In this document: positions 1-56,434 of the stretch, one piece after another
Layout of the letters: each line of letters starts with the position of its first letter
Numbering within the stretch: position 1 is the first letter of the stretch
Assembly: GCA_903845295.1 (NCBI GenBank)
Contig: CAIMWV010000010.1
Location: 1 to 56,434 of the forward strand
Source of the DNA: Candidatus Staskawiczbacteria bacterium
GTDB lineage: Bacteria; Patescibacteriota; Minisyncoccia; Minisyncoccales; Staskawiczbacteraceae
Direction of reading: 5' to 3'
DNA length: 56,434 nt
Made by a program: the position numbers and the translations under genes
Notes under the pieces: model-generated
What the model was told of the DNA's origin: nothing
The model's input: only the letters and a program-made list of their open reading frames with translations
Databases searched by the model: none

Positions 1-2
1 AT

Positions 3-935
3 AACATTTTCACCAATCCCTTTTATGCCGGCATTTTTGAATATGGGAAAGGAAATATCCAATATGAAGGAAAGCACGAAAAAATGATTACCCTTGAAGA
101 ATACGATAGGGTTCAGAAAATTCTTGGGAGAAAAGGCAAACCAAGACCAAAAACACACCGCTTTGCTTTTACCGGATCCATTCGATGCGCTGAATGTGGT
201 TGCCTTTTTACGGCCATCGAAAAAGAAAAGATTATTAAAAAAACGGGTGAATTTAAAAGCTTTACATACTACTACTGCACAAGAAAAAAGAAAGATATTA
301 AATGCACTCAAAATAGATCCTTAACTAAGGACATATTAGAAGGACAAATTCAAAATGAAATTAAAAAATATACAATACTTCCCGAGTTTTTGAGTTGGGC
401 TTTGGAGATATTAAATGAAAGGAACGATAGGGAGATTGAAGACAGGAGCAAAATTTACGAGACACAACAAAAGGCGGTAGTTAAATCACAAAACGAATTA
501 GACGAATTAACTAAAATGAGGTATCGCCTGCTAATTGACGACGAGGCTTTTTTGAAAGAGAAAAAAGAACTTCAATCTAAGATAGGTAAACTTAAAGAAA
601 AGTTGAAAGGAACCGAAGCCAGAGCAGAAAAATGGCTTGAGCTTACAGAGAGAACCTTTAATGTCGCTACCTATGCCGGACAAAGATTCTTATCCGGAGG
701 GTTAGAACTGAAGAAGGAAATACTACTGACGTTGGGAGCATACCCTCTTATTAGAGAGCGAAAACTGGTTCTTGAACCCTATGAGTGGTTTATACCAATC
801 AAAAATGACTATCCTCCGTTAGAGGAGGCATATTTAAGGTTAGAACTGGGTAAAACAGGTCAAAATAGGCACAAAATGGAGGCGTTAACCTCCATTCGTA
901 CACAGTGGCGCGGGCGAGGGGATTTGAACCCCTGA
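3..935 (+). CDS. Large serine recombinase/integrase, 5'-truncated by the window edge (recombinase domain end, Zn ribbon, coiled coil)
   Basis: Frame is open from position 3 (NIFTNPFYAG...GKHEKMIT..EEY..VQ). FTGSIRCAECG...YYYC zinc ribbon and long coiled coil. The C-terminus WRGRGDLNP is the antisense of the tRNA-Asp 3' end. Confidence 0.85.
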   Translation, partial: NIFTNPFYAGIFEYGKGNIQYEGKHEKMITLEEYDRVQKILGRKGKPRPKTHRFAFTGSIRCAECGCLFTAIEKEKIIKKTGEFKSFTYYYCTRKKKDIKCTQNRSLTKDILEGQIQNEIKKYTILPEFLSWALEILNERNDREIEDRSKIYETQQKAVVKSQNELDELTKMRYRLLIDDEAFLKEKKELQSKIGKLKEKLKGTEARAEKWLELTERTFNVATYAGQRFLSGGLELKKEILLTLGAYPLIRERKLVLEPYEWFIPIKNDYPPLEEAYLRLELGKTGQNRHKMEALTSIRTQWRGRGDLNP

Positions 936-984
936 TCTCCTCCGTGACAGGGAGGCGTCTTAAACCAGGCTGGACTACGCCCGC
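906..984 (-). tRNA. tRNA-Asp(GTC) with encoded CCA; probable integration site
   Basis: Reverse complement GCGGGCGTAGTCCAGCCTGGTTTAAGACGCCTCCCTGTCACGGAGGAGATCAGGGGTTCAAATCCCCTCGCCCGCGCCA folds as a cloverleaf. Confidence 0.95.
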
Positions 985-1016
985 ATTTTATTAAATTTTT
1001 CCTTAGACTCGGCCTG

Positions 1017-1044
1017 CACTGAGCGAGTGAAACGAGTCGAAGTG
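1017..1044. repeat. TTCG/TCA-type REP-like palindrome abutting the tRNA 3' end
   Basis: CACTGAGCGAGTGAAACGAGTCGAAGTG; same family as 3651-3671 and 19819-19837. Confidence 0.7.
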
Positions 1045-1118
1045 TGCCGAGGGAGAGATTCGAACTCTCGACCTCGTCGTTATGAGTGACGCGCTCTTAC
1101 CAACTGAGCTACCCCGGC
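1045..1118 (-). tRNA. tRNA with CAT anticodon (elongator Met or Ile2); CCA not encoded
   Basis: Reverse complement GCCGGGGTAGCTCAGTTGGTAAGAGCGCGTCACTCATAACGACGAGGTCGAGAGTTCGAATCTCTCCCTCGGCA. Confidence 0.92.
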
Positions 1119-1123
1119 GAATT

Positions 1124-1363
1124 TTAATTTTGGATTAATTTTAACTTCTTGTTGCGTGTCATATTTTTAACCTCCCTTTCTCTTTTTAGCGCTATTATCT
1201 TATTATCATATTTTTCAGAAAATACAATTTCCTCCGGAATATGTGACCTTGTATATCTTCCGCCCTTTCCGCTTTTATGCTTCTCAAATCGTTTTTCTAA
1301 ATCATTGGTCGAACCGGTATACAAAGAACCATCCTTGCATTTGATTATATAAACAAACCACAT
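1124..1363 (-). CDS. Small GIY-YIG nuclease (UPF0213/YhbQ-like)
   Basis: VYIIKC.DGSLYTGST.DLEKR..KH..GKG..YTR motif and ALKRE. Confidence 0.9.
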   Translation of the reverse strand: MWFVYIIKCKDGSLYTGSTNDLEKRFEKHKSGKGGRYTRSHIPEEIVFSEKYDNKIIALKREREVKNMTRNKKLKLIQN

Positions 1364-1382
1364 TTACCTTAAGTTAATTATG

Positions 1383-1453
1383 TTGGGCCGCCCCGAATTG
1401 CACGGGGGCCTGCAGCTTATGAGACTGCCGAGGTACTACTCCTCCACGGCCCG
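1383..1453 (-). tRNA. tRNA-Met(CAT), initiator-like and atypical
   Basis: Cloverleaf CGGGCCG-TG-GAGG-AGTAGTA-CCTC-G-GCAGT-CTCATAA-GCTGC-AGGC-CCCCG-TGCAATT-CGGGG-CGGCCCA-A, with C1:A72 mismatch and A11:U24. Confidence 0.85.
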
Positions 1454-1556
1454 ATGTATGTTTATTACTGTAATACAAAAAATCAATAAAATCAAGTCCA
1501 TCATTTTTTAAAGACGCATGTTACGATTTTATAATTTTGTGATAAAATGATTAAAT

Positions 1557-2963
1557 ATGAAAATAAATTTTTTAGGAGCAGCTCAAAACGTAACCGGATC
1601 CAAACATTTAATCCAAACCCAGGGATATAATTTGCTTTTAGATTGCGGTTTATACCAGGGCAGGAGAGACGAATCCAACAGGTTAAACAGCACCCTTCCT
1701 TTTGAAGCTACAGAGATAAATGCTGCCATACTTTCACATGCGCACTTAGACCATTGCGGGACTTTGCCAATTTTAGTCAAAAACGGATTTAAAGGAAAAA
1801 TTTGCTGCACTCCGGCAACGGCGGAAATAGCAAGATATATTTTATTGGATTCTGCTGAAATACAAAAGCAGGATTGCGAATATTTGAACAGGCATTTAAA
1901 TCCCGGCGACAAGGAATTTATCCCGATTTATACGCCAGAAGATGTCCAGAAAGTTCTTGAACATTTTGAAACGGTTGATTATTTCAGGCAAACCAATAAA
2001 TGGACGGAATTAAATGAAAATATACGATTTAAACTTTACGATGCCGGCCATATTTTGGGATCTGCGATAATTTTTTTGGAAATAAAGGAAAATGGACTGA
2101 CGAAAACGCTCGCCTTTACCGGCGACATGGGCAGGGAGTATTCTCCTCTTTTGCGCTCCCCCGAATATATAGCTGAAGATACGGAAACCCTTATCACAGA
2201 ATGCACCTATGGCGACAGAAACCACAAACCCCTGTCAGATGCAACCAGCGATTTTAAAGATGTTATCGATACCGCTATTAAAAATAAAGGCAAAATAATT
2301 GTTCCAGCTTTTTCTTTGGGCAGGACACAGGACATCATTTATATCTTGCACAAACTTTTAGACGAAAAGCTCATCCCCTCTTTGCCAATATATATAGACA
2401 GCCCGCTTGCTGAAAACATCACGGAAATTTTCCCCAAATATATAAAAGATTTCAATGACAATTTCTGGAAAGATTTTGGAAGCCGCGGCGATTCGCCATT
2501 CTTATTAAAAAATTTAACGTACGTACGGTCCCAGGAAAAATCCAAAGCATTAAATAACAAACCGGGGCCTTTGATGATTATTTCTGCTTCGGGAATGTGC
2601 GAGGGCGGAAGAGTATTGCACCACCTGAAAAATAATATAGAAAATCCTCAAAATATAATTTTACTGGCGGGATACCAGGCTGAAAATACCTTGGGAAGAA
2701 AAATTCTGGAAGGCCAAAGCCCTGTAAAAATATTCGGTAAAAATTACGACGTCAGGGCCCAGGTAAAAGTCCTTAACGAATTCTCAGCCCATGCCGACCA
2801 AAACGATCTTTTGTCGTATATCTCGCATATCAAAAACTTGCAGAGAATATTCTTGGTGCATACGGAGCTCCCCCAGTCAACAGCTTTCAAAAATATATTG
2901 GAAAAATCTTATCCATCTCTGCCGATTGAAATCCCTGCAATGGGCAGTATATTTGAAGTATAA
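1557..2963 (+). CDS. MBL-fold beta-CASP RNA-processing hydrolase
   Basis: VTGSKH, LLDCG, SHAHLDHCG, AGHILGS, TGD, ECTYG, SASGM, FSAHAD motifs. Confidence 0.92.
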   Translation: MKINFLGAAQNVTGSKHLIQTQGYNLLLDCGLYQGRRDESNRLNSTLPFEATEINAAILSHAHLDHCGTLPILVKNGFKGKICCTPATAEIARYILLDSAEIQKQDCEYLNRHLNPGDKEFIPIYTPEDVQKVLEHFETVDYFRQTNKWTELNENIRFKLYDAGHILGSAIIFLEIKENGLTKTLAFTGDMGREYSPLLRSPEYIAEDTETLITECTYGDRNHKPLSDATSDFKDVIDTAIKNKGKIIVPAFSLGRTQDIIYILHKLLDEKLIPSLPIYIDSPLAENITEIFPKYIKDFNDNFWKDFGSRGDSPFLLKNLTYVRSQEKSKALNNKPGPLMIISASGMCEGGRVLHHLKNNIENPQNIILLAGYQAENTLGRKILEGQSPVKIFGKNYDVRAQVKVLNEFSAHADQNDLLSYISHIKNLQRIFLVHTELPQSTAFKNILEKSYPSLPIEIPAMGSIFEV

Positions 2964-3008
2964 AAAAACAGCAGTTTTGCGACTTGCTTGGGTCTCGTAA
3001 AGTTATCC

Positions 3009-3518
3009 TTAAAGATTCTTTACCATTATCACGGCTTCTTTAAGCTCGCTGAATCTTTCACGGTCTATTTCCCTAATGCGGACTTTCTTGAATCCGCATT
3101 TTTTGTACAAACTGATCACCGGATGAAATTGTTTTACCCGCAGACCAATTAATTTTGCTTCCAAAGTTCTTTTCGCTTGGTAAAGCGCAGTTTGTATCAG
3201 CGCTGTCCCAATCCCAAACCTCCGAAATTCTTGAGTAACTCCGATTGTCCACACCCACCATGGCGCGTAACAAACGTGGTATTTGGCAGGAATTGAACTG
3301 ACAATGATCACGCCACGTATCTTGCCCTCAACCTCGGCGACCAAAACAATCTTCGCGGTTCTGAGCTGCATCACCCAGGATACTCTGACACTCAAATTTA
3401 TTTGTTGTTCTTTCCCGCCAACTTCCAGTATGCCTTCTAAATCATCTGCTGTGGCATACCGTATAATTGTTTCTTTTCCGTCTGGTTGGAATCTTTTTAG
3501 TATCCGCTGGCCATTCAT
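3009..3518 (-). CDS. GNAT family N-acetyltransferase
   Basis: V...FRRFGIGTALI acetyl-CoA motif and LYKKCGF; AGGAGG ribosome-binding site upstream. Confidence 0.8.
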   Translation of the reverse strand: MNGQRILKRFQPDGKETIIRYATADDLEGILEVGGKEQQINLSVRVSWVMQLRTAKIVLVAEVEGKIRGVIIVSSIPAKYHVCYAPWWVWTIGVTQEFRRFGIGTALIQTALYQAKRTLEAKLIGLRVKQFHPVISLYKKCGFKKVRIREIDRERFSELKEAVIMVKNL

Positions 3519-3594
3519 GGAACCTCCTTATCGTTGATCTTAAGAACAGATTGATAATTTATCATTAACATTTTTATCACAAATGTCAATAACT

Positions 3595-3624
3595 AAAAAC
3601 ACCCGGCGCGCCGGGTGTTTTTTT
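3595..3624. terminator. Intrinsic terminator downstream of lepA (possibly bidirectional)
   Basis: AAAAACACCCGG-CGCG-CCGGGTGTTTTTTT. Confidence 0.8.
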
Positions 3625-3631
3625 ATAAATA

Positions 3632-3671
3632 TTATGCTCTGAAAACTTCTACCCTTCGGCAAGCTCAGGGT
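3632..3671 (-). repeat. REP-like palindrome (3651-3671) plus orphan duplicate lepA tail (3632-3651)
   Basis: Minus strand after the lepA stop: ACCCTGAGCTTGCCGAAGGG TA GAA GTT TTC AGA GCA TAA = EVFRA*. Confidence 0.85.
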
Positions 3672-5474
3672 CTACGCACGAAAAACTTCTAAAAATGCTT
3701 TTGTCGGGACGTTTACCTTTCCCTTTGCTTTCATCAGCTTTTTACCTTTTTTCTGCTTTTCCCTAAGCTTGTTTTTCCTTGTTATATCTCCACCGTACAA
3801 ATATCCTGCGACATCTTTCATATAGGCCCTGATTGTTTCCCTGGCGATGACTTTTCCTCCGATTACCGCCTGCAAGGCAACGGAAAATTGCTCGGGAGGC
3901 AGGACTTCCTTTAATTTTTCAACCATTTTCTTTCCCTCAAAATAAGCTTCATCCTGAGCGACAATCCTTGAAAATGCCTCCTCTTTCTGGCCGGCAACCC
4001 AAATTTCCATTTTCGCCAGCTTGCCGGGCCTATACCCTAAAAGGTTATAACTCATTGAGGCATAACCCTGGCTGGCGGTTTTTATTTTGTCGTATAAATT
4101 GGCAATGATGCCCCGCAAAGGAGTTTCAAAAATTATGATTACCCTTTCCGGACTCAGATAATTTGTCGTAATATAATTTCCTTTCAGACTCTTTAAAATT
4201 TCCATTAATTTTCCCACCTGGTTTGACGGAGCAATAACTTCCAAGGACACCCACGGCTCCTCAGTACTCTTTATTGCAGAAGGATTTTCCGGCCAGTCAG
4301 AAGCTGAATAGATCAAAATCTCCTTGCCTTTCTGGTTAAAAATTTTATAAACAACCGACGGCGTTGAAATCACCAGATCCAAACCAAATTCCCTCTGCAA
4401 TCTTTCTGAAATAATTTCTATATGCAAAGTTCCCAAAAATCCACAGTTAAATCCCCTGCCTAAAGCTTCTTTCATTTCCTGTTCAAAAACCAGCGCGGGA
4501 TCCGATAGTTTCAATTTTGACAAGGCAACCTTCAATAAATCGAAATCATCCGGATTTTCCGGATACAAGCTGGCAAAAACCATGGGCTTCGGCTTTTGGT
4601 ATCCGGGCAAAGGCTCAACCGTACCCCTTGTATTTATATTCTGTAATTTTATAATCGTATCTCCGGCTGTAACTTTTCCGGGCTCCTTAATTCCTGTGGC
4701 AATATACCCGATGTCGCCGGCCTTAATTTTATCTTTTGGCGCAAATGTCGGATTTAAATACCCTAATTCTTTTACTTCAGCCGGGGTTTTGGTTGCCATC
4801 AACTCAATTTTTTCTCCGTTGGAAATCTCCCCGTCAACAACGCGCACAAAAGCAATAACGCCTTTAAAAGAATCGTATTCCGAATCAAAAATTAGAGCCC
4901 GGAAATCATTTTTTACAGATTCTTTCGGAGGAGGAACTTCTTTTATAATTGTTGCTAAAACTTGCTCAACGTTTGTTCCGTCTTTGGCGGAAATTTTCAG
5001 AATTTCTTCCGGTAAAACCTGCAACAGATTTGAAAGCTCTTCAACTGTTTCTTCCACCCTTGCAATCGGAGAGTCAATTTTGTTTACAACCGGAATAATT
5101 TTTAGATTTTGATTTTTTGCCAATTCCAAATTAGCCAATGTCTGCGCCTGGATTCCCTGGGTTGCATCAACCAATAAAACAGTTCCTTCAACTGCTTCCA
5201 AAGACCTTGAAACCTCGTAAGAAAAATCAACGTGGCCGGGGGTATCAACCAAATTCAAAATATAATCTTTGCCCTCAAATTTATAATTCATCCTTATAGC
5301 TTTCAGCTTTATGGTAATCCCCTTTTCTCTTTCCAAATCCATAGAATCTAAAAACTGTGGCATCATTTTTTTTGGATCAATAGTTCCGGTCAACTCCAAA
5401 AGCCGATCGGCTAATGTACTCTTGCCGTGGTCAATGTGTGCAATTATTGAAAAATTTCTTATATTTTCTTGCAT
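3672..5474 (-). CDS. lepA: Translation elongation factor 4 (LepA)
   Basis: IRNFSIIAHIDHGKSTLADR, DTPGHVDF, NKID, YGGDITRK. Confidence 0.98.
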   Translation of the reverse strand: MQENIRNFSIIAHIDHGKSTLADRLLELTGTIDPKKMMPQFLDSMDLEREKGITIKLKAIRMNYKFEGKDYILNLVDTPGHVDFSYEVSRSLEAVEGTVLLVDATQGIQAQTLANLELAKNQNLKIIPVVNKIDSPIARVEETVEELSNLLQVLPEEILKISAKDGTNVEQVLATIIKEVPPPKESVKNDFRALIFDSEYDSFKGVIAFVRVVDGEISNGEKIELMATKTPAEVKELGYLNPTFAPKDKIKAGDIGYIATGIKEPGKVTAGDTIIKLQNINTRGTVEPLPGYQKPKPMVFASLYPENPDDFDLLKVALSKLKLSDPALVFEQEMKEALGRGFNCGFLGTLHIEIISERLQREFGLDLVISTPSVVYKIFNQKGKEILIYSASDWPENPSAIKSTEEPWVSLEVIAPSNQVGKLMEILKSLKGNYITTNYLSPERVIIIFETPLRGIIANLYDKIKTASQGYASMSYNLLGYRPGKLAKMEIWVAGQKEEAFSRIVAQDEAYFEGKKMVEKLKEVLPPEQFSVALQAVIGGKVIARETIRAYMKDVAGYLYGGDITRKNKLREKQKKGKKLMKAKGKVNVPTKAFLEVFRA

Positions 5475-5483
5475 TTTATTTCT

Positions 5484-7157
5484 TCAAAATTTTTGTTCCT
5501 TAGCTGGATATAAAAACTTTTTTAGGAATGAGTCAATTATGGTTTTGTTCTCGGGAGATTTTAGTAAATGGGTAGCGATGGCATAAGTTACAACGCCGGC
5601 AGTTCCGGATATAATTAATTGGAAAAATATTCCCCAGAAGGTCTGTAAGCTTACAACTGACCCGAGCCACTGCCTTATTAAAAAAGTAAGAATAAACATT
5701 ATTAAGCTGGCAATTAATATTTTATATATAGAATTATGAATTTCTTCCACGTGTAATTTTGGAAATTTTTTATAAAACATATACAAAAGCAAAGAACATT
5801 CTAAAACAGCTGTAATTGTATAAGCCAAAGCCAAAGCAATAACGCCAATATTTGCAACTCCCCCCAATCTTAATATGCTTTGCAAAAAAAGATTAAATCC
5901 GGCTGAAAACCTGACAAGCCACACAAGCAGCAAGCTAAGTGCTATATTAAAAGCAACTGTCAATCCGCTGATTATTGCCGGAATTTTTGTGTTATGGGCT
6001 GCATAAAATGTTTTTGATAAAAATAAAATAAGCGCCTGGGCAATTAAGTTTAAAGCTAAAATACCGAGGCAGGCGGTTGTTAATTTTGTATCTGCCCAGC
6101 CAAATTTGCCGACTCCCAAAACAACCCTGACTATCTGCGCCCTTAAAATCAAAAGAAGCAAACTTATTGGAACTACCAAAAAAATAATCTGGCGGAATAT
6201 GCTGGAAAACTTTCTTAAAAACTCGTCATTTTCTTCTTTCAAAAAAGCCATGGACATTGAGGGAAAGGCGGCTGTTGAAACAGAAACTGCGACAGCGTTG
6301 ACCAGAATTGATGACAAATTATTTGCCAAATTAAAAACTGCTATAGAACCTGACAACAAAGTTGAAGCAATTGCCGTGGTGGCAATTGTGTTCAGCTGCC
6401 CGGCCCCTAATCCCAATGACCTTGGAATCATCATTTTTATTGTTTTTACAACTCCGGGATCTTTATAGTTAAAACTTGCCTTATATCTAAAACCGGAAAA
6501 AAAGAATGCCGGCAACTGGACTATTAAGTGCAAAATTCCCCCCAACACCACTCCCCAAGCCAGCCCTTGCAACCCAAATTTTGGCACAAAAAATAAAATC
6601 CCGATTATTATGCCAAGGTTATATAATAAAGGGGCTAAAGCTGTTACCAAAAATCTGTGAAAAACCTGCAAAATCCCGCTTATCATATTTGAAGCCCCCA
6701 GAATAATCGGGCTCAAGAACATAATACGCATTAATATAACAGCCATTTCCTTTTTCTGTCCGGAAAATCCCGGAGCCATAAAAGAAACAATTAGCGGAGT
6801 AAAAATTATTAAAATTACGCAAACAATAATTAAAAATCCTAAGAACACATTTAAAAGCGTTGAAACATATCTCCACGCATCTTCTTTGGATTTGATTAAA
6901 TACCCGCTAAATATAGGAATCACTGCCGCTGCTATTGCGCCAAAAATCAAAATCAAAGCAATAAAATCCGGAACAGTAAAAGCTGCATAATAAACATCCA
7001 GTTCATTGCCGGCGCCGAAGGTGCCTGCTAAAAGGCGGTCTCTTAACAAACCTAAAACAGCCGATATTAAATAAGAAATTGCCAATATTAAAGAGGCAGA
7101 ACTTATGGATTTTGTCTGAGAATTAAGAAATTTTTGAATCAATTTTTTTTCTTGCAC
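5484..7157 (-). CDS. murJ: Lipid II flippase MurJ (start may be the TTG at 7142)
   Basis: LGLLRDRLLA..FGAG..LD.YYAAF..PD motif; many transmembrane helices; FYA..NTK.P. Confidence 0.93.
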   Translation of the reverse strand: MQEKKLIQKFLNSQTKSISSASLILAISYLISAVLGLLRDRLLAGTFGAGNELDVYYAAFTVPDFIALILIFGAIAAAVIPIFSGYLIKSKEDAWRYVSTLLNVFLGFLIIVCVILIIFTPLIVSFMAPGFSGQKKEMAVILMRIMFLSPIILGASNMISGILQVFHRFLVTALAPLLYNLGIIIGILFFVPKFGLQGLAWGVVLGGILHLIVQLPAFFFSGFRYKASFNYKDPGVVKTIKMMIPRSLGLGAGQLNTIATTAIASTLLSGSIAVFNLANNLSSILVNAVAVSVSTAAFPSMSMAFLKEENDEFLRKFSSIFRQIIFLVVPISLLLLILRAQIVRVVLGVGKFGWADTKLTTACLGILALNLIAQALILFLSKTFYAAHNTKIPAIISGLTVAFNIALSLLLVWLVRFSAGFNLFLQSILRLGGVANIGVIALALAYTITAVLECSLLLYMFYKKFPKLHVEEIHNSIYKILIASLIMFILTFLIRQWLGSVVSLQTFWGIFFQLIISGTAGVVTYAIATHLLKSPENKTIIDSFLKKFLYPAKEQKF

Positions 7158-7188
7158 CCTTCATATATAAATTTTATAGAAGGCTGTA
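7151..7188. repeat. GAAGGGTGC-family palindromic element, copy at the murJ 5' end
   Basis: Minus strand TACAGCCTTCTATAAAATTTATATATGAAGGGTGCAAG; similar to 9464-9500 and 13739-13776. Confidence 0.75.
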
Positions 7189-7233
7189 TTAATTAATCAT
7201 GATAACCTTTTTTTCTATTTTTTTCAAACAAAC

Positions 7234-7262
7234 AAAAAGCTCGATTTAAAATCGAGTTTTTT
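7234..7262 (-). terminator. Intrinsic terminator after RNase P RNA
   Basis: AAAAAGCTCGATTT-A-AAATCGAGTTTTTT hairpin with A/T tracts. Confidence 0.65.
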
Positions 7263-7265
7263 GTT

Positions 7266-7626
7266 GTCCCAGCAAGACTATAAGCCGAATTCTGTATTAT
7301 GTGATTATCTGTCTTGGCCAATGATTACCCATTAGCTCAGGCGAACTACTTTTAACAGAAGCTTGAGATGTATTTAACCCAATCTCCTGCTTTGTTCTTG
7401 CACCCAATAAGGATTTAGCCGTTTCATTTCAACCTTTCGATTGAACTCGCCCTATTCATCTTGCGATGACGGGCGCCTCGCCCTTTCGGGCTCGGCGTTT
7501 CTGTTCGCACCTCTGTCTTACGACCGATGGCTGTTAGCCACTACATTTTTAACTCCCGAAAAGGGGCGTTGGTGTTCGGACTTTCCTCTCCCTATAACAG
7601 GGAGCAATCACTCATCTTGCTGAGAC
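7266..7626 (-). ncRNA. rnpB: RNase P RNA
   Basis: Minus strand has GAGGAAAGTCCG near the 5' end and ACAGAATTCGGCTTA near the 3' end. P1 helix GTCTCAGCAAGA/TCTTGCTGGGAC. Confidence 0.93.
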
Positions 7627-7632
7627 ACCTTT

Positions 7633-7660
7633 ACTATACCAGATAATGGTGTTGTGTCAA
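7633..7660 (-). promoter_or_regulatory. Sigma70 promoter for rnpB
   Basis: TTGACA-16 nt-TATAGT, ending 6 nt upstream of the RNA 5' end. Confidence 0.65.
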
Positions 7661-7730
7661 GTTGAAATTATTTGACTAAAAATTTCCAGAATTATATGAT
7701 AACCTCGGGACACGAAAAGAGAGGTGCAAT

Positions 7731-8021
7731 ATGCTGAAAGATAATATCTCGAGAGAGCTGATAATTTGGCTGCTGCTATTTATAGCGGGAGCCATTGCTT
7801 CAATGTTCTTTGTCATCTACCGAATAGTTGCCATAATTTTCTTCCTGATTTTCTTCACGATGACGCTGAAAAAAACCTCCAAAGACCGGAAACTCAGCGC
7901 ACAAGGAGATCGCTTAGCCGTTTTTTTTGGCAACTTTTTAGGAGCTGTTTTACGCGGAATTACCTGGCCGGTTTTTTTAATATGGCCATACAAACATTCC
8001 GATAAAACAGACGATCACTAA
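7731..8021 (+). CDS. Hypothetical small membrane protein
   Basis: GAGGTG RBS, hydrophobic segments, terminator-like hairpin at 8021-8055. Confidence 0.65.
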   Translation: MLKDNISRELIIWLLLFIAGAIASMFFVIYRIVAIIFFLIFFTMTLKKTSKDRKLSAQGDRLAVFFGNFLGAVLRGITWPVFLIWPYKHSDKTDDH

Positions 8022-8069
8022 AAAACCCGGCGCGTGAACCGGGTTTGTTTTTTTTCTAACAAAACTAAT

Positions 8070-8615
8070 TTATTTTTTTATATAAACATAAATTTTATCT
8101 TCCTCCTTGGCAGGAAGCCATGTCGGAAGGGTAAAATAGTTTGATACAATCCTTGCTCCGGGCTTTAATTCCCTTTCAAATTTCTTTTCCAATCTTTTCA
8201 TCATGTGCTTCATGCCGAAAACAACGACAGCGTCAAAATCTTTTAAATCTTGGCGCCAAAAACTTTTACAATAAATAAACGCTGAACCGTCTGATCCTGC
8301 TTCTTTTATATTTTCCCTTGCCTTAGAGACTAAAAGAGGATTAATTTCATAACCGTAAGCTTTAGCTCCCTCTTTTGCCAAAGCAATAAGTAATCTGCCG
8401 TCCCCTGCGCCCAAATCAACAACGGTTTGACTGGGCTTTATTTCTAAAAGTTTTACCATCTTTCCAACTCTTTCTTTTGTGGTTGGAACATAAATCGCTC
8501 CCCAAAACAAAAAAGGATACACATATCCCCAAATTTTTACTAAAAATACAAGCGGAATTACCACAAAAACGATTGCTAAAAATAAAACTAATAAAAAAAT
8601 TAAGTAAAAACCCAT
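8070..8615 (-). CDS. Membrane-anchored class I SAM-dependent methyltransferase
   Basis: N-terminal TM, GAIYVPT, VDLGAGDGR, GYEINP, LKPGARIVS. Confidence 0.88.
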   Translation of the reverse strand: MGFYLIFLLVLFLAIVFVVIPLVFLVKIWGYVYPFLFWGAIYVPTTKERVGKMVKLLEIKPSQTVVDLGAGDGRLLIALAKEGAKAYGYEINPLLVSKARENIKEAGSDGSAFIYCKSFWRQDLKDFDAVVVFGMKHMMKRLEKKFERELKPGARIVSNYFTLPTWLPAKEEDKIYVYIKK

Positions 8616-8687
8616 TTTTAAAAAGAACGCCCGCTGCCCATCTCGGGTCGGCGGGACATTCTTTGTTTTAAAGTATAAATACTAGCC

Positions 8688-8873
8688 TTAGCAGCACTTG
8701 CACTTTACCATTTTCGTCACTCCTATAACTATCAAAAGAAGGGGCCAAATAAAACTTACGAAACCGGGTGTTAGTATATTCATTCCCCCCAACAAAATCA
8801 CTAAACCAATCAAAGCAATGCACGCTGGTACTATTTTATGATGCGTGCATTTGCAAACTTTTTTATCCTCCAT
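8688..8873 (-). CDS. Small two-TM protein with Cys/His-rich termini
   Basis: CKCTHH...WPLLLIVIG...CKCC. Confidence 0.65.
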   Translation of the reverse strand: MEDKKVCKCTHHKIVPACIALIGLVILLGGMNILTPGFVSFIWPLLLIVIGVTKMVKCKCC

Positions 8874-8917
8874 AATTTTATTTTTTATTTTTTTAATTAT
8901 ATAGACCTTTAGCTTAT

Positions 8918-8963
8918 TTTACCCCCACACCATAAAATTTTCAATTTTTGGTGTGAGGGTAAA
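8918..8963. repeat. Hairpin / REP-like element downstream of rnhA
   Basis: TTTACCCCCACACCA...TGGTGTGAGGGTAAA. Confidence 0.6.
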
Positions 8964-8971
8964 CCACAATT

Positions 8972-9415
8972 TTAAAGCAGCTGCATGATTCCTGTTTGTT
9001 GGTCTAAGGCTTCGTTCACCAGCCTGTCGGCCTCTTTATTTCTTTCCCGCGGAATGTGCTTGAATTTCACCGATTTGAAATCAAATTTTAAATTCCAGAT
9101 TTCTATAAAAAATTGCTGTATTTTCGGATCTGACAACCTGTAGTCGCCGTTCAATTGTTTTACAACCAATTCCGAATCAGCCCTTATTTCTACATCCGAT
9201 ATTTCGGCTATGGATTTCCCGAACAGCGCCTTAAATTTTTTCAATGCAAAAATAATTGCGTTATATTCAGCATCATTGTTTGTTAAGTTGTCTCCCAAAT
9301 ATTCGCCATATTTTTTTATAATCTGCTCTTTCTCATTATAAAAAACAACCCCTATGGCGGCCTTCCCCGGGTTGCCTCTCGACCCCCCATCAGTATAAAC
9401 TATTATTTTTTTCAT
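8972..9415 (-). CDS. rnhA: Ribonuclease HI family protein
   Basis: YTDGGSRGNPG, TNN.AEY, DSELVV.Q, N..AD.L.N.ALD. Confidence 0.9.
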   Translation of the reverse strand: MKKIIVYTDGGSRGNPGKAAIGVVFYNEKEQIIKKYGEYLGDNLTNNDAEYNAIIFALKKFKALFGKSIAEISDVEIRADSELVVKQLNGDYRLSDPKIQQFFIEIWNLKFDFKSVKFKHIPRERNKEADRLVNEALDQQTGIMQLL

Positions 9416-9463
9416 AAATATTTTATTTTCTACTGCACCCTTCCCATAAAAAATGGGGATCTG

Positions 9464-9521
9464 CTCGCAACCATCATATAAAAAATATATACAAGGTTGT
9501 GTAGATGATAATTTTTTTCAT
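9464..9521 (-). repeat. GAAGGGTGC-family element plus orphan rnhA head MKKIIIYT (9498-9521)
   Basis: Minus strand ATG AAA AAA ATT ATC ATC TAC ACA ACCTTGTATATATTTTTTATATGATGGTTGCGAG; the real gene starts MKKIIVYTDGG. Confidence 0.8.
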
Positions 9522-9549
9522 AATTAAAATTCCTTTAATTATTTTTCAG

Positions 9550-10140
9550 TTAATTATTTGAAGCCTCCAAAACATTTATACCGAAATTTTTGAGTTCTGC
9601 AACTAATGGCAGCACCGGCAAGCCGACAATATTAAAGTAATCTCCCTCAATTTTTTCTATAAAAATCCCTCCGCGATGTTGCATGGCATAGGCTCCGGCT
9701 TTATCTAACGGCTCTCCCAGCGCAATATAGTCATCTATGTCTTTTTCGGGAATGTTTGTCACGAAAACTTTGCTTTCCACGGATTTAGAAACTTGTTTGC
9801 CTGTTTCCGTATCAATAATAGTAAAGCCGGTTATGACAGAATGCGCCTTTCCGCTGAGTTTCTGCAGCATAATTTTAGCATTTTCTTTTGCACCAGGTTT
9901 GCCGAGAATCTCTTTACCAAGGACACAAAATGTATCTGCCGCAATAATAATGGAATTCTTATGCCTTTGCGCCACATCTTTTGCTTTTCCCAAAGATAAA
10001 TACTCCGCCAGCTTATCAGGAGGCATATTCAAAGTCATATCCTCTTTATAATTGCTCGGATCCACTTCGAACCTTAAGCCAATCTGCGAAAGCAATCCTC
10101 TTCTCCCGGGAGATGCTGACGCTAATATTATTTTTTTCAT
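9550..10140 (-). CDS. maf: Maf family nucleoside triphosphate pyrophosphatase
   Basis: IILASASP.R, IIAADT, LGKP, EPLDKAGAY, IEGDYFNIVGLP. Confidence 0.95.
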   Translation of the reverse strand: MKKIILASASPGRRGLLSQIGLRFEVDPSNYKEDMTLNMPPDKLAEYLSLGKAKDVAQRHKNSIIIAADTFCVLGKEILGKPGAKENAKIMLQKLSGKAHSVITGFTIIDTETGKQVSKSVESKVFVTNIPEKDIDDYIALGEPLDKAGAYAMQHRGGIFIEKIEGDYFNIVGLPVLPLVAELKNFGINVLEASNN

Positions 10141-10146
10141 CTGATT

Positions 10147-11163
10147 TTATTTGACCGGATTAACAATATTTAAAAATGCGTTACTGATGTCGGCCAAAAA
10201 AGAATTGTCTTGCAATTGTTTGGTCGCGTTTATAAATTCAATCGGGTCAACCCTTGCGCCGCCGACTCTCATTGAAAAATGTAAATGAGGAGCTGTAACA
10301 TAACCCGTATCCCCGGATAATCCTATTACCTGCCCGCGTTTTACTATATCTCCGACAGAAACTTTAAATTCGTCTAAATGCAGGTACATAGAAAATATAT
10401 CCAAGCCATGGTCTATGATAACTGTTTTGCCGTAATTAGACAAATTTAAAGTTGCAATAACTTTCCCGTCGTTAACGACATAAATATCTGTTTTTTCGGG
10501 CGCCCTCAAATCAACTCCGAAGTGCTGAAGTTTATATGGGAAAAATCCGATAAATTTTCCGAATGAAAAACCGCTTATTTTCATTGCACTTAAAGGGAAG
10601 GAAAACGGAGCTGTAAAATACGGCTCTTTGGTAAAAATACTCAAAACTTTTTTTAAAGCAGGGTTGTCGTTTTTTATTATATTATTAACTGCTTTTTCTT
10701 GCGTGGTTCCGTTTTGGCTTATGCTTGGAGCTTTAGCTGCCGGCTCCGATGAAAAATCAGCCAGAGCCACTTTGATATTTTTTGTTAATTTTTCTGTTGC
10801 AGAAACATCAACGGAAATTTTGTAATCGCCCGGATTTTGGTCAGCGTCAATTCCTAAAAAAGACACCCATTCAGAAGAGTTCCCCTTTCTGTAAAAAATG
10901 AGCTTTTGTTCATCCTGGGCCGCGCCGAAGGACTTTCCAAAATTTCCCGTTATCTCGCTAGCATCGCTTTTGACTCTGATAAAAACAGTATCTCCCTGTT
11001 TTGGATTTTCAGGAAAAATATAAACGCTAAGGACCGTTTTATGGAAAAATAAAAAAATTCCTGCCACTAACAAAAGAATGATAATGCCTCCTGCTATCAA
11101 CAAAAAAACAGAAACTTTTTTGTGATGCCATTTGGGTCCTTTTTTACCTTTTTTGTGTTCCAT
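10147..11163 (-). CDS. M23 family metallopeptidase with N-terminal membrane anchor
   Basis: HFGVD, YLHL, TAPHLHF; in-frame REP at 10912-10933. Confidence 0.9.
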   Translation of the reverse strand: MEHKKGKKGPKWHHKKVSVFLLIAGGIIILLLVAGIFLFFHKTVLSVYIFPENPKQGDTVFIRVKSDASEITGNFGKSFGAAQDEQKLIFYRKGNSSEWVSFLGIDADQNPGDYKISVDVSATEKLTKNIKVALADFSSEPAAKAPSISQNGTTQEKAVNNIIKNDNPALKKVLSIFTKEPYFTAPFSFPLSAMKISGFSFGKFIGFFPYKLQHFGVDLRAPEKTDIYVVNDGKVIATLNLSNYGKTVIIDHGLDIFSMYLHLDEFKVSVGDIVKRGQVIGLSGDTGYVTAPHLHFSMRVGGARVDPIEFINATKQLQDNSFLADISNAFLNIVNPVK

Positions 11164-11214
11164 TTGTCTATTATACCAAAAAACACCATTGTGGTGTTTT
11201 TTTTAGTATTTAAT

Positions 11215-11454
11215 CTATGTTAGTCCTTCCTGGTACTCTTTACCATTTAGCGTTGGGAATACCGGATAAATTTTTTGAACACGGCCGACTTGTCCGTCTT
11301 CCAGCCTTACTTTAATGCCGCGGTGATGAAAACTGTCGCTGGTTAAAATTTCCGCCACTTTCCCGCGGGTAAGCTTGCCGGTCGGCTGGTCTTTTTTAAG
11401 CACAATATCCACCTCCGCGCCAATTTTTATATCTGCCCTTTTTTGACCATCCAT
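11215..11454 (-). CDS. YwbE family protein (DUF2196)
   Basis: V.IVLKKDQPTGKLTRG.V..ILT....H.RGIKVRLEDGQVGRVQ.I. Confidence 0.85.
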   Translation of the reverse strand: MDGQKRADIKIGAEVDIVLKKDQPTGKLTRGKVAEILTSDSFHHRGIKVRLEDGQVGRVQKIYPVFPTLNGKEYQEGLT

Positions 11455-11457
11455 TTT

Positions 11458-12609
11458 TCACTTCTTCTTAAAAAATATATTTAAACAGCCTTTGAATTTA
11501 TTTAGGTGTTCATTTTTAATACGGAATCCCGATGCTTGCGCGTGGCCGCCGTAGGTTATTAAAAAATCAGCGCAGGTTTTCATTGCATCCACAGAATTTG
11601 TACCTTTTGGATTCCTGACTGAACCGCAAGATTCCTTATCCATTTTTTTAAAAATAAAAGCCGGCTTTTCATATTTGTTGCAGATTACCGATGCCACGGG
11701 ACCCGCCAAGGTTAATTTCCAGGAAGGATCGCCCTCAAAAATAATCTGCTCATCTTGTTTTTGTGAAATTCTTCTCTCCACTTCCTGTATAATATTTTTG
11801 ACTTGTTGCTGTTTGTATTGGTTTTTATTCAAAAGCGTTTCTGCAATTTCCTTGCATTGTTTATTGTCAGAAGAGGTTAAAAGCAAATATGATTCGTTTT
11901 CAAAGTTTAAGCTTTCTGCCGAGTTCAAAGCAGAAATGATCTTTGGCAAAGATTCCTCAAATACTTTTCCGTCCCCTAAAATATCTAAAAAAGCCCTTAT
12001 TGCGGGGCGGAAAGTATTTTTTAATGACCTTAAACCTTGCTCAATAATTTCCTGATTTTGTTCAATCTGCGGAACCATGTCAGCGATAGTGCCCAAAGCA
12101 GTCAATTCCAAAAAACTATTTTTCAAATTCTGAGAAATTTCCCTGCCTAACATTTCCATGCATAAATTAAAGGTCACTCCGACATTGGCTAATCCCTTGA
12201 ATGGATAACTGTCATCTGTTTGTTTCATATCAACAATTATCGAGGCCTTCGGCACTCCATCTAAGGGTTCGTGGTGGTCAACAATAATGACTTCAAAGCC
12301 CATTTTATTTGCTAAATCAACCTCTTTTAAGTTACCTATGCCGAGATCTAATGTTATAAAAAGCGCAGGGGCCTTATTTTTCAGCATATCTAGGGCTTTC
12401 AAATTTATTCCGTAACCGTCATTTTCTCTGTCGGGGAAAAAAGCGCAATCAATATGTCCTCCCAAATTTTTAATCGCCTCCTCCAGAATAACAACGGATG
12501 ATATCCCGTCTAAATCAGAATCTCCATACAAAATAATGCGCTCTTTATTTTGAACAGCTTTTTTTATCCTTTCCGCCGCCTTCTCAATATTTTTAATCTT
12601 CTGGGTCAT
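11458..12609 (-). CDS. recJ: RecJ-like DHH family phosphoesterase (short form)
   Basis: YGDSDLDG, TLD.G, DHH, LGTIADMV, GSVR, GGHAQASG. Confidence 0.85.
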   Translation of the reverse strand: MTQKIKNIEKAAERIKKAVQNKERIILYGDSDLDGISSVVILEEAIKNLGGHIDCAFFPDRENDGYGINLKALDMLKNKAPALFITLDLGIGNLKEVDLANKMGFEVIIVDHHEPLDGVPKASIIVDMKQTDDSYPFKGLANVGVTFNLCMEMLGREISQNLKNSFLELTALGTIADMVPQIEQNQEIIEQGLRSLKNTFRPAIRAFLDILGDGKVFEESLPKIISALNSAESLNFENESYLLLTSSDNKQCKEIAETLLNKNQYKQQQVKNIIQEVERRISQKQDEQIIFEGDPSWKLTLAGPVASVICNKYEKPAFIFKKMDKESCGSVRNPKGTNSVDAMKTCADFLITYGGHAQASGFRIKNEHLNKFKGCLNIFFKKK

Positions 12610-12615
12610 ATTTTT

Positions 12616-13656
12616 TCACTTTAAAGATTCTAGGCCTGGCAATTTATCTCCGGCGAGATAGCTGAGCATTGCCCCGCCGCCCGTTGAAACGTGGCTGAAG
12701 TTATCAATCATACCTTTTTTATTCAAAAATTCAACAGTCTCGCCCCCTCCGACAACCGAATAAGCCCCGCTGTTTATTATTGCATTTGCGATTGCCAAGG
12801 TACCGGCAGCATATTTTTCATCTTCGAATTTTCCGAACGGGCCATTCCATAAAACTGTTTTTGCCTGCATTATTTTTTCCTGGAAATTTTTTACCGATTC
12901 ATCATTTATATCCAAGGCGTCCAATTGGCCGGTGGGAGCTATTATCTTTTCGGGATATTTGAATTTAATTTTTTGTTCTGCAACTTCTTTTGCTATCAGC
13001 CCGCTCACTATCACATAATCTGATACTTCAGAAATATTATTGATGAATTTTGATTTTGTTTCAACCTTTTTCCCGCCGACAATTGTTACCATGGGTTTTG
13101 CCGGATTTTTCATGACTTTATCTAAAACTTCAATTTCTTTTTCAAGCAACAGACCTTGGCAATGAGGCAAGATTTTTGGCACGCCGGTAATTGAAGCCTG
13201 ATCCCTGTGGCAAACTGAAAATGCATCATTTACATAAATATCCCCTAAAAATGAAAGTCTTTTTGCAAAATCCGGGTTGTTTTCCGTTTCTTCTTTATGA
13301 AATCTTAAATTCTCCAGCAATAAAATTTTTCCGGGCGCCAATTTGTTGCTCTGCTCTTCCACCTCCAATCCCACGCAATCATCCTCCTTCTCAATCGAAA
13401 AATTAAGATATTCTGCCAGTTTTTCAGCAACCTTATCCAGTGTAAGCTCCGGAACAACTTTTCCGTCCGGCTCGCCTAAGTGGCTCATCAAAATGATCTT
13501 TGCCTTATTATCAATTAAATATTGGATTGTCGGCAGGGTTTTTTTAATCCTGAAATCATCTAAAACATTTCCTTTTTCATCAAGGGGAACATTAAAATCA
13601 CATCTTACCAAAACGCGTTTGCCGGTAACATCAAAATCTTTCAAAGTTTTTAACAT
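12616..13656 (-). CDS. pgk: Phosphoglycerate kinase (compact)
   Basis: RVLVRCDFNVP, SHLG, LLENLRF, NDAF, WNGP.G.FE, HVSTGGGA. Confidence 0.95.
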   Translation of the reverse strand: MLKTLKDFDVTGKRVLVRCDFNVPLDEKGNVLDDFRIKKTLPTIQYLIDNKAKIILMSHLGEPDGKVVPELTLDKVAEKLAEYLNFSIEKEDDCVGLEVEEQSNKLAPGKILLLENLRFHKEETENNPDFAKRLSFLGDIYVNDAFSVCHRDQASITGVPKILPHCQGLLLEKEIEVLDKVMKNPAKPMVTIVGGKKVETKSKFINNISEVSDYVIVSGLIAKEVAEQKIKFKYPEKIIAPTGQLDALDINDESVKNFQEKIMQAKTVLWNGPFGKFEDEKYAAGTLAIANAIINSGAYSVVGGGETVEFLNKKGMIDNFSHVSTGGGAMLSYLAGDKLPGLESLK

Positions 13657-13713
13657 ACACAAAGTTCGGATAAAAAAATTAAATAATATATAAACTTATA
13701 TTTCGGAAGAAAG

Positions 13714-13801
13714 CTCGCACCCTTCATTTAAAAAATATCTTGTACCCTTCATATAAAAATTATATAGCAGGCTATATAAAAGGCTGTAAGCTTTTAATCA
13801 T
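13714..13801 (-). repeat. GAAGGGTGC-family elements plus orphan pgk-like head MIKSL (13787-13801)
   Basis: Minus strand ATGATTAAAAGCTTACAGCC...TATAGCCTGCTATATAATTTTTATATGAAGGGTACAAG...ATGAAGGGTGCGAG; the real start is MLKTL. Confidence 0.7.
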
Positions 13802-13830
13802 ATAGTAATATTATAGAATATTTTTAGTAA

Positions 13831-13920
13831 TTAAACCACTTCTTGTTGATAACACTGCTCGCCCTTCGGCTTCCCTTCGGCTCCAATCAGGGCAAGCGCT
13901 CAGGGCTTCATCTACTTTTA
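13831..13920 (-). repeat. Nested REP plus orphan array tail EQCYQQEVV* (13831-13860)
   Basis: GAG CAG TGT TAT CAA CAA GAA GTG GTT TAA preceded by GCCCTGAGCGCTTGCCCTGATTGGAGCCGAAGGGAAGCCGAAGGGC. Confidence 0.85.
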
Positions 13921-13921
13921 T

Positions 13922-15661
13922 TTATGCGACCTCGCTTTGATAACAACTTTCGCAGTAAACAATTTCCTGGCGGTCCGGAGCATATGAGGTTTCAATTTCT
14001 TTGCCGCATTTTGCACATTTCCGTGAAAATATTTTAATCGGATTCAGCTGTTTGAAACGCACCCTGTCGCGGCAAAGAGGACATTGGCGCGGGATTGGAA
14101 GATCCATCCGGCGGTAGAAATCAAGCTCCATTTTTACCAGCCTATAGTTTTTTCCGCAATCGTCGCATTTTAATATGCCGCCAAGAATCTCGTCTGTAAC
14201 GTCTTTAATATCATCTGCAAAAGAAACCGTTGCCGGTTCATACTCTTTTGCATCGGAATCCCGCCAAACATAGCCGTTGCTGACAGCTTCTTCCTTGGAA
14301 ATCGGGAAAAATTCATAAGCGCTTGTTTCATTATATGCCCACGGAGAAAATTCAGCCGGGAAATATTCTCCGTAACGATATTCTTTCTTCCGCGAATCAA
14401 TATAGGGCACTTCCATCATCTGTTTTTTAATCTTTCCCACCAAATCTTGATAGTCTTTCTTTGAGTATTGTTTATTTAAAATGCAATATTCTGAATTCCG
14501 AATTCCGACGCAGCCGAAAAGGTTTCCCGAGCCATGGCAAGCAAAACTATATTCCAAATCATGCGCATGGTAATTCCAAAAACTGAACTTGATATTATTA
14601 ACAGTAAGGCCGACCCACACCGATTCGTATATCAATTCAGAATTTTCTCCAAATATTGTATAGTCATAAGCGTCTTTCGATGGGCCCAATTTAAGAAGTT
14701 GGCCATATCGGATATTTTCTCCGTTACCTACCTGATAGGAATCGTGCACATTTTTTGAATTAAAAATATAGTCTCCGGTTACGTTTACATTTTTGCGCCC
14801 ATGGAATTGCCTGCGAGGATATTCAAGAAATAATTTTTCTGCTCTTGCCCTGAAATCATTTACGTTTTTCAATGACCCGAAATTCAATTCTTCAAGTTTT
14901 TTTGCGTATTCTTCCTTTGTGTAGGGTTGATTCAATATGTGATATTGCTTGTTACGCAAGTTAATACAGCCTATGCAATTGGAACAGCCTATGAGATCTC
15001 TTGAGAACCAAATGTCCTGTGAATCTTCGCAGTCTTGCGACCAAAACGCACGATAACACTTATTTGCCATCACAGCCTGGTAGCAAAGCTCGCTGTCATT
15101 TGTGAACGCCACGTCAAAACATTCTTTATTTTTTGCCATCGTGTTGGTATAGGCGCAATTTTCACTAAAATCACTTCTGAAGCAAAGGTAGCAATTTTTT
15201 AAATCCGCCGCGCCATTACACCAAGGGCTATTAATCATGGTCGTATGAGAAGTATAGAGGGTTGGATGAGGAACCTCGCGGAAAAGTTGAAGCCACTGTT
15301 CGAAAAATGATTTTTTAAAGTCGTATTCTTTGCCAAATGACTTTGGGTCCCATTCATCCGACCACCATTTTTCTTGCGAATAAATCTTATGCGGATTTCC
15401 CGGAGGATAAAACGTTATCCCCTCTTCCCCAGAATCAAATTTCTGGCGGTATAAAATTCTCCCGCTTGTCCACACGAAGCGCCGCATCATCCTGCACTCC
15501 GGACACCATGTGGGCGAAGGCACTTTCATCTTCTCGCAAAACGCAGAATCATCGGACTCAATCACGAACTCATTATTGCAGTTTTGGCATACTCGCACTG
15601 AGGACTTCGAGTGAGCCTCAGTCGAACTCCCTGCCGAAGTGTTTTTTGTATCGCTTTCCAT
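13922..15661 (-). CDS. Cys-rich zinc-ribbon/repeat family protein, array copy 13 (numbered in transcription order)
   Basis: CQNC..F.IE.DD..F.EK.KVP.PT.CPECR; LFGCVG...YCILNKQY; ends CAKC-x17-CESC-YQSEVA; nested REP in-frame near the N-terminus. Confidence 0.9.
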   Translation of the reverse strand: MESDTKNTSAGSSTEAHSKSSVRVCQNCNNEFVIESDDSAFCEKMKVPSPTWCPECRMMRRFVWTSGRILYRQKFDSGEEGITFYPPGNPHKIYSQEKWWSDEWDPKSFGKEYDFKKSFFEQWLQLFREVPHPTLYTSHTTMINSPWCNGAADLKNCYLCFRSDFSENCAYTNTMAKNKECFDVAFTNDSELCYQAVMANKCYRAFWSQDCEDSQDIWFSRDLIGCSNCIGCINLRNKQYHILNQPYTKEEYAKKLEELNFGSLKNVNDFRARAEKLFLEYPRRQFHGRKNVNVTGDYIFNSKNVHDSYQVGNGENIRYGQLLKLGPSKDAYDYTIFGENSELIYESVWVGLTVNNIKFSFWNYHAHDLEYSFACHGSGNLFGCVGIRNSEYCILNKQYSKKDYQDLVGKIKKQMMEVPYIDSRKKEYRYGEYFPAEFSPWAYNETSAYEFFPISKEEAVSNGYVWRDSDAKEYEPATVSFADDIKDVTDEILGGILKCDDCGKNYRLVKMELDFYRRMDLPIPRQCPLCRDRVRFKQLNPIKIFSRKCAKCGKEIETSYAPDRQEIVYCESCYQSEVA

Positions 15662-15664
15662 AAT

Positions 15665-16285
15665 TTACTTTTTATCCAAAAAATTAATTATCCGTTGTAT
15701 TTTTTTAACTTCCAGCGCATTTTTTTCTTCTCTTCCTTCTCTCCATGCTAGCCCAATTTTTTCTACCCATCCCTTCTTTTCTTCAATCAATAGGTTTGGT
15801 AACAAAACTTTCGCCTTAACTCCTAAGAATTCTTTTTCAATAGAAATATCATTATAATCACCCGCAAAACGGATTTCTTTGCCATGCATCGGAATTACTA
15901 CCTCCTTCGTCTTATCATCAAAAAAACTAATATGGATATCACAATGGGCAGCCCGTGTTGTTTCTGCGTCAATTGGATCAATTCTTAATAAATCATCCTC
16001 TCCATGCGCCTTGGATTTACAAACTAAGTGGCCTTCTTTTTCCAAAAAAATTTTTGCATCTCCAACGTTATCTCTATCGATTATGAAATCAACGTCTTTA
16101 TGATTCCTGGAAATATAACCCAGATAAGCGTCAACGGCAAAACCGGACAAAACAACATATTTCCAATTTTTTTCAGATGCCCGAATCACAATTCTCTTAA
16201 ACAAATCAATTGCCTTTTTAGTTCTTTCATCCATCTCCCCTTCAGCAAGCGGCGGGATTTCTTTTTTTAATAAATTATCGTTCAT
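15665..16285 (-). CDS. Nucleotidyltransferase, aminoglycoside-2''-adenylyltransferase/Lnu-like family
   Basis: SGFAVDAYLG..SR.HKDVDF motif and later DIH. Confidence 0.75.
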   Translation of the reverse strand: MNDNLLKKEIPPLAEGEMDERTKKAIDLFKRIVIRASEKNWKYVVLSGFAVDAYLGYISRNHKDVDFIIDRDNVGDAKIFLEKEGHLVCKSKAHGEDDLLRIDPIDAETTRAAHCDIHISFFDDKTKEVVIPMHGKEIRFAGDYNDISIEKEFLGVKAKVLLPNLLIEEKKGWVEKIGLAWREGREEKNALEVKKIQRIINFLDKK

Positions 16286-16296
16286 AAATTAATGGA

Positions 16297-16386
16297 TTAT
16301 GCCACTTCTGTATTGTAGTATTGCTTGCCCTTCGACAACCCTTCGGCACGGCTCAGGGCAAGCGCTCAGGGCTTCAGTTGCTTTTA
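16297..16386 (-). repeat. Nested REP plus orphan array tail KQYYNTEVA* (16297-16326)
   Basis: Near copy of 13831-13920: TAAATAAAAGCAACTGAAGCCCTGAGCGCTTGCCCTGAGCCGTGCCGAAGGGTTGTCGAAGGGC AAG CAA TAC TAC AAT ACA GAA GTG GCA TAA. Confidence 0.85.
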
Positions 16387-16387
16387 T

Positions 16388-18133
16388 TTATGCCACCTCA
16401 CTATTGTAGCAACTTTTGCAATAAACGATTTCTGGCCTGTCCGGAGCATAAGAAGTTTCAAATTCATTTGGACACTTTTCTTCCCCATGAGAATGATTTT
16501 TCTGCTCGCACATACATTGGCGGTGCCAAAGCTTGATAGGCGTACGCTGGGCAATCCTGGCAAAATGGCGGCAGTTCGGGCACAGTTGCGGAACCGGGAT
16601 GCCCATGCGTTTGTAAAAATTCAGATCGCTCGACGTTACCTTAAAGGCTTCCGTGCATTGGTGGTTGCATTTTCCAGCGTGGGCGCACCCGATTGTTTCC
16701 TTTAAAATTTGTTCATCAACCTGGTCAATCGAGTCCGGAATGTTTTCTGCTTTTAAGGTGATTTTATAATTCTTAGCCGCGAAATCAACCCACCTGTATC
16801 CGTTTTTTAATGCCTCTTCTTTTGACATGGGGAAAAGCTCTTGAGCGATGGTTTCGTTATAGGCGAATCCGTGCATATCCAACGGGAAGGTTGAACCATA
16901 ACGGAATTCCCTTCCCAAAGAGTCTTTGTATGGAAGCGCATCCATTTGCTCTTTGATTCTCGGCACTAATTCTTCATATTCTTCTTTGCTGTATTGTTTA
17001 TTCAAAATGCAATACTGTTTTTTCCGCAAACCGACGCAGCCAAATAAATCAGATGAACTGTGGCAATTTACGCAGTATTGGGCGCGGATTAACTGGTCCC
17101 AACATTCATTTGAAAAAAACACCTGGCTGCACTGGCGGCCGATTGAGGAGCATTCATAAATAAGCTCTGAAAAAGCGGCCCAATATGTAAAATCCATCAC
17201 ATCTTTCCCATCGGTAATTCCAAAAAGATATTTGCCGTCTTCCACTCTTTCGCAATTAAATCCTACCTTCACATTTTTGCATTGCTCTAACCAATTACCC
17301 GAAACATCAGTGCTGTGATTTTCTACAAGACACGGCACGATGTGTTTTGATGAAAATTCTGCCATTTTTTTGCGCATTTCTTCTACTTCCTTGCGACTTT
17401 TTGGCCAAAGTGTTTTAATTTTATCTTTATATTCCTCTTTTGTATATTGCTCGTTGAAAATGCAATAATTCTTATTGCGCAAATTAACGCAACCAAAACA
17501 ATCAGTACAGTTTTTACAATTTAACAAAAAGGCGGAATTTGAGCAGGTACTACATTCTCTTGAATACATCAACCTGTTACAACCATAACAATCAATGCAC
17601 TCAAAACACAGTTCAGACGAATGAATATTATAGTTGTCCATACTATCTTTTGAATCCCAAATTGAAGTGCCGTAAGAACAATTTTCGTTCGTAGAGGCGG
17701 CAAAAATAAGATAACAGTTTTTGTTGTCGCTGGCCCTGTTGGTATATTCGCTGTTTACGTTTGTTCCTTGTTGAATAATTCCCATCCTTGGAACCTTAAG
17801 GAATAAATCTTTAAGCTGCTCGAAAAATGGTTTTTTAAAGTTATAGTCTTTCCCATAAGATTCAGGATCCCATTTGTCAGACCACCAGCAAGAATAGCAA
17901 TAAACAGTGTAGGGGCTTTCCGGCGAATAAAGCAAAATTTTTTCTTTACCGCACAGATTGCACTTTCTTTTAAAAAGAGACCTCTCGCCCCTCCACGCCA
18001 AACGTTTGACCAGCCTGCACTCCGGACACCACGTCGGTGGCGGCACTTTAATCTTCTCATAAAAATTAAAATCGTCGGGCTCAATCATGAACTCCTTTTT
18101 ACAGTTTTGACATGTTCTTTTTTGGCTTTCCAT
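16388..18133 (-). CDS. Cys-rich family protein, array copy 12
   Basis: Same conserved blocks; internal CNLC-x17-CYSC; ends YCKSCYNSEVA. Confidence 0.9.
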   Translation of the reverse strand: MESQKRTCQNCKKEFMIEPDDFNFYEKIKVPPPTWCPECRLVKRLAWRGERSLFKRKCNLCGKEKILLYSPESPYTVYCYSCWWSDKWDPESYGKDYNFKKPFFEQLKDLFLKVPRMGIIQQGTNVNSEYTNRASDNKNCYLIFAASTNENCSYGTSIWDSKDSMDNYNIHSSELCFECIDCYGCNRLMYSRECSTCSNSAFLLNCKNCTDCFGCVNLRNKNYCIFNEQYTKEEYKDKIKTLWPKSRKEVEEMRKKMAEFSSKHIVPCLVENHSTDVSGNWLEQCKNVKVGFNCERVEDGKYLFGITDGKDVMDFTYWAAFSELIYECSSIGRQCSQVFFSNECWDQLIRAQYCVNCHSSSDLFGCVGLRKKQYCILNKQYSKEEYEELVPRIKEQMDALPYKDSLGREFRYGSTFPLDMHGFAYNETIAQELFPMSKEEALKNGYRWVDFAAKNYKITLKAENIPDSIDQVDEQILKETIGCAHAGKCNHQCTEAFKVTSSDLNFYKRMGIPVPQLCPNCRHFARIAQRTPIKLWHRQCMCEQKNHSHGEEKCPNEFETSYAPDRPEIVYCKSCYNSEVA

Positions 18134-18144
18134 GTTGTTTTTAA

Positions 18145-18164
18145 CGGCTCAACGCGTTGAGCCG
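18145..18164. repeat. Perfect 20-bp palindrome between array genes
   Basis: CGGCTCAACGCGTTGAGCCG is its own reverse complement. Confidence 0.8.
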
Positions 18165-18171
18165 ATGGATT

Positions 18172-19857
18172 TTACGCTATTTCTGCATTGTAGCACTGTT
18201 CACAGTAAATTTTGAATTTCTTTTGACTTTCTGGTGAGTATGAGGTTTCTATGTGTTTACCACAATTGGCACATGCTCCCGCCCAAAGATTCCTTGGGTT
18301 TCGCGTCGCCATTCGTCCTGCATGCCTACAATTAAAACATTGCGATGGAAGTGGGAGTTTGTTTCTCTTATAAAAATTTACTTCTCGATTGATGAGTTTA
18401 AAATTTTTTTGGCAACTTGTACAAGCAAGTGTTTCATTCATAAGCTGATCGCTATATTCTTCCGGGTTTTTCGGTAAATTTTCATGTTCGATAGTTCCTT
18501 GTCCTTTTGTGCTAGGAATATCATCTTTCCATGTAAAGCCTTGGGCCAGAGCTTCTTCTTTGTTTAGTGGCATATACTCATTAACTATTGCTTCGTTATA
18601 ACCAAAAGGGCTTAATTCTTTTGGAAAAAATAATCCCCAATCGCTAGTCTTTTTCAAATTTTCAATGATTTTTTCTTTTAATTCTTCGTATTCTGCTTTA
18701 CTATATTGCTTGTTCAAAATGCAATAAGATTTTTTGCGAAGTCCATAGCACCCGAAAAGATTGTTGCAGTTATGACAATTATCCGAGTAGCAAACATCGT
18801 GTGAATCAACTATCTCGTGGGAACCAATAACCCTATTACTGTTTAGCATGGTCAAGACTTGATAACATTCTGACAAATCACCGGTAAAAGATACGTCGTA
18901 TGAATCTATTGCCTTTCTTACTGTAAAACAAAATTTAGAATCCTCTCCGCTTTTTATATCAAAAGAATAATGAACGTTATGTGCATTGTATATATGATTC
19001 CCAGAAACATTGTTGTTGTGCGAACCGAAGAAAGCGCGCTGGGGAATTTTTGTACGTAAAACATCTCGCTCTTTTAAAATATAATCTATACTTGATTTTT
19101 CTTTTAGCGGATACTTTGATAGAAAATTTTTGTACTCTTCTTTTGTAACTGGCTTATTAAAAATGTTGTAAGACTTATTTATTTGTCCTACACAACCAAT
19201 ACAATTTAAACAATTTCTACAATCAAAAAGTCCAATACTGTCTACGCAACTCTCGCACTCTTGCGAATAAAAAAGTTTCGATGATTCTAAGCAATCGACG
19301 CATTCGTAACAAGATTCTGATTTAAATAGGTATAGATTATCTACCGAATCTCGGCAATTCCAAACAATATGACCATAATCACAGTCTTCATCGTTTAGAC
19401 CACCGAAGATAAGATAGCAATTTTTGCTTTGATTGATTTGGTTTGCATACTCACAATTCTCGGTCTCGGAATTCATCACGTTAACGCGCGGAACTGTATT
19501 GGATAATCTGGCGAGTTGAGTAAAAAATGGCTTCTGGCTATCAAAATCAATCCCGTAAGTCATGGGGTCCCAGTCATCACTCCACCATTCAGATACACTA
19601 TAAACAGGAAAGAGTGCGTCGGGACCATACGCAGAGACAATCATGTCGCCAGATTTACTAGATGGCCTTTTATACAATGTTTTAAAATTTCTAAAAAGCA
19701 TACGCAACTGCTGACGGCATTGTGGACAAATTTCCGGCGCTGGGACTTTCATTTTTTCGTAGAAAGCAAAATCATCGGACTCAATTACGAAATCCTTTTT
19801 GCAGTTTTGGCAGACTCGCACTGAGCCTGCCGAAGTGTTTTTGGTTTCCGATTTCAT
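18172..19857 (-). CDS. Cys-rich family protein, array copy 11
   Basis: Family blocks; in-frame REP encoding TSAGSV at 19819-19837; ends YCEQCYNAEIA. Confidence 0.9.
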   Translation of the reverse strand: MKSETKNTSAGSVRVCQNCKKDFVIESDDFAFYEKMKVPAPEICPQCRQQLRMLFRNFKTLYKRPSSKSGDMIVSAYGPDALFPVYSVSEWWSDDWDPMTYGIDFDSQKPFFTQLARLSNTVPRVNVMNSETENCEYANQINQSKNCYLIFGGLNDEDCDYGHIVWNCRDSVDNLYLFKSESCYECVDCLESSKLFYSQECESCVDSIGLFDCRNCLNCIGCVGQINKSYNIFNKPVTKEEYKNFLSKYPLKEKSSIDYILKERDVLRTKIPQRAFFGSHNNNVSGNHIYNAHNVHYSFDIKSGEDSKFCFTVRKAIDSYDVSFTGDLSECYQVLTMLNSNRVIGSHEIVDSHDVCYSDNCHNCNNLFGCYGLRKKSYCILNKQYSKAEYEELKEKIIENLKKTSDWGLFFPKELSPFGYNEAIVNEYMPLNKEEALAQGFTWKDDIPSTKGQGTIEHENLPKNPEEYSDQLMNETLACTSCQKNFKLINREVNFYKRNKLPLPSQCFNCRHAGRMATRNPRNLWAGACANCGKHIETSYSPESQKKFKIYCEQCYNAEIA

Positions 19858-19860
19858 ATT

Positions 19861-21615
19861 TTATACTACCTCGCTATTATAGCAACTTTCGCAGTAAATT
19901 ATTTCAGGACGTTCCGGCGCATACGGCGTTTCAAATTCATTCGCACAATTCGCACTGCCGTGAGAATGATTTTTCTTGTCGCACATGCATTTTCTGTGCC
20001 ATAGCTTAAGGGGGTTTCTTTGGGCGAGGCGTTCGTAGTGCCTGCAGTTGGGGCACATCCTTGGTAAGGGTAAGTTCGCCTTTCTGTAGAATTGCAGCTC
20101 TTCTTTGATTATTTTAAAGGCGGTGGTGCATTGGTGGTTGCACTCACCTTTGTGGCCACATCCTATTACCTTGCCGATAATATCATCGCCGACATCTTTG
20201 ATATGGTCCGGCAAGTCTTGCGATAGTATGTCTATTTTGTAGGTTTTCTCTTCCGGATCTTTCCAGCGATAACCTTGCGGCATGGCCTGTTCTTTGGTTA
20301 AGGGAAAGTACTCTTGGGCAATGGTTTCGTTGTAGGCAAAGGGGCTCAATTCTGAAGGGAAAAATTCGCCATATTTATAAACTCTTCCCTGCTTATCGAC
20401 ATACGGCATATCTGCCATCTGTTTTATAATTTTGGAAACCAGCTCCTCATATTTTTCTTTAGTGTATTGCTTGTTCAAAATGCAGTATTGCTTGCTTCGC
20501 AGTCCCGTGCAGCCAAAAAGATTCTGCGATCCCGTACAGTTTAGAGAATAAGAAACATTTGTGCTACCCTTGATAACCTGGCTGAACAGATAATAGGCGT
20601 TTTCGGTGGATTCAAAGCCAAGCGAAAGCGATTCGTACAGCATTTCACCGCGGCTTAAGCCATAAACATCATAAGAATCCTTCAGCCCGATGCCTATGTA
20701 GTGAGAGAAGGCGGAATTTTCGTAGTTATCTCCGGAAAAATCAAAGCACTCCTTGCAATTCTTTGAATTTTTAAGGTTATCCCCCGTAGATTGGGCTGTC
20801 TTAATCATCTGGGCATATTTGCGCAGCGCTCCTTTTCGGAGGTCGTTATACTTTTCAATGTGCTCTTGTAAAACCGCGTAGCTTCCTAAGTCAATCTGTT
20901 TCAGCTTTGAAAGATATTCCTCTTTGGAATAAGGCTGGTTAAACAGATAGTATTGCTTGCCCCGGAGGTTCACGCTGAAAGAGCAGTTCTGGCAATTCCT
21001 GCAGTCGAAAAGGAAATTTGAGTCTGTGCACGCATCGCAATACTGGGAATACTTCAAGTTGTACGAATTCTCGCATTGGACACACTGGTAGCAGCGCTCG
21101 TTACGCGTGCCGGTGTAACAATCAATGCTGTCTTTACACATGTAAATGCGGTTGGAATACAAGATGCCCTCGCTCTCCCTGCCAGCAATTTGCAAGTAGC
21201 AGTCTTTGGCCCCTGACATATAATTGCAGTAATCAGAATTGCTCGGCGTGGTATTAAAAAGCGCCATGGAAGGCGTGCGCTGCAGCAACTCCAAAAATTG
21301 GGTCATGAAGGGGCGGGAGAAATTATAAGCAACGCCTGCAGCCATGGGATCCCAGGAATCCGACCACCAGCAGTCTTGACAATAAACGACGAACGGCGAG
21401 TCGGCCGGATAAATCGAAACCATCTGCTTGCCGCACTGTGCACAATTCCGGCGGTACAGCGCCCGCTCATTTCTCCAAGTCATCCTGCGCTGGTTGCGGC
21501 ATTCTGGACAAAAAGTCGGCGGAGGCACTTTAATCTTCTCATAGAATGAAAAATCATCGGGCTCGATGATGAAGTCTTTTTTACAATTTTGGCAAATTTT
21601 GGTTTCTTGTTCCAT
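19861..21615 (-). CDS. Cys-rich family protein, array copy 10
   Basis: Family blocks; ends YCESCYNSEVV. Confidence 0.9.
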   Translation of the reverse strand: MEQETKICQNCKKDFIIEPDDFSFYEKIKVPPPTFCPECRNQRRMTWRNERALYRRNCAQCGKQMVSIYPADSPFVVYCQDCWWSDSWDPMAAGVAYNFSRPFMTQFLELLQRTPSMALFNTTPSNSDYCNYMSGAKDCYLQIAGRESEGILYSNRIYMCKDSIDCYTGTRNERCYQCVQCENSYNLKYSQYCDACTDSNFLFDCRNCQNCSFSVNLRGKQYYLFNQPYSKEEYLSKLKQIDLGSYAVLQEHIEKYNDLRKGALRKYAQMIKTAQSTGDNLKNSKNCKECFDFSGDNYENSAFSHYIGIGLKDSYDVYGLSRGEMLYESLSLGFESTENAYYLFSQVIKGSTNVSYSLNCTGSQNLFGCTGLRSKQYCILNKQYTKEKYEELVSKIIKQMADMPYVDKQGRVYKYGEFFPSELSPFAYNETIAQEYFPLTKEQAMPQGYRWKDPEEKTYKIDILSQDLPDHIKDVGDDIIGKVIGCGHKGECNHQCTTAFKIIKEELQFYRKANLPLPRMCPNCRHYERLAQRNPLKLWHRKCMCDKKNHSHGSANCANEFETPYAPERPEIIYCESCYNSEVV

Positions 21616-21665
21616 AATTTTTTTTAGTAATTATATTTATGCTGTTTCTGAATTATATCGCTATG

Positions 21666-23381
21666 CTATGCGACCTCGCTGTTATAACACTGCTCGCAGT
21701 AAATTATTTCTTTACGATCTGGGGCATAGCTGGTTTCGAATTTATTGGGGCATCGTTCTGTATGATGCGGGTGATTTTTATCGCACATGCACTGGCGGTA
21801 CCAAAGCTTAACCGGGTTTCTCCAGGCAAACCTGCTGTAATGTCGGCAATTCTGACATATTCGGGGCAACGGAATATTAAGCTTTCTGTAAAACTGCAGT
21901 TCTTGGTTGGTGATTTTAAATACTCCTACACATTCGTGTGCGCATTCTCCTTCGTGAGCGCAGCTAATGACCTCTTTGGTGATGTTTTCATCAACATTGG
22001 CAATGTCATCGGACACATCAGCACTGGACATGGTTGCTTTAAATTGTTTCTCTTTGGAATCGCGCCAAACAAACCCCTTATTTTCAACTTCCTCTTTTGT
22101 GAGAGGAAAATGTTCATAGGCAAAGGATTCGTTGTAAGCCAAAGGACTCATCTCTACTGGGAAGAACTCTCCGTACTCCCCAGTTGATTTCATGTGCTCA
22201 ATAATTTTTGGAACTATCGCCTCGTATTCTTCTTTGGTATATTGTTTATTAAAAATGCAATATTGCTTGTTGCGCAAACTGATGCAACCGAATAGGTAAG
22301 AAGAATTCTGACAGATATAACAATATTGCAAATTGGCATTGGAAGGATAACAGAATGCGGAAAACGCCACGTTATACGCCCCATCGCCCACAACAAGCGA
22401 ATTATAAATTAATTCTGACCCGCTCCCAAAATTACTGTGATCATATGAATCTTTCGCAGGACCCAATGTAAAGTTTTGGCAGTATTTAACATTTTCGCCA
22501 CCAACAATTCTCCAGCAATTCTTAGCGTCTTTGGAATCAAAGATATAGTCTCCGGAAACATTGGCGTTATGACGGCCGTGAATAAATTTATTTGGAAACT
22601 GCGCCCAGTGCCCAATACTCTTCTCTCTTAAAGCTTCGACATTAGTCCTTGAAGTTACCCCAATCTCTTCTAATTTTTCGAGATACTCTTTTTTGGAATA
22701 AGGCTGATTAAATATGTGATAAGACTTATTTTTTAAATTAGCGCAGCCAAAACAATTATTGCAACCAACACAATTCTTGCAGAACATCGCCTCGCTGCAT
22801 CCTTCGCAATCTATAGAATACAGCGTTTTATAGCACTTGGTGATATTAACGCAGTCATAACAAAGCTCAGACTCGTTATAAATATGGCAGTCAAAAATAT
22901 CTTTGGATTTAGCTCCCCAAATAGAATATGCAGAATTCTCCACATATGAGATGCCGAAGCTAAGATAACAATCTTTAGGTTCAGTAGCATTAGCACAGTA
23001 ATCACTGTTCAGCGGCTTAGAAAGGTTCCTGGACATAAGAGGAACTTGCCTCATTAGTTCTTTAAACTGTTCAAAAAATGGACGTGAAAAATCATAATTT
23101 CGTCCGTATTGCAGCGGGTCCCAGGAATCTGAATACCACTCTGACACTTCCATTATTTTAACCGGAGAATCCTCATGAAACATAGAAAAAATTTCCTTGC
23201 CATGGATATCTTTTTTCCTCATGAGCTTCCACTCGTTGCGCCACGAAAACCGTCTTTGCATCCTGCACTCAGGGCACCATGTGGGCGGCGGTACTTTTAT
23301 TTTTTCATAAAACGCAAAATCATCGGGTTCGATGATGAACTCTTGTTTACAATTCTGGCACTGGCGCGTTTCTTGATCCAT
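21666..23381 (-). CDS. Cys-rich family protein, array copy 9 (start MDQETRQC)
   Basis: Start chosen by alignment with paralogs; followed by orphan tail YNSETA* at 21637-21657. Confidence 0.9.
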   Translation of the reverse strand: MDQETRQCQNCKQEFIIEPDDFAFYEKIKVPPPTWCPECRMQRRFSWRNEWKLMRKKDIHGKEIFSMFHEDSPVKIMEVSEWYSDSWDPLQYGRNYDFSRPFFEQFKELMRQVPLMSRNLSKPLNSDYCANATEPKDCYLSFGISYVENSAYSIWGAKSKDIFDCHIYNESELCYDCVNITKCYKTLYSIDCEGCSEAMFCKNCVGCNNCFGCANLKNKSYHIFNQPYSKKEYLEKLEEIGVTSRTNVEALREKSIGHWAQFPNKFIHGRHNANVSGDYIFDSKDAKNCWRIVGGENVKYCQNFTLGPAKDSYDHSNFGSGSELIYNSLVVGDGAYNVAFSAFCYPSNANLQYCYICQNSSYLFGCISLRNKQYCIFNKQYTKEEYEAIVPKIIEHMKSTGEYGEFFPVEMSPLAYNESFAYEHFPLTKEEVENKGFVWRDSKEKQFKATMSSADVSDDIANVDENITKEVISCAHEGECAHECVGVFKITNQELQFYRKLNIPLPRICQNCRHYSRFAWRNPVKLWYRQCMCDKNHPHHTERCPNKFETSYAPDRKEIIYCEQCYNSEVA

Positions 23382-23386
23382 AATAT

Positions 23387-25168
23387 TTATGCTATTTCTG
23401 ATTGATAACATTCTTCGCAATAAACTATTTCCGGCTGGTCGGGGGCGTATGAGGTTTCAAATTTATTGGGGCAATGTCCATTTTTATGGAAATGTTCTAT
23501 CGTATTGCGGTATGCGTCATTTTCTGACTTTGAACCCCCGCATTGGCATTGCCTTTTATATAAATCTAATTTGGTACGCTGGTTAATGCGTTCAGAGTGG
23601 CGGCAGTTTGAACAAATTCTCGGCAGGGGCAAATTCATGCTGCGGTAGAATGCCAGCTCATCGGGCAATATACGGAATGCTAGAGTGCATTGGTCGTTAC
23701 ACTTTCCCTCATGAGCACAACCTATAATTTCTGCAGTAATAGAATCCGACACATCCTTGATGTTGTCGGGTAGCTCGCTCGCCTGTTTAGTAATTTTATA
23801 ATTGCGTTGGGCGGTGTCGCGCCAGGCAAAACCAAACTCTTCGGCCTGTTTCTTGGTAATGGGAAAATTTTCCTGTGCCAATGTCTCGTTATAGGCAAAC
23901 GGCGAAAATTCTACCGGAAAATATTCGCCGTATTTATACACCCTCCCCTTTGCATCCGTGTAGGGCTTGTCATCCATGTGTTTCTTGATCTTCGAAACAA
24001 GTTTCTCATATTCTTCTTTGGTATATTGCTTGTTCAAAATACAGTACTCTTTTTTGCGCAACCCGATGCAGCCAAATAAATTAGACGAAGACTGGCACAT
24101 GTAAGAATATTCAATATCGTGCACATTCTCTTGCACGTTGTAGCAAAACTTAATATTGTTAGTTCCTAGTCCGCAGGCAGCACACTCATAAATCTGCTGG
24201 TTGCCCGCTCCCCACGCAGTATAATCATAACAATCTTTGCTTCCGGGCGATTCCTGCACATATTGGCAGTAATGCAGGTTTTCGCTTTCGCGCACCAAGA
24301 ATGATTTATTCACGTTACGGGAGTGTGAAATATAATTGCCGGAGACATTCGTATTCGAAAGCCCATTGATATACTTATTCGGGAACTTCAACCAAAATTC
24401 TACAGCTTTCTTACGCATCTCTTGCAGCGCCGCATTTGAACCGATATTAAACTCTGCAATTTTTTTAAAGTAATCCTCTTTATTATATTTCTCATTGAAA
24501 ATGTAAAAAGATTTTTTACGCAATCCGACGCAGCTAAAACAATTATTTATGCCTACGCAGTCCTTGCAGAAAGCAATATCGTAAGATCCCTCGCACTGCG
24601 AAGAAAAAATGGCGTTACGGCAAGACGTCAACCAAAAGCCCTCATAACAACGTTCTGATTTTAAAACGTGTGAACCGTCCACGCAATTCTTCACGTCTCC
24701 CAAGCCGTTGCCGTACATGCAATCCTCTGCCCTCTGGCCATTGAAAGTCAGGTAGCAATTTTTAGGATCGGTAAAATTGTTTACGTAGTCGCTGTTTACG
24801 CCATTTACTACATTCAAATTTTTCAAGGGTACTGTATGCAACAATTCTTTAAACTGCTCGAAGAATGGCCTCTCATCGAAGTTTTTGCCAAACATCATCG
24901 GGTCCCATGAGTCGGTAAGCCAGACTTCTTTTTCATAAACTTTTACCGGCGCATCGGGCGCAAATGCTGAAAAAATATCTTTGCCCGAACAGTCACTTCT
25001 CCGTTTAAATAAAAACCGCTCGTTTCTAAAGGCCATCCTACGTTGGGCACGGCAGAGCCAACAGAATGTCGGCGGCGGTACTTTTATTTTTTCGTAAAAC
25101 GCAAAATCATCGGGCTCGATGACGAACTCCTTTTTACAGTTTTGGCAAGTTTTGGTTTCTTGTTGCAT
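23387..25168 (-). CDS. Cys-rich family protein, array copy 8 (start MQQETKTC)
   Basis: Family blocks; start chosen by alignment. Confidence 0.9.
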   Translation of the reverse strand: MQQETKTCQNCKKEFVIEPDDFAFYEKIKVPPPTFCWLCRAQRRMAFRNERFLFKRRSDCSGKDIFSAFAPDAPVKVYEKEVWLTDSWDPMMFGKNFDERPFFEQFKELLHTVPLKNLNVVNGVNSDYVNNFTDPKNCYLTFNGQRAEDCMYGNGLGDVKNCVDGSHVLKSERCYEGFWLTSCRNAIFSSQCEGSYDIAFCKDCVGINNCFSCVGLRKKSFYIFNEKYNKEDYFKKIAEFNIGSNAALQEMRKKAVEFWLKFPNKYINGLSNTNVSGNYISHSRNVNKSFLVRESENLHYCQYVQESPGSKDCYDYTAWGAGNQQIYECAACGLGTNNIKFCYNVQENVHDIEYSYMCQSSSNLFGCIGLRKKEYCILNKQYTKEEYEKLVSKIKKHMDDKPYTDAKGRVYKYGEYFPVEFSPFAYNETLAQENFPITKKQAEEFGFAWRDTAQRNYKITKQASELPDNIKDVSDSITAEIIGCAHEGKCNDQCTLAFRILPDELAFYRSMNLPLPRICSNCRHSERINQRTKLDLYKRQCQCGGSKSENDAYRNTIEHFHKNGHCPNKFETSYAPDQPEIVYCEECYQSEIA

Positions 25169-25173
25169 ATTTT

Positions 25174-26955
25174 TTACGCTACCTCTGCTTGATAACATTG
25201 TTCGCAGTAAATTATTTCCGGCTTATCGGGAGCATAGCTGGTTTCAAATTCATTGTGGCATTGGCCATCCCCGTGCTGATGCTTGGCTGTATTCGAATAA
25301 ACGCCGTTTAAAGACTTACCGCCTGCGCATTGGCATTTCCTGTGCCAAAGCTTCGAGGGATTGCGCTGGGCAAGGCGTTCGTAGTGCCTACAATTTGGGC
25401 AGAGATGCGGCAGAGGGATATCCATTGCCTTATAAAACTGGAGCTCTGAAGGAATTATCTTGAATGCCGTTGCGCACTGATGGTTGCAGCTGCCAGCGTG
25501 TTCACAAGAGATTATTTCAGACGTAACAGAATCCGGCACTTGCGAAATCGTGTCAGGCAAATCTTTTGATTTTATTGTTGGAGCGTATTTTTTCTCATTG
25601 GCAACTTTCCACTTAACGCCCTGCGCCTGCGCCTGCTCCCGGCTCAGGGGCGAGAGCTCCTGCGCCACTGTTTCGTTATATGCAAAAGGAGAAATTTCGG
25701 CTGGGAAAAATTCTCCGTACTTATATATTCTCCCGCCCATGTCTTTATAGGGCATGGTGTCCATGTGCTCGATAATTTTGGGGACAAGGGCTTCGTATTC
25801 CTCTTTGGTATATTGCCTATTTAGAATGCAGTACTGCTTGCTGCGCAGGCCTATGCAGCCGAATAAATATGAACAGTTGTGGCAGTTGTTCGAATACTGG
25901 ACATCGTGGCAACTGAAAATGAACCGGGAAAACATGCATCTGCTTCCCGGATAAATGGTTGAAACCTCGTAGGCCAGTTCCGATTTCAGGCCAAGGTGGT
26001 CGCAATCAACGCAGTTCTTTACATTAGAATAGGTAAGCCAGAGGTATCTTGAATCCTCGGCACCGCCGAAAACATCGAATACTTTATAACAGTTCTTCGT
26101 TTCCTCAAGATTGTCCCCTACCGAATTGACGGCCCGGATTATGCGGGCAAATTTTCTAGGATACTTAATCGAATGCCCGGCAAACCTCTTCTTAAGATTC
26201 TGTATCGCGGCGTAACTGTTAATGTTAAGCTCTTTCATTTTTTGTTGGTACTCTTCTTTGGAAAGCTGTTCGTTAAAAAGGCAGTGTGCTTTATTGGATA
26301 AATTCACGCAACCCAAACAGTCGTGGCAATTTTTGCAGTTAAACAAGAAACTGGAATCGTAGCATCCTTCGCAGTAGCGGCTGTACTTGAGCTTGGTGCA
26401 GTTTAGGCAATCCACTGTTTCGTAATTTTGCTCACATTTGGTATCCCAGTAGCAATCGGCACATTCTTTACTGTTGAAAATAAATGCCGAATAGTTGGTA
26501 TTCTCATTAAAATCGCCGCCCACCACTAAATAACAATTTTTATTTCCTTCGGTGATGCTGCAATAATCGCTGTTTACGGGGTTTATGTTCAGAACCGCTA
26601 TGTCAGGGACTTCTCTCCACAGTTCTTGAATTTGGGAGAAAAATGGCTTTTTAAAATCGTAGTCCCTGCCAAACGTTATTCCGTCCCATGAATCGCCCCA
26701 CCACGCTTTGTGGCAATAGACTTTCTGCGGATTATCCGGCGAAAAGACGGAAAACGTTTCCTCTGAATGCCCGGGCGCCTCGCATTTCCTCTTGTATAGT
26801 GTGCGCTCATTCCGGAAAACCATTCTCCTGATTTGCCTGCACTCCGGGCAAAAAGTCGGTGCTGGCACTTTTATCTTTTCATAAAACGCAAAATCATCGG
26901 GCTCGATAGTGAACTCCTTTTTGCAGTTTTGGCAAGTTTTGGTTTCTTGTTGCAT
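25174..26955 (-). CDS. Cys-rich family protein, array copy 7
   Basis: Family blocks; ends YCEQCYQAEVA. Confidence 0.9.
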   Translation of the reverse strand: MQQETKTCQNCKKEFTIEPDDFAFYEKIKVPAPTFCPECRQIRRMVFRNERTLYKRKCEAPGHSEETFSVFSPDNPQKVYCHKAWWGDSWDGITFGRDYDFKKPFFSQIQELWREVPDIAVLNINPVNSDYCSITEGNKNCYLVVGGDFNENTNYSAFIFNSKECADCYWDTKCEQNYETVDCLNCTKLKYSRYCEGCYDSSFLFNCKNCHDCLGCVNLSNKAHCLFNEQLSKEEYQQKMKELNINSYAAIQNLKKRFAGHSIKYPRKFARIIRAVNSVGDNLEETKNCYKVFDVFGGAEDSRYLWLTYSNVKNCVDCDHLGLKSELAYEVSTIYPGSRCMFSRFIFSCHDVQYSNNCHNCSYLFGCIGLRSKQYCILNRQYTKEEYEALVPKIIEHMDTMPYKDMGGRIYKYGEFFPAEISPFAYNETVAQELSPLSREQAQAQGVKWKVANEKKYAPTIKSKDLPDTISQVPDSVTSEIISCEHAGSCNHQCATAFKIIPSELQFYKAMDIPLPHLCPNCRHYERLAQRNPSKLWHRKCQCAGGKSLNGVYSNTAKHQHGDGQCHNEFETSYAPDKPEIIYCEQCYQAEVA

Positions 26956-26958
26956 AGT

Positions 26959-28623
26959 TTAGGCTATTTCGCGCTGGTAATCTTCCAGGCAGGCTATTTT
27001 TTTAAATCCAAGTTCGGGACTGTAATAATGTTCAATCTCTTTTTTACATTTATAACAAACTCCTTTTTGCGGTATTGCCATTAAACTAAAAGGCTTAAAG
27101 CGCTCTAATGTGCGCCAGTCAAAATGTCGGCGTGGAAGCGGAATTTCATGTTCCCGGTAAAACGACAGCTCATCCTGAGTGATATTGTAGCTAAGTTTTG
27201 TTTCCGGGCACAGGATGCGTTTTTTAGTGATATCATCTGTAACTTGGTCAATGGTGTCCGGCAAGTCGTCTCCGCTTATGATATTTTCATAGTGAGGTTC
27301 AACGGTTTTTTCCCATTTGGCGCCAAACTTTAGGGCTTCTCCCTCTGACATGGGAAACATCATATGAGCCAGAGAAAGATTGTAGCCCGAGTATGCGGCT
27401 GACAGCGGGAAAAAATTACCCCACTCCTCGTTCTTTTCCATAACGCTTTTGATTTTTTCAACAAGCTCTTTGTATTCAGCCTCAGTATATTGTTTGTTTA
27501 AAATGCAATATTTCTTTTTGCGCATTCCAACACAGCCAAAACAATATTCGCACTCTTCACAATTATCTAAGTAACTGCTATATCGGCAGCTTGTAGTATA
27601 AAGATTACACGTATTGCCATAACCGCCAAATTGGTCCATCACGCAAAGAGCGCCTTTCTCTAGACTATAACAACCCGATAAATCAATAGATTCTTTATTG
27701 CCATACCCCCTAAAATTATATCGGCAATTTTCTGATTCTTCCAAAAAATAACATTGATAGCAATTTTTATCGTTGTTAAGGAAGTTTCCTGTGGAATTCA
27801 CCGCCTGAACATTATAATTTTGTCGGTGCACAGCATCCAGTCCAATATGCTGCCAAAAATTTCTTTTCAGGTTTTGGATAGCTGCCCATGATTTTAAATT
27901 ATATTCTTGTAGTTTTTTATCATATTCTTCTTTTGAATATTGCTTATTTAGAATGCAATATTTTTGATTTCTCAAATTCCAGCACATAAAACAATCCTGG
28001 CAGTTCCGGCAATCATACAAAAAGGAACTGTCCATACAATCACGGGAATTAAAAGAATATTTTAAATTATAGCTTTTAAAACAATAAAAGCAATCATACG
28101 AACGCTCAAGATTCCAACAAAATGTAAGATCAATAGAATTTTTACAACTAATCACGCGATAGCCGTAGTTTATGAATTCGCACCAAGCACCCGATCTAGT
28201 TAGATACGTGTCCTTGGATTCCCAGATATCGTCGGTCCAGTCACAATTAACATTTTTAGTACCAGTTTGGTGCGGGTGCGGAACCTTTGATTGCAATTCA
28301 ACTACCTGATCAATAAACGGACGCGAAGAGTCGTAATCTTTTCCATACGTGAGCGGGTCCCATTTGTCTGACACAAATTCGTTGCGCTCGTATATCGGAA
28401 AAGGAACTGATTCAGGAAGAACCGTTATAATTGTTTTACCGCTTAATGCAGATTTTGTAATTCTAAACCTTCCATTCACCCAAAAAGCCAAACCATACTT
28501 ATAACGGCAATAAGGGCACAAAACCGGCGAAGGCAAGTCCATCTTCTCGTATAACGCAAAATCATCGGGCTCAATGGTGAAATCTTGTTTACATTTTTGG
28601 CAAACTTTGGTTTCTTGATCCAC
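26959..28623 (-). CDS. Cys-rich family protein, array copy 6 (divergent subtype, GTG start)
   Basis: CQKC..F.IEPDDF, CILNKQY twice, CPET...FY...IPLPRRH. Confidence 0.88.
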   Translation of the reverse strand: MDQETKVCQKCKQDFTIEPDDFALYEKMDLPSPVLCPYCRYKYGLAFWVNGRFRITKSALSGKTIITVLPESVPFPIYERNEFVSDKWDPLTYGKDYDSSRPFIDQVVELQSKVPHPHQTGTKNVNCDWTDDIWESKDTYLTRSGAWCEFINYGYRVISCKNSIDLTFCWNLERSYDCFYCFKSYNLKYSFNSRDCMDSSFLYDCRNCQDCFMCWNLRNQKYCILNKQYSKEEYDKKLQEYNLKSWAAIQNLKRNFWQHIGLDAVHRQNYNVQAVNSTGNFLNNDKNCYQCYFLEESENCRYNFRGYGNKESIDLSGCYSLEKGALCVMDQFGGYGNTCNLYTTSCRYSSYLDNCEECEYCFGCVGMRKKKYCILNKQYTEAEYKELVEKIKSVMEKNEEWGNFFPLSAAYSGYNLSLAHMMFPMSEGEALKFGAKWEKTVEPHYENIISGDDLPDTIDQVTDDITKKRILCPETKLSYNITQDELSFYREHEIPLPRRHFDWRTLERFKPFSLMAIPQKGVCYKCKKEIEHYYSPELGFKKIACLEDYQREIA

Positions 28624-28710
28624 GGTCTTGTGAGCGAGGCGAACAAGATTGCTTCGGAAATTAGACCCAGATATATCGAATACATTGAGGGTCTAATTTA
28701 CGCTGAACAC
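28624..28710 (-). repeat. GTGTTCAGCG-hairpin element, copy A
   Basis: GTGTTCAGCG-TAAATTAGACCC..AATGTATTCGATATAT..GGGTCTAATTT-CCGAAGC...TCGCCTCGCTC; related to 31949-32095. Confidence 0.75.
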
Positions 28711-28733
28711 ATTATTCGTTCGCTTATTAATAA

Positions 28734-30467
28734 TTATGCTACTTCCGCTTGATAACATTTTTCGCAGTAAACGATTTCCGGCCTATCAGGGGCATAGCTG
28801 GTTTCGAATTCATTGAGGCATCGTCCTGTATGATGCGGATGGTTCTTATCACACATGCACTGACGATGCCAAAGTTTTTGCGGATTCTTCTTTTTGAATC
28901 TTTGAATGTGCCTGCAATTAAAACATAATCTTGGTAGAGGAATGCCCATTTTGCGGTACAATTGCAATTCTTCGGGAGTAATTTTAAAAGCGCTTACACA
29001 ACCATCATTGCATTTACCTTCGTGTTCGCAGCCAATTATTTCATTAACAATTTCATCTTTAGTTTCGGCAATTGATTGAGGAAGATCTTTTGGGCTTATG
29101 GTTATTTTATAATTTCTTTCCTCCGGCTCTCTCCAAGAATATCCTAACTTTACTGCCTGATCTCTAGTCTTTTGAGCATATTCCTGAGCAAATGTTTCGT
29201 TATAAGCAAAAGGAGCTAAAATTGGCGGAAAAAATTCGCCATATTTATATTCAATACCGCTTTTGTCTATGTATGGTTGCGAATTCATATGTTCAATTAT
29301 TTTTGGTAAAAGCTGATTATATTCCTCTTTTGTATATTGTTTGTTAAGTATGCAGTATTCCTTTTTTCTCATGCACACGCAGCCAAAAAGATTATTGGAA
29401 TTTTCGAAACTGTCGCAATATTGTAAATCAAAACCAACAAAGGATATAAAACTAAATTTTACATTGTTAATGCTTCCCGCGCCCAAAATCTCATAGCAAA
29501 AATTTGATTTATCAATAATAACATATGCGTCGTGGCAATTGCTTGAATTGTCTCCCCAAGTTACGTGTTTGCAGTCTTCAATAGTGTCGGACCCATAACA
29601 GTCAAAACTGTTTTTTGAGTTAGAAACATAATCGCCAACAACATTTGCATTCTGCAGGCCGTGCATATATTTTACAATACTGGTCGCGGAAAATTCCCGC
29701 GCTTTGTCTAAAACGGCATTAATTCCATTGTAGTTTTGTAAATTCAATTCTTTTATTTTTGCAGAATATTCTTCTTTTGAGTATTGCTCATTAAAAATGC
29801 AGTAGCTTTTGTTCTTAAGATTCACACAACCTACACAGTTCTGGCAGTTTGAACAATTTTTGCAGGCAAAAACATCCTGACAATTACTGCAATCATCCGA
29901 AAATTTTGCCATATAACACTTTTTGCAGCCAATACATTCGTAGCAAAACTCGCAATCATTCACAGTGTGACAATCGGACGTGTTTCTAGAGCGCATCAAG
30001 TGGTAAGAATAAAGCGAGTCTTCGTTGTTATCACTAACAAAAATCATATAACAATTTTTATTGTATGCCGCGCCGTTGGTGTAATCGCTGTTTGTTTGCT
30101 GAAAAACAAAAGAATAACAACGAGGCACCCTCAACTGAAGCTCTTTTAACTGCTCAAAAAATGGACGAGAAAAATCGTATTCTCTGCCATAGCTTGACGC
30201 ATCCCATTTGTCTGAGTGATAGCACTCGTTGCAGTAAACTATATAGGGAGACTTTGGCGAATAAATAGAAATTATATTTTTCTTGCATAAGTCGCAATTC
30301 CTGCGGTATAGTGTTCTTTCGTTTCTCCAAACAACCCTCCTTACAAACCGGCACTCCGGGCAAAACGTCGGTGCAGGGACTTTTATCTTTTCATAGAACG
30401 CAAAATCCTCTGCTTCGATGACGAAGTCCTGTTTGCAGTTTTGGCACTGCTTTGTTTGGGATTCCAT
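28734..30467 (-). CDS. Cys-rich family protein, array copy 5
   Basis: Family blocks; ends YCEKCYQAEVA. Confidence 0.9.
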   Translation of the reverse strand: MESQTKQCQNCKQDFVIEAEDFAFYEKIKVPAPTFCPECRFVRRVVWRNERTLYRRNCDLCKKNIISIYSPKSPYIVYCNECYHSDKWDASSYGREYDFSRPFFEQLKELQLRVPRCYSFVFQQTNSDYTNGAAYNKNCYMIFVSDNNEDSLYSYHLMRSRNTSDCHTVNDCEFCYECIGCKKCYMAKFSDDCSNCQDVFACKNCSNCQNCVGCVNLKNKSYCIFNEQYSKEEYSAKIKELNLQNYNGINAVLDKAREFSATSIVKYMHGLQNANVVGDYVSNSKNSFDCYGSDTIEDCKHVTWGDNSSNCHDAYVIIDKSNFCYEILGAGSINNVKFSFISFVGFDLQYCDSFENSNNLFGCVCMRKKEYCILNKQYTKEEYNQLLPKIIEHMNSQPYIDKSGIEYKYGEFFPPILAPFAYNETFAQEYAQKTRDQAVKLGYSWREPEERNYKITISPKDLPQSIAETKDEIVNEIIGCEHEGKCNDGCVSAFKITPEELQLYRKMGIPLPRLCFNCRHIQRFKKKNPQKLWHRQCMCDKNHPHHTGRCLNEFETSYAPDRPEIVYCEKCYQAEVA

Positions 30468-30487
30468 TTATATTAAATTAATTATTG

Positions 30488-31948
30488 TTAAATTAATGGC
30501 TCTTCTGGTTTATCTTCTGACTTTTTAGCTTCTTCTGGTCCTTTTCCCTTGCCCTGAATTATAGACTTTTCGTGAGAACTCCTCATGATTTTTGACTCTT
30601 CCGATTCCATAAGCTTCTTTGCGGCCTCAGCTGAAATAGTATACTTTGCGCGGGATAGCTCAATAATTTCCTTTCTAAAAGACTTGTGAGTCGCCGGCAT
30701 AACTTTAAGGGTTTCAGCAGAAAAAGGGTCATAAGCTTCCCCATCAATAGTTTCTTTGATGTAAAAATTCTGGACTCCCAGGTTTACCATATCTTTAACG
30801 CCAAATATCGGCGCCATTTCCGGCTCCAATTTGACCGCATCTTCACCGCCCACACGGAACACAATAATGGTTCCCGTATTTCCTAAAACCGCCTGCTGGA
30901 CTTTAGGAATAAGCTGTCCCATATATTGGTGTGCCACGGTAAGGCAAATGGCGTATTTGCGGGCTTCTGATAATATATTTTCAAAGGTTTCAGTCATAAG
31001 ATTATGGAACTCGTCAACATAGAGATAAAAATCTTTTCTTTCGTCTTCCGGCAGAGCGGCCCGCGCCATACCCGCTTGCTTGATTTTCGTAATAAACATT
31101 GAACCAAAAAAACTGGCGTTCTCTTCCCCTAGCTTGCCTTTGCACAAATTAATTAAAATAATTTTTCCTTCATTCATCAGTTTTTCCAAATCAACCTTGT
31201 TTTCTTCCTGGCCGAAAATACCGCGCAAAGCCGGATCTGACAAAAACTGCGCCAGCTTATTCACTAAAGGAATAATGGCTTCGGTATCGTATTTTTCCGA
31301 CCAGTCGGCAAACTCAATGGCCCAGAACCGTTTGACCATGTCGTCCTGAATATATTCAACCACCAGCTGGCGGTAGTTTCTGTCGGTAAGCATGGAAATC
31401 ATACCCCGCATGGTGCCGTGCGGATAATCCAAAAGAGCTAAACAAGTGAAGCGGAACACGTGCTCAAGCCTGGGCGTCCAATTGGCGCCGAATTGCCTTT
31501 CCAACACTTCAATCAAGCCTTGGGTTAACTGGTGCTTGAAGCCCGGGTCAATATTAGCTAAAGGATTGAAAGAAATGGGGAATTTGGCGTCGGAAGGGTC
31601 GATAAGCACTACGTCATCTATCCTGTCTTCCGGGATAAAATCCAAAATTGCATCCACAACATCACCGTGTGGGTCAATAAAACAAAGCCCGTGGTTGTAC
31701 CCGATGTCCTGGCGGACAAAAAGCTCCAGAAGCTTGGACTTGCCTACTCCGGATTTACCGACAATATACACATGCCTGCGCCTGTCTACTCTCTTAATGC
31801 CAAAAATAAACTTTTGCTCTTGCAAAGCCGCTTCATAATTGGTTTTGCCGATAAATGAGCAGTCTTCGGGCTCAACTGTACCATAAATAGGCAGCTCCGG
31901 AGGCGGAGGCGCCAATTTAAATCTGCGGATTCTATTTTTATCTACCAT
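30488..31948 (-). CDS. VirD4/TraD/TrwB-like (FtsK-HerA superfamily) ATPase 2; start MVDKNR
   Basis: DRRRH.YIVGKSGVGKS (Walker A), IDPHGD, LYVDEF (Walker B), SEARKY, AHQY, GNTGT...FRVG. The upstream ORF extension runs through a repeat element. Confidence 0.88.
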   Translation of the reverse strand: MVDKNRIRRFKLAPPPPELPIYGTVEPEDCSFIGKTNYEAALQEQKFIFGIKRVDRRRHVYIVGKSGVGKSKLLELFVRQDIGYNHGLCFIDPHGDVVDAILDFIPEDRIDDVVLIDPSDAKFPISFNPLANIDPGFKHQLTQGLIEVLERQFGANWTPRLEHVFRFTCLALLDYPHGTMRGMISMLTDRNYRQLVVEYIQDDMVKRFWAIEFADWSEKYDTEAIIPLVNKLAQFLSDPALRGIFGQEENKVDLEKLMNEGKIILINLCKGKLGEENASFFGSMFITKIKQAGMARAALPEDERKDFYLYVDEFHNLMTETFENILSEARKYAICLTVAHQYMGQLIPKVQQAVLGNTGTIIVFRVGGEDAVKLEPEMAPIFGVKDMVNLGVQNFYIKETIDGEAYDPFSAETLKVMPATHKSFRKEIIELSRAKYTISAEAAKKLMESEESKIMRSSHEKSIIQGKGKGPEEAKKSEDKPEEPLI

Positions 31949-32095
31949 GGTTTTGCGAGCGAGGCGAGCGAAACTACTTCGAAATTCTTGGCCATATGAT
32001 ATATCGAATACATTGGTGCCAAAATTTCGCTGAACACCTTGCTTTTCGTGAGCAAAAAGCGAACGCTTCGTCCCATTTAGCGGGACGCTGAACAC
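31949..32095 (-). repeat. GTGTTCAGCG-hairpin elements, tandem copies B and C
   Basis: Two GTGTTCAGCG...CGAAG units. Copy B keeps the AATGTATTCGATATAT loop of copy A with a different stem. Confidence 0.75.
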
Positions 32096-32198
32096 CTTAC
32101 GCTATTTAGTTATATTTAATTATTTCTATCATAGCTTTTTCGCGCCTTTTTAGCAATACAAAATCGCAGGCGAATATGCCGCTTTATCCGGAAATTTT

Positions 32199-32507
32199 TC
32201 ACAATCCAGTAGAGGCAATTAACCAATCTTTGAAGTCACGATTCAGGCGATACAGCGTAATGGTAGCCATACAAGGAACACCCCCCTGGTAATGTTCTCT
32301 GACAATGTCCTCTATGTCTTGAATATGCTTATCAATGGTCATGATGATCATAGTCGCACCCGAAGCCTCGGTTACTCCGCCGTTGACCCGAGAGATTGAA
32401 TCAGTGAGCATAATATCTACTTTACCAGCCATTTTTTTCTCCACTAGGAGTTTGGCAATGGTTTTGGCCGTATCAAGGTTTTGACATGGCACGTAAATAA
32501 AGATCAT
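32199..32507 (-). CDS. cutA: CutA-like divalent-cation tolerance protein
   Basis: IYVPC...A..IA..LVEKK.A; ~100 aa; H.Y..VPC; N.DF..W. Confidence 0.75.
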   Translation of the reverse strand: MIFIYVPCQNLDTAKTIAKLLVEKKMAGKVDIMLTDSISRVNGGVTEASGATMIIMTIDKHIQDIEDIVREHYQGGVPCMATITLYRLNRDFKDWLIASTGL

Positions 32508-32540
32508 GTGATTTATATTAGTTAATAATTAAATTAATTC

Positions 32541-32815
32541 AGGGTGGCGTTACAATATTAGGACCAACTTAGCGGAGTGAATTAAGGCAATATTCAAGGC
32601 GCGAGGAGCGAACCTAATGCCTATGCGCATTGTTCGATCTGAAGCAACGAAGAAGATTGCCTTAATTCGCCCGCCCTTCGGGAAGTCCAAAAAATGGCTG
32701 ATTTCTGTGGGACTCCTCGTCGGCGTAACGCAGAGGTTACAACCTCCTCGTCGTGCCTCGAAATCATCTCATTTTTTGACTTCTAAATTTGGCCATAATA
32801 TTGTAACGCCACCCT
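32541..32815. mobile_element. MITE (~275 bp) with perfect 20-bp terminal inverted repeats
   Basis: AGGGTGGCGTTACAATATTA ... TAATATTGTAACGCCACCCT; internal hairpins; right end overlaps the TAG stop of array copy 4. Confidence 0.85.
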
Positions 32816-34532
32816 AGGCTACCTCGGCCTGGTAGCAACTTTCGCAGTAGACTATCTCCGGACGGTCCGGAAAATAGGATGTTTCAAATTCGTTGGGGCA
32901 TCGTCCTGTATGATGCGGGTGATTTTTATCGCACATACACTGGCGATGCCAGAGTTTGCGCGGATTGCGCCTCGCCAATCGTTCCTGCAGACGACAAGCA
33001 GAACACTTGTGCGGAATTGGCAGATTAAACCGGCGATAAAATTGGAGTTCTGCAGGGTGCAATCTAAAGGCCGTAGCGCAACGCAGATGGCTTGCCTTCT
33101 CTTTTTCCGAATCTTGCGAACTGCAGCTTATAATCTCCTGAAGAATTGAGTCGGTTACGTCTCCAATTTTTGCCGGAAGCTTTTCATGAGGCAAAGTAAC
33201 TTTGTAATCCCGCGCATCACGGTCAAACCATTCCCAGCCTCGTGCAATAACTTCATTTTTTGTAAGCGGAAAATAATCCTGCGCTATGGTGTCATTATAA
33301 GGAAACGGGGAAATTGCAATGGGAAAAAATTCTCCCCATTCTTTGGTTTTTCTCATGTGCTCAATAATTTTTTCTTTCAAGATATGATATTCTTTTTCGG
33401 AATATTGCTTATTAAAAATACAATATGATTTTTTGCGCAACGACATGCAACCAAAAATATCATGGCAATTAAAGTTGAGCTCTGAATAGTGCGAATCATG
33501 GTTATACCATGACTTTGCCATACCAATACATTTTGCGCCCCATCCCGACCCTTCCATCTCGTAATCAAGTTCGTTATCAAGGGTTTCTGTCAAATCCATA
33601 CAATCACGAGCTTCCCAAGCGTCTTGCGCATAACTCGTGTTCTCGGAAAAGCGAACATTGAAACCATAACGAACATTTTTGTCGTAACCTATGTTTTCTC
33701 CCGTAGAGTTAATCGCCTTGCGGCCCTGGTAATATCTTCTTGGATGTTTTACCCAAAAATCTGCAACACGTTTTTTCATTTTTTGCACATCTTCGTACGC
33801 CCAAGAAATCTCTGTCAGACGCTTTTGAAATTCTTCTTTGGTAAGTTGTTCATTAAACCAGCAGTATGATTTACCGCGCAAACCCACGCAACCGAAACAA
33901 TTATTACACCCAGGGCAATCCATAGAAAAATACAAATCATTTGCGTCATGGCAATCTTCAATAAAAAAACACTTATAACAATCGCCACAATTTAATGATT
34001 CGTACATAATTTCGCATTCTTTCGTGGCCCATGAATCTACGCAATCTTTACTTTTTTGATACCAATTCCCATACATGCAATCCTCGCTCTCGCCACTGGC
34101 TACAACCATATAGCAATTTTTATTACGCTCCGATTGGTTGCTATATTCTGAATTGGCACTTTGAGAATTTGCTAACGCAATGCGGGGAACTTTATGCCGG
34201 AATTCAAAAAATTGTTCAAAGAAAGGTCTGAAAAAATCAAAATCTTGCCCAAACGCCATCGGATCCCATTTATCCGACCACCAGCAAGGCTGGCAATACA
34301 CCGGACCGGGATAGGATGAATTATAAATCGAAACCATGCTTTTGCCGCATAGCGAACAGTTGCGCTTATAAAAATTCCATTCATTCCGGTTGGCGGCGCG
34401 CCGCTGGTACCGACAATCAGGACAAAATGTCGGAGCCGGAACTTTAATTTTATCGTAAAACGCAAAATCATCGGGCTCAATCGTAAAGTCCTGCTTACAA
34501 TTTTGGCATTGTTTGGTTTCTGATTGGATCAT
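32814..34532 (-). CDS. Cys-rich family protein, array copy 4 (start MIQSETK)
   Basis: Family blocks; ATGA overlap with copy 3. Confidence 0.9.
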   Translation of the reverse strand: MIQSETKQCQNCKQDFTIEPDDFAFYDKIKVPAPTFCPDCRYQRRAANRNEWNFYKRNCSLCGKSMVSIYNSSYPGPVYCQPCWWSDKWDPMAFGQDFDFFRPFFEQFFEFRHKVPRIALANSQSANSEYSNQSERNKNCYMVVASGESEDCMYGNWYQKSKDCVDSWATKECEIMYESLNCGDCYKCFFIEDCHDANDLYFSMDCPGCNNCFGCVGLRGKSYCWFNEQLTKEEFQKRLTEISWAYEDVQKMKKRVADFWVKHPRRYYQGRKAINSTGENIGYDKNVRYGFNVRFSENTSYAQDAWEARDCMDLTETLDNELDYEMEGSGWGAKCIGMAKSWYNHDSHYSELNFNCHDIFGCMSLRKKSYCIFNKQYSEKEYHILKEKIIEHMRKTKEWGEFFPIAISPFPYNDTIAQDYFPLTKNEVIARGWEWFDRDARDYKVTLPHEKLPAKIGDVTDSILQEIISCSSQDSEKEKASHLRCATAFRLHPAELQFYRRFNLPIPHKCSACRLQERLARRNPRKLWHRQCMCDKNHPHHTGRCPNEFETSYFPDRPEIVYCESCYQAEVA

Positions 34533-36265
34533 ACTACTTCGTTTAAATAACATTTCTCGCAAAAAATTTTAAATTGTTTTTGTTTTTCTTCGTCATAAAG
34601 CGAAAGGGATTTTTCACCGCAATTGGGGCAAACAAAAGGAAAAAGATCAAAAGGATGCTCAAAAAGAGCCCTTTCCATAATACGTTGCCAGGGGTGTTTA
34701 GTGGGAATTGGCAAATTCATGTGCCGATAGAATTTAAGCTCTTCAGCAATGATTTTAAAGGGCCGACCGGTTGTTTCACACCGGATAGCATCATTTAAAA
34801 TAGAGTCATCAACATTTTTAATATCGCTTGGAATTTCCTGGATGTCACGCAAATTGATTCCAGCTGGTATTTGTGACTCTGGTTCAAGATACCAAGGAAT
34901 GCCACGTTCAGCCGCCTCTTTTTCGCTAATCGGATAATATTTTTGACCCCTGCTTGCCTGATATGGGAAAAGTCCAAAAGAAAGAGAAAATAACTCTCCG
35001 TACTCGCCGTCATTAAGCATTCTTAGTTTAATTTCATCAACTAACGGCCAATAGTCGTTTTCAGAATAGGGCTTGTTAAAAATATGAAATTTTTTGTTTT
35101 TCAGCCCGACGCAAGCAAAACAATTTTGACAATTAGTGCACTCCGAAGAGTATTCAATCCCATTACTTGCCCGGATATAAAGACTGAAAAGAACATTGCT
35201 GCTGCCAGTGCCATTCACCACCTCATAGATTTTCTCGGCTTTATCGGCGTCATAGCAGGAATCCATTATATCTTTGACCCCCCCGAAGGTCTCTACAAAA
35301 CGAAGATTCTGCCCCTCGGGGCCGTCAAAGGCCCAAAAACAATCCTTGCAATTATTAAGCCCGTTGCCAACGCAGTTTATAGTATTGGTAAGCCACAAGG
35401 AACGATGCAGGGCATTTTTGTAAACGCCGTCAAAACGCCGGACAAGATCCTGGAAAACGACCCGATCGCCCAAGTTCAAGCCGGCGATTTTTGCCTGGTA
35501 GTCTTGCTTGCTTAATTGTTTATTCTCAAAAAAATAAGATTTGTTCCTGAGATTCGATGAAAGGAAACAATTATTACAATTTTTGCAATCATACAGGAAG
35601 GCTGAATCCAGGCATTGCACAGACCCGATGCTAAAAATGCAGTGGCTGCAACGGTCAGCGCCCACGCAGGAATAACAGAATTCACAATTCCAAACCCTGG
35701 AGCAGTCAACGCAGAATTTGGAGAATCTCACATCGTCACCATAAGAGCAGTCCTCGCTGTGGAAACCGCCGGAAAAATAGTAATTGTTTTTCCCCCAGCG
35801 GCCACCTACGGAATATTCCGAATTTATCGATGTGATATCCCTCTCGAGAGCCAGGTGCGGCACATTGAAAAATAGTTCTTTAAACTGTTCAAAAAATTTC
35901 CGGCCAGGGTTATATGAACGGCCGTATGATGTTGCTTCCCAGGAATCGGAGTACCAGTAATTAACATCGTAAACCTTGTGGGGCGATGAGGCCGGGAAAA
36001 TAGTAACAATATTCTCGTTGTGGCCGGGGGCCGAGCACGGCCGTTTAAAAAATTTCGGCGTACGCATCAGCAAACCGAACCGGCGGATTTTGCGGCACTT
36101 CGGGCATAGGGTCGGCGGCGGCACCCGGAACATGCGATAAAAATTGATATCCCCTGCCTCCACTTTGAATTTTTGCTTACATTCTAAACACACCCTCTCG
36201 TGGGGAACAAGGTCTTTTAAAATCTTATCAAGTGCTTCGTCAAATTTTGGTGTTTTGGAAATCAT
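34529..36265 (-). CDS. Cys-rich family protein, array copy 3 (divergent subtype; start MISKTPK)
   Basis: N-terminal extension, CLEC..F.VE..D..FY..F.VPPPT.CPKCR, CETTGRPF, PTKHP; ATGA overlap with copy 2. Confidence 0.88.
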   Translation of the reverse strand: MISKTPKFDEALDKILKDLVPHERVCLECKQKFKVEAGDINFYRMFRVPPPTLCPKCRKIRRFGLLMRTPKFFKRPCSAPGHNENIVTIFPASSPHKVYDVNYWYSDSWEATSYGRSYNPGRKFFEQFKELFFNVPHLALERDITSINSEYSVGGRWGKNNYYFSGGFHSEDCSYGDDVRFSKFCVDCSRVWNCEFCYSCVGADRCSHCIFSIGSVQCLDSAFLYDCKNCNNCFLSSNLRNKSYFFENKQLSKQDYQAKIAGLNLGDRVVFQDLVRRFDGVYKNALHRSLWLTNTINCVGNGLNNCKDCFWAFDGPEGQNLRFVETFGGVKDIMDSCYDADKAEKIYEVVNGTGSSNVLFSLYIRASNGIEYSSECTNCQNCFACVGLKNKKFHIFNKPYSENDYWPLVDEIKLRMLNDGEYGELFSLSFGLFPYQASRGQKYYPISEKEAAERGIPWYLEPESQIPAGINLRDIQEIPSDIKNVDDSILNDAIRCETTGRPFKIIAEELKFYRHMNLPIPTKHPWQRIMERALFEHPFDLFPFVCPNCGEKSLSLYDEEKQKQFKIFCEKCYLNEVV

Positions 36266-38052
36266 ATTACTTCCGCTTGATAACATTGTTCGCAGTAAAC
36301 TATTTCCGGGCGGTCCGGAGCATAAGAAGTTTCAAATTCGTTTGGGCATTTTCCGCTATGGTGTGGGTGGTTGTTTGCCTGTGGTGAGCTTGTCGAACCA
36401 TCGCACATGCACTTTCTGTGCCACAGATGCACAGGATTCCTTAATTTTGTTCTTTCAAAATGGCGAGAGTTAAAACATCTTTGCGGAAGCGAAATATTCA
36501 TTCTCTTATAAAAAGCTAATTCTTCGGGAGTGATTTTGAAAGCTTTCGAACAATTATGCTCAAGCGCTTTTTCTTCGCCCTCCTCGTCCCAAGACCTGCA
36601 AAGAACAACCTCTTTTAAAATCGAATCTTTCACGCCTTCAAGATTAGCAGGAATATCCTTCCATGACATTGTATGATTATATTCTTTGCTCGTCATATCA
36701 CGCCAAGAAAATCCTGCCTCAATCGCTCCTTTTTTAGTAAAAGGGAGGTATTCTTGCGCAATTGTTTCGTTATAGCCATGCGGGCAAAATTCGGGCGGGA
36801 AAAACTCGCCGTATTTATACACCCTGCCTTTTGCATCAACGTAGGGCATGTCGTCCATATGTTTTTTGATTTTAGGGACAAGGGCTTCGTATTCTTTTTT
36901 GGTGTACTGCTTGTTTAAAATACAATACTCTTTATTCCTCATTCCAATGCATCCAAATAAATTGTGCGCTTCGTGGCAAAAGATCGAATATTCAATATTT
37001 CTTACAGATGTATATACAAATGCCGAAAATTTTATATTTGAAGCCTCAATAGCCACCGTAAGCCCTTCATATATAAGTTCGACGCCATCACCAGGGTAAG
37101 AATAATCATAACAATCCTTGGCGCCGGGCGGGAACACTACGTTCTGGCAATATCTAACATTTTCAGCATTTGAAACGCGAAATGAATTACGCGTTTCTTT
37201 TGCGTGGTAAATGTAATCTCCTGACACGTTTGAGGTGTGGCGCGCATGAATGTATTTAACCGGCACTGACAGCTTAAATTTATTGAACTCTGCTTTTGCT
37301 TTTTCCAAGCCATCAATGGAACTGAGATTAAACGACTTTATTTTATCTTTATATTCTTCTTTGGAATATGGTTTATTGAAAATGTGATAATTTTTGTTCC
37401 TCAACCCGGCGCATCCAAAGCAGTTTGAGCACCCGGCGCAATCTTGGCACAAAATTAACTCTTGCGAATTATCGCAATCTACGCAACACATAAGCTTATA
37501 AGATTTATTTACAAGAAAACATTCATAGCAAAGTTCACAATCGCTGACAAACAGGCAATCTGCGCAATTCTTTGAATTGTCTAAACCAACACTATATAAG
37601 CAGTCCTCGTCTGTATTGCCGTGAAAAACCAAATAACAATTCTTAACAGATCTGCAGCCTATATAGTAATCGCTGTTTATATTATTTACCGCGCTTCTGC
37701 TCGGTAGCGGAACTTCATGGAGCAATTCTTTGACTTGGGTCAGAAAAGGACGAGAAAAATCAATTTCTTTGCCATACTTTAGAGAATCCCAGTTGTCAGA
37801 CCACCAATAATCTCTTTCGTAAACTTTAACCGGAGCATCGGGAGCAAATGCTGAAAATATTAACTGGCCCGTGGCATCACACTTGCGCTTATATAGGGTT
37901 TTTTCATTTCTCCAAGTTATTCTCCGGCGTAATCTACAATCAGGGCACCACGTGGGTGGCGGAACTTTCATTTTTTCATAAAACGCAAAATCATCGGGCT
38001 CGATGACAAAGTCCTTTTTGCAATTTTGGCATTGTTTGGTTTCTGATTGCAT
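36262..38052 (-). CDS. Cys-rich family protein, array copy 2 (start MQSETK)
   Basis: Family blocks; in-frame REP encoding GSTSSP at 36382-36400. Confidence 0.9.
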   Translation of the reverse strand: MQSETKQCQNCKKDFVIEPDDFAFYEKMKVPPPTWCPDCRLRRRITWRNEKTLYKRKCDATGQLIFSAFAPDAPVKVYERDYWWSDNWDSLKYGKEIDFSRPFLTQVKELLHEVPLPSRSAVNNINSDYYIGCRSVKNCYLVFHGNTDEDCLYSVGLDNSKNCADCLFVSDCELCYECFLVNKSYKLMCCVDCDNSQELILCQDCAGCSNCFGCAGLRNKNYHIFNKPYSKEEYKDKIKSFNLSSIDGLEKAKAEFNKFKLSVPVKYIHARHTSNVSGDYIYHAKETRNSFRVSNAENVRYCQNVVFPPGAKDCYDYSYPGDGVELIYEGLTVAIEASNIKFSAFVYTSVRNIEYSIFCHEAHNLFGCIGMRNKEYCILNKQYTKKEYEALVPKIKKHMDDMPYVDAKGRVYKYGEFFPPEFCPHGYNETIAQEYLPFTKKGAIEAGFSWRDMTSKEYNHTMSWKDIPANLEGVKDSILKEVVLCRSWDEEGEEKALEHNCSKAFKITPEELAFYKRMNISLPQRCFNSRHFERTKLRNPVHLWHRKCMCDGSTSSPQANNHPHHSGKCPNEFETSYAPDRPEIVYCEQCYQAEVI

Positions 38053-38057
38053 AGTAA

Positions 38058-39833
38058 TTAAATTACTTCTTCTTGGTAGCACTGCTCGCAGTAGATAATT
38101 TCTTCGCGACCCGGAGCATATGGAGTTTCAAACTCATTTGGACAATGCCCATCGCCGTGAGAATGTTTTGTGGTGTTTTGATAAACTCCATTCTCTGATT
38201 TTTGTCCGGCACACTGGCATTTTCGATGATATAGCTTTAGTGGATTTCTTTGCGCCAAACGCTCGTAGTGCCTGCAGTTGGGGCACAATCTTGGCAAGGG
38301 CAGATTCATTTTTCTGTAGAATTGAAGTTCGTCTTTGATGATTTTGAATGCGGTTGTACACTGATGCACACACTTACCTTCGTGCGCACAGCTTATTACT
38401 TCGTTTAAAATCGAATCAGAAATGTCTTTGATATCGTCAAGTAAATCTAAATAAGAAACGTCCGGCTTATAATCCTTGGTTTCTGGATCTCTCCATGTAT
38501 AACCTCTCTTTAAAATCTCATCCCTTGTGAGTGGAAAATATTCCTGCGCAATTGTCTCATTATATGCAAACGGGCTAATCTCGGGCGGGAAAAATTCTCC
38601 ATATTTGTATACCCGGCCTTTTACATCGATATATGGCGTTTCGTTCATGTGCTCGATAATTTTGGGGACAAGAGCTTCGTATTCTTCCTTAGTATATTGT
38701 TTATTTAAGATGCAATATTTTTTGTTTCGGAGTCCGACGCATCCGAAAAGATTCGAGGAATTATGGCAACAATATGTATATTGCGTATCATGGCAAACAT
38801 GGGTAAACACGGCAAAACAGCAATGTGACGCCTGAACGCCTGTATCTATAAGCTCATACATCAAGTTTGCGTTGCCGCCAAAACCGTATCCGTCATAAAT
38901 ATCCTTGCCTTGCCAGCCGTGCATATCGAATTTAGAATCTTCTGTTTCGCCAAACACATCAAAGCATTCGTGCACATTCTTTGAACTCATAATATTATCG
39001 CCAGTCGAGTTTGTCGATCTTATAATTGAGGCGAACCGCCGCGGGAATTTTTTCGAAAACTCGCTAAATTTTTCTCGCAACGCCGTAAGACTCTTATAAC
39101 TCCCCAAATTCAATTTTTCGATTTCTTTTTTATAGTCCTCTTTAGAATATGGCATATTCCATATGTGGTAAGACTTGTTTCTCAAATTCACGCACCCGAA
39201 ACAATTATTCGCATTCGCGCACGAACGCAGAAAATATGACCCCAGGCTGTTGTCAGAATCATACGCAAAAAACACTTTGGATAAATTCGCGCTTATTACG
39301 TCCTCGTAACATTGCTCCCCGTCCTCCATAATATAAAGATCCATCGAATCCTTACATCTCAATGCGCCATTAGAATAATGTGTGTTTTCGTTGGTAAACG
39401 ACGCATACGTAAGATAGCAATCCTTCATATCAGCATTATGGTTGCCATACTCGCTATTCCTTACGTTGTTGTTTGCTAAGTTTGGAAGCGGAGCTAATTC
39501 AAATAATTCTTTAAACTGCTTAAAAAACGTTTTTGAAAAGTCATAATCGCGGCCGGATTTAAGCTGGTCCCATTTGTCTGACCACCAATAGTCTCTTTCA
39601 TAAACGACAAGGGGTTGCTCTGGTGCGAACATTGTAATAATATCCTTGCCGGTAGCGTCGCACTTTCTATGGTAAAGAGTGCGCTCATTTCTCCAACTCA
39701 TACGCCGGATAATTCTGCACTCCGGGCAAAACGTCGGAGGGAGCACCTTCATCTTCTCATAAAAATCAAAATCCTCGGGCTCGATAGTGAACTCGTTTTT
39801 ACAATTTTGGCATTGTTTGGTCTCTTTCAACAT
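38058..39833 (-). CDS. Cys-rich family protein, array copy 1 (start MLKETK)
   Basis: Family blocks; ends YCEQCYQEEVI. Confidence 0.9.
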   Translation of the reverse strand: MLKETKQCQNCKNEFTIEPEDFDFYEKMKVLPPTFCPECRIIRRMSWRNERTLYHRKCDATGKDIITMFAPEQPLVVYERDYWWSDKWDQLKSGRDYDFSKTFFKQFKELFELAPLPNLANNNVRNSEYGNHNADMKDCYLTYASFTNENTHYSNGALRCKDSMDLYIMEDGEQCYEDVISANLSKVFFAYDSDNSLGSYFLRSCANANNCFGCVNLRNKSYHIWNMPYSKEDYKKEIEKLNLGSYKSLTALREKFSEFSKKFPRRFASIIRSTNSTGDNIMSSKNVHECFDVFGETEDSKFDMHGWQGKDIYDGYGFGGNANLMYELIDTGVQASHCCFAVFTHVCHDTQYTYCCHNSSNLFGCVGLRNKKYCILNKQYTKEEYEALVPKIIEHMNETPYIDVKGRVYKYGEFFPPEISPFAYNETIAQEYFPLTRDEILKRGYTWRDPETKDYKPDVSYLDLLDDIKDISDSILNEVISCAHEGKCVHQCTTAFKIIKDELQFYRKMNLPLPRLCPNCRHYERLAQRNPLKLYHRKCQCAGQKSENGVYQNTTKHSHGDGHCPNEFETPYAPGREEIIYCEQCYQEEVI

Positions 39834-39864
39834 GTTTAAGTTAATTTTATTGATTAATCCTACC

Positions 39865-39895
39865 AAAAAACCGCTTGGAATCCAAGCGGTTTTTT
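39865..39895. terminator. Intrinsic terminator-like hairpin between ATPase 1 and the array
   Basis: AAAAAACCGCTTGGA-A-TCCAAGCGGTTTTTT. Confidence 0.75.
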
Positions 39896-39904
39896 ATTTC
39901 CTAC

Positions 39905-41908
39905 CTATTTGTTTTGGGCTCCCCTCTCTTCTAGCGGGGGATTTTCTTGGCCAGGAAAAGATGTTTTGTCTTCGTACTTTTCTTCTTCAATTCTCTTCTC
40001 TAGATCCTCTTTAGAGTTTTTTGGCCCTGTGTCTTCTCCGGCTTTTTGGAGAGCTTGCGTTAAAGTTTTTCGAAGATCTTCAACATCAACTGATTTTCTT
40101 TCTTTTTTATCTTTCCTGCTCTTGTTAAATGGCACATTCTCTCCCTTTTGCATTATCTCATTCAAAGAAAAAGTTTTTGTCGCGGCTTTGTTGGGGACCC
40201 TCGATTGCTCTGCGATTTGATTTTTTTCCTTACGAGGTGATTCTTTGCGGGAACTTGGAGACCCGCCTGCGCGGGCAGGCGGCCCGAATTCTATGCCTAA
40301 ATCTCCCAAAGCCTCATTTCCCGCTGGTCTCTTTCCTGACTGGCCCGCCTGCGTAGGGACGCTGGATGCCGCTCTCACTGGCACCGTTGGTTTGCTGGCT
40401 ATTTCCCCGGCTTTCAGCTTTTTCAAACAGCTTTTGCAGTAAACAGGCCTCCCGGCGACCGGCTCAAAAATAACTTTAGTGTCTTTTCCACAATTTGAGC
40501 ACTTGACATCGTATAACTTTGTCGAATCAGAAGATCGGGGAGCGTTCGATTTATATACAGCCTTAGGAAAAATCTGGGGATTAGAAAGATCGGAAGGGTT
40601 CTGAGCACTAGGAACTTCCTGATTGGCCGCCCAGCGATTAATTTCATCTTCAACAACCTTTACAGTATGGGCATATTTTGCCCTGGAAATTTTAATTATT
40701 TCTTCCCGTTTTTTATCGTCCTTAACGAAGGGAGGAATGGTAATAGTTGTGGCAGAAAAAGGCCTGGAAGTAATGCCGTCTATCATGAGTTTTATATAAA
40801 TATTTCGATTCGCCAAACGGATTAAATCATTTTGTAAAAATTCAGGCATGTATTCTTGCTCTAAAAATTCCGCGTCAGCTGCTCCCACTCTAAAAGTAAT
40901 CATTGTACCCACGTTGCCAAAAACAGCGTCCCTGACAGCAGTGCTTGTATCAGTGGTCAGCTGCCCGACGTATTGATGGGCAATAGTCAGATCCAAGCGG
41001 TATTTACGGGCCTCTGACAAGATGTTCACGAAAGAATCTGTAGCGAAGTTTTGGAATTCATCAACATATAAATAAAAATCTTTTCTTTCATCTTCAGGAA
41101 TTCTGACGCGCTCCATGGCCGCCAGCTGTATTTTGGTAATAACCATAGCTCCTAAAATAGCCGCGTTATCTTCGCCAATTCTACCCTTGGAAACGTTAAC
41201 CAGCAGAATTTTTTGATTATTCATTATTTCATCAATATCAATGGTGTTCTTGGCCTGGCCGACAATATTCCTCACAAAAGAAACATTCAGAAACTGTCCG
41301 ACTTTATTTTGGACGGGAGCAATAGCTTCATTGCGGTACCTGGACTCCCACTCTTCATATTCGTTGACCCAAAATGATTTTACCACGGGGTCTTTGAGGT
41401 TGTTAATGATTTTTTGCCGGTAGTCCCTGTCAACCAGCATTCTTGGTATGCCTAAGAGGGTGGTTCCGGGAGTATCCAGCAAAGCTAAAATGCAATTGGC
41501 AAGGATATATTCCATACGAGCCGACCATACATTGGCCCAAATTTTAGTAAAAATGCCGATCAATCCCGATGCTATTAAATGCTTATATCTTGGATCTGGC
41601 ACATCCATAATATTAAAACTAACGGGATATTCCATATCCGCGGGATTAAAATAAACCACATCATTGATCCGATGAGGGGGGATATTATCCAAAATTTCTT
41701 CAACAAACTCACCGTGAGGGTCGATGATAGCAAGCCCTTGTCCATTTTCAATATCCTGCAGAGCCATGTTCTTTAAAAACTGGGTTTTACCGGTTCCGGT
41801 TTTTCCGATTACATACATGTGCTGGCGCCGATCGACTCTTTTAATTCCGAATTTTTGTTCGCCCCTGCGAAAGTTTGTTTTGGCAATAAAAGTTATATCC
41901 TTTGACAT
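39905..41908 (-). CDS. VirD4/TraD/TrwB-like ATPase 1 with CxxC-x17-CxxC zinc ribbon and low-complexity tail
   Basis: GKTGTGKT, IDPHGE, LYVDEFQNF, SEARKY; CSNC-GKDTKVIFEPVAGRPVY-CKSC. Confidence 0.9.
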   Translation of the reverse strand: MSKDITFIAKTNFRRGEQKFGIKRVDRRQHMYVIGKTGTGKTQFLKNMALQDIENGQGLAIIDPHGEFVEEILDNIPPHRINDVVYFNPADMEYPVSFNIMDVPDPRYKHLIASGLIGIFTKIWANVWSARMEYILANCILALLDTPGTTLLGIPRMLVDRDYRQKIINNLKDPVVKSFWVNEYEEWESRYRNEAIAPVQNKVGQFLNVSFVRNIVGQAKNTIDIDEIMNNQKILLVNVSKGRIGEDNAAILGAMVITKIQLAAMERVRIPEDERKDFYLYVDEFQNFATDSFVNILSEARKYRLDLTIAHQYVGQLTTDTSTAVRDAVFGNVGTMITFRVGAADAEFLEQEYMPEFLQNDLIRLANRNIYIKLMIDGITSRPFSATTITIPPFVKDDKKREEIIKISRAKYAHTVKVVEDEINRWAANQEVPSAQNPSDLSNPQIFPKAVYKSNAPRSSDSTKLYDVKCSNCGKDTKVIFEPVAGRPVYCKSCLKKLKAGEIASKPTVPVRAASSVPTQAGQSGKRPAGNEALGDLGIEFGPPARAGGSPSSRKESPRKEKNQIAEQSRVPNKAATKTFSLNEIMQKGENVPFNKSRKDKKERKSVDVEDLRKTLTQALQKAGEDTGPKNSKEDLEKRIEEEKYEDKTSFPGQENPPLEERGAQNK

Positions 41909-41925
41909 AAATATATTAAAGCATA

Positions 41926-43416
41926 TTATTCCTCAACCGGCAAATTAGCTGGCGGACCGGCTTTCTTTGATTCAATCTTGACCATGGTTGGCGCCACCAT
42001 CCCAGACACTCTTAACGGGAAGTGCCATAGCGTTGCCATTTCTTCTGTACTTAAAATTGGGCACAAATCATGCCTGTTTGGATAAAGCGGGGGAAATCTT
42101 AAAACAGCCATCCTAAACATTTTTCTGGCTCTCAGGAATACTCTCCTGTTTCTCCAAAAAAAGTGGACTCTCGGCCTTGTTGAGCCCTGGAATCTCCACT
42201 CATTCATATTGGCAGTTAAAAAATGACCCATATACGTACGCGTTATAACTCTGTTGGCCGCCCTCCAATGTTCTCTTTTGGCAACATAAACTCCTCTTAT
42301 ATTTGTCCTAAACGCGGGCTTCTTCATTTTATTTTCAATTTCAGTGATAATCTCCCTTTCTCCCGGAGTCAGCGAAATTTGCCGCTCGCCTGTTTCTTCA
42401 TCCTCTTCAGATGCCCAAGAATACGACGCTGATTCTCCTTCGCCTTCTTTTTCCGGACCCATGGCAAGTTCTCGCGCAACGCTTGCTAAATCTTGCACGA
42501 GCGTAGGCTCTTTCTTCTCCGGACGCTTTGCTAATTTATTAATTATTTTAACTCCTTCTTTTTTCCAATCCGGCTCGTCATAATCTCCAACCGGCACCGT
42601 GGTAAACTGCACCCAGTAATGTTCTCCGGGGCCTAATTTAGACATTGCTTCCAATAAAGAAATTATCGGGTCAAGTCTTTTTTCTTCAGCTGCAATTCTT
42701 TCGCCCTGCGGTTCAAAAAACTTTTCGTATGTCCGCATGGGATAGGCATCCTCTTTGAAGAAATCCCAATCTTCGCCGTACATATCCCATTCTTCGTTTG
42801 GAACTGTCGGGGGCACTAATTTTACATAATCTGTGGCTTCGTGAATTTCAATATCGGGATAGTGGCCGTAAAGCGCAGACTCAATTGAGGTTCTGTGCTG
42901 CTGCAAAGCTCTTACATAGTAATGTATATTGCCCTCAATGCTGGCAATTTCCCAAGAGCACCAAAATGGCCCGTTGCCTAATTCTCCATCGCACCACCTT
43001 TCGCGGAAGTTTCCCACATCCATAAGCGGCCAGATAGCTGCAAACACGTCTTCCATGGCTTTGAGGGGCATAAGCATCGCTTCGAGCGGGATGACTTCTA
43101 ATAAGACCCATTTATGTTTGGCATAATCAAAATCCCAGTTAAGCCACCAGAGATAGAGTGTTTTTAGCTGCTCCATCAGCATTAATGGCAAAAATAGCCA
43201 CCACCAAACTCTCAAAAATGGAACCCATAAAATAATTATAAGCAAGATTACCCACCAAAAGGGATCCCAGACAATTTTTTTTACCTGTTCCCACCAGAAT
43301 GGATCTGGGATCAATACAATAGCCAGGGGCACAAGCACCCACCAAAATAAATAAGGAGGCAATAAAAGAGTCAAAACCAGGATTATCCACCTGAATGCAT
43401 GCGAGGACTGTTTCAT
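41926..43416 (-). CDS. Membrane-anchored hypothetical protein adjacent to the ATPases
   Basis: Trp-rich N-terminal TMs; SWEIAS..G.I.YY; YPD.EI.E..DY; LSTEE.ATLWHFP; PP.NLP. Confidence 0.8.
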   Translation of the reverse strand: MKQSSHAFRWIILVLTLLLPPYLFWWVLVPLAIVLIPDPFWWEQVKKIVWDPFWWVILLIIILWVPFLRVWWWLFLPLMLMEQLKTLYLWWLNWDFDYAKHKWVLLEVIPLEAMLMPLKAMEDVFAAIWPLMDVGNFRERWCDGELGNGPFWCSWEIASIEGNIHYYVRALQQHRTSIESALYGHYPDIEIHEATDYVKLVPPTVPNEEWDMYGEDWDFFKEDAYPMRTYEKFFEPQGERIAAEEKRLDPIISLLEAMSKLGPGEHYWVQFTTVPVGDYDEPDWKKEGVKIINKLAKRPEKKEPTLVQDLASVARELAMGPEKEGEGESASYSWASEEDEETGERQISLTPGEREIITEIENKMKKPAFRTNIRGVYVAKREHWRAANRVITRTYMGHFLTANMNEWRFQGSTRPRVHFFWRNRRVFLRARKMFRMAVLRFPPLYPNRHDLCPILSTEEMATLWHFPLRVSGMVAPTMVKIESKKAGPPANLPVEE

Positions 43417-43637
43417 ATTCCAGAAGCCCGGATTACAACGGGCAAATATTGAATAATAATAGAAACTATTGAAATGACAAAAAATCCCATTGCGAAAAAC
43501 TCAAAACTAAAAACTGCCGGCACTATAACAAAGGAAATCTTTTTTAAATGCCAGTAAAAAATAAACGAAAAAAGAACAATATAAAAAATTGCCGTCATCG
43601 CAAATAAAACAATTAATCCTATATCAAAAACATCCAT
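43413..43637 (-). CDS. Small two-TM membrane protein (start uncertain)
   Basis: Hydrophobic ORF with FIFYWH; its stop overlaps the start of the next gene. Confidence 0.6.
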   Translation of the reverse strand: MDVFDIGLIVLFAMTAIFYIVLFSFIFYWHLKKISFVIVPAVFSFEFFAMGFFVISIVSIIIQYLPVVIRASGI

Positions 43638-43880
43638 AACTTTTACAAAGCAAAAGAAATTCAAAATCCAAATTGCTAAATCCAAAATGTATTTTTAACT
43701 TAATTATTTGAATACTTGGATTTGTTTTGGATTTTAAGCTTCGTACTTTGGATTTATTAACTAATTATATCCCAATAAAAGTTTGCAAGCAATATGGCAA
43801 TTTACTAACTATCTTTTTTATGATAATACATATTTAGCACATTGATTTGCTGGTCAACTCTCAATGCGGAAGGGAAAAAC

Positions 43881-44843
43881 ATGATAACGCTTTCAAACGG
43901 CCATGTAATCAAATACTTGGCTGCATCGGGCGCTTTGGCTTTTGACGGCCTCGGCTGGTTGTGGGAATGGCCGCTGAGGTGGCTTGGACTTTTAGACCCC
44001 GCCCTTTTCAACGTGGTGGTCAAGACTTTAACCCGCCATCCGCGAAAAGGAAACTTGCGATGGTGGTGGCCCCTTGGATGCATACGTTTTGTGCATCCGC
44101 GCTTGGACGGCTTGCCGCGGTGGCTGTGGTGGCTGCAATGGATCAGCAGCCTTATTCCTTTCGGAGCCGTAGGAGTTATCAATGCTGTAGGCTTAACAAA
44201 CCCAGGCATTGAGCACTGGTGCAAGGTAATTTGGCCGAAGATAAGAAAGTCCGGAATCAAAACTAAGCTGATTGTTTCGATTTTCGGCAAGCCGGACGAG
44301 CTTATCGAAATGATTGAAATGATCAATGCTTTGGACGATCCGGATCATCTTATTGTTGGCATCCAAATCAACGGTGCCTGCCCGAACTCCGGTGACGACC
44401 TTCTGAAAAATGCAGATGAGGTTATCGAGAGTTGCCGGCGGGCAAAGGAACTCAGCCGTTTCCCGCTTTCTCTGTCAGTTTCAGTGGTGCAATTTACAAG
44501 AAGGATTGTTGCTGAAACGAGAGAGTATATCGAATTCTACACCATCAACAGCGTTCCTCGGTTTTACTTTAAGGGCTGTGACGAAAAGATGAATCATTTG
44601 GCTCGTTTGGGCGGAGGTGGAATTTCTGGTAAAACAGTTCAGGGGGCCACTTGGCTTTTAGCTCAAACATTGGAAAGTTTTGATGTACAGGTTGCCTGGC
44701 CGAGTATTTGGGAAATGGACGATCTGGCCAAAATACGCAAATTGGGATTTGTTGATGCCGTAAGTTTCGGCTCAATTTTCCTCTGCCATCCTTGCCGGCC
44801 GACTGAAATTGTCCGCCAAGATATGAAAACTAAATCCGACTAG
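43881..44843 (+). CDS. pyrD: Dihydroorotate dehydrogenase-like (class 1) flavoprotein, divergent
   Basis: AASG, VVKTLT..PR.GN, INAVGLTNPG, IN.ACPN, INS, GGISG. Confidence 0.7.
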   Translation: MITLSNGHVIKYLAASGALAFDGLGWLWEWPLRWLGLLDPALFNVVVKTLTRHPRKGNLRWWWPLGCIRFVHPRLDGLPRWLWWLQWISSLIPFGAVGVINAVGLTNPGIEHWCKVIWPKIRKSGIKTKLIVSIFGKPDELIEMIEMINALDDPDHLIVGIQINGACPNSGDDLLKNADEVIESCRRAKELSRFPLSLSVSVVQFTRRIVAETREYIEFYTINSVPRFYFKGCDEKMNHLARLGGGGISGKTVQGATWLLAQTLESFDVQVAWPSIWEMDDLAKIRKLGFVDAVSFGSIFLCHPCRPTEIVRQDMKTKSD

Positions 44844-44939
44844 TGCAGAAGTTATTCGGGTGGCATACGAACACATGGGAGATACTTTCTCCCTTTTTTT
44901 TATCTTTTATATATTTTTATAAGATAAGTGCAAACCCAT

Positions 44940-44967
44940 AAAAAAACGGGCGAGTGCCCGTTTTTTT
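44940..44967. terminator. Bidirectional intrinsic terminator between convergent genes
   Basis: AAAAAACGGGC-GAGT-GCCCGTTTTTTT. Confidence 0.8.
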
Positions 44968-44983
44968 GTTTCTAAAGTTGATT

Positions 44984-46012
44984 TTAACTCTGCTCCACGC
45001 CCCTTATGAAATATCTGTCGTTAGAATCTTTTTCAAAGTGTTTTTTATTGTTTAAGTTCATCAGCACGGTATTTTTTGCAACAAGCCTTTGAGACAAAAC
45101 TTGTTTCACAACTTCATCTCTGTGTGTCGGCTCATTTTTGTCTTTCAAAACTTTAGTGATTATATCTTTAATGGTCCCTGGAACATATCCCCACTCTGAT
45201 AATGCGTAGGTTCCACGGCCCACCAACACAAACCTTGCGTCCTTTATCAATTCGTTATGAACTGTTTGAGGATAAGTTTTTTTGTTCGGCATATTATAAT
45301 CGGATTTGTCTATCAGTTTTGCTACTTCCGTAAAGTGCAAAGGTTTCCCATGTTTCTTAAAAACTAAAAATGCTTTGTCTTTTACTCCTCTCGGTTTTAT
45401 TTCCGGCCATTCAACTAATCCCATAACTCCCTCTTTGGTGGGTTGGATCCTTTTTGAAATTTCAAGATAAGACAACGTGGCCGGTTCTGAAAGTCCCTGT
45501 TTTGATGCGACTTCGGCATAAAAATTTTTGGCGGGAACCGGATGGCCTATTTTTTGCATTTGTGAAACTAAAGAGTTTAAAGTGCCTTTAACTTTTTCCT
45601 GAGAACTGGGCATATTTGACCAGAAGTAGTGGTAATCCTTTTTCTCGCAAACTTTTGAAAATTGTTCTCCCAATGTCAATAAAAACAAAACATAGGGTTT
45701 CTGGTTTTTACCGCCTAATTCCTCTAAAACATTCTCTTCTTTCTTAAAGCCTCCCTGCCCATCAAAATAAGCGGAAAATTCTGCATAAATGGCGTCTAAT
45801 GCCTCTTTGTTATTTTTTCTCACAAAGCTAAAACCGGCCTCTTCTATTTGGCGCACCCTTTCGCGAGTTATGCCCAATGCTTTGCCGATGGATTCCAAAG
45901 TCTCCGGTTTTCCGGTTTTTACCCCGAATCTGCCGTCAAAAATATCTTTGGTCTTTGGGCTAAGGCCTTTGGTGAACTTTTGGTATATTAGTTTGTAATT
46001 AATTTTATCCAT
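44984..46012 (-). CDS. Sigma70 region-4 HTH plus winged-helix (RNAP delta/HARE-HTH-like) protein
   Basis: RFG.....TLESIG..LGITRERVRQIE; PLHF.EVA; TVHNELIKD.RFVLVGRG.YAL.EWGY. Confidence 0.82.
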   Translation of the reverse strand: MDKINYKLIYQKFTKGLSPKTKDIFDGRFGVKTGKPETLESIGKALGITRERVRQIEEAGFSFVRKNNKEALDAIYAEFSAYFDGQGGFKKEENVLEELGGKNQKPYVLFLLTLGEQFSKVCEKKDYHYFWSNMPSSQEKVKGTLNSLVSQMQKIGHPVPAKNFYAEVASKQGLSEPATLSYLEISKRIQPTKEGVMGLVEWPEIKPRGVKDKAFLVFKKHGKPLHFTEVAKLIDKSDYNMPNKKTYPQTVHNELIKDARFVLVGRGTYALSEWGYVPGTIKDIITKVLKDKNEPTHRDEVVKQVLSQRLVAKNTVLMNLNNKKHFEKDSNDRYFIRGVEQS

Positions 46013-46069
46013 ATTATAGATAAACGAAATGGTAATAGATAAACAAGGTGGTTTTCCACCGTTTATTCA

Positions 46070-46098
46070 AGCTTACCATATTAAAGGCCAGATGTCAA
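46070..46098 (-). promoter_or_regulatory. Putative sigma70 promoter
   Basis: TTGACA-17 nt-TAAGCT upstream of the HTH gene. Confidence 0.55.
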
Positions 46099-46119
46099 GG
46101 ATAATCCCAAAATAACCCT

Positions 46120-47025
46120 TTAGCGCCCTTTTTGCTCTTTTTTAAGGCTCCATTTATACCAGGAAACCAACAGGGGGCTGGCTATGAAAATCGAGGAATA
46201 TGCTCCTGAAGTTATACCTATAATCAGGGTCAGCGCAAAATATTTAAGAGTTTCTCCCCCTAAAAAGTAAAGTGAAACCAACACAAATTCTACCGTCAAA
46301 ACCGTACTGATTGACCTGCCCAGTGTTTGGGTCAAACTCCAGTTCACCGTATCCTCAAATTGCCCCATTCCCCTCCTTAAAATGTTCTCCCTGATCCTGT
46401 CAAAAATAACAATTGTATCGTGCACGGAAAAACCTAAAATCGTCAGCAATGCCGCAACAATCGGTATTGTTATTTCAATATTGTAAAGTTTTCCCAAGAT
46501 TGAAAAGATTCCGATCGGAACCAGTACATCATGGAATAATGCTATCAAAGAAGTAATTCCGTATTTCCACGAAGAAACCGGCTTTGAAACTTTCCGGAAG
46601 GCAAAAGCGATATACAAAGTGATGGCCACCAGCGCCAAAGCAATTGCCAATTCCGTTTTATTCCTCAATTCCTGCCCGATTGACGGCCCGATATACTGAA
46701 AGCTCTTCTCTACAGTCGGATTTAGCTTGTTCAGAGCGATTAATATCTGTTGGTGAGTTGCTTCGTCAACGCCTTTAAATTGCAAAATGGCCCCATTAGA
46801 TCCTGTCGGCTGGACTGTTATTTCTCCCAGATTAAAACTCTTCAAGGCGCTTTGTATTGCATCGTTTGACGGAGTTTTCTGAAAATTAACTTCCATATTG
46901 CTTCCGCCGGCAAACTCAATCCCAAATTTCAATCCGAACATGGACAGAGAAACAATTGCAGCAATAATCAAAAGGCCTGAAAAAATGTAGTAAATAACTG
47001 AATACTTTGTAAAATTAAATTGCAT
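46120..47025 (-). CDS. secF: Protein translocase subunit SecF
   Basis: GIEFAGG, IGPSIGQEL, ALFHD, DTIVIFDRIRE, YSSIFIASPL. Confidence 0.96.
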   Translation of the reverse strand: MQFNFTKYSVIYYIFSGLLIIAAIVSLSMFGLKFGIEFAGGSNMEVNFQKTPSNDAIQSALKSFNLGEITVQPTGSNGAILQFKGVDEATHQQILIALNKLNPTVEKSFQYIGPSIGQELRNKTELAIALALVAITLYIAFAFRKVSKPVSSWKYGITSLIALFHDVLVPIGIFSILGKLYNIEITIPIVAALLTILGFSVHDTIVIFDRIRENILRRGMGQFEDTVNWSLTQTLGRSISTVLTVEFVLVSLYFLGGETLKYFALTLIIGITSGAYSSIFIASPLLVSWYKWSLKKEQKGR

Positions 47026-47031
47026 AGTTTT

Positions 47032-48453
47032 CTACAGAATCCATTTAGCTTTTTCGGCCCACTTGCCGACAAAAACCATCAAGAATATTCTCGTTATAAA
47101 TATTGCTGAAAACAAGCTTACAATAATGCCCAATGCCAATGTAAAAGCGAATCCTTTGATAAACGAAGTCGCCACAAAAAATAAAATTGCGCAGACAATC
47201 AATGAGTTAAAGTTGCTATCGCGAATTGACGGCCAGGCCCGTTTAAATCCCTCATCAATTGCCTGTGATAATCCTTTGCCCGATTTTATTTCCTCTTTCA
47301 TCCTGGCAAATATCAAAATATTGGCGTCAACCGCCATACCGATGGAAAGAATAAAACCTCCGATGCCGGCTAAGGTTAATGTTACAGGAATCAACTTAAA
47401 TATGGCTAAAGTCAGCGCTACGTATATCACAAGGGCAAGGGATGCGAGCAACCCCGGAAAGCGGTAAAACACCACCATAAAAATAACTACTGCTAAAAGG
47501 CCGTATATGCCTGCTAAAAGCGATTTTTGAAGGGATACCGAGCCGAGGGTGGGCCCTACTGTTTCTTGAGAAATCGGGCTTCCAATTTTAACCGGCAGAG
47601 CTCCGGAGTTCAGTCTTGAAGCAATAGAGTTGGCGGTCTGGCTTGACATATCTCCGGTAATAACTGCCTTTCCACCGGTAATTTTATCTTGCACAATCGG
47701 AGCATACAAATCCTGATTATCAATTTTCCCATCGCCGTTTGTATCTATAATAGAAGCCCCGTCCAAAAAAATTGCCAGTGGTTTTTTGATGTTCCTGGCT
47801 GTAATATCTGCAAAAATTTGGGCTCCTGCATCGTTAAACTGCAATTGGATCTGGGGCTTATAAGTTGTCTGGTCAAAAACAATAGTTGCTTTTGTCAAAT
47901 ATTTTCCGGTCAAATCAGTCGGCTTAAAATAAGGATTTTGCAAAGCCAGCTGCCAATCTTTAACTTTTGTAATATCTTGTTTTGCGGCTTCTGCTGCCTG
48001 AACTTGTTTTATAACATCTAAAATTTGCTTGGTTTCCTCGGCAGCTCTTTCTTCGTCAAATTCCAAATATGGAGTCTGGCCGATCATTTGTATCGCCTGC
48101 TGGACATCTGTGACTCCCGGCAACTCAACTGTTAATCTGTCTGTTCCCTGAATTTGCACAACCGGCTCGGAAACTCCGAACATATTGACCCTTCTTTCAA
48201 TCACATCTCTCAGCCCGGACATAGCTGCAGATTTGTCAGTAACCGTGCTTAAATCTGCCTGATAAACCAAACTGACTCCGCCCTGCAAATCGAGGCCCAG
48301 AATATATGGTTTCTCGGGAAAATGCGGGAGAGTCCATGACAGCTTATGATTTAAAAAGTCAACCCCTTTATTGAAATGATTAGGGTATGCAAAAATTCCG
48401 GCCAAAACAGCCAGAATCAAAACGCCGATAAAAATATAATATTTCTGCTGCAT
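47032..48453 (-). CDS. secD: Protein translocase subunit SecD
   Basis: LGLDLQGG, FGVSEP, L.SGALP, GPTLG, GMAVDANILIF.R.KEE, IKGFA.TL. Confidence 0.96.
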   Translation of the reverse strand: MQQKYYIFIGVLILAVLAGIFAYPNHFNKGVDFLNHKLSWTLPHFPEKPYILGLDLQGGVSLVYQADLSTVTDKSAAMSGLRDVIERRVNMFGVSEPVVQIQGTDRLTVELPGVTDVQQAIQMIGQTPYLEFDEERAAEETKQILDVIKQVQAAEAAKQDITKVKDWQLALQNPYFKPTDLTGKYLTKATIVFDQTTYKPQIQLQFNDAGAQIFADITARNIKKPLAIFLDGASIIDTNGDGKIDNQDLYAPIVQDKITGGKAVITGDMSSQTANSIASRLNSGALPVKIGSPISQETVGPTLGSVSLQKSLLAGIYGLLAVVIFMVVFYRFPGLLASLALVIYVALTLAIFKLIPVTLTLAGIGGFILSIGMAVDANILIFARMKEEIKSGKGLSQAIDEGFKRAWPSIRDSNFNSLIVCAILFFVATSFIKGFAFTLALGIIVSLFSAIFITRIFLMVFVGKWAEKAKWIL

Positions 48454-48522
48454 TTAGATATGAGTGTCAGTTAAAAAGTATTTTTTAGTATAGCTCTACG
48501 TCCTGAAATAGTCAACTCTTAC

Positions 48523-48999
48523 CTATAATTTTTCCAATAGCTTCAATTCCAATTTGCCGGTTTCTGTATTATAAACGGCGAATGCAGGCTTGTAAAACTG
48601 GCCTGCCAGTTCGCCCGGGTTTATCAGATGACATTTTTTTCCTTCGGCTCCGCTCAGGACAAGTTCGTCCCATGGCCTGTGCGTATGGCCATAAAAAACC
48701 AAATCAAATTTTCCTGACTGGGCCAGTTTCTTTGCCATATCCGGGAAATGGCAAAAGGCAATTTTCTTACCGCCAAACTCTAATTCCATTTTTTCCGGCA
48801 AATCTAAATTATAATCCGCATTTCCTTTTACAAACTTTATTTCCCCGTCAAAATATTTTTTGGCATCGTCAATTGTTTCCTGGCCTGAAATGTCTCCGCA
48901 ATGCAAAATCAGCCGGATCTTCTCTTTCATTATCCAATCTATTGCCTTCTTAAAATTCACCCAATTATTATGCGTATCCGAAATAACCGCTATTTTCAT
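48523..48999 (-). CDS. YfcE/MJ0936-family metallophosphoesterase
   Basis: ISDTH, HCGD, GNAD, YGHTH, NPGE; in-frame REP encoding VLSGAEG. Confidence 0.9.
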   Translation of the reverse strand: MKIAVISDTHNNWVNFKKAIDWIMKEKIRLILHCGDISGQETIDDAKKYFDGEIKFVKGNADYNLDLPEKMELEFGGKKIAFCHFPDMAKKLAQSGKFDLVFYGHTHRPWDELVLSGAEGKKCHLINPGELAGQFYKPAFAVYNTETGKLELKLLEKL

Positions 49000-49301
49000 G
49001 ACTCATCAAGAATTATTTTGTCTTTGAATTTTCCGCGCTCTTCTGACTTATTATTTTTAACTTTTTACAATTCTTTTTTATCAAATTTTTTATAATCTAA
49101 AATCGCATTAATAACCTCCAAAATATCCGCCATCTCTTCTATGCTTTCGGCCTTCATGAATTCATTTACCTCTTCCTGTAATTTTTCCTTCAGTTTCTGC
49201 CGATATTCAGCATCATCTGCAATATGAGTTACAGGAATTCTGCCTTTGCTTTTGATTATTTCGGGAATCTTATCCCTGACTAATTTGTTGTATTTAGTCA
49301 T
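48996..49301 (-). pseudogene. MazG-like NTP pyrophosphohydrolase with internal TAA at 49065-49067
   Basis: [13 protein letters not shown]...KL.EE..EF...EEMADILEV. The frame continues after the stop as KVKNNKSEERGKFKDKIILDES* and overlaps the next ATG. Confidence 0.8.
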
Positions 49302-49818
49302 ATATATTAATCCAATATCTAAGTTTTATTTTCCCCGAATCTTTTCCCGAATCTGCCTTTACTTTGCTTTCAAATATCCCACCATTTTTCTCTATTATCT
49401 TCTTTGAACCGATATTGTCTTCATTGCAGGTTACCAATACTTTCTTGATTCCCAATTGTTCTGATTTCTTTAACGCCAGAGCTAAAATTTTTGCCCCATA
49501 TCCTTTTTTTCTTTCTGACGGCCTGATTTCATAACCTATATGCCCGCCGTATTTCCTCAACAACTCTGTCAGCTTATGCCTTATCGAAACTTTGCCGATA
49601 AACTTATCTCCGTCAACAAGCCAATAAACGCTGGCCGGGACATAGCCATTGGGCAGGTCTCTCCCTTTTTCCTGGTTTTTTAACAGCTTTATATAAGCCG
49701 GGAAATTATCTCTCAGCCCTTTTAATGTATCATCTTGACGATCTTCTATTTTAAACTCTTCCTGGGCTTCTAAAAAACTTTTTTTGTATTTTATATTTGG
49801 TTTTACCAGCCTGACCAT
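49294..49818 (-). CDS. GNAT family acetyltransferase
   Basis: [38 protein letters not shown]. Confidence 0.9.
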
Positions 49819-49844
49819 ATTATTTATATTATTTATCGATATAT

Positions 49845-50291
49845 TTAACTCTTGGAATTTCTGAGACTGTCTGACGACTTCAATTTTTCTTTGATTCCCG
49901 GCTCTTCAAGCAACATTTTTAAAGGAAGTATCAATGGTTGAGGCAAGTTATTCAGATTAAACCATCCAATTTTTTCACATTTATCAGGTTCCATAATCTT
50001 CGGCGTTCCTAAAATCCCTTTTGCCAAAACTTCTATAGTTACATAATGTTTTTCCGGAGAAAAAATAGTATTGAGGGTTGCCAGCATTTCAATATTTTCT
50101 AAATCCAAACCGACTTCTTCTTTTAATTCCCTTCTGACGCATTCTAAAAAGCTTTCCCCCATTTCCAGATGGCCGCCCACCGACGCCCATGTCCCGCCCT
50201 CATGGTTTCCCTTTCTCAGCATCAAAAAAATCTGGTGCTTATCGTTAACAATATTAATTCCCATTCCAACTTTTGGCCTATTTTTTTCCAT
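49845..50291 (-). CDS. NUDIX hydrolase
   Basis: GGHLE.GES..EC.RRELKEEVG Nudix box and MEPDKC. Confidence 0.9.
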   Translation of the reverse strand: MEKNRPKVGMGINIVNDKHQIFLMLRKGNHEGGTWASVGGHLEMGESFLECVRRELKEEVGLDLENIEMLATLNTIFSPEKHYVTIEVLAKGILGTPKIMEPDKCEKIGWFNLNNLPQPLILPLKMLLEEPGIKEKLKSSDSLRNSKS

Positions 50292-50292
50292 T

Positions 50293-51168
50293 TTACTTAC
50301 CAGTAACGCAATTATTAAAAATATTCACTTGATTATTATATTTTGCAATAGCTTCTTTAATTTGCCCTACCAATAAATTATACTTTTCGACCAATTGATT
50401 ATAATCATCCGCCATTTGGCCGTAACCTGCGGAGTTTTGGTTTGCATTGTCAAGCTGTGTTTTCTTATTATTAATCTGCGAAGAAAATATTTCAAGTTGC
50501 GATTCGGCTGAATCAATCCCATTTTTTAAGTTAGTATCCGGCTGGACGCACGCGGCCGATGGAAACCCGAATTCCTGCACGCCAATCAAAACTGTTTGGC
50601 CCTTATAAGTTCCTTTAATTATGGCAACGCCGATTTCCGTGTATCTGTTGTTTAAGATATTCGCCCTATGCCCGGGGCTTGCCATCCAATCGTCAACGAC
50701 TTCCTTTTCCGATGAAAAATTCCCTAAAATTAAATTTTCTCCCTCAACAATATAATCATAACCGAAACCTTGCACCAATTTTCCCGGATCAACGCCAGAT
50801 GGCGAGACGTGCTCAAAATACTGCTTTGAAAACATATCATTGGCTTTGGCCGAAGCTGCCCCATCAAGTTTTATATTTTCTTTTAATGCCAACAAGTTCC
50901 CGTTTTCCTGCCTTTGCAAATTTGTTTCTGCAATAATCCGGCTTTGCAACAAGACAACCGACTTTGCCGCGCCCCCGATATTCAAGGGAGGCGGTGTCAA
51001 TATTTCTTTCTCGACCTGCTTCAATGTTGAGCCAATATCTGTTTTTTTCAAGCTTTGTACGCCCTTGTTGAAACTATTATAAAATTTTACGGCATCATCC
51101 TTAAAGTAAATCCCCGCTCCCAAAGCCGCAATTATCAAAATAAAAATTATACTTTTAGATACCTTCAT
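50293..51168 (-). CDS. CAP/SCP domain protein with N-terminal anchor and coiled-coil tail
   Basis: KA.DM....YFEH.SP.G, GENL, WMASPGHRANIL, EIGVA. Confidence 0.9.
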   Translation of the reverse strand: MKVSKSIIFILIIAALGAGIYFKDDAVKFYNSFNKGVQSLKKTDIGSTLKQVEKEILTPPPLNIGGAAKSVVLLQSRIIAETNLQRQENGNLLALKENIKLDGAASAKANDMFSKQYFEHVSPSGVDPGKLVQGFGYDYIVEGENLILGNFSSEKEVVDDWMASPGHRANILNNRYTEIGVAIIKGTYKGQTVLIGVQEFGFPSAACVQPDTNLKNGIDSAESQLEIFSSQINNKKTQLDNANQNSAGYGQMADDYNQLVEKYNLLVGQIKEAIAKYNNQVNIFNNCVTGK

Positions 51169-51626
51169 TGCATTTTTAAATTTTGAAGTATCTTAAATCC
51201 CTTTTTGATTGAGCGTATCTCGGGATCCTTCTCTCCTTTTTCTTTGGAAAATATAAGTTTTAGTTCATTCTCGGCTATCCATAAAAAACTGGCGTGATCG
51301 AGCCGATTTATTTTTACATTCTCTATCGGTTCTTCAAATGTAGCGAAATAAATTTTTTCAATTACAGGGGTATCAGTGGTATAAGAAAATTCATCAAATT
51401 GATCAGCGACAACAATATGCATGCCTAATTCTTCTAAAATTTCCCGCTTAAGCCCATCTATAGGATCTTCTCCAGATTCAATGTGCCCGCCGGGCAACTC
51501 ATAGACTCCTGGCATAAAAGTTTTCGTATCAGCTCTCTTGGCTACAAAAACTCTTTCGACACCATCAAAATTATGATGTATAAATGCACAGGCCGTTACA
51601 GTTTGGCTATTATTTTTATTTTCCAT
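51165..51626 (-). CDS. NUDIX hydrolase
   Basis: ELPGGHIESGE....GLKREILEELG. Confidence 0.88.
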   Translation of the reverse strand: MENKNNSQTVTACAFIHHNFDGVERVFVAKRADTKTFMPGVYELPGGHIESGEDPIDGLKREILEELGMHIVVADQFDEFSYTTDTPVIEKIYFATFEEPIENVKINRLDHASFLWIAENELKLIFSKEKGEKDPEIRSIKKGFKILQNLKMQ

Positions 51627-52431
51627 GGCATTTTTTATACTTCTTGCCAGATATCAGATTATTGTTAATTTCTTCAATTGTTTTATGCAATTTAAGATCA
51701 ACTCCGATGCTATCAGCAAAACATATTATGGCCCTTGTGTCTTTCGGCAGGCATTTCCCGCCGTAGCCCCTGTAACCGTCAAAAAATATATCTAAGTGGG
51801 AATCGCCTATCCTATTATCAGCCGCAACAATTTCTTTTACCGTCTCATAACCAATCCCTGATTTTTTGCACAAATCATACATTTGGTTGGCAAAAACCAC
51901 TTTAGATGCCAAAAATGTATTTATAAAATATTTTACCATTTCAGCGTCTCGTGCGCTTACTATTTTTTTGAAGGGGGCATCGGGCAATATTCTTAAAATA
52001 TCTCCGGCAACTTCCCGGCTTTTTGAAGTAAAGCCTACTATCTGCTTATCGGGAAATTTCATGTCATTTTTTGCATTACGCTCCGTCAAAAATTCCGGAT
52101 TAAACAAAACTTTATGGCCGGGATATTTCTTTTGCAATTTTTCCGTTGTGCCAGGGAGAACAGTTGATTTTATAATCACTATCTTCTCGCCTGAAATATT
52201 TTTGCAGGCATCCTCGACATAAGATAAATCAAAACCGTTCTTTTTATCAAACGGAGTCGGCACGCATATAAAAATCACGTCTGCTTTATTTACTTTAACC
52301 AAAGATCCTCTCCCGTTTTTATCATAAACAAAAAGCGGCGCGCCCTTTTCTTTAAAATAATTTTCCAATGCTCCGCCCACGGTTCCCAACCCGATTATGC
52401 CTATGCTATATTTTTTAGAATTCATTGCCAT
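51616..52431 (-). CDS. UDP-glucose/GDP-mannose dehydrogenase family (N-terminal and central domains only) ending in a SecA-like tail
   Basis: GIIGLGTVG, FICVPTP, KSTV.PGTT, NPEFL, AEMVKY..N, GYGGKCLPKD; C-terminus SGKKYKKCHGK*. Confidence 0.88.
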   Translation of the reverse strand: MAMNSKKYSIGIIGLGTVGGALENYFKEKGAPLFVYDKNGRGSLVKVNKADVIFICVPTPFDKKNGFDLSYVEDACKNISGEKIVIIKSTVLPGTTEKLQKKYPGHKVLFNPEFLTERNAKNDMKFPDKQIVGFTSKSREVAGDILRILPDAPFKKIVSARDAEMVKYFINTFLASKVVFANQMYDLCKKSGIGYETVKEIVAADNRIGDSHLDIFFDGYRGYGGKCLPKDTRAIICFADSIGVDLKLHKTIEEINNNLISGKKYKKCHGK

Positions 52432-52439
52432 GGCATTTT

Positions 52440-52889
52440 TTATTTTTCTGGCCAACCAAACTCAATATATTTTTGTCCATTTAAATAACAATCTATTGCA
52501 CTGCGGATATACAAGATAGTATTTGATGGCAAATTATCTAGCGGAAACCAGGACAAGTCATCGCATTTATTTGGCTCCATATTTTTTATTTCTCCTTTCC
52601 AATCTTTTGCAACAAAAAACAAATCAATTCTTTCATGATCTCCGTGCCAGCGATGCATTGTTAAAACCAATTCCAGATTGTCCGTCTTCAGTTTTACTCC
52701 CGCCTCTTCAAAAGCTTCTCTGACCATTGCGTTTTTCATGGTTTCTCCGCCGTCGGCATGGCCGGCCACTAAACCGTATTTTCCATCTTCAAACCCGGTT
52801 TGGAACCTCCGAAGCAATAAAATTTTTTGTTCTTTGATAAAAAGCGCATAAACCGAGGGAATTAACTTGAATCTTTCTTTTACCGCCAT
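52440..52889 (-). CDS. NUDIX hydrolase
   Basis: AGH.DGGET...AM.REA.EEAG and NMEPNKCDDL.WF. Confidence 0.9.
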   Translation of the reverse strand: MAVKERFKLIPSVYALFIKEQKILLLRRFQTGFEDGKYGLVAGHADGGETMKNAMVREAFEEAGVKLKTDNLELVLTMHRWHGDHERIDLFFVAKDWKGEIKNMEPNKCDDLSWFPLDNLPSNTILYIRSAIDCYLNGQKYIEFGWPEK

Positions 52890-52890
52890 A

Positions 52891-55365
52891 TTATTTTTTC
52901 TCCCTCATTAGTTTTTTATGCTCTTCAGTATTCAACATCCCGCATTTCTTATATTTCTTGCCGGAGCCGCACGGACAGAGGTCATTTCTGCCGATTTCTT
53001 TTTTACCGGCCTGCCCTGAGCCCGGCGAACGGGATTCAACAGCGCGAGACTGCGGAGTTGGTTTTTGACGAACCTGCAGGCCGGCTTTCAGGATATTTTC
53101 TGCGATATCAGCGTCAATGGTTGCCAGCAGCTGTCCGAATGCTTTATGCCCCTCATTTTTATATTCAACCAAAGGATCCCTGCCCGAATAAGCCCTCAAT
53201 CTCACAGAATCCCTTATGTGATCCATATAAGACAGGTGTTCCTGCCAAAGCATATCCAAAACACGCAAACAAACAAATTTTTCCACTTGTTTCATATTTT
53301 CAGCTCCCAATTCTTTCTCTTTTTTGCCGTACTCTTCTGGCGAAAGCCCGGCTTTCGCGAAAATTTCCAAAACTTTTTCCTTCAAATCAGAAGTTCCCAA
53401 AAATTCTTTTCTTTTTTTATAAATAATTTCCCTGTGCTTATTCAAAACATCGTCATACTCCAACAGGTGGTGGCGCGAGTCAAAATTGAATCCCTCAATT
53501 TTCTCTTGTGCCGACTCAATGGCGCCCGAAATCATTCCTGCTTGTATAGGCTCGTCTTCAGGAATTTTCAAGGCAGTCATCAAAGATTTTATCCTGTCTC
53601 CACCGAAAATCCTCATTAAATCATCTTCCAGTGAAACAAAAAATTGCGTTGATCCCTGATCTCCCTGCCTGCCGGATCTTCCTCTAAGCTGGTTATCAAT
53701 TCTCCTTGCGTCGTGCCTTTCGGTTCCCATAACATGCAAACCGCCCAATTCCTGGACCATTTTAGCTTCCTCGGGACTGGACGGATTGCCGCCTAAAATA
53801 ATATCCACGCCCCTGCCCGCCATATTTGTTGCAATCGTTACGGCTCCCTTTTTTCCTGCCTGGGCTATGATTTCACCTTCCCTTTCGTGGTTTTTAGCAT
53901 TTAAAATATTGTGGGGAATGCCTTTCGTTTCCAATAATTTTCCTAAATACTCGTTCCTTTCAACAGACCTTGTGCCGACTAAAATCGGCTGGCCTTTTTT
54001 ATGGAGTTCCTCAATTTCTTTTATGGCCGCAGAGAACTTTCCGGCTTCTGTTTTAAAAACTTTGTCGGAAAAATCCTTTCTTACCAGGGATTTGTGCGGA
54101 GGAATTGCAACAACCTCCAGTTTGTAAACTTTATCAAATTCTTCGGCGGAAGTCAGCGCGGTTCCTGTCATGCCGGCCAGCTTTTTGTACATCCTGAAAT
54201 AATTTTGGAAAGTGATTGTTGCCATTGTTATAGATTCCGGCCTTACAACAACCCCTTCTTTCGCCTCCACTGCCTGATGCAGTCCCGCTGACCACCGGCG
54301 TCCGGGCAAAATTCTGCCGGTGAATTCGTCAATAATCAAAATCTCCCCGTTTTTTACGGTGTAATCCCTGTCTTTCAAAAATAACGCTTTGGCTTTCAGC
54401 GCAGATTCCAATTGGTGGGTTGTTATGATATCGTTGTCCAACCAGGGATCGAATCCCAGGCTTTTTACAACCCTGTTCTGCCCTTGGTCTGTGAAAGTGA
54501 CTGATTTTGCTTTCTCATCAAGCTCATAATCAATGCCTTTTTCCAAGGGAGATATAACTCTTGCAAAAGTATAATATTTTTCGGTTGCTTCCTCCGCCTC
54601 GCCGGAAATTATTAAAGGCACCCTTGCTTCATCAATTAAAATTGAATCGACTTCATCAACAACAACAAAATTAAAACCGCGCTGGACTTCCTGATTTCTT
54701 TCGTAGACCATATTATCTCTCAAATAATCAAACCCGAATTCATTATTGGTTCCATAAGTAATATCAGCCGCATATGCTTCTTTCCTTGAAACCGGCTTTA
54801 GATAATTCTGGACCACCTTGAAATTTCCCATTGTGTCCCTTTCCTTGTCTTTCTCTTCATTTTTATAATTAGCGTCATAAACGTATCCTGATTCGTTTAC
54901 AATGCATCCTGCAGACAGCCCCAGAGCGTCATAAACCTGCCCCATCCAAACCATATCTCTTTTGGCCAGATAGTCGTTTACCGTAACAACGTGCACCCCA
55001 AGGCCCAATAATGCGTTTAAATAGGCAGGTAGAGTGGCTGACAGGGTTTTGCCCTCGCCTGTTTTCATCTCTGCAATTTTGCCCTGATGCAGGACGATTC
55101 CGCCTATCATTTGCACGTCAAAATGCCGCTGGTTTAAGGTTCTTTTTGAAGCTTCGCGGACCAACGCAAAAGCCGCAGGAAGAATATCTTCCAAGGTTTC
55201 TCCTTTCGCTAATCTTTCTTTAAATTCTTTTGTTTTTTCTTTTAATTGCTCGCCTGAAAGTTTTTCAAATTCCGGTTCAAAAGAATTTATTTTTTCTATT
55301 ATGGGATTTAACCCTTTTACAAACTTTTCATTAGGATCCCCAAAAATTTTAGATAAAATTGACAT
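52891..55365 (-). CDS. secA: Preprotein translocase subunit SecA
   Basis: EMKTGEGKT, VVTVNDYLA.RD, GFDYLRDNM, DEVDSILIDEAR, ATNMAGRG, IDNQLRGRSGRQGD, GRND.CPCGSGKKYKKC. Confidence 0.98.
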   Translation of the reverse strand: MSILSKIFGDPNEKFVKGLNPIIEKINSFEPEFEKLSGEQLKEKTKEFKERLAKGETLEDILPAAFALVREASKRTLNQRHFDVQMIGGIVLHQGKIAEMKTGEGKTLSATLPAYLNALLGLGVHVVTVNDYLAKRDMVWMGQVYDALGLSAGCIVNESGYVYDANYKNEEKDKERDTMGNFKVVQNYLKPVSRKEAYAADITYGTNNEFGFDYLRDNMVYERNQEVQRGFNFVVVDEVDSILIDEARVPLIISGEAEEATEKYYTFARVISPLEKGIDYELDEKAKSVTFTDQGQNRVVKSLGFDPWLDNDIITTHQLESALKAKALFLKDRDYTVKNGEILIIDEFTGRILPGRRWSAGLHQAVEAKEGVVVRPESITMATITFQNYFRMYKKLAGMTGTALTSAEEFDKVYKLEVVAIPPHKSLVRKDFSDKVFKTEAGKFSAAIKEIEELHKKGQPILVGTRSVERNEYLGKLLETKGIPHNILNAKNHEREGEIIAQAGKKGAVTIATNMAGRGVDIILGGNPSSPEEAKMVQELGGLHVMGTERHDARRIDNQLRGRSGRQGDQGSTQFFVSLEDDLMRIFGGDRIKSLMTALKIPEDEPIQAGMISGAIESAQEKIEGFNFDSRHHLLEYDDVLNKHREIIYKKRKEFLGTSDLKEKVLEIFAKAGLSPEEYGKKEKELGAENMKQVEKFVCLRVLDMLWQEHLSYMDHIRDSVRLRAYSGRDPLVEYKNEGHKAFGQLLATIDADIAENILKAGLQVRQKPTPQSRAVESRSPGSGQAGKKEIGRNDLCPCGSGKKYKKCGMLNTEEHKKLMREKK

Positions 55366-55500
55366 AGGTTATATATCTTTTTATAGCTTTTTTAGTGTCT
55401 TTTGTAAACCTTGTACAGAATTGCCTGGAACGAAGCTTAATTATTGCCAGACTTTCCTAATTATGATAGGTTTAAAATAGAACCTTAGGAGGGAAAAATC

Positions 55501-55926
55501 ATGCCGATTTGCCAACATGTCGTATCACGCATGTTGTGGGGCGGCAGCGTCCGTCCCCCAGACCAGCCATGCACCGAAGAAGCAGCGGCTCTCGTCGCTG
55601 TACCTGGCCATCCCGAAGGGATTCATGTTTGCAGAAATCATTTTGAGCAGTGGGCGGTAATATATCGCCCCAAAAAATGCGCCAAATGCGGCGACCCTCT
55701 TGGCGGTCCCCACGGCGGTTCAAAGACTGATTTTTGGGACGAGGTTTGGCCATACCAAATGAAGGTCAAGGGCGTCCTTCACCTCGTCTGTCTTTGGTGT
55801 TATGTGCCGATGCTCTCAACGGCAATGAGTTCAGAGACTGCGGCAATGGCATCGACAGAATTGCCCGACGGAATGCTCGGAGTAGATAAAGGCGACAACC
55901 TTTCCCTTGAGATTCCAATCCGGTAG
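55501..55926 (+). CDS. Hypothetical Cys/His-containing orphan protein
   Basis: AGGAGG RBS; CxxH, CxxC and CxxC motifs; hairpins downstream. Confidence 0.55.
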   Translation: MPICQHVVSRMLWGGSVRPPDQPCTEEAAALVAVPGHPEGIHVCRNHFEQWAVIYRPKKCAKCGDPLGGPHGGSKTDFWDEVWPYQMKVKGVLHLVCLWCYVPMLSTAMSSETAAMASTELPDGMLGVDKGDNLSLEIPIR

Positions 55927-56017
55927 ATATCGGATTGGTAATTTAGAAGATCGCGACAATCTTTGTCCGGTCAATCAGCGAAGCCACAGGTTTCGCTTTT
56001 TTATTTATTTTTTTACT

Positions 56018-56050
56018 AAAAAACCACCTCGACAAAAGGGTGGCTTTTTT
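56018..56050. terminator. Terminator-like hairpin after hpf
   Basis: AAAAAACCACCT...GGGTGGCTTTTT. Confidence 0.5.
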
Positions 56051-56053
56051 AAG

Positions 56054-56434
56054 TTAGATTTCTATTTCTCCTTTTGATTTTCTCTGATCCCTGCGGTTCT
56101 TGTCAATATTTTTGAATTTATATTTTTCAATTTCCATCTTCAGTTCGTTTTTGGCTCCGACAATAGCCTTAAACAGGTCGTCTGCCCTATACCAAGCCTC
56201 CAGACTTTTACCCGGCAGTATAACCTGGGTTTTAACCAGAAAAATCTTTCCTTTTTTATGATGCTGGGTTTCTTTCTCCACTTCAACAAATACTTCAGCC
56301 AAAGTTTTTCCCTTATCGGGTGTATCCTGCTTAAGGATATCGATGTGTTTTTTAACTGATCCAATCTTTTTTTCAACAAAGTTCTGCAAACCCTCTGTTA
56401 AATCTAAATTTTTTGTTTTTATTATGATTTTCAT
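56054..56434 (-). CDS. hpf: Ribosome hibernation promoting factor (RaiA/S30EA)
   Basis: MKI.IK.KN.DLT..L..FVEKKI; HHKKG; LPG..L.A....DL..AI. Confidence 0.88.
   Translation of the reverse strand: MKIIIKTKNLDLTEGLQNFVEKKIGSVKKHIDILKQDTPDKGKTLAEVFVEVEKETQHHKKGKIFLVKTQVILPGKSLEAWYRADDLFKAIVGAKNELKMEIEKYKFKNIDKNRRDQRKSKGEIEI

Follow-up and report, generated by a model that had tools for sequence, protein, structure and literature searches.

Organization of the lepA 3' end

The window analysed here is a 56,434-nt stretch of the genome designated G000 (0.78 Mb, 95% complete). lepA, a gene of the essential type, lies on its minus strand and is identified by Pfam matches to GTP_EFTU (E=6.9e-55), LepA_C (E=9.7e-36) and EFG_C. 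A convergent RNase gene follows, with an acetyltransferase gene in between. The close relative used for comparison is a metagenome locus, L072, whose lepA is 97.8% identical. The features of the region are as follows.

1557 to 2963, plus strand: convergent β-CASP/RMMBL RNase gene, 468 aa (Pfam)
2964 to 3671: interval from the lepA stop to the stop of the convergent gene, about 709 nt, occupied in L072 by an unrelated 84 nt (blastn)
3009 to 3518, minus strand: GNAT acetyltransferase gene, 169 aa, absent from L072 (Pfam Acetyltransf_7, Acetyltransf_1)
3595 to 3617, minus strand: intrinsic-terminator-like hairpin CACCCGGCGCGCCGGGTG followed by five T residues (12-bp helix, minimum-energy fold)
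3632 to 3651, minus strand: untranslated relic of the lepA end, TA GAA GTT TTC AGA GCA TAA (sequence)
3651 to 3671, minus strand: hairpin repeat copy, ACCCTGAG-CTTG-CCGAAGGGT, 21 nt (repeat-family match)
3682 to 3691, minus strand: left block of the translated copy, TAGAAGTTTT, identical to 3642–3651 (local alignment)
3672 to 5474, minus strand: lepA (EF4) coding sequence, 600 aa (ORF list; Pfam)

On the minus strand the gene runs through TTT TTA into its translated end, GAA GTT TTT CGT GCG TAG (3689–3672, with the stop at 3674–3672). The sequence directly after the stop, ACCCTGAGCTTGCCGAAGGGT (3671–3651), is the hairpin repeat; its first base adjoins the stop codon and its last base is the first base of the relic. 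The relic is followed by AAAAAAACACCCGGCGCGCCGGGTGTTTTT, and the terminator-like hairpin begins 14 nt 3' of the relic's stop. Both copies encode EVFRA*, with 5 of 18 nt different, all synonymously, and with TAG as the stop of one and TAA of the other. The duplicate spans 19–20 nt by local alignment, of which 15 are identical, at a period of 40 nt, and the 20 nt between the repeats contain no ORF. The two copies form a mosaic in which the first 10 nt are identical and the last 10 nt carry all five differences. A preliminary description of this locus had reported two EVFRA* ends with different codons and stops and with TAG on either side of the intervening element, and the sequence matches it base for base. 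It had also called that element a palindrome; the element is a 5-bp stem around an 11-nt interior and is palindromic only in part.

The relic is untranslated and unlikely to have a function of its own. It lies 40 nt away from the translated copy (40 mod 3 = 1), and its frame, read by eye, contains a TGA and after it no start codon. On these reading frames, readthrough, a frameshift or a small ORF was rejected as a use for the relic. A scan of positions 3300–3900 against Rfam (E<=10) returned sub-threshold sRNA- and terminator-like matches, the best scoring 27 bits where the gathering score is 90. Logan contigs from three runs (X1, X2 and X3, of one study and possibly from the source sample) span the structure without a difference, and read contigs of four runs contain no joints or indels that would represent excision or naive variants. 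The lepA structure is not an assembly artefact.

A dispersed hairpin repeat family

The lepA hairpin consists of a 5-bp stem, ACCCT/AGGGT, enclosing the 11-nt interior, with an RNA folding energy of -5.4 kcal/mol. G000 contains 65 copies by motif match and 53 after a stem filter. At the second and third stem pairs, pairing is kept in 56/65 and 59/65 copies, compared with 38 for shuffled partners, and several pair types occur; the stem is therefore conserved across copies through compensatory changes. Of 301 genomes sampled from the phylum, 79 carry the motif, and a reversed-pattern control gives 0 in every listed genome. The hairpin is a member of a true repeat family. This family is not confined to extragenic DNA (30 of the 53 copies lie within ORFs of at least 100 aa), and a flanking direct repeat beyond chance is not found at 51 of the 53. 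The hairpins at lepA in G000 and in G021 differ by a compensated stem change, and the G021 hairpin contains a nested copy. Hairpin-bearing intergenic regions coincide with synteny breaks relative to genome G005 in 2/6 cases against 57/275 (P=0.6), which shows no enrichment in an underpowered comparison.

Candidate partner enzymes were sought by Pfam domain. Y1_Tnp (PF01797, RAYT) has no match in G000, where the control search matched 6 of 14 reference genomes. There is likewise no match to a TnpB-type nuclease (PF07282), which weakens an RNA-guided reading with the relic as guide. GIY-YIG domains give six matches in G000, and three of the five small ones have a hairpin with a long loop (CTGAG...CGAAG) no more than about 300 nt away. 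One such site lies between two tRNA-Met genes at a distance of 2.3 kb from lepA. The 79-aa GIY-YIG ORFs comprise the catalytic domain alone by Pfam, and no GIY-YIG nuclease gene is found between the two copies at lepA.

Recoded gene ends elsewhere

Among 1112 ORFs of 100 aa or more, 7 have the last five residues plus stop repeated within 150 nt downstream, where 20 permutations give a mean of 0.05 and a maximum of 1; one of the seven is a tandem tRNA artefact. A coding-blind nucleotide scan of G000 (>=19/24 matches) finds 7 ORFs where 0.2 are expected. Gene starts are duplicated too, in 3 cases at >=20/24 matches against 0 expected. Beside lepA, a similar layout is present at about 10 other gene ends of G000, and genome G005 has 4 duplicated gene ends. 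The permutation controls exclude chance as their source. The layout at lepA itself occurs in 3 of 26 genomes of the genus, namely G000 and two other species. Tail duplicates number 0 in 80 metagenome lepA loci, and a peptide scan of 418 ORFs from 109 genus and metagenome loci yields nothing beyond the two known lepA cases. A 130-nt element of G005 has no match in Rfam at E<=0.01.

The majority of duplicated ends in G000 carry a promoter-like module in place of the hairpin. Inserts of the promoter type overlap the duplicate through similar, non-identical sequence (AAGGCTGTAAAA vs AAGCTTATAAAA). The left parts of the copies are identical over 10 nt at lepA, 19 nt at C11, 22 nt at C6 and 35 nt at C7, and the differences cluster in the last 10–16 nt. 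At C1 28095–29369 the duplicate of the gene end is identical over the last 33 nt. The periods at these other gene ends fall in all three frames.

The differences follow codon position. In a set of 14 duplicated ends (10 from G000, 4 from G005), part of which was chosen by peptide match, 53 of 72 differing sites are third codon positions, and the differing codons comprise 46 synonymous and 13 non-synonymous cases. Among G/C sites, 34/54 third positions differ compared with 11/87 first and second positions (Fisher P=7e-10). A hand count of the unbiased subset (>=19/24 nt matches) gives 19 third-position changes against 3 at first and 3 at second positions. At differing sites the relic is richer in A+T, with 37 strong-to-weak against 15 weak-to-strong differences (P=0.003). 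The third-position excess bears out the earlier proposal that both copies had been under coding constraint, as opposed to slippage; it speaks likewise against neutral decay, and the genome-wide tail matches stand above the chance rate at which that proposal would have failed. The proposed association with REP-like elements holds in part: the repeat family is real and enriched at duplicated ends, but most duplicated ends in G000 are of the promoter-like type and nearly all hairpin copies stand free of a flanking duplication.

Comparison with a close relative

L072 positions 1–1953 align with window positions 5624–3672 (97.8% over 1953 nt, blastn), the homology stopping exactly at the lepA stop, and L072 2038–3450 aligns with 2962–1550 at 92.1%. 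L072 has neither the hairpin nor the second copy at lepA. Given the 97.8% identity, this absence indicates that the lepA event is recent. The last 250 nt of the gene contain 5 mismatches between G000 and L072, from which about 0.4 differences are expected in 20 nt against the 5 that separate the two copies (Poisson estimate, P about 6e-5). Five differences are too many to have accumulated since the split from L072; they predate the event, which places two alleles side by side. The L072 end itself, TTC CGA GCA TAG, shows 3 and 2 differences from the two G000 copies and equals neither. The joining of two different alleles had been suggested from the G000 sequence alone and is upheld here. A replacement of the whole 3' end by a homologous allele is supported as far as the juxtaposition of alleles goes, but the differences are limited to the last 10 nt.

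The surroundings have also changed. GNAT homologues at E<=1e-10 occur in this genome alone among 201 genomes of the order; matches in the genus are weak only, the best having E=7.4e-12 at 36% identity. Compared between G000 and L072, lepA and the RNase gene each break up into a mosaic of tracts that are 85–100% identical. The RNase gene of L072 ends in GDTFEV*, followed by ACAAA, the hairpin repeat and GQSFEV*, whereas the G000 RNase gene end is without this layout. Neighbours behind lepA vary among 22 members of the genus, and two loci with the same lepA ends (L141 and L142) have unrelated DNA from the first base past the stop. The slot 3' of lepA is highly variable. A sliding-window search for the nearest neighbour of lepA among 20 species of the genus was uninformative, all being about 80% identical with saturated synonymous sites.

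Joints and direction of transfer

In both G000 and G021 the relic begins at the exact 3' edge of the hairpin (...GGGT/AGAAG), with T or TAG shared in G000. The G010 joint, ...GGGC/GTTT against native GCG TTT, shares GC and lies 6 nt further upstream. At the L072 RNase gene the joint is ...GGGC/CAA against native GGC CAA, and GGC is shared. These structures combine an identical left block in register with a right joint at 1–3 nt of microhomology, the arrangement that characterizes homology-facilitated illegitimate recombination (HFIR). G000 also encodes a predicted DNA-uptake and recombination machinery, with genes of the ComEC (E=1.8e-52) and RecA (E=1.2e-128) families.

All three lepA hairpins are accompanied by a relic, and a hairpin adjoining the lepA stop without a relic is found in 0 of 105 other loci with at least 40 nt downstream. 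Since the hairpin is never seen at lepA without the relic, its arrival and the duplication appear to be one coupled event, a coupling that plain HFIR would not predict.

The signs as to which copy came in point in opposite directions. In the comparison with relatives anticipated in the preliminary description, covering 88 whose lepA ends naturally encode EVFRA*, the relic matches 4 and the translated copy 0. Codons of the translated copies are rarer than those of the relics at 30 codons vs 16 (P=0.054; per-case Wilcoxon P=0.017). The rarer codons and the lack of a match among natural ends suggest the translated copy as the newcomer. That the relic runs on without a break into the terminator and the GNAT gene, both absent from L072, suggests the relic instead. 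At the L072 RNase gene the translated end resembles the native end of G000 and the relic is similar to the end found naturally in species G019, which may likewise mark the relic as newcomer. A donor arrangement of lepA followed by GNAT is found in none of 110 loci, 201 genomes of the order and 26 genomes of the genus, and no donor-like or pre-event lepA allele is present among the 105 other loci.

Origin of the duplicated end

The explanation we prefer, to which we give roughly an even chance, is that a recent exchange of DNA at the lepA 3' boundary, by one-sided HFIR, left the 61-nt stretch as its scar. Homology within the gene's last conserved block would have resolved one end of DNA taken up from a related lineage. 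This in-register joint would let lepA read into a complete end with its stop. The illegitimate joint at the other end would have fallen a few bases too far upstream; out of register and at the 3' edge of the hairpin, it would lead into the second copy together with the DNA beyond. The outcome would be two alleles of the last 10 nt, 40 nt apart, each preceded by TAGAAGTTTT, and the leftover 10–35 nt would be too short for homologous recombination to remove. The hairpin would mark the illegitimate joint and perhaps create it. Both this route and the direction of transfer are read from the arrangement of the joints and alleles, and an active role of the hairpin is conceivable on the same grounds. 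HFIR is rare in the laboratory systems described (PMC5361080).

In a more speculative and rather doubtful version, the hairpin would itself serve as the active terminus of a mechanism that joins DNA. As an end cap or adaptor, perhaps cut by a GIY-YIG nuclease and ligated into the chromosome at minimal microhomology, it would be fitted to incoming or rearranging DNA at the end that lacks homology. The link to GIY-YIG would possibly run through the hairpin's long-loop relatives.

A self-spreading, homing-like cassette is a realistic, though unlikely, alternative. It would comprise the recoded last codons, the stop and the hairpin, flanked by direct repeats of a conserved block of the gene and with a single origin by insertion with duplication; it would move between species by recombination in that block, possibly helped by a small GIY-YIG nuclease linked to related hairpins, and its recoded end would keep the gene functional while making it differ from the naive target. 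Such a cassette accounts for the 0/105 lepA alleles with a hairpin but no relic and for the identical left block beside the differing last 10 nt. The GCG TAG, the A..T-closed hairpin and the right joint are common to G000 and G021, the translated copies are codon-atypical, and the 33-nt identical duplicate at C1 could represent a young stage. The six GIY-YIG matches, three of the five small ones near long-loop hairpins, fit as well, but the lepA site has no nuclease gene, and site-specific cleavage is unlikely because the GIY-YIG ORFs are catalytic-domain-only and many different genes are affected. The compensated stem change and nested copy that separate G021 from G000 may point to independent insertions, the G010 joint is displaced 6 nt upstream, and a flanking repeat of 10 nt offers very little length for homologous recombination. 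We disfavour, as quite improbable, a transposition of the hairpin with a target-site duplication of about 20 nt and ordinary divergence thereafter, in which the translated copy would change only synonymously while the relic drifts to A+T. The repeat-element-repeat geometry with the element directly after the stop, the A+T bias of the relic and the single identical duplicate at C1 agree with it. Against it, the event postdates the 2% divergence from L072 and still 5 of 20 nt differ, clustered rather than spread; the change of CGT to AGA takes two steps with arginine kept; and the relic differences shun codon positions 1 and 2 even at G/C sites, unlike neutral decay. The relic is moreover undecayed, equalling 4 of the 88 natural lepA ends, and 51 of 53 hairpin copies lack a target duplication.

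Integrative elements such as phage 21 and e14 in icd bring replacement gene ends with synonymous differences, as is typical of their class. An integrase-type element of this kind at the lepA 3' end (attL/attR), later deleted to 20 nt, is nonetheless very improbable. G000 has a single tyrosine recombinase (PF00589), on contig C27; the spacer is one dispersed 21-nt repeat without att arms, the repeat core is merely 10 nt, and about 10 genes carry such scars in a 0.78-Mb genome. No full-length element with an integrase between the repeats is found in 105 lepA loci. That both copies give the same peptide could hint at a functional recoding device using readthrough, frameshifting or splicing. This explanation, like assembly error or chance, is scarcely credible: the 40-nt offset, the TGA and missing start codon of the relic frame and the three-frame periods at other genes oppose recoding, independent contigs reproduce the structure, and the permutation controls exclude chance.

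Implications

Ultra-small host-dependent bacteria have next to none of the classical mobile-element machinery, yet show quick gene turnover at fixed slots flanked by conserved genes. The scars would provide dated, base-resolved records of DNA entry, each with a homologous joint, an illegitimate hairpin joint and a gene end rescued by an allele. If the hairpin is active, it would represent a new and very compact DNA integration route; if it is passive, the scars would serve as a practical marker of recent recombination in metagenome-assembled genomes. Under the DNA-joining version, the hairpin would be what drives the turnover of cassettes at the gene boundaries of ultra-small bacteria, and the recoded duplicated ends would be the footprint left where it lands a few bases inside a gene. 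Annotation calls for caution in either case, as ghost gene ends and starts and in-frame inserts of 8 residues may mislead gene calling. The abstracts of the Patescibacteria/CPR repeat, GIY-YIG and REP literature that we found contain no description of the hairpin or of recoded duplicated ends.

Comparison with known systems

REP/REPIN sequences with RAYT transposases and the Rickettsia palindromic elements are short palindromic repeats that conserve structure and reach tens of copies, and many copies of the Rickettsia elements reside inside reading frames. The hairpin family shares the multi-copy palindrome with a conserved stem and, like the Rickettsia elements, places many copies within reading frames. 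Unlike REP/REPIN it lacks a cognate Y1 transposase, is intragenic in 30/53 copies instead of extragenic, forms nested copies rather than inverted doublets and has one 19-nt core across the whole phylum. Free-standing GIY-YIG homing genes such as phage T4 seg co-convert flanking markers, and Allomyces atp6 is a hybrid gene with a displaced native end. The resemblance to both would be that a mobile insert brings a foreign adjoining coding stretch and leaves the native end as a relic; the copies at lepA differ in having no nuclease gene between them, and many unrelated genes are hit. A diversity-generating retroelement was considered and rejected, the differences falling at third positions (53/72) and including T-to-C and C-to-A changes, not template adenines only.

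Insertions that duplicate a long target (Furuta, Abe and Kobayashi 2010, PMC2853133) likewise produce direct repeats over a gene 3' end that flank an insert without transposase or integrase. In the published cases the repeats are 26–65 bp and 44/46 to 49/49 identical, the insert is a restriction-modification gene set, and most cases come from competent species. At lepA a flanking repeat is present and the site is empty in L072, but the downstream DNA of L072 differs too; the repeat is 19–20 nt with 15 identical rather than near-identical over more than about 26–30 bp, its 5/20 differences are without exception synonymous, and what is inserted is a 21-nt hairpin or, elsewhere, a module of about 50–90 nt. 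In the C-terminal displacement known from rhs, CDI and T6SS effector loci (Jackson et al. 2009; Kirchberger et al. 2017; PMC5361080), the gene acquires a new 3' end and its former end is shifted downstream as an orphan, which the lepA case would resemble. The toxin domains there differ and create diversity, whereas here the same 5–17 residues are encoded and the protein is unchanged; the orphan is 20–60 nt here and a whole domain there.

A further comparison is with HFIR as known from bacteria that are naturally transformable (de Vries and Wackernagel 2002; Prudhomme et al. 2002; Meier and Wackernagel 2003; PMC5361080, PMC3240628). The lepA case is unlike it in that the illegitimate joint always coincides exactly with the edge of a dispersed hairpin repeat, as little as 20 nt can be trapped, lepA scars occur in three species and no donor allele was found. 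The likeness lies in the pairing of one joint in homologous register with one at a few bases of microhomology, and in the capacity to trap foreign DNA beside a conserved anchor gene; ComEC and RecA genes are present here.

The duplicated end of lepA

On the minus strand, the lepA gene ends in ...GCA TTT TTA GAA GTT TTT CGT GCG TAG. A hairpin and a second, untranslated copy of the last codons (the relic) follow.

Features at the lepA end
3672–5474, minus: lepA, with GTP_EFTU and LepA_C domains
3671–3651, minus: hairpin ACCCTGAGCTTGCCGAAGGGT, immediately behind the lepA stop
3651–3632, minus: relic (T)A GAA GTT TTC AGA GCA TAA, after the hairpin
3617–3595, minus: strong terminator hairpin with a T run, 14 nt past the relic
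3009–3518, minus: GNAT acetyltransferase gene beyond the terminator, preceded by a promoter-like stretch

Re-reading of the sequence shows that the preliminary description of an EVFRA* duplicate around a palindrome was exact. Both copies encode this peptide, with synonymous differences only (5 of 18 nt); the translated copy stops with TAG, the relic with TAA. Because the copies are 40 nt apart, they are mutually out of frame, and the reading frame of the relic is interrupted by a TGA and lacks a start codon. Contigs from three public runs of one study carry the structure without any difference, and none of them bypasses it. The duplicate is neither chance nor an artefact; the observation stands, and it is significant.

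The hairpin repeat family

The palindrome, previously claimed as a repeat, belongs to a true family with 53–65 genome copies and a covarying stem. The motif NNN-CTGAG-loop-CGAAG-NNN has 65 matches, 53 of which pair in the outer stem around a short loop. Stem positions covary as C-G, T-A and G-C pairs, being paired in 56 and 59 of the 65 matches versus 38 with shuffled partners. Genome-wide, 30 of the 53 copies lie inside ORFs of at least 100 aa; the preceding three bases are mostly CTT, and copies are sometimes nested within one another's loops. Flanking direct repeats beyond chance are lacking in 51 of 53, and the element does not normally create a target duplication. Of 301 genomes sampled from the phylum, 79 contain the core CCCTGAGC-N2-6-CGAAGGG, with a reversed-pattern control at 0 in every listed genome. 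The window's genome contains no Y1 transposase and no TnpB-type nuclease; it has six GIY-YIG matches, one of them in the 79-aa ORF below.

GIY-YIG ORF and adjoining hairpin
1016–1045: long-loop CTGAG...CGAAG hairpin, adjoining the ORF
1124–1363: 79-aa ORF with the GIY-YIG domain only, between two tRNA-Met genes (1044–1118 and 1382–1453)

The same tRNA-like gene and the start of this ORF lie directly behind lepA in three other genomes (G009, G016, G018) and in the metagenome locus L073.

Hairpins also occur among four tandem paralogues encoding treble-clef zinc-finger proteins (13922–21615), with in-frame inserts within their reading frames at 15602–15624 and 19818–19838. Two of the four each carry a nested double hairpin and a relic of their own end.

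Paralogues with relics
13922–15661, minus: paralogue; relic at 13831–13854
16388–18133, minus: paralogue; relic at 16297–16320

The end pairs are CYNSEVA*/YYNTEVA* and CYQSEVA*/CYQQEVV*. The first three codons covary within each paralogue, the translated ends resemble that of paralogue 4, and homology between the two downstream regions ends exactly at the relic's stop. A 206-aa ORF amid the paralogues (15665–16285) has weak nucleotidyltransferase matches (Aminoglyc_resit, E = 3e-5; NTP_transf_5, E = 3.9e-4).

Duplicated gene ends across the genome

The proposed scan for gene tails recurring within 150 nt downstream was run with a control on the 0.78-Mb genome (35 contigs, 95% complete). The last five residues and the stop recur in 7 of 1112 ORFs versus 0.05 in permutations; one of the seven is a tandem tRNA artefact. 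A nucleotide-only tail scan yields 7 ORFs with at least 19/24 matches versus 0.2 expected. At one duplicated end (contig C1, 28095–29369) the last 33 nt are still identical.

A conserved promoter-like module of ~45 nt, with −35-like CTCGCA/CTTGCA and −10-like TATAGA/TATAAA elements followed by AGGCTGTAAA, lies between duplicated gene ends immediately ahead of the relic; the relic then serves as leader to the following gene. Its 14-nt core is present in 10 exact copies, and blastn finds further copies.

Sites of the promoter-like module
C1, 28095–29369
C6, 4736–5965
C7, 22202–22636
C11, 9473–11122
C30, 35847–36788
C35, 38013–38564
Window, further sites: 7154–7188, 9461–9496 and 13712–13790

Gene starts are duplicated as well, in three cases with at least 20/24 matches (0 expected): C35 1261–1734, C32 16441–17385 and C10 25174–26955. 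In two of the three, the promoter-like module lies reversed between the copies. In a relative, G005, three duplicated gene ends (contig C1, 104213–104344, 107100–107237 and 425595–425736) flank one family of GC-rich element of ~130 nt (GGGGGTCGGGGAAATTGGG...), for which Rfam gives no match at E ≤ 0.01.

Differences between the copies

Since the split from the metagenome locus L072, ~0.4 changes per 20 nt would be expected from the 5 mismatches over the 250 nt before the gene end, and 5 are seen; the lepA copy differences therefore predate the duplication event. Across 14 duplicated ends (10 in the window's genome, 4 in G005), a set partly selected by peptide identity, differing codons comprise 46 synonymous and 13 non-synonymous. 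G/C sites differ at 34 of 54 third positions versus 11 of 87 first and second positions (P = 7e-10), a sparing that neutral, A+T-biased decay of the relic would not give. The unbiased subset (at least 19/24 matches) has the same pattern, with 19 changes at position 3 and 3 each at positions 1 and 2 by hand count.

The duplicates are mosaic. Their left block is identical (lepA, 10 nt; C11, 19 nt; C6, 22 nt; C7, 35 nt), and the right part, the last 10–16 nt, has many synonymous differences. A single allele, present twice, makes up the left block, and two alleles make up the right parts. The earlier view, of two alleles under coding selection brought together at the repeat, is for the most part correct, given the third-position bias and the L072 dating, but the replaced stretch is just 10 nt. 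At differing sites of the 14 pairs the translated copy is the G+C-richer and has the rarer codons (37 strong-to-weak versus 15 weak-to-strong changes from translated copy to relic, P = 0.003), and TAG stops are frequent among translated copies.

The lepA slot in relatives

The tail–hairpin–tail layout occurs at lepA in 3 of 26 species of the genus and in 0 of 80 metagenome lepA loci. Besides the window's genome, these are G021, with the same right joint and a nested 47-nt hairpin, and G010, with the joint 6 nt further upstream and copies that differ at 9/24 nt, with one amino-acid change. A hairpin beside the lepA stop without a relic is found at 0 of 105 lepA loci.

L072 and window lepA are 97.8% identical over 1953 nt, with long tracts at 99–100%. 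Homology ends exactly at the lepA stop and resumes 84 nt on, in a convergent beta-CASP RNase gene; the window's genome has ~709 nt at that slot, comprising the hairpin and relic, the terminator and the GNAT gene. Searches of 201 genomes of the order and 26 of the genus gave no close homologue of this acetyltransferase gene, which has promoter-like and terminator-like signals of its own and is a strain-specific cassette in the lepA slot. The L072 lepA end, TTC CGA GCA TAG, has 3 differences from the translated copy and 2 from the relic. At L072 1990–2045 the RNase gene reads GDTFEV*, ACAAA, a hairpin copy and GQSFEV*, where the window's genome has a plain end. Together with the lepA scar, this indicates that each sister strain gained one hairpin-marked scar after the split, in the same 100-nt slot.

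In two further metagenome loci, L141 and L142, lepA ends are identical over 300 nt and the DNA is unrelated from the first base past the stop, a clean exchange at the edge of the gene, with neither relic nor hairpin.

Which copy came in

There are signs for either copy as the newcomer. The translated copies use rarer codons than the relics (30 versus 16 codons; per-case Wilcoxon P = 0.017), and the G021 relic leads without a break into the neighbour gene typical of the genus, both of which favour the translated copy. The suggested matching of the two alleles to relatives points the same way, having succeeded for the relic (4 of 88 natural lepA ends exactly) and failed for the translated end (0 of 88, the nearest 2 differences off); CGT occurs in 6 of these ends, GCG in 16 and TAG in 11. 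Arguing for the relic, the window relic runs on into the terminator and the unique GNAT gene, both absent from L072, so that one event would account for everything. The translated RNase end in L072 also resembles the native end in the window's genome (11 of the last 12 nt), and its relic resembles the end in species G019 (19/21 nt). The direction of exchange may differ from case to case.

Mechanism and relation to known processes

We see about an even chance that the gene-end scars arose by one-sided, homology-facilitated illegitimate recombination. The scars have the form that this process gives. Joint 1 lies in register within the gene's last conserved block, and joint 2 out of register at the hairpin's exact 3′ edge; in six other genes joint 2 is instead at the 3′ end of the promoter-like module, which overlaps the duplicate by similar, non-identical sequence. 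Microhomology at joint 2 is 1–3 nt. The leftover of 10–35 nt is too short for removal by homologous recombination, which would explain its narrow size range. The slot behind lepA is hypervariable across the loci compared, genes here are recombination mosaics, and ComEC and RecA genes are present. This mechanism does not explain the strict hairpin–relic coupling at lepA (3/3, and 0/105 without a relic), which is better suited by a cassette spreading between species via recombination in the flanking block, or by a hairpin active in making the joint.

The genome has two RecA matches (C12 28231–29016 and C31 2–721, the latter at the end of a 1.7-kb contig); the second may stem from a mixture of strains in the bin or be a genuine duplicate.

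Palindromic repeats of the REP-like or Rickettsia type, and integrative elements or homing-endonuclease genes that supply a substitute gene end, are among the closest processes. So are homology-facilitated illegitimate recombination, C-terminal displacement in rhs and T6SS loci (PMC5361080) and insertion with long target duplication (PMC2853133). Abstracts in the literature searched contain no description of such hairpin-marked recoded gene ends. Each compared process lacks the combination peculiar to the present scars, namely a dispersed hairpin of 21 nt at the joint, a recoded end with the same peptide, and many genes affected. The scars are a variation on known illegitimate-recombination and displacement processes, with the hairpin as an unexplained partner that possibly plays an active role.

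Follow-up and report, generated by a model that had tools for sequence, protein, structure and literature searches.

Hairpin copies beside murJ, rnhA and pgk

The window (the whole stretch of 56,434 nt that was analysed, from a Candidatus Staskawiczbacteria genome designated G000) contains copies of a short tagged hairpin beside the genes murJ, rnhA and pgk. The three copies and two partial copies proposed in an initial annotation of this DNA were recovered where it had placed them, all on the minus strand. The repeat, then described as a palindrome of about 37 bp, is real, but its length is 36 nt and the base preceding it belongs to the target. At murJ (5484..7142, minus strand; TIGR01695 above cut-off) the element (7151..7186, minus strand) lies 8 nt upstream of the likely start and represents a plain insertion without cargo. 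This copy folds with a z-score of -2.8 on the minus strand. The gene probably starts at TTG 7142, the same codon position as in relatives, and not at the GTG inside the repeat. The adjacent sequence 'MIN*' (7189..7200, minus strand) had been read as a broken head of murJ. It is instead conserved upstream sequence, since the same sequence occurs upstream in element-free relatives (in full in 2/10, in part in 2 more), with a similar one in the element-free relatives L360 and L365. An Rfam search of positions 6900-14100 at gathering score left the element unmatched, its sole match being RNase P at 7265-7623.

The two other loci have a different structure. At rnhA, a dead resident head of 7 codons plus 1 base (9500..9521, minus strand) is followed by a variant of the 36-nt element with a compensating stem change (9464..9499, minus strand) and by 70 nt of cargo (9394..9463, minus strand), which consists of a spacer, a second copy of which a decayed right half remains (9430-9454), and the live head (ATG 9415) of an RNase HI-like gene (8972..9415, minus strand; RNase H models match below their cut-offs). 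The proposed dead head MKKIIIYT was confirmed with an anchored score of 14, which is reached by 0.16% of 1,260 mismatched pairs. At pgk, a dead resident head of 5 codons (13787..13801, minus strand), with the same upstream context as in element-free relatives, is followed by a nested double element (13714..13786, minus strand). The segment 13714-13727, which had been taken for a partial copy, does consist of repeat sequence, but it belongs, as the right-hand part, to a complete outer copy inside which an inner copy lies at 13738-13774. The cargo of 71 nt (13643..13713, minus strand) comprises a spacer and the live head (ATG 13656) of pgk (12616..13656, minus strand; PGK model match below cut-off). 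The 15-nt stub scores 6.1, which is below the threshold of 6.8, but its spacing of 70 nt fits and the relatives agree. On one contig of sequencing run X5 the dead pgk head is joined straight to the gene body, representing an element-free allele, and an X5 contig lacks the inner copy, with the joint at 13738-13778. The initial suggestion that the element entered the first codons and that a new 5′ end took over is supported for rnhA and pgk but not for murJ, and the replacement appears to have arrived together with the element instead of rescuing the gene later. Close to pgk lies a further scar (13831..13906, minus strand). It contains a different tagged hairpin, from the nested CCCTGAGC family (13860-13906), as well as the tail of an upstream Cys-rich gene, now displaced (13831-13862, minus strand).

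The element and its fixed-length cargo

Searching the 779-kb genome (completeness 95%) with an HMM built from the three window copies yielded 36 full-length copies, and the refined HMM gave one match, with an E-value of 3.9, on the reversed genome. Overall, the 36-nt tagged hairpin occupies 37 loci in G000, of which 36 lie outside genes called by a simple custom script, in a genome that is 85% coding. The single PF00589 gene of this genome is located about 900 nt from one of the copies. The element carries no gene, and no integrase or other enzyme gene recurred beside its copies among the matches listed. Within the order it was found only in its genus, where its distribution is patchy, and a pattern scan of viral sequences gave 0 matches. 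The end tag CTYG (CRAG on the complementary strand) is conserved in 97-100% of 132 copies except at the R/Y position, and the stem shows compensating changes in the same copies (pair 1-32: CG in 118, TA in 8; pair 3-30: GG in 126, AT in 6). Nesting is a clean 37 nt, 17 of 20 nested loci among those listed being restorable to full length, and at these nested copies at most one base (A) could be read as a target-site duplication, which in DDE-derived MITEs has a fixed length. The element is mobile DNA and not an operator.

For comparison across the genus, 221 copies yielded 165 distinct loci once 40 duplicates, 12 copies that had only short flanking sequence and 4 arranged head to tail had been set aside. 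The set omits C35:21805 of G000, a weak copy lying within a coding gene, and includes the interrupted copy C18:10087. In 83/165 loci we found a dead gene stub, then the hairpin, then a second copy of that gene end, which terminates 66-82 nt past the hairpin (72 nt on average). These 83 loci are not all independent, as they represent 48 gene clusters that were entered by a cargo-bearing element. Among these loci, the duplicated gene heads expected from the initial annotation were found (27 of 71 scored cargo loci), but so were replaced gene tails (44 of 71), which lie on the opposite strand. A search unrestricted over 4-130 nt gave significant spacings at 76/165 loci, of which 71 fall within 66-78 nt and 5 within 23-41 nt; none exceeds 82 nt. 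The spacing averages 72.2 nt (sd 2.7 nt) behind single elements and is 70-82 nt behind double elements (8 loci); being equal in both cases, it is measured from the CRAG end. The base following the element differs with cargo, which is present in 68/83 C-followed loci compared to 8/64 A-followed ones, while the base preceding it is target-derived and agrees with the live copy in 70/83 cargo loci.

Dead and live copies (71 loci, 533 codons) differ at 216 third, 65 first and 40 second codon positions, and 154/190 codons with a single change are synonymous, compared to 19% expected. The differences are thus mainly silent, which indicates that the two copies come from different lineages. The target motif YWTR is present at the junction in 52/83 dead and 52/83 live copies compared to 5.8% nearby, although anchoring at the junction inflates the agreement there; the discordant cases are 6 and 6. 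One junction was entered in four genomes with cargoes just 54-70% alike, and locus L175 carries two different units in series. No donor with a cargo spacer in an element-free setting was found in the 1.6 Mb searched. Attempts to find a further signal at the start of the cargo were likewise negative: pairing with the target was not convincing (best z 3.4 among about 1,040 tests), coding DNA was rejected as stop codons occur in all frames, and a look for subfamily tails in the 12 nt that follow the element showed no more than a positional bias (40 close pairs, where shuffling gave 23 on average and at most 43).

A possible route of insertion and its alternatives

Anatomy, fixed spacing, a common target motif, silent-site divergence, patchy presence and one element-free allele are direct observations, and we are highly confident that a mobile hairpin with a foreign replacement end is involved. 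We also favour, with less assurance, the reading that this gene-less 36-nt hairpin moves as single-stranded DNA together with a foreign piece of about 72 nt which guides the insertion and replaces the gene end; that the piece is discrete and not part of a long tract is held with similarly modest preference. In such a process, foreign DNA would be taken up by natural transformation, and a hairpin-bound nuclease would cut it at a TTTA-like site at the 5′ edge of the hairpin and again at a TTTA-like site about 72 nt beyond the CRAG end. The excised piece would then pair with the homologous gene end, and the resident strand would be opened at the corresponding TTTA-like site and connected to the hairpin, with the old end left behind as a stub. 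Only insertions that restore a whole start or stop would survive, and insertions would therefore be seen at gene ends. The hairpin thereby likely enters essential genes without killing them.

As an alternative, one-ended joining followed by homologous recombination could let a long hairpin-carrying strand replace much of the gene, the 72 nt then reflecting the geometry of the joint. Identity between genomes shows no sharp fall at the junction, some pairs remaining 86-90% alike over the 50 nt beyond it, competence genes are present, and the tandem units of genome G007 (the element plus 75 or 77 nt), which also suit the favoured reading, could result from unequal crossing-over between two copies. 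However, this process supplies no ruler for the tight spacing, and the target motif is equally frequent in live and dead copies, with concordance in 46/52 cases at the junction versus 59/109 at control offsets. We consider it unlikely, though worth keeping in mind.

A second possibility is that an HUH Y1 transposase of the TnpA-REP or IS200/IS605 type releases the hairpin, with or without flank, in the form of a single-stranded circle that it later rejoins. Both cutting and joining are within the capacity of Y1 enzymes, and the imperfect hairpin, its conserved mismatch, the 4-nt unpaired tag, the T-rich target and the clean 37-nt nesting resemble REP and IS200/IS605 ends as far as these are described in the available part of PMC8266576. 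The genome richest in copies, G000, nevertheless has no PF01797 match, nor do the element-bearing genomes G012, G016, G019 and G008, whereas many element-free genomes have one. Furthermore, no full element copy was found at 30 Y1 loci among the matches listed, and the tag is CTYG and not GTAG, which leaves this explanation improbable.

Less probable still is a recombination site of the genome's tyrosine recombinase exchanged between copies. The dyad shape of about 32 bp and the PF00589 gene near one copy would suit it, but the junctions lie at the edge of the element and not at its centre, element-free alleles (as at pgk) keep no half-site, and with 37 copies, one so close to the gene would be expected by chance. 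Equally remote, and already largely refuted, is the reading as a shared operator or translation leader, or as a long target-site duplication with a decayed spare copy: in 22/82 copies without cargo an ATG on the same strand lies no more than 15 nt from the end of the copy (3/82 on the other side) and 8/83 cargo loci have identical copies over 25 nt, but the element is absent at the same genes in every relative checked (no upstream copy at pgk in 20/20, rnhA in 10/10 and murJ in 10/10) and is therefore not a conserved leader as initially considered, the tails among the scored cargo loci lie on the opposite strand, and decay of a duplicate would not yield 81% synonymous changes.

Returning to the hairpin that moves with a guiding foreign piece, a small stand-alone GIY-YIG nuclease acting in trans, together with host recombination and ligation, would most likely perform the reaction, and we give this candidate enzyme about even odds. 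The small GIY-YIG protein SsnA cleaves single-stranded DNA next to a tagged hairpin and also acts on DNA taken up in transformation; in the available part of that report Ssn cuts, but is not described as joining or mobilising DNA (PMC11893778). DprA and ComEC are present in our genome. The preference for an Ssn-like nuclease comes from the fact that GIY-YIG genes are found enclosed by sister hairpins that share the end tag of the element. Sister hairpins in G000 (C14, C6, C27) have the same CRAG end and 70-73 nt of cargo. Two of them match the element at 28/36 bases and agree in their outer arms with the CCCCG...CGGGG family. Forms of that family 282-284 nt long enclose a GIY-YIG gene, and 4-nt direct repeats are often seen in it. 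The small GIY-YIG proteins match PF01541 only in Pfam, and those in CCCCG cassettes branch apart from those adjacent to CGTC repeats in a quick tree of weak resolution. Neither the 92 GIY-YIG loci of the genus nor the right-arm matches in 79 family genomes included a GIY-YIG gene bounded by the arms of the element itself. Anchored duplicates occurred in just 3/19 hairpins of the CCCCG family of relatives (68, 81 and 86 nt) and in 3/32 of the CCCTGAGC family, the latter near threshold and with no common spacing, so that the cargo rule is not general.

Comparison with known systems and implications

Some integrative elements regenerate the gene they enter, e.g. e14 at icd, and they likewise place a gene-end direct repeat around the insert and displace the old end. 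Each of them has one fixed target and an integrase, whereas our element has no integrase attached and its target varies with the cargo. CRISPR repeats (no array is present), loxP- or dif-like sites (the junctions lie at the edge) and IS91-like ends (CRAG travels with the element) were dropped as identities.

The closest likenesses are found among tagged repeats. NTS/SRM repeats with Ssn (GIY-YIG, cd10448) are short imperfect intergenic hairpins with an unpaired 4-nt end tag that have expanded in some lineages (PMC11893778), and in this genus small stand-alone GIY-YIG genes are bounded by related repeats. However, the SRM sequence and its CGTC tag differ from the sequence and the CTYG tag of our element, no cognate GIY-YIG gene was found among the 92 genus loci, and the available part of PMC11893778 describes cutting and reduced transformation for Ssn but not insertion, cargo or gene-end replacement. 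GTAG-tagged REP/REPIN sequences with RAYT, and CGTC repeats, are tagged palindromes of 20-40 nt with a conserved stem mismatch that spread without a gene of their own (PMC3733652, PMC8266576), and our element is likewise an imperfect intergenic hairpin of that size in many copies. It differs in that CTYG replaces GTAG at the hairpin foot, it occurs in single copies and not as dimers, no repeat-flanked Y1 gene exists in G000 and Y1 is unlinked to element presence across the genus; fixed-length foreign cargo is not described in the portions of PMC3733652 and PMC8266576 available to us. In fungal mitochondria, mobile endonuclease ORFs make hybrid genes (Allomyces atp6; Glomus atp6, atp9, cox2 and nad3), in which, as here, a foreign end enters in frame and displaces the native one, in one case with a GIY-YIG ORF (PMC3630166). 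According to the part of that report available, those elements encode their own endonuclease, affect C-termini only and vary in length, whereas ours is a gene-less bacterial element of 36 nt whose cargo, of fixed length, replaces heads as well as tails at no fewer than 48 gene ends. The literature searched gave no description of hairpin-linked gene-end replacement or of a fixed cargo length.

How gene-less hairpin repeats spread is regarded as an open question (PMC8266576); the available part of PMC3733652 leaves CGTC repeats without an enzyme, and that of PMC11893778 raises mobility of repeat-nuclease units as a hypothesis only. The element family described here leaves a measurable footprint of exact junctions, target motif, fixed cargo length and foreign origin, which turns this question into a defined assay with oligonucleotides of 36-110 nt and 80-residue proteins. 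It also shows how insertions in core genes can be tolerated in dense, streamlined genomes, and how start and stop regions can be exchanged between species. More speculatively, ultra-small bacteria may carry a superfamily of CTYG-tagged hairpins that 80-residue GIY-YIG nucleases mobilise and that perform DNA-guided insertion, in which a captured foreign piece, measured to 72 nt as by a ruler, addresses the next insertion. If the cargo truly does so, this would be a very compact homology-guided insertion system in which one tiny element could be retargeted to any gene end, and starts, stops and regulatory spacers would be shuffled between species.

Copies and distribution of the element

Our analysis corroborated the placement of the 36-nt element at murJ, rnhA and pgk given in the initial annotation, with all three copies on the minus strand of the window. 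With an HMM built from these copies, the 779-kb genome yielded 36 full-length copies, and the refined HMM gave one match (E 3.9) in the reversed genome used as control. After removal of a weak copy within a coding gene and inclusion of one interrupted copy, the set for this genome comprised 36 loci, all of which lie outside called genes (the genome is 85% coding). In its imperfect 8-bp stem CAGCCTTY pairs with GAAGGGTG around an AT-rich interior, and the 3′ end is an unpaired CRAG, which reads CTYG on the opposite strand. Compensating changes occur in the stem, which also has a conserved G-G mismatch, and the base preceding the element belongs to the target (70/83 loci). Interruptions were seen at nine loci of the genome, in eight cases by a second copy of the element. 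Among the 20 nested loci listed, removal of 37 nt restored the outer copy to full length in 17 and left the remaining three off by one base. Many nested copies have a design in common and probably travel as one unit, so they do not count as independent events. One copy (contig C18:10087-10148) is split by a 25-nt palindromic insert of a different kind.

Pattern matches were found in 10 of 24 genomes of the genus (1-10 each) and in none of 16 genomes from other families, and an order-wide scan of 401 genomes returned four positives, all within the genus. A single copy occurs in a second genus of the same family (locus L269), at least 126 metagenome stretches carry the element, and none was found in the viral contigs scanned. 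It had also been proposed that the element acts as a shared leader or operator, but in relatives no copy is present upstream of pgk (0/20), rnhA (0/10) or murJ (0/10). Such a patchy distribution, with the element missing at the same genes in relatives, is that of mobile DNA.

Duplicated gene ends at a fixed spacing

For 165 distinct loci (36 from this genome, 29 from relatives and 100 from metagenomes) we searched downstream for a recurrence of the sequence ending at the 5′ edge of the element, taking as significant a score reached by no more than 2.5% of mismatched pairs. When the spacing was left free (4-130 nt), 76 loci passed; 71 of these had a distance of 66-78 nt from the CRAG end, five one of 23-41 nt (a nesting artefact in one case), and none a larger one. 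Restricting the test to 64-82 nt gave 83 positive loci, 18 of them in this genome. The spacing is counted from the CRAG end, since double elements give the same value. The broken (dead) copy always lies upstream, and the downstream (live) copy continues into the gene; in the 71 frameable loci the duplicated end is a same-strand head in 27 and an opposite-strand tail in 44. This intervening cargo of about 72 nt was present at 68/83 loci with C after CRAG but at only 8/64 with A, and the first 12 nt past CRAG show a weak bias of their own.

The junction motif YWTR, mostly TTTA, was found in 52/83 dead and 52/83 live copies, compared with 5.8% nearby. Discordance between the two is symmetric. Taken together, these figures point to cutting of both donor and recipient at the homologous site, with anchoring inflating the dead/live agreement. 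Plain copies, which lack cargo, lie 3-14 nt ahead of a start codon in 22/82 cases versus 3/82 on the other side, a bias that target preference and selection would each explain.

Within the window, the broken rnhA head was borne out as a 22-nt dead head followed by the element and a 70-nt cargo. At pgk a dead head of 15 nt precedes a double element and 71 nt of cargo, but its score alone was under the threshold. The supposed dead head MIN* of murJ is conserved upstream sequence, and the murJ copy is a plain insertion. A class A RNase P RNA lies immediately upstream of murJ (7265-7623, minus strand). The start of maf (9550-10140) is nearly identical in bases to that of rnhA (MKKII) and maf is not immediately upstream of rnhA in 10 relatives, so maf itself may have been inserted at the rnhA head. 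In a relative (L023, G016:C8), the pgk start codon is interrupted by a CCCCG-armed GIY-YIG cassette of 283 nt, accompanied by a 4-nt direct repeat, which leaves pgk with a GTG start; the pgk head is thus targeted by two related families.

Sister families and related systems

The CCCCG...CGGGG cassettes (282-284 nt) contain a PF01541 protein of 83-85 residues. Close inverted repeats were detected with a loose filter at 27 of the 92 small GIY-YIG loci of the genus, and none of the 92 was a cassette bearing the element's own arms. The genome itself encodes three short sister hairpins with CCCCG arms, a CRAG end and cargo of 70-73 nt, two of which agree with the element at 28/36 bases. A third family, CCCTGAGC...GAAGGG, has CTTG, CCTG or CTCG directly before 19/32 copies versus a 0.9% background. 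Cargo is rare in the CCCCG and CCCTGAGC families (3/19 and 3/32, respectively), which, like the lack of a cassette with the element's own arms, speaks against a GIY-YIG enzyme. No Y1 transposase was found in the genome, and across the genus Y1 transposases showed no link with element presence. At window 1-1363, an ORF ending in tRNA-like sequence, which we take from its motif to be a putative serine recombinase, adjoins a 79-aa GIY-YIG gene similarly placed in many relatives. GIY-YIG genes between CGTC/NTS-like inverted repeats at four loci of relatives (L304, L307, L313 and L330; G009, G016 and G014) are probably Ssn-SRM pairs in Patescibacteria.

Further hairpins accompany displaced gene ends. 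About 13 Cys-rich paralogs, each 550-600 aa long, form a tandem array on the minus strand (13922-39866), and after at least two of them comes a nested CCCTGAGC hairpin with a displaced tail (13831-13906, 16297-16410). The tail of lepA is duplicated past a CCCTGAGC-family hairpin, here with a spacing of just 17 nt (3620-3700). Elsewhere in the genome, six putative tRNA ends (C15:11752, C15:21128, C32:32220, C34:11582, C34:22513, C6:1651) are duplicated around hairpin-rich inserts of 120-220 nt that have one end motif in common. A 30-nt inverted repeat, 90% complementary with 215 nt between its arms, was found at 32541-32570/32786-32815.

Islands with replacement ends are among the systems closest to the element. 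NTS/Ssn, REP/RAYT and mitochondrial hybrid-gene ORFs (PMC3630166) are the others. Membership was established in none of these four, the element either failing on the tested feature or being left undecided. The portions of open-access full text covered held no account of the repeat, of a CTYG-tagged class or of fixed-length replacement.

Origin of the gene ends and a possible mechanism

Dead and live copies have a median likeness of 76%; third positions hold 216/321 differences, and 154/190 single-change codons are synonymous. An origin of the stub as a decayed duplicate is incompatible with this silent-site excess, and dead and live copies therefore diverged as working genes in separate lineages. 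The pgk dead head has the same arrangement as element-free relatives, with an upstream motif common to four, and one contig in a run of a different study (X5) fuses a dead-type head directly onto the pgk body, modest evidence given the single contig and its low likeness. On these grounds the dead copy is likely to be the resident sequence. One junction was hit in different genomes with unlike cargoes, and locus L175 carries two different units in series.

We propose that the hairpin, together with about 72 nt of flank, would be excised from single-stranded DNA entering the cell. The excised piece would anneal to the homologous gene end and be joined at the matching TTTA-like site, the old gene end remaining as a stub. 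E. coli SSB has binding modes of 65 and 35 nt; the lengths of about 72 and 38 nt recall these, and SSB might by analogy serve as a ruler. DprA and ComEC are present, and natural competence has been reported for Saccharibacteria (PMC10187176). The main rival is a longer homologous-recombination exchange with only one end joined, and the copy comparison agrees with either model. A GIY-YIG protein is a candidate for the enzyme; SsnA shows that a protein of this kind can cut single-stranded DNA next to a tagged hairpin, and it affects transforming DNA (PMC11893778). DNA-addressed insertion performed by a miniature nuclease is the boldest reading and a tentative one, to which we give somewhat less than even chances. 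The element itself is real and mobile, and stranger than the initial annotation had envisaged.

Follow-up and report, generated by a model that had tools for sequence, protein, structure and literature searches.

Headless tails in a paralog array of Candidatus Staskawiczbacteria: displaced native gene endings behind an inserted tail and REP module

Two of the 13 members of a gene family in Candidatus Staskawiczbacteria carry an inserted 3′-terminal module of ~91 nt. It comprises a replacement tail (nine codons and TAA), a 16-nt linker and a 45-nt two-tier REP hairpin. Comparison with orthologous tails identifies the headless family tails lying behind these modules (orphans 1 and 2) as the nine final codons and stop that the genes just upstream originally had. 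We favor, with moderate confidence, a short-tract exchange that put the tail and REP module onto both genes and stranded their native tails. Coordinates (Table 1) refer to the window, the whole 56,434-nt stretch of DNA analyzed.

Table 1. Features of the array discussed in the text, with their positions in the window.
Feature	Position	Strand	Evidence
Orphan 1, EQCYQQEVV and stop, displaced native tail of the module 1 gene	13831..13860	(-)	G009 tail match
Nested two-tier REP hairpin in module 1	13861..13905	(-)	fold
16-nt linker of module 1, ATAAAAG right after the stop	13906..13921	(-)	
Replacement tail 1, ESCYQSEVA and stop, live end of the module 1 gene	13922..13951	(-)	
Family gene with module 1	13922..15661	(-)	
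Nucleotidyltransferase gene, adjoins orphan 2, outside the module	15665..16285	(-)	Pfam Aminoglyc_resit
Orphan 2, KQYYNTEVA and stop, displaced native tail of the module 2 gene	16297..16326	(-)	L058 tail match
Spacer 2, 16-nt linker and two-tier REP hairpin	16327..16387	(-)	
Replacement tail 2, KSCYNSEVA and stop, live end of the module 2 gene	16388..16417	(-)	
Family gene with module 2	16388..18133	(-)	
Orphan 3, YNSETA and stop, headless tail without a REP	21637..21657	(-)	G005 counterpart
Family gene upstream of orphan 3	21666..23420	(-)	

Displaced native tails behind family genes

An earlier note on this DNA had described three headless tails, and all three were recovered on the minus strand, each in a gap behind a family gene (259, 102 and 50 nt for orphans 1 to 3). 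As that note had claimed, none equals the tail just upstream; identities were 19/30 for orphan 1, 22/30 for orphan 2 and, counted by hand, 12/21 for orphan 3. Chance resemblance was assessed by scoring a profile of 52 family tails against 41,668 stop-terminated 9-mers from the 779-kb genome. Orphans 1 and 2 score like true family tails, at 34.3 bits (rank 2 genome-wide) and 14.7 bits, respectively; the best non-family peptide reached 2.9 bits and the shuffled-genome maximum was 9.1. Orphan 3, a 6-mer, is weak by itself. Its 12.3 bits are at chance level genome-wide, with two unrelated matches at 12.4 and 10.6 bits and a shuffle maximum of 12.0. Candidate peptides on the gene strand in the array gaps number only 54.

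The zf_Tbcl and zf_Tbcl_2 entries of Pfam are PF13451 and PF23477. PF23477 matched residues 545–576 of the module 1 gene product with a score that sits at the cut-off (27.0 vs 27), and no family was reported for the module 2 gene at the Pfam gathering score. Two VirD4/TrwB-like coupling-protein genes are interleaved with the array. A single study supplied 4 public runs, which may be the source samples of the assembly, and their contigs span all three orphan sites with 0 differences. Among these contigs no clean module-free form was found across positions 12600–23500; the joints listed for them had short sides (20–38 letters) at 88% likeness and resemble other family genes.

In G009, the ortholog of the module 1 gene has a live tail that matches orphan 1 at 28/30 nt, and the next 17 nt downstream are also identical. 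That ortholog shares 79% amino acid identity overall and 78% nucleotide identity across the gene body. Replacement tail 1 matched the same G009 tail at 20/30, which is background (mean 19.9/30 for 12 window tails); its best match in the window was the tail of gene 19861–21615 (25/30). The G009 and G024 orthologs keep the gene order without the module, and the module 1 linker is absent behind both. One comparison counts against our preferred explanation: the tail of the G024 ortholog (ESCYNNEVA and stop) is slightly nearer the live tail (22/30) than orphan 1 (19/30).

Orphan 2, in which a zinc-ligand Cys is now Tyr, matched at 25/30 the live tail (CKQCYNTEVA and stop) of an ortholog on metagenome contig L058. 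Replacement tail 2 reached 21/30 to that tail, 23/30 to replacement tail 1 and 25/30 to the tail of 19861–21615. The spacer is absent behind the L058 ortholog, and the module is absent from 7/7 orthologs of the module 2 gene (in G003, G019, G024, G023, G005, G012 and G016). Differences from the ortholog tails number 10 in the live tail and 2 in orphan 1 (against G009), and 9 in the live tail and 5 in orphan 2 (against L058). Duplication in place is disfavored, since the live tails have changed more than the neutral orphans.

The nucleotidyltransferase gene next to orphan 2 scored 24.6 bits for Aminoglyc_resit against a Pfam cut-off of 21, and was found in 0/25 other genus genomes. On L058 the order matches that of the window: family gene, nucleotidyltransferase, the same 3-nt gap and the next family gene. 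The two genes are equally diverged between L058 and the window (family gene 84.3% and nucleotidyltransferase 85.0% amino acid identity). Import of this gene as a block with orphan 2 was ruled out, as L058 holds the family gene, its native tail and the nucleotidyltransferase together at that equal divergence.

Orphan 3 starts 8 nt past the TAG of the gene upstream. An ortholog of that gene in the sister species G005 (75.6% amino acid identity) has YNNEIA and a stop at the same spot, scoring 19.2 bits and preceded by a near-identical 8-nt linker. In G003 and G012 the orthologs have no counterpart. Orphan 3 probably dates from a similar, earlier event, of which only 8 nt of linker was kept.

The module, its junctions and its spread

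In both window genes the module is inserted directly behind the first of the two Cys codons in the last CxxC. The spacers (spacer 1, 13861–13921) are each 61 nt, bearing out the length of ~60 nt and the nested REP given in the earlier note; its description of them as near-identical did not hold, and at 51/61 identity they are better called homologous. Hairpin 1 folds at -20.3 kcal/mol (z -2.6), and its end directly adjoins the orphan, at the first Cys codon of the last CxxC. The REP/orphan join shares GC to GCAAG-like bases. A 23-nt spacer core occurs just twice in the genome, with 0 exact matches in the metagenome and genome collections. The inner REP core of spacer 2 recurs unchanged in three further REP copies of this genome (C15, C30 and C35). 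The REP pattern has 35 copies in 779 kb, four of them with identical cores at unrelated sites; from contexts read by eye, several copies seemingly lie in frame inside ORFs.

The 61-nt spacer encodes no ORF and hence no integrase or recombinase. No identical att core was seen: the flanks match at 19/30 and 22/30 and share no exact stretch longer than a few bases. An integron attC-type core (GTTRRRY) was not seen by eye at the spacer ends. At Rfam gathering scores the window yielded only RNase P RNA and two tRNAs, ruling out the spacers as a known RNA family. No RAYT transposase was found, with 0 matches to the Y1 family PF01797 in this genome (G000, 95% complete) and a control that was positive in 6/14 known genomes. 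Flanking repeats rose above the null at one of the 35 REP copies, that at lepA (9.0 vs a 99.9th percentile of 7.5 over 2000 random sites), ruling out a long target duplication as a general trait of REP insertion.

A search for the REP end followed by a tail gave five places in 2/26 genus genomes, two in G000 and three in G003, and 0 for the reversed control. On the quick tree used for orthology, the junctions in G003, a sister species, sit on paralogs that are non-orthologous to the two window genes; the module has spread to different paralogs in the two species. In two neighboring G003 genes a stretch of 105 nt differs at only 3 positions; it begins at the RPEIVYC codons, spans the tail, linker and REP and takes in the first 16 nt of the orphan, and its flanks are ~50% identical. 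Upstream of the junction, the region from -135 to -91 follows orthology (33/45 and 36/45). The region from -90 to -31 is similar across paralogs (43–52/60) except 18172–19857 (20–23/60), and orthology is not reflected in the last 30 nt. On its left side the imported tract can be delimited only to within this conserved 60 nt. All five junctions fall at the same base, a position that fits one origin followed by homologous spread, or site-specific insertion. In a degenerate search of the 26 genus genomes for a donor, a family gene with tail, linker and REP and without an orphan, the window pair were the only copies at 0 mismatches; the match examined at 1 mismatch (G007) is not a family gene.

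We infer both the mechanism of recombination and the donor. The likeliest route is gene conversion or template switching with a family member bearing a REP behind its stop. The left crossover would lie in the 60-nt block coding FETSYAPDRPEIVYC, common to all paralogs, and at the right end the REP edge would have been joined to the Cys codon by a few bases of microhomology. We propose that the module then becomes copyable from paralog to paralog, because the orphan of an existing structure gives homology on the right. Because the incoming module supplies a full zinc-knuckle ending, the protein stays whole. Stranded past a stop codon, the native tail is free to decay, and orphan 2 has already lost one Cys. 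The paralog origin of the replacement tails is suggested mainly by their linkage to the shared spacer, as their tail identities (23/30 and 25/30) are modestly above 19.9/30.

Tail duplications elsewhere and known systems

Similar tail duplications were found at eleven other genes, including lepA, L23, YchF, RNase J and DprA. lepA has the same layout of live tail, insert and orphan. Across the eleven genes, live tail and orphan differ at 42 codons, 38 synonymously and 4 non-synonymously, against an expected synonymous share of 22% (P about 3e-21); outside the residues used for case selection, 7/8 were synonymous. Since the differences are almost only synonymous, the copies may be the endings of two lineages' working genes. 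Both versions of the lepA tail are live in the genus, CGT-GCG in G041 and AGA-GCA in G003 and G023. Here the live tail resembles that of G041 and the orphan that of G003, and either copy may be the incomer. Elsewhere, two whole radical-SAM genes (inserts of 1364 and 1003 nt) lie between live tail and orphan, and one of them is missing from the corresponding locus in G005. These bracketing tail duplications indicate that such a process is capable of gene insertion; within the array no case of it was seen. DGR-like adenine mutagenesis was ruled out, as 18/33 differences fall at A in A-rich sequence (hand count, 7 non-array pairs), which is no enrichment. The live tail and orphan pairs of the array also differ at C, G and T.

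We tentatively suggest that one general process has left at least 14 scars in this bacterium with its small genome, three of them the array orphans. DNA added between packed genes would bring a diverged version of the final 6–16 codons of the gene upstream, and the native ending would stay behind it. The added DNA would range from a 20-nt REP or promoter-like palindrome up to a 1.4-kb radical-SAM gene. Compact gene spacing is our proposed reason why only tail-duplicating events would survive.

REP and REPIN elements are short GC-rich imperfect palindromes of dozens of copies, mobilized by RAYT transposases, often found just behind stop codons and sometimes nested. The elements here are similarly short imperfect palindromes with 35 dispersed copies and hairpins that fold. 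They differ in that no RAYT-type gene was found in this genome, a replacement tail travels with the hairpin, and, read by eye, some copies also seem to lie inside reading frames. Gene conversion between tandem paralogs likewise leaves a short near-identical tract in otherwise diverged neighbors, as in the 105 nt of G003, but the tract here brings non-coding hairpin DNA and a stop codon, stranding the old ending. Among titles and abstract beginnings, no literature on tail duplication beside REPs was found.

The module layout resembles 3′-end replacement by integrative elements, in which a native C-terminal fragment lies behind the insert. The e14 prophage in E. coli icd leaves the C-terminal pseudogene icdC (PMC13626634). 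There too, inserted DNA supplies a diverged 3′ end to the live gene and the native C-terminal piece lies headless behind the insert. The insert here differs in being 61 nt of linker and hairpin without an integrase or a visible shared att core, and in a single small genome several paralogs have undergone the event, as have at least 11 other genes in other forms. Homology-facilitated illegitimate recombination (HFIR), known from laboratory crosses of transformable bacteria (PMC6382021), may share with the present case its one-sided homologous anchor, few-base microhomology at the other end and carriage of extra DNA. Here it is inferred only from scars, and the array copies are also explicable by paralog conversion.

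Competing explanations and implications

The earlier note had read the orphans as stumps of whole array members that were inserted, deleted or swapped, forming a log of array growth. Its appeal to end replacement stands: a foreign tail and REP spacer now end both module genes, in a layout like that of lepA. The growth reading gave way, as for each of orphans 1 and 2 the adjoining upstream gene has an ortholog whose tail the orphan matches. Just 61 nt (8 nt at orphan 3), with no gene or remnant, separate the live tail from the orphan, and nothing was gained or lost there; relatives with the same neighbors and gene order lack the module, and the nucleotidyltransferase was already in the L058 lineage without it. 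Whole-member turnover is therefore quite unlikely as the source of the orphans, although the two radical-SAM genes elsewhere, one missing in G005, fit it. So does the array gene adjacent to pgk, which varies between species: with orthology assigned from a quick tree, it is of the module 2 gene type in G019, G023 and G012, of the module 1 gene type in G024, G009 and the window, and another paralog in G005 and G002. It is also unlikely that a REP hairpin transposed into the tail and duplicated a ~30-nt target whose copies then diverged in place. Direct repeats do surround an element at lepA and in the array, and a family of 35 copies with four identical cores at unrelated sites looks mobile. Yet flanking repeats exceed the null at the lepA copy alone, no Y1/RAYT transposase was detected in the 95%-complete genome, and the selected live tail is further from its orthologs than the unselected orphan. 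The 38 to 4 synonymous excess in the eleven genes is also unlike neutral decay of one copy.

Uptake of a module from another lineage instead of a paralog in the same cell, recombined through homology on one side only (HFIR type), would account for single-copy genes such as lepA, L23, YchF, RNase J and DprA, which show the layout and have no paralog to copy. It would also fit tail copies that differ almost only synonymously, as two orthologs would, and two lepA tail versions that are both live alleles in the genus. The genome encodes DprA and a ComEC-type Competence domain (176.6 bits), genes of DNA uptake and processing, and HFIR joins of 3–10 bp have been described from transformable bacteria (PMC6382021). 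For the array we nevertheless find such import doubtful: no donor lineage with the module was found in the 26 genus genomes or the metagenome and genome collections, the G003 pair is copying within one genome, and transformation of this organism is only presumed. A programmed switch, in which live tail and orphan recombine to remove the module and change variable zinc-knuckle residues, appears very improbable. The hairpin is flanked by direct repeats, and live tails and orphans do differ at the variable positions of the family. Against it, orphan 2 has lost a Cys ligand, the module is carried by just 2/13 members, and the 4 runs, weak evidence as contigs only, held no module-free contig.

Short-tract exchange thus corrects the first reading: array members are stable at these points, and only the last nine codons were exchanged. 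The C-terminal zinc knuckle is intact in the live gene after every replacement. Together with the VirD4/TrwB-like neighbors, this suggests that the tail may serve as a signal of functional importance. Wherever a gene is followed by a headless tail, that tail marks end replacement, and ortholog comparison shows which copy is original. In an uncultured small-genome lineage, this offers a way of counting and dating recombination from sequence, and of seeing which short repeats travel along. If the array orphans do belong to one general process, the genome would preserve a legible record of DNA imported from relatives through one-sided homology.

Headless tails in the array gaps

All 13 paralogs of the array carry an N-terminal zinc-finger motif (CQNC...F.IEPDDF) and share the C-terminal end ...C..CY..E(V/I)x* (asterisk, stop). 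One member scores exactly at the cut-off of Pfam zf_Tbcl_2 and a second is without any Pfam family. The family is present in 16 of the 24 other genomes of the genus drawn, frequently as arrays. An earlier note had read headless copies of this tail in three gaps 3' of family genes, and this was confirmed: EQCYQQEVV* (orphan 1), KQYYNTEVA* (orphan 2) and YNSETA* (orphan 3) each read exactly so. Four runs of a single study yielded contigs with no difference at any of the three sites. Orphans 1 and 2 are each preceded by a 61-nt spacer (51/61 identical between the two), consisting of a 16-nt linker and a 45-nt hairpin with a predicted two-tier fold, one 20-nt REP family member nested within another. 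The window makes up contig C10 of the genome (779 kb, 35 contigs), which holds 35 REP copies matching one pattern; comparable nested composites were seen at C35:697-737 as well as in two other genomes (G003 and G013).

Chance occurrence was assessed by scoring a tail profile on every stop-terminated peptide of the genome and on a shuffled genome. Orphans 1 (34.3 bits) and 2 (14.7 bits) lie far above chance, the best unrelated peptide reaching 2.9 and the shuffled genome 9.1. Orphan 3, at 12.3 bits against a shuffle maximum of 12.0, is at chance level genome-wide when taken alone. Only 54 candidate peptides lie within the array's gaps, and the ortholog in genome G005 carries YNNEIA* (19.2 bits) after the same 8-nt linker.

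Some family members also have a REP-like sequence in frame just 5' of the N-terminal CQNC (...NTSAGSVRV... or similar), as at ~19810-19840 (start of gene 18172-19857), at the start of gene 13922-15661, and in L003, L004 and L006. REP insertions seem to be accepted at both ends of family genes.

Features of the window and tail-duplication sites of the genome
Feature	Location	Strand	Remarks
Paralog array	13922-39866	-	13 genes, ~554-606 aa each
Orphan 1	13831-13860
Orphan 2	16297-16326
Orphan 3	21637-21657	-
Nucleotidyltransferase gene	15665-16285		weak Pfam match, aminoglycoside nucleotidyltransferase family; same array position on L058
VirD4/TrwB-like coupling-protein gene	30488-32095		within array
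VirD4/TrwB-like coupling-protein gene	39905-41908		beside array; zf_Tbcl_2 domain, resembling the family's tail
718-nt gap	32096-32813		behind gene 32814-34562; opens with long inverted repeat (~18-nt arms ~230 nt apart); small reading frame MIFIYVPCQN... recurs behind family genes in G019, G024, G005, G003
Second repeat family	7158-7183, 9471-9496, 13713-13791	+
RNase P RNA	7265-7623	-	110 bits, gathering score 100
tRNA genes	909-984, 1045-1118	-
Tail duplications	C10:3632-3692 (lepA), C7:22634, C6:5963, C12:22956, C12:20728, C30:35849
Tail duplications	C1:29367, C35:38015, C11:9475, C25:22450, C27:37546

Origin of the stranded tails

Orthology rests on a quick rather than an exhaustive tree search, made with 48 full-length proteins of the family. 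Gene 13922-15661 has an ortholog adjoining pgk in genome G009 (79% amino-acid identity; gene body 78% at the nucleotide level). The tail of this ortholog is identical to orphan 1 at 28/30 positions and to the current tail of the window gene at 20/30, the family background (mean 19.9/30); the 17-mer behind orphan 1 is identical in full. The closest relative of gene 16388-18133 lies on metagenome contig L058 (84.3% amino-acid, 81% nucleotide identity); its live end, CKQCYNTEVA*, matches orphan 2 at 25/30 and the window's current tail at 21/30. Two of seven further orthologs end in KQCYNLEVA*, and spacer and orphan are absent in all seven (G003, G019, G024, G023, G005, G012, G016). These matches to the orthologs of the upstream genes indicate that orphans 1 and 2 are the native ends of their immediate upstream genes; the added DNA is the current tail and spacer, not the orphan. 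End replacement, as the earlier note proposed, is supported for both genes, whose native tails lie stranded behind an added tail and spacer. That the orphans record how the array grows was not supported at these three sites. The family member adjacent to pgk varies among species of the genus (12616-13662 in the window, compared with L002-L007, L062 and L064). This array end does turn over, although none of the changes is marked by an orphan.

Arrival of the nucleotidyltransferase gene with orphan 2 was ruled out, because the L058 lineage already has the gene at this position: a family gene is followed there by 3 bases, the same gene (85.0% amino-acid identity), the same 3-nt gap and the next family gene. 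It was found in none of 25 other genus genomes. Gene 16388-18133 itself looks like an internal mosaic of lineages, codons ~180-270 being nearer G003 and G019 (~0.8 nucleotide identity) than L058 (0.61-0.72), which is nearest elsewhere.

A family tail preceded by a REP end was matched at five sites in 2 of 26 genus genomes (two in the window, three in G003), and a reversed-pattern control gave no matches. All five joins fall at one identical base, immediately past the codon for the first Cys of the final CxxC. In G003 the sites are on paralogs other than those of the window, and its ortholog of gene 16388-18133 is without the module (tail, linker and hairpin). Over 105 nt, two neighboring genes of G003 differ at just 3 positions, between flanks ~50% identical. 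This block spans the RPEIVYC codons, tail, stop, linker, REP and first 16 nt of the orphan, and is best read as a recent conversion tract with the orphan as right-hand homology.

Tail duplications outside the array

Every ORF end of the genome was checked for a downstream second copy of its last residues. Eleven further genes are followed, at a distance of 19-1364 nt, by a headless repeat of their final 6-16 codons: lepA, L23, YchF, RNase J, DprA, an SBP_bac_5 protein, a class II tRNA synthetase, a GtrA-like protein, a GT4 glycosyltransferase and two without Pfam match. Five rows were left out: a tandem tRNA artefact, an opposite-strand shadow of the L23 site, and C35:44159, C7:3964 and C24:16029 (internal-repeat or paralog cases). 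In the reverse-complement control, the 6-residue screen reached at most 4/6 identities and the 8-residue screen returned four rows, which trace to two repeated peptides. The same screen of 738 kb of G005 gave only ~2-4 cases, one in the TrwB-like gene of its array. The G005 counterpart of gene 30488-32095 also has a headless tail, PEEPLI* being followed 60 nt later by REEPLI*.

The copies are separated by a REP (lepA), a second, promoter-like palindromic repeat, other hairpins or, in two cases, a whole radical-SAM gene (1364 and 1003 nt); the first of these genes is missing at its locus in G005. Six of eight screen genes sought in G005 were found, none with the insert. The second repeat is a ~45-nt AT-rich palindrome between CTTGCAC and GGCTGTAAA, resembling a -35/-10 promoter, with at least 19 copies genome-wide. 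It lies 5' of three minus-strand window genes, including pgk, just past orphan 1, and at six other genes it separates the live tail from the orphan.

Across the 11 tail pairs, 38 differing codons were synonymous and 4 non-synonymous (22% synonymous expected; P ~3e-21); counting only residues not used for case selection, 7/8 were synonymous. Such near-exclusively synonymous differences suggest that the pairs are two working versions of one ending, lying next to each other. Both lepA versions are live as alleles in the genus, and either copy could be native.

Possible routes of end exchange

For the window genes, similarity follows orthology 135-91 nt before the stop; in the last 30 nt it does not. 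The 60 nt between are alike across nearly all paralogs (43-52/60; 20-23/60 for 18172-19857), which places the probable crossover within this shared block. Duplication of the tail in place is disfavored by the live tails, which lie further from the orthologs than the unselected orphans. Transposition of a REP that duplicated a long target is unlikely, because no RAYT transposase was found in the genome and just 1 of the 35 REPs has flanking repeats. We favor short-tract exchange, in which homology on one side would be combined with a microhomology join at the hairpin edge, followed by ordinary conversion among paralogs. For single-copy genes the donor would have to be another lineage. The genome encodes DprA and a ComEC-type domain, and one-sided homologous integration is documented in the laboratory transformation work of PMC6382021. 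Among described layouts, the closest is that in PMC13626634, where e14 sits in icd and leaves icdC as a stump. Compact gene spacing would favor tail-duplicating joins over loss of the next gene's start.

Follow-up and report, generated by a model that had tools for sequence, protein, structure and literature searches.

Two VirD4/TrwB-class ATPases and 13 cysteine-rich paralogs, encoded side by side in the genome of a Candidatus Staskawiczbacteria bacterium, probably form one functional system. We propose that positions 13663-39904 of the window (the whole stretch of DNA analyzed, 56,434 nt), together with the ATPase 1 gene, may be a Patescibacteria-specific accessory cassette of motors, CutA, and paralogs, a reading to which sequence comparison leads us to assign a probability of about 0.5. 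The evidence consists of co-inheritance across genomes, domain architecture, conservation pattern, and insertion structure, each of which is shown. No published description of a paralog-ATPase cassette was found in the literature.

Organization of the array

All named genes of the array lie on the minus strand of the ORF map, as follows.

43413..43685, minus, TM90, 90 aa, two to three hydrophobic segments
41926..43416, minus, TM496, 496 aa, TM-anchored, hydrophobic segments
39905..41908, minus, ATPase 1, 667 aa (TrwB_AAD_bind, 2.1e-15; zf_Tbcl_2, 5.1e-13)
38058..39833, minus, paralog P1 (longest ORF to 39866)
36262..38052, minus, paralog P2 (longest ORF to 38082)
34529..36286, minus, paralog P3
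32814..34532, minus, paralog P4 (longest ORF to 34562), ATGA-type overlap with P3
32199..32507, minus, cutA, 102 aa, CutA1 family (PF03091, E = 3.5e-13)
30488..31948, minus, ATPase 2, 486 aa from M50 (longest ORF to 32095)
28734..30467, minus, paralog P5, 42 Cys
26959..28623, minus, paralog P6
25174..26955, minus, paralog P7
23387..25168, minus, paralog P8 (longest ORF to 25198)
21666..23381, minus, paralog P9 (longest ORF to 23420)
19861..21615, minus, paralog P10, used for residue numbers throughout
18172..19857, minus, paralog P11
16388..18133, minus, paralog P12, 41 Cys
15665..16285, minus, nucleotidyltransferase, 206 aa (PF10706, 24.6 bits; cut-off 21)
13922..15661, minus, paralog P13, C-terminal finger zf_Tbcl_2 (27.0 bits; cut-off 27)

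This order (TM90, TM496, ATPase 1, four paralogs, cutA, ATPase 2, eight paralogs, the nucleotidyltransferase, and the 13th paralog) and the single strand had been described in an earlier reading made from the sequence only, and the ORF map confirmed both. The longest ORF likely over-extends several paralogs, with the probable start 10-13 codons inside, and junction gaps were measured from the conserved paralog start M..ETK.CQNC. The tight packing noted earlier was borne out, as the intergenic gap is 3-5 nt at six junctions and the TM90/TM496 and P3/P4 junctions are 4-nt overlaps of the ATGA type; wider spacers separate P4 from cutA (306 nt) and cutA from ATPase 2 (250 nt). The paralog coding sequences, previously put at about 23 kb, total 22,650 nt, or 2.9% of the assembly (778,986 bases). 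When the whole genome was searched with a profile, exactly the 13 paralogs of the array were recovered and none elsewhere. The family as a whole comprises 2350 clusters (50% identity, E ≤ 1e-30).

Architecture and evolution of the paralogs

The 13 paralogs are intact and divergent, as had been claimed: they are 554-606 aa long, align end to end, and are 34-54% identical to P1. No Pfam or NCBIfam family was assigned to the whole protein. Each paralog carries treble-clef and CxxC-x17-CxxC fingers at its N and C ends and two Cys-rich repeat modules in between, and cysteine accounts for 4.7-7.3% of the residues. The C-terminal finger is of the zf_Tbcl_2 type (TIGR04272, PF23477), which is shared with ATPase 1, and the N-terminal finger weakly matches zf_Tbcl (PF13451) in 29 of 61 members; these domains are modules of 35-50 aa, however, and cover about a quarter of a 580-aa paralog. 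The zf_Tbcl_2 domain type is described as zinc-binding in small proteins of M. mazei (PMC12704099). In a Kyte-Doolittle scan (19-residue window, threshold 1.6), no hydrophobic segment was detected in any of the 13 paralogs, and the earlier observation that they lack a signal peptide holds.

Conservation is concentrated at the ends of the protein. The mean pairwise identity of the paralogs is 0.6-0.7 at the termini and 0.21-0.30 in the cores. E582 (P10 numbering), the C-terminal CxxC, and the cysteines of the fingers show little or no variation among 61 sequences, and the C-terminus is a conserved acidic-hydrophobic xE[VI]x tail. P3 is divergent, its branch being the longest of the tree, and its C-terminal Cys/His cluster is incomplete; the C-terminal fingers of P6 are degenerate. 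The P6 subfamily is single-copy and was found in eight of the nine tree genomes (this genome and seven of its eight relatives, G029 being the exception), where it forms a clade of eight rows with end branches of 0.12-0.22. The subset of old subfamilies differs from genome to genome, and the 13 copies of this genome require 13 changes on the tree. Copy number, a check that had been proposed for relatives, varies in a single genus between 0 and 23 matches per genome. Where omega could be computed for paralog orthologues it was 0.03-0.16, a weak estimate due to saturated dS, and it hints at orthologues maintained by purifying selection.

The two ATPases

Both ATPases resemble the type IV coupling proteins (TrwB of R388, VirD4, and TraD) in having a P-loop motor with intact Walker A and Walker B motifs (residues 35 and 278, respectively, in ATPase 1) and in scoring above the Pfam gathering scores for TrwB_AAD_bind (57.0 and 33.9 bits; cut-off 20.5), TraG-D_C, and T4SS-DNA_transf. 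The only solved relative found is TrwB (PDB 1e9r, 1gl6), the sole PDB match of the ATPase 2 profile (E = 6e-4, P-loop region). In contrast to the coupling proteins, neither ATPase has an N-terminal anchor or any other TM segment, neither adjoins virB4 or a relaxase gene, and the NCBIfam T4CP models all score well under their cut-offs (e.g., 53.7 vs. 366 bits). ATPase 1 further differs by an internal zf_Tbcl_2 finger (CxxC-x17-CxxC, residues 464-497), and it has a low-complexity tail. ATPase 2 is a dedicated soluble paralogue that shares 49% identity with ATPase 1; its conserved features include an APPPPELP motif at the N-terminus and an EPLI tail at the C-terminus. Its start is most likely M50 (31948), because 29 orthologues of 482-588 aa align from there. 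No membrane partner of its own was found for ATPase 2 in this genus.

Linkage of the paralogs and the ATPases across genomes

Linkage of the family to the ATPases in other genomes, on which the earlier interpretation had staked itself, was observed. All eight relatives examined, one of them from another family, share the arrangement TM496-ATP1-[1-7 paralogs]-(cutA)-ATP2-[1-8 paralogs]. Within a class-wide draw of 300 other genomes, where related genomes are not independent samples, an ATPase-2-type gene (called at E ≤ 1e-150) is present in 33 of 36 paralog-bearing genomes vs. 8 of 264 paralog-free ones, and only five of those eight carry it at ≥62% identity. The genus sample gives 12 of 17 vs. 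0 of 23. No ATPase-2-type gene was found in five paralog-bearing genomes of the genus (completeness 83-95%) and three of the class; one of them, genome G009, is 95% complete and has seven paralog matches with ATP1 adjacent. Distances were tallied by hand with at most four candidates scored per genome: of the 33 class genomes with both genes, 17 have an ATPase 2 match no more than 1 kb from a scored paralog, and 20 have one no more than 2 kb away. The co-occurrence spans at least 10 families of the class, and the ATPase family is the commonest neighbor of the paralogs (27 of 79 diverse loci).

A 72-row tree of the motor domain places all 30 ATP2 rows in one clade. The rows of ATP1 type split into a clade of 14, all from paralog-free genomes (seven congeners and seven from other families), and a clade of 23, all paralog-bearing (11 congeners, G029, and 11 distant loci). 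Forcing the 18 own-genus ATP1 rows together, a group defined by genus label and named after a first tree was seen, costs 311.85 lnL (p-AU = 5e-42). The ATPase 1 subtype in this tree tracks paralog presence and not taxonomy, and ATPase 1 of the window is assigned to the paralog-associated subtype, hereafter ATP1*. ATPase 2 is the most paralog-specific partner.

One could argue that the arrangement reflects history only, that is, tandem expansion beside a duplicated ATPase gene with no functional interplay. Arrays are a natural product of tandem duplication, and 52 of the 79 sampled loci have paralogs and no ATPase in the flanks examined, although some of these contigs are short. A purely historical origin is nevertheless improbable, given the co-occurrence in 10 or more families, the ATP1 subtype that follows paralog presence against taxonomy, and the adjacency that is kept while paralog order and content reshuffle among relatives.

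The earlier interpretation further held that the array is a repertoire of variable substrates, effectors, or receptors handled by the ATPase pair, possibly for host interaction. [quoted passage not shown] This is a sub-case of the motor-client explanation. The motors belong to the T4CP class, conserved ends with variable cores are expected of a common translocation signal with diverse cargo, and the distribution is patchy and accessory (0-23 matches in one genus). As had been stated, VirB channel genes are absent from the window; a VirB4-like gene with pilin-like neighbors sits elsewhere in the genome, on contig C15. Because 292 of 301 class genomes carry VirB4, with or without paralogs, it cannot discriminate and lends no specific support to export, and the paralog family itself is missing from 264 of the 300 genomes drawn. 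Patescibacteria are reported to hold 5,713 VirD4-like genes in 2,918 genomes, only 148 of them near virB4, and exaptation is not excluded there (PMC12102498); the Saccharibacteria T4SS is described as essential and one that "may instead export proteins" (PMC10633639). These accounts, as far as they bear on export, name no substrate, and S. epibionticum is reported not to need its t4cp homologue (PMC12102498). Also against export, the paralogs have neither a signal peptide nor a recognized T4SS signal domain, their several tightly folded zinc modules would presumably need unfolding, ATPase 2 has no TM anchor and no membrane partner in this genus, and selection on orthologues is purifying rather than of the arms-race type where measurable. 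Export of such a repertoire is a tentative and somewhat doubtful proposition, and it is just as doubtful that the T4SS encoded at another place in the genome is the route by which clients would exit the cell.

Core trio and inserted cassette

TM496 has hydrophobic segments within residues 7-80 and about 400 soluble residues. No family was found for it in the Pfam and NCBIfam models searched (a Pfam version without PF26449.1), and its 792 homologues are all named "hypothetical," many with a precomputed PF26449.1 tag. It lies upstream of an ATPase-1-type gene in all eight paralog-bearing and all four paralog-free relatives, and it is likely the membrane partner of ATPase 1. In G015 and G017, two paralog-free congeners, a TM90 homologue lies upstream of TM496. 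TM90, TM496, and the ATPase-1-type gene are a conserved trio in a housekeeping context, found in paralog-free genomes too, and TM90 belongs to this core trio, outside the accessory cassette. The ATPase 1 finger is not paralog-specific either, because ATPase-1-type genes with the same finger occur in all 41 genomes of the order sample.

The four paralog-free relatives all have the order SecD-SecF-Sig4HARE-(TM90)-TM496-ATP1-PGK-DHH, which is exactly that of the window's flanks, and by comparison 13663-39904 has been inserted between the ATPase 1 gene and pgk. The makeup of the system proposed earlier stands in part: ATPase 2, cutA, and the distinct ATPase-1 subtype are paralog-specific, whereas TM90, TM496, and ATPase-1-type genes are also present in paralog-free genomes. 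cutA is a cassette component, present in seven of the eight related arrays, directly upstream of ATPase 2 in six of the eight, and at five distant loci. The nucleotidyltransferase, distantly like ANT(2'')/Lnu and formerly counted in the candidate system, is absent from all eight related arrays; it is a passenger and not a conserved part of the cassette.

The conserved cutA and the cysteine content of the paralogs would fit a metal or proteostasis role, namely zinc buffering or storage with CutA, or chaperone-linked holdases or clients, with the ATPase linkage being secondary. The 12 loci of one Nomurabacteria-like group have the module in or beside a dnaK...dnaJ context (three examples are "DnaK. 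ATP1 P P ATP2 DnaJ" at L018, "DnaK ATP1 P. P ATP2 DnaJ" at L043, and "ATP1 P P. ATP2 DnaJ" at L029), and DnaK or DnaJ is near nine more loci, of which L013 and L083 have ATPase 2. The dnaK/dnaJ loci, however, share CysRS, AI-2E, arginase, and L21 neighbors and are probably one lineage, and the window has neither dnaK nor dnaJ. Storage also fails to explain why a 580-aa architecture is conserved and why old subfamilies are maintained separately, and two dedicated motor ATPases are left unaccounted for. We regard such a role as highly improbable.

Zinc-ribbon and treble-clef modules are commonly nucleic-acid binders, and each paralog has four such terminal modules. The paralogs could accordingly be sensors or adaptors that load a hexameric DNA- or RNA-pumping ATPase in the cytoplasm, for defense against phage and mobile DNA or for processing of imported DNA. 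Motors of the TrwB class translocate DNA, export signals were not found in the paralogs, and patchiness, copy-number variation, and cassette-like exchange are typical of defense genes. The ATPases weakly match PADLOC models of MADS (mad8, 9.3e-14 and 6.4e-12) and of HerA-type ATPase plus effector defense complexes (HerA, 1.4e-7). Yet the paralogs match no PADLOC model, the cassette has no nuclease or other effector domain and no Sir2 or methylase partner, and the flanking genes are housekeeping genes rather than a defense island. There is likewise no sign of a phage counter-system, with a single paralog fragment among IMG/VR viral contigs and no match among PLSDB plasmids, and we know of no defense system with a dozen paralogous sensors. 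A nucleic-acid system of this kind is unlikely.

A proposed motor-plus-client model

We return to the preferred reading, the motor-plus-client cassette, in which, with an even chance by our estimate from sequence patterns, the motors have the paralogs as their clients or adaptors. The cassette would comprise two TM-less motors of the hexameric VirD4/TrwB class (ATP1* and ATPase 2), CutA, and a variable repertoire of multi-zinc-finger proteins of about 580 aa serving as substrates or specificity adaptors. The motors would recognize the parts that the paralogs share, i.e., the treble-clef/CxxC-x17-CxxC fingers at both termini and the xE[VI]x tail, which is invariant, at the C-terminus, and the divergent Cys-rich repeat core would give each paralog its target or cargo specificity. 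TM496 and TM90 would hold ATP1* at the membrane in trans, and ATPase 2 with CutA would be a soluble station serving the repertoire. Paralog-motor binding, the end that is recognized, and the fate of the clients are what we infer here, and the earlier interpretation is overall partly supported.

The Bartonella VirB/VirD4-Bep locus has a T4CP gene beside tandem paralogous effectors with a common C-terminal signal domain. The present array is similar in that a coupling-type ATPase gene is embedded in a tandem paralogue array, the paralogues are conserved at their ends and variable elsewhere, and the repertoire varies between related genomes. It differs in that the paralogs have neither a BID domain nor a positively charged tail, their ends being conserved as zinc fingers and as an xE[VI]x tail of acidic-hydrophobic character; there are two ATPases and CutA, and the producer is a monoderm epibiont-type bacterium. 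In the Legionella Dot/Icm coupling complex, DotL acts with DotM, the zinc-binding DotN, and the adaptors IcmS, IcmW, and LvgA. The likeness is conceptual, a T4CP-class motor with client-selecting accessory proteins, some of them zinc-binding; no sequence similarity to the proteins of that complex was detected, and the accessory family here amounts to 13 large paralogues per genome.

In a tiny Patescibacteria genome of 779 kb, about 3% of the DNA thus goes to 13 divergent zinc-finger repeat paralogs. That these paralogs travel together with two anchor-less motors and CutA suggests an undescribed motor-plus-client system.

Organization of the array

The G000 assembly, that of the Candidatus Staskawiczbacteria genome under study, comprises 778,986 bases in 35 contigs (95% complete), and the window is the entire contig C10. 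The array lies on the minus strand and reads, from 43685 down to 13922: TM90 (a small membrane protein of 90 aa), TM496, ATPase 1 (667 aa), the Cys-rich zinc-finger paralogs P1-P4, cutA, ATPase 2, P5-P12, a nucleotidyltransferase gene and P13. The features of the window to which we refer are as follows.

Features of the window
13922-43685, minus strand: array of 13 paralogs, two ATPases and their neighbors
41926-43416, minus strand: TM496, TM-anchored protein of 496 aa
26959-28623, minus strand: P6, a divergent paralog
15665-16285, minus strand: nucleotidyltransferase of 206 aa, between P12 and P13 (PF10706, 24.6 bits)
44984-46012, minus strand: Sigma70_r4 and HARE-HTH protein of 342 aa
51165-52889, minus strand: three consecutive short ORFs of 153, 279 and 149 aa
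7265-7623 and 906-1453, minus strand: RNase P RNA class A (110.1 bits) and three tRNA genes

The 13 paralogs align end to end at 34-54% identity, and a search of the whole genome returned exactly these copies and none elsewhere. Together they take up 22,650 nt, or 2.9% of G000. When the conserved paralog start M..ETK.CQNC is used, the genes are 3-5 nt apart at six junctions and overlap by 4 nt at two; longer intergenic gaps precede cutA (306 nt, 32508-32813) and ATPase 2 (250 nt, 31949-32198), and would predict two or more transcription units. The layout, the full-length alignments, the genome-wide copy count and the junction distances thus confirm what the sequence-only reading had described, an array of 13 intact paralogs set in this order among two ATPases. 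As it had also stated, no VirB genes occur in the window; a VirB4-like gene sits on contig C15. The reading as an ordinary conjugative element was rejected, because no relaxase, integrase or VirB genes were seen among the genes of the window and the array is flanked by housekeeping genes.

The cutA product passes the gathering score of PF03091 (CutA1; 49.6 bits against a cut-off of 22.4) and stays below that of the NCBIfam equivalog (48.7 against 120). The nucleotidyltransferase bears a distant likeness to aminoglycoside ANT(2'') and lincosamide Lnu enzymes, with NCBIfam scores far under the cut-offs, and it is found in this genome alone, being present in 0/8 related arrays. Scans of the sequence gave 45 promoter-like sites (43.3 expected) and 30 terminator-like sites (20.3±4 expected). 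The four DNA sequencing runs all come from one freshwater-sediment study. Elsewhere in the window, the 279-aa ORF of the group at 51165-52889 matches part of the UDP-glucose/GDP-mannose dehydrogenase N-terminal domain (from profile position 73) and the central domain, and the three ORFs resemble one gene that has been split or frameshifted, or else an error in the assembly. The three tRNAs are Asp-GTC and two Met-CAT, just two of which are listed by Rfam.

Two coupling-type ATPases

By Pfam, both ATPases are members of the TrwB/VirD4 superfamily of coupling proteins (T4CP). ATPase 1 and ATPase 2 score 57.0 and 33.9 bits against TrwB_AAD_bind (cut-off 20.5) and 25.9 and 26.2 bits against TraG-D_C (cut-off 22), and both pass the gathering score of T4SS-DNA_transf. 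The Walker A motif is GKTGTGKT in ATPase 1 and GKSGVGKS in ATPase 2, and the Walker B motif FYLYVDE is common to the two. Unlike a typical T4CP, however, neither ATPase has a TM anchor of its own, there being no hydrophobic segment in either, and both fall far under the cut-offs of the curated NCBIfam T4CP models (best TIGR03743, 53.7 against 366; conju_CD1115, 43.7 against 250). The sole solved relative found by PDB search is TrwB, which aligns over the P-loop region (E 6e-4). The TM protein TM496, whose hydrophobic segments are confined to residues 7-80, is encoded separately, upstream of ATPase 1 only.

ATPase 1 carries a zf_Tbcl_2 finger at residues 464-497 (48.9 bits, cut-off 27). A 65-aa open frame on contig C25 (6652-6753, minus strand) contains a stand-alone finger that is 48% identical to it. 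ATPase 2 is 49% identical to ATPase 1 and about 486 aa long across 29 orthologues, with a near-invariant APPPPELP motif close to the N-terminus and a conserved EPLI C-terminal end; its start is probably M50 of the longest ORF.

Contig C27 (locus L003:8797-11277, plus strand) encodes a third VirD4-like ATPase of 826 aa, extended at its N-terminus by about 390 aa; its gene lies downstream of two MacB/FtsX permease genes and is unlinked to paralogs. Nearly every genome in the order sample has an ATPase of this type.

Co-inheritance of the paralogs and ATPases

Gene order was compared in eight relatives, seven congeners and G029 of another family (genus and family labels here are those assigned by the analysis tool), and all eight have TM496, ATPase 1, 1-7 paralogs, ATPase 2 and 1-8 paralogs in succession. 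A cutA gene is present in seven of these arrays and lies directly upstream of ATPase 2 in six. Of the 17 paralog-bearing genomes in the genus and order sample, 12 carry an ATPase-2-type gene, and none of the 23 paralog-free ones does; the five paralog-bearing genomes without it (G006, G007, G009, G020 and G023) are 83-95% complete. In a draw across the class, with at most four candidates scored per genome, the gene (E<=1e-150) was found in 33 of 36 paralog-bearing genomes (all but G056, G289 and G330) and in 8 of 264 paralog-free ones. Among those eight, the genes of G045, G235 and G295 are just 50-53% identical, and those of G049, G088, G141, G181 and G244 are 62-74% identical. By hand tally, the distance from ATPase 2 to a scored paralog is no more than 1 kb in at least 17/33 genomes and no more than 2 kb in at least 20/33, both lower bounds because of the four-candidate limit. 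Since related genomes are not independent, we give counts and no P-values. The linkage on which the sequence-only reading leaned was thus borne out across Patescibacteria genomes, and so was variation in copy number: 16 of 24 other genomes of the genus have 3-23 matches and the other eight have none.

Among 79 diverse loci of the paralog family, the ATPase family is the commonest neighbor (27/79); the flanks of the other 52 are without an ATPase, some of these contigs being short. We place the probability that the paralogs and the ATPases form one functional system at roughly 0.8. A linkage that reflects history only, which the 52 loci would suit and the class-wide counts would not, seems improbable.

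Possible replacement of the resident ATPase

An ATPase-1-type gene is present in all 41 genomes of the order sample. In 4/4 paralog-free genomes (the congeners G015 and G017, and G028 and G036 of other families) the gene order is SecD, SecF, Sigma70_r4+HARE-HTH, (TM90), TM496, ATPase 1, PGK, DHH, and this gene set is exactly that of the array flanks in the window. Compared with these four genomes, the segment from the ATPase 1 stop to the pgk start (13663-39904, about 26 kb) is therefore an insertion.

A tree of the motor domain was built with 72 rows, using only the matched motor region of BLAST matches of at least 330 aa (trees here were built with FastTree or quick IQ-TREE). It contains three clades: ATP1, with 14 rows that all come from paralog-free genomes (seven congeners, seven other families); ATP1*, the paralog-associated subtype, with 23 rows that all come from paralog-bearing genomes (11 congeners, G029 and 11 distant loci); and ATPase 2, with 30 rows. 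The ATP1 and ATP1* clades have 99% local support each. Forcing the 18 ATP1-type rows of the own genus together costs 311.85 log-likelihood units (p-AU 5e-42); this group was chosen after the first tree was seen, though it corresponds to the genus label of the tool. TM496 follows taxonomy, with 55-62% identity in congeners that have no paralogs and 39% in G029; the ATP1 of G029 is 76% identical. The split between the ATP1 clades, together with the synteny, indicates joint inheritance or exchange of ATP1*, ATPase 2, cutA and the paralogs, which occupy the position of the resident ATPase either through horizontal replacement or through ancient paralogy followed by differential loss.

Many TM496 homologues bear the precomputed Pfam tag PF26449.1. 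No match was obtained when these homologues were scanned with a Pfam version that does not contain this entry, and the accession appears in no paper found by literature search; the membrane-partner family may thus already have an entry in a recent Pfam release. Against PDB sequences, TM496 has no match. The Sigma70_r4 and HARE-HTH protein is encoded upstream of TM496 and ATPase 1, about 1.3 kb from TM90, and its homologue is directly upstream of TM90/TM496 in the 4/4 paralog-free relatives and in locus L083. It may regulate the TM90-TM496-ATPase 1 trio or serve it as an accessory factor of RNA polymerase.

In 12 Nomurabacteria-like loci (L008, L018, L019, L023, L029, L031, L043, L057, L063, L066, L068 and L072) the module lies in or beside a dnaK...dnaJ group, always on a single strand. 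A dnaJ gene is present in 11 of them, in 10 directly after ATP2, dnaK is present in 7, and both are present in 6. Examples are 'DnaK. ATP1 P P ATP2 DnaJ' (L018), 'DnaK ATP1 P. P ATP2 DnaJ' (L043) and 'ATP1 P P. ATP2 DnaJ' (L029). In L083 and L013, TM496-ATP2-paralogs has DnaK or DnaJ upstream of it, at a distance of a few genes. The 12 loci probably represent one lineage, since they have CysRS, AI-2E transporter, arginase and L21 as common neighbors. A link of the module to chaperones is possible.

Architecture of the paralogs

No whole-protein family for the paralogs exists in Pfam or NCBIfam, where only small finger models match. At the C-terminus the model is zf_Tbcl_2 or CxxC-x17-CxxC (PF23477, TIGR04272), with P13 scoring 27.0 bits, exactly the cut-off of 27. 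Only 11 of 61 family members match it at E<=1, so most paralogs carry a divergent copy; C557, C575 and C578 (P10 numbering) are invariant or nearly so. Small proteins of Methanosarcina mazei with this domain type bind zinc as measured by ICP-MS, according to the relevant passages of PMC12704099. At the N-terminus, zf_Tbcl (PF13451) matches weakly (29/61 members at E<=1, best 1.2e-4), and P13 misses the gathering score (17.8 bits against 24), which is a resemblance and not membership. A Med15_N match (19/61 members, best E 0.003) was taken as spurious.

The paralogs are built from repeated parts. The N-terminal finger (P10 residues 3-58) is homologous to a C-terminal finger (about 481-544; hhalign probability 98.9, E 1.4e-17), and by profile-profile comparison the Cys-rich module at about 121-240 is homologous to a second module at about 272-395 (probability 99.9, E 7e-32). 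Inspection of the alignment also revealed a second CxxC-x17-CxxC after the N-terminal finger in Cys-rich members. In the first repeat module, the distances between cysteines are nearly confined to multiples of three residues: Cys-Cys pairs at lags 3, 6, 9, 12 and 15 number 280, 179, 207, 216 and 199, against at most 5 at any of the remaining lags, the mark of a very regular repeat. As a guess from this periodicity, the modules might form a solenoid. A PDB sequence search with the family profile gave no match below E 0.5.

Conservation is concentrated at the ends. Mean pairwise identity is 0.6-0.7 in the termini and 0.21-0.30 in the two repeat cores, the C-terminal end xE[VI][AVI] is present in 13/13 copies, and glutamate 582 is invariant across 61 sequences. 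The paralogs have no hydrophobic segments and contain 4.7-7.3% cysteine.

Spread and evolution of the family

A word-indexed search returned 7992 of 8000 candidates at E<=1e-3, and all names given by the sources are 'hypothetical'. When 1.84 billion cluster representatives (50% identity) were searched exhaustively with a profile, 5378 matched at E<=1e-3 and 2350 at E<=1e-30. The protein atlas clusters retrieved with a stored homologue, P0024, are likewise all 'hypothetical' or 'putative zinc-binding'. The titles of the 79 fetched loci name Giovannoni-, Nomura-, Sungii-, Staskawicz-, Lipton-, Wolfe- and Niyogibacteria. The family occurs in 1 of 16 other families sampled in the order and in 36 of 300 genomes drawn evenly across the class, over at least 11 families. 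A search for longer homologues found no fusions to foreign domains, and one homologue of 1727 aa is probably three fused copies. Three family members (L029, L052 and L073) are on contigs titled Burkholderiales, Bacteroidales and Gammaproteobacteria MAGs; these contigs are probably mis-binned rather than transfers, given the full Patescibacteria-type neighborhood of L029. As to mobile elements, IMG/VR viral contigs gave one fragment, at a contig end, and PLSDB plasmids gave no match.

A tree of 62 copies from nine genomes was estimated, leaving out 3 of 65 detected paralog ORFs, each shorter than 500 aa. The genomes are fully intermixed, and the 13 copies of G000 need 13 changes. Such complete mixing means that the subfamilies predate the species and that a different subset was kept in each genome. 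Nucleotide repeats between paralogs are 60-84% identical, without long near-identical tracts, and so offer no hint that gene conversion took place recently. For orthologue pairs of the paralogs dN is 0.11-0.28, compared with 0.031 for ATPase 2. Their omega is 0.03-0.16 where defined, and it indicates only that the copies are maintained, because dS is saturated or undefined in most pairs. P6 has lost several cysteines of the C-terminal finger. Its subfamily is single copy in 8/9 tree genomes, with short branches, and is the best conserved between genomes; P6 may have a fixed role unlike the variable members.

Candidate mechanism and significance

The cassette is centred on an uncharacterised protein family and would pair coupling-type motors with a repertoire of paralogous clients. 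Co-inheritance, domain architecture, the conservation pattern and the insertion were observed directly. A mechanism that we hold at about even odds would make the paralogs clients of both motors, either substrates or specificity adaptors, whose conserved finger ends and tail the motors would recognize; TM496/TM90 would tether ATP1* to the membrane in trans, and ATPase 2 would be soluble, together with CutA.

The fate of such clients could be explained in several ways. On contig C15 (L004:9761-16561, plus strand), the VirB4-like ATPase (600 aa, P-loop_TraG) is followed by proteins of 1223 and 395 aa that match T4SS_pilin weakly. Of 301 class genomes, 292 have the VirB4 type, at 53-86% identity in the rows listed. 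With VirB4 near-universal in the class, no specific link to the present ATPases can be drawn. Export of the clients through the T4SS is a tentative and rather doubtful reading. It fits the relevant passages of PMC12102498, which count 5,713 VirD4-like genes in 2,918 Patescibacteria genomes, 148 of them near virB4, and hold that exaptation 'cannot be ruled out'; it also fits those of PMC10633639 and PMC12857230, in which the Saccharibacteria T4SS 'may instead export proteins' and its cluster has no recognisable coupling protein. However, VirB4 is present whether or not a genome has paralogs, the zinc modules would need unfolding, and ATPase 2 has no membrane anchor. A cytoplasmic role directed at nucleic acids is unlikely, and one in metal handling or proteostasis is very improbable.

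The closest known arrangement may be the virD4-bep locus of Bartonella, in which a coupling ATPase lies among tandem paralogous effectors sharing a C-terminal module. The present cassette differs in its zinc-finger ends, two motors and CutA, and its likeness to that translocation system is genomic only. In PADLOC-DB 2.0 the ATPases match weakly (mad8, HerA), and the paralogs, TM496, TM90 and cutA have no match. Literature searches, with the supplementary T4CP tables of PMC12102498 outside their scope, returned no description of the family or the cassette. A more speculative and unlikely extension of the client mechanism is that the cassette would be a horizontally exchangeable host-interaction module of ultrasmall episymbionts, in which ATP1* overwrites the resident ATPase, a second, soluble motor and CutA are brought along, and a shuffled, zinc-stabilised solenoid repertoire is threaded into host bacteria via the Patescibacteria T4SS, which would otherwise have no substrate, each paralog addressing a different host target.

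In the passages concerned, PMC12102498 gives about two VirD4-like ATPase genes per Patescibacteria genome, almost none adjoining virB4 and of unknown function, and PMC10633639 and PMC12857230 describe the T4SS of Saccharibacteria as essential for epibiotic growth, naming no cargo. The locus ties two specific subtypes of these orphan ATPases to a very large unannotated protein family, to which a genome of less than 0.8 Mb gives up to 23 gene copies. It thereby offers concrete, testable partners for orphan coupling proteins, together with a defined cassette whose occurrence can be set against host range or habitat. Should the paralogs be exported in host interaction, the Candidate Phyla Radiation would gain in them its first candidate family of T4SS cargo. 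If they stay in the cytoplasm, the cassette would still be an undescribed system of motor and zinc-finger proteins, in a phylum in which genes of no known function make up a large part of the total.
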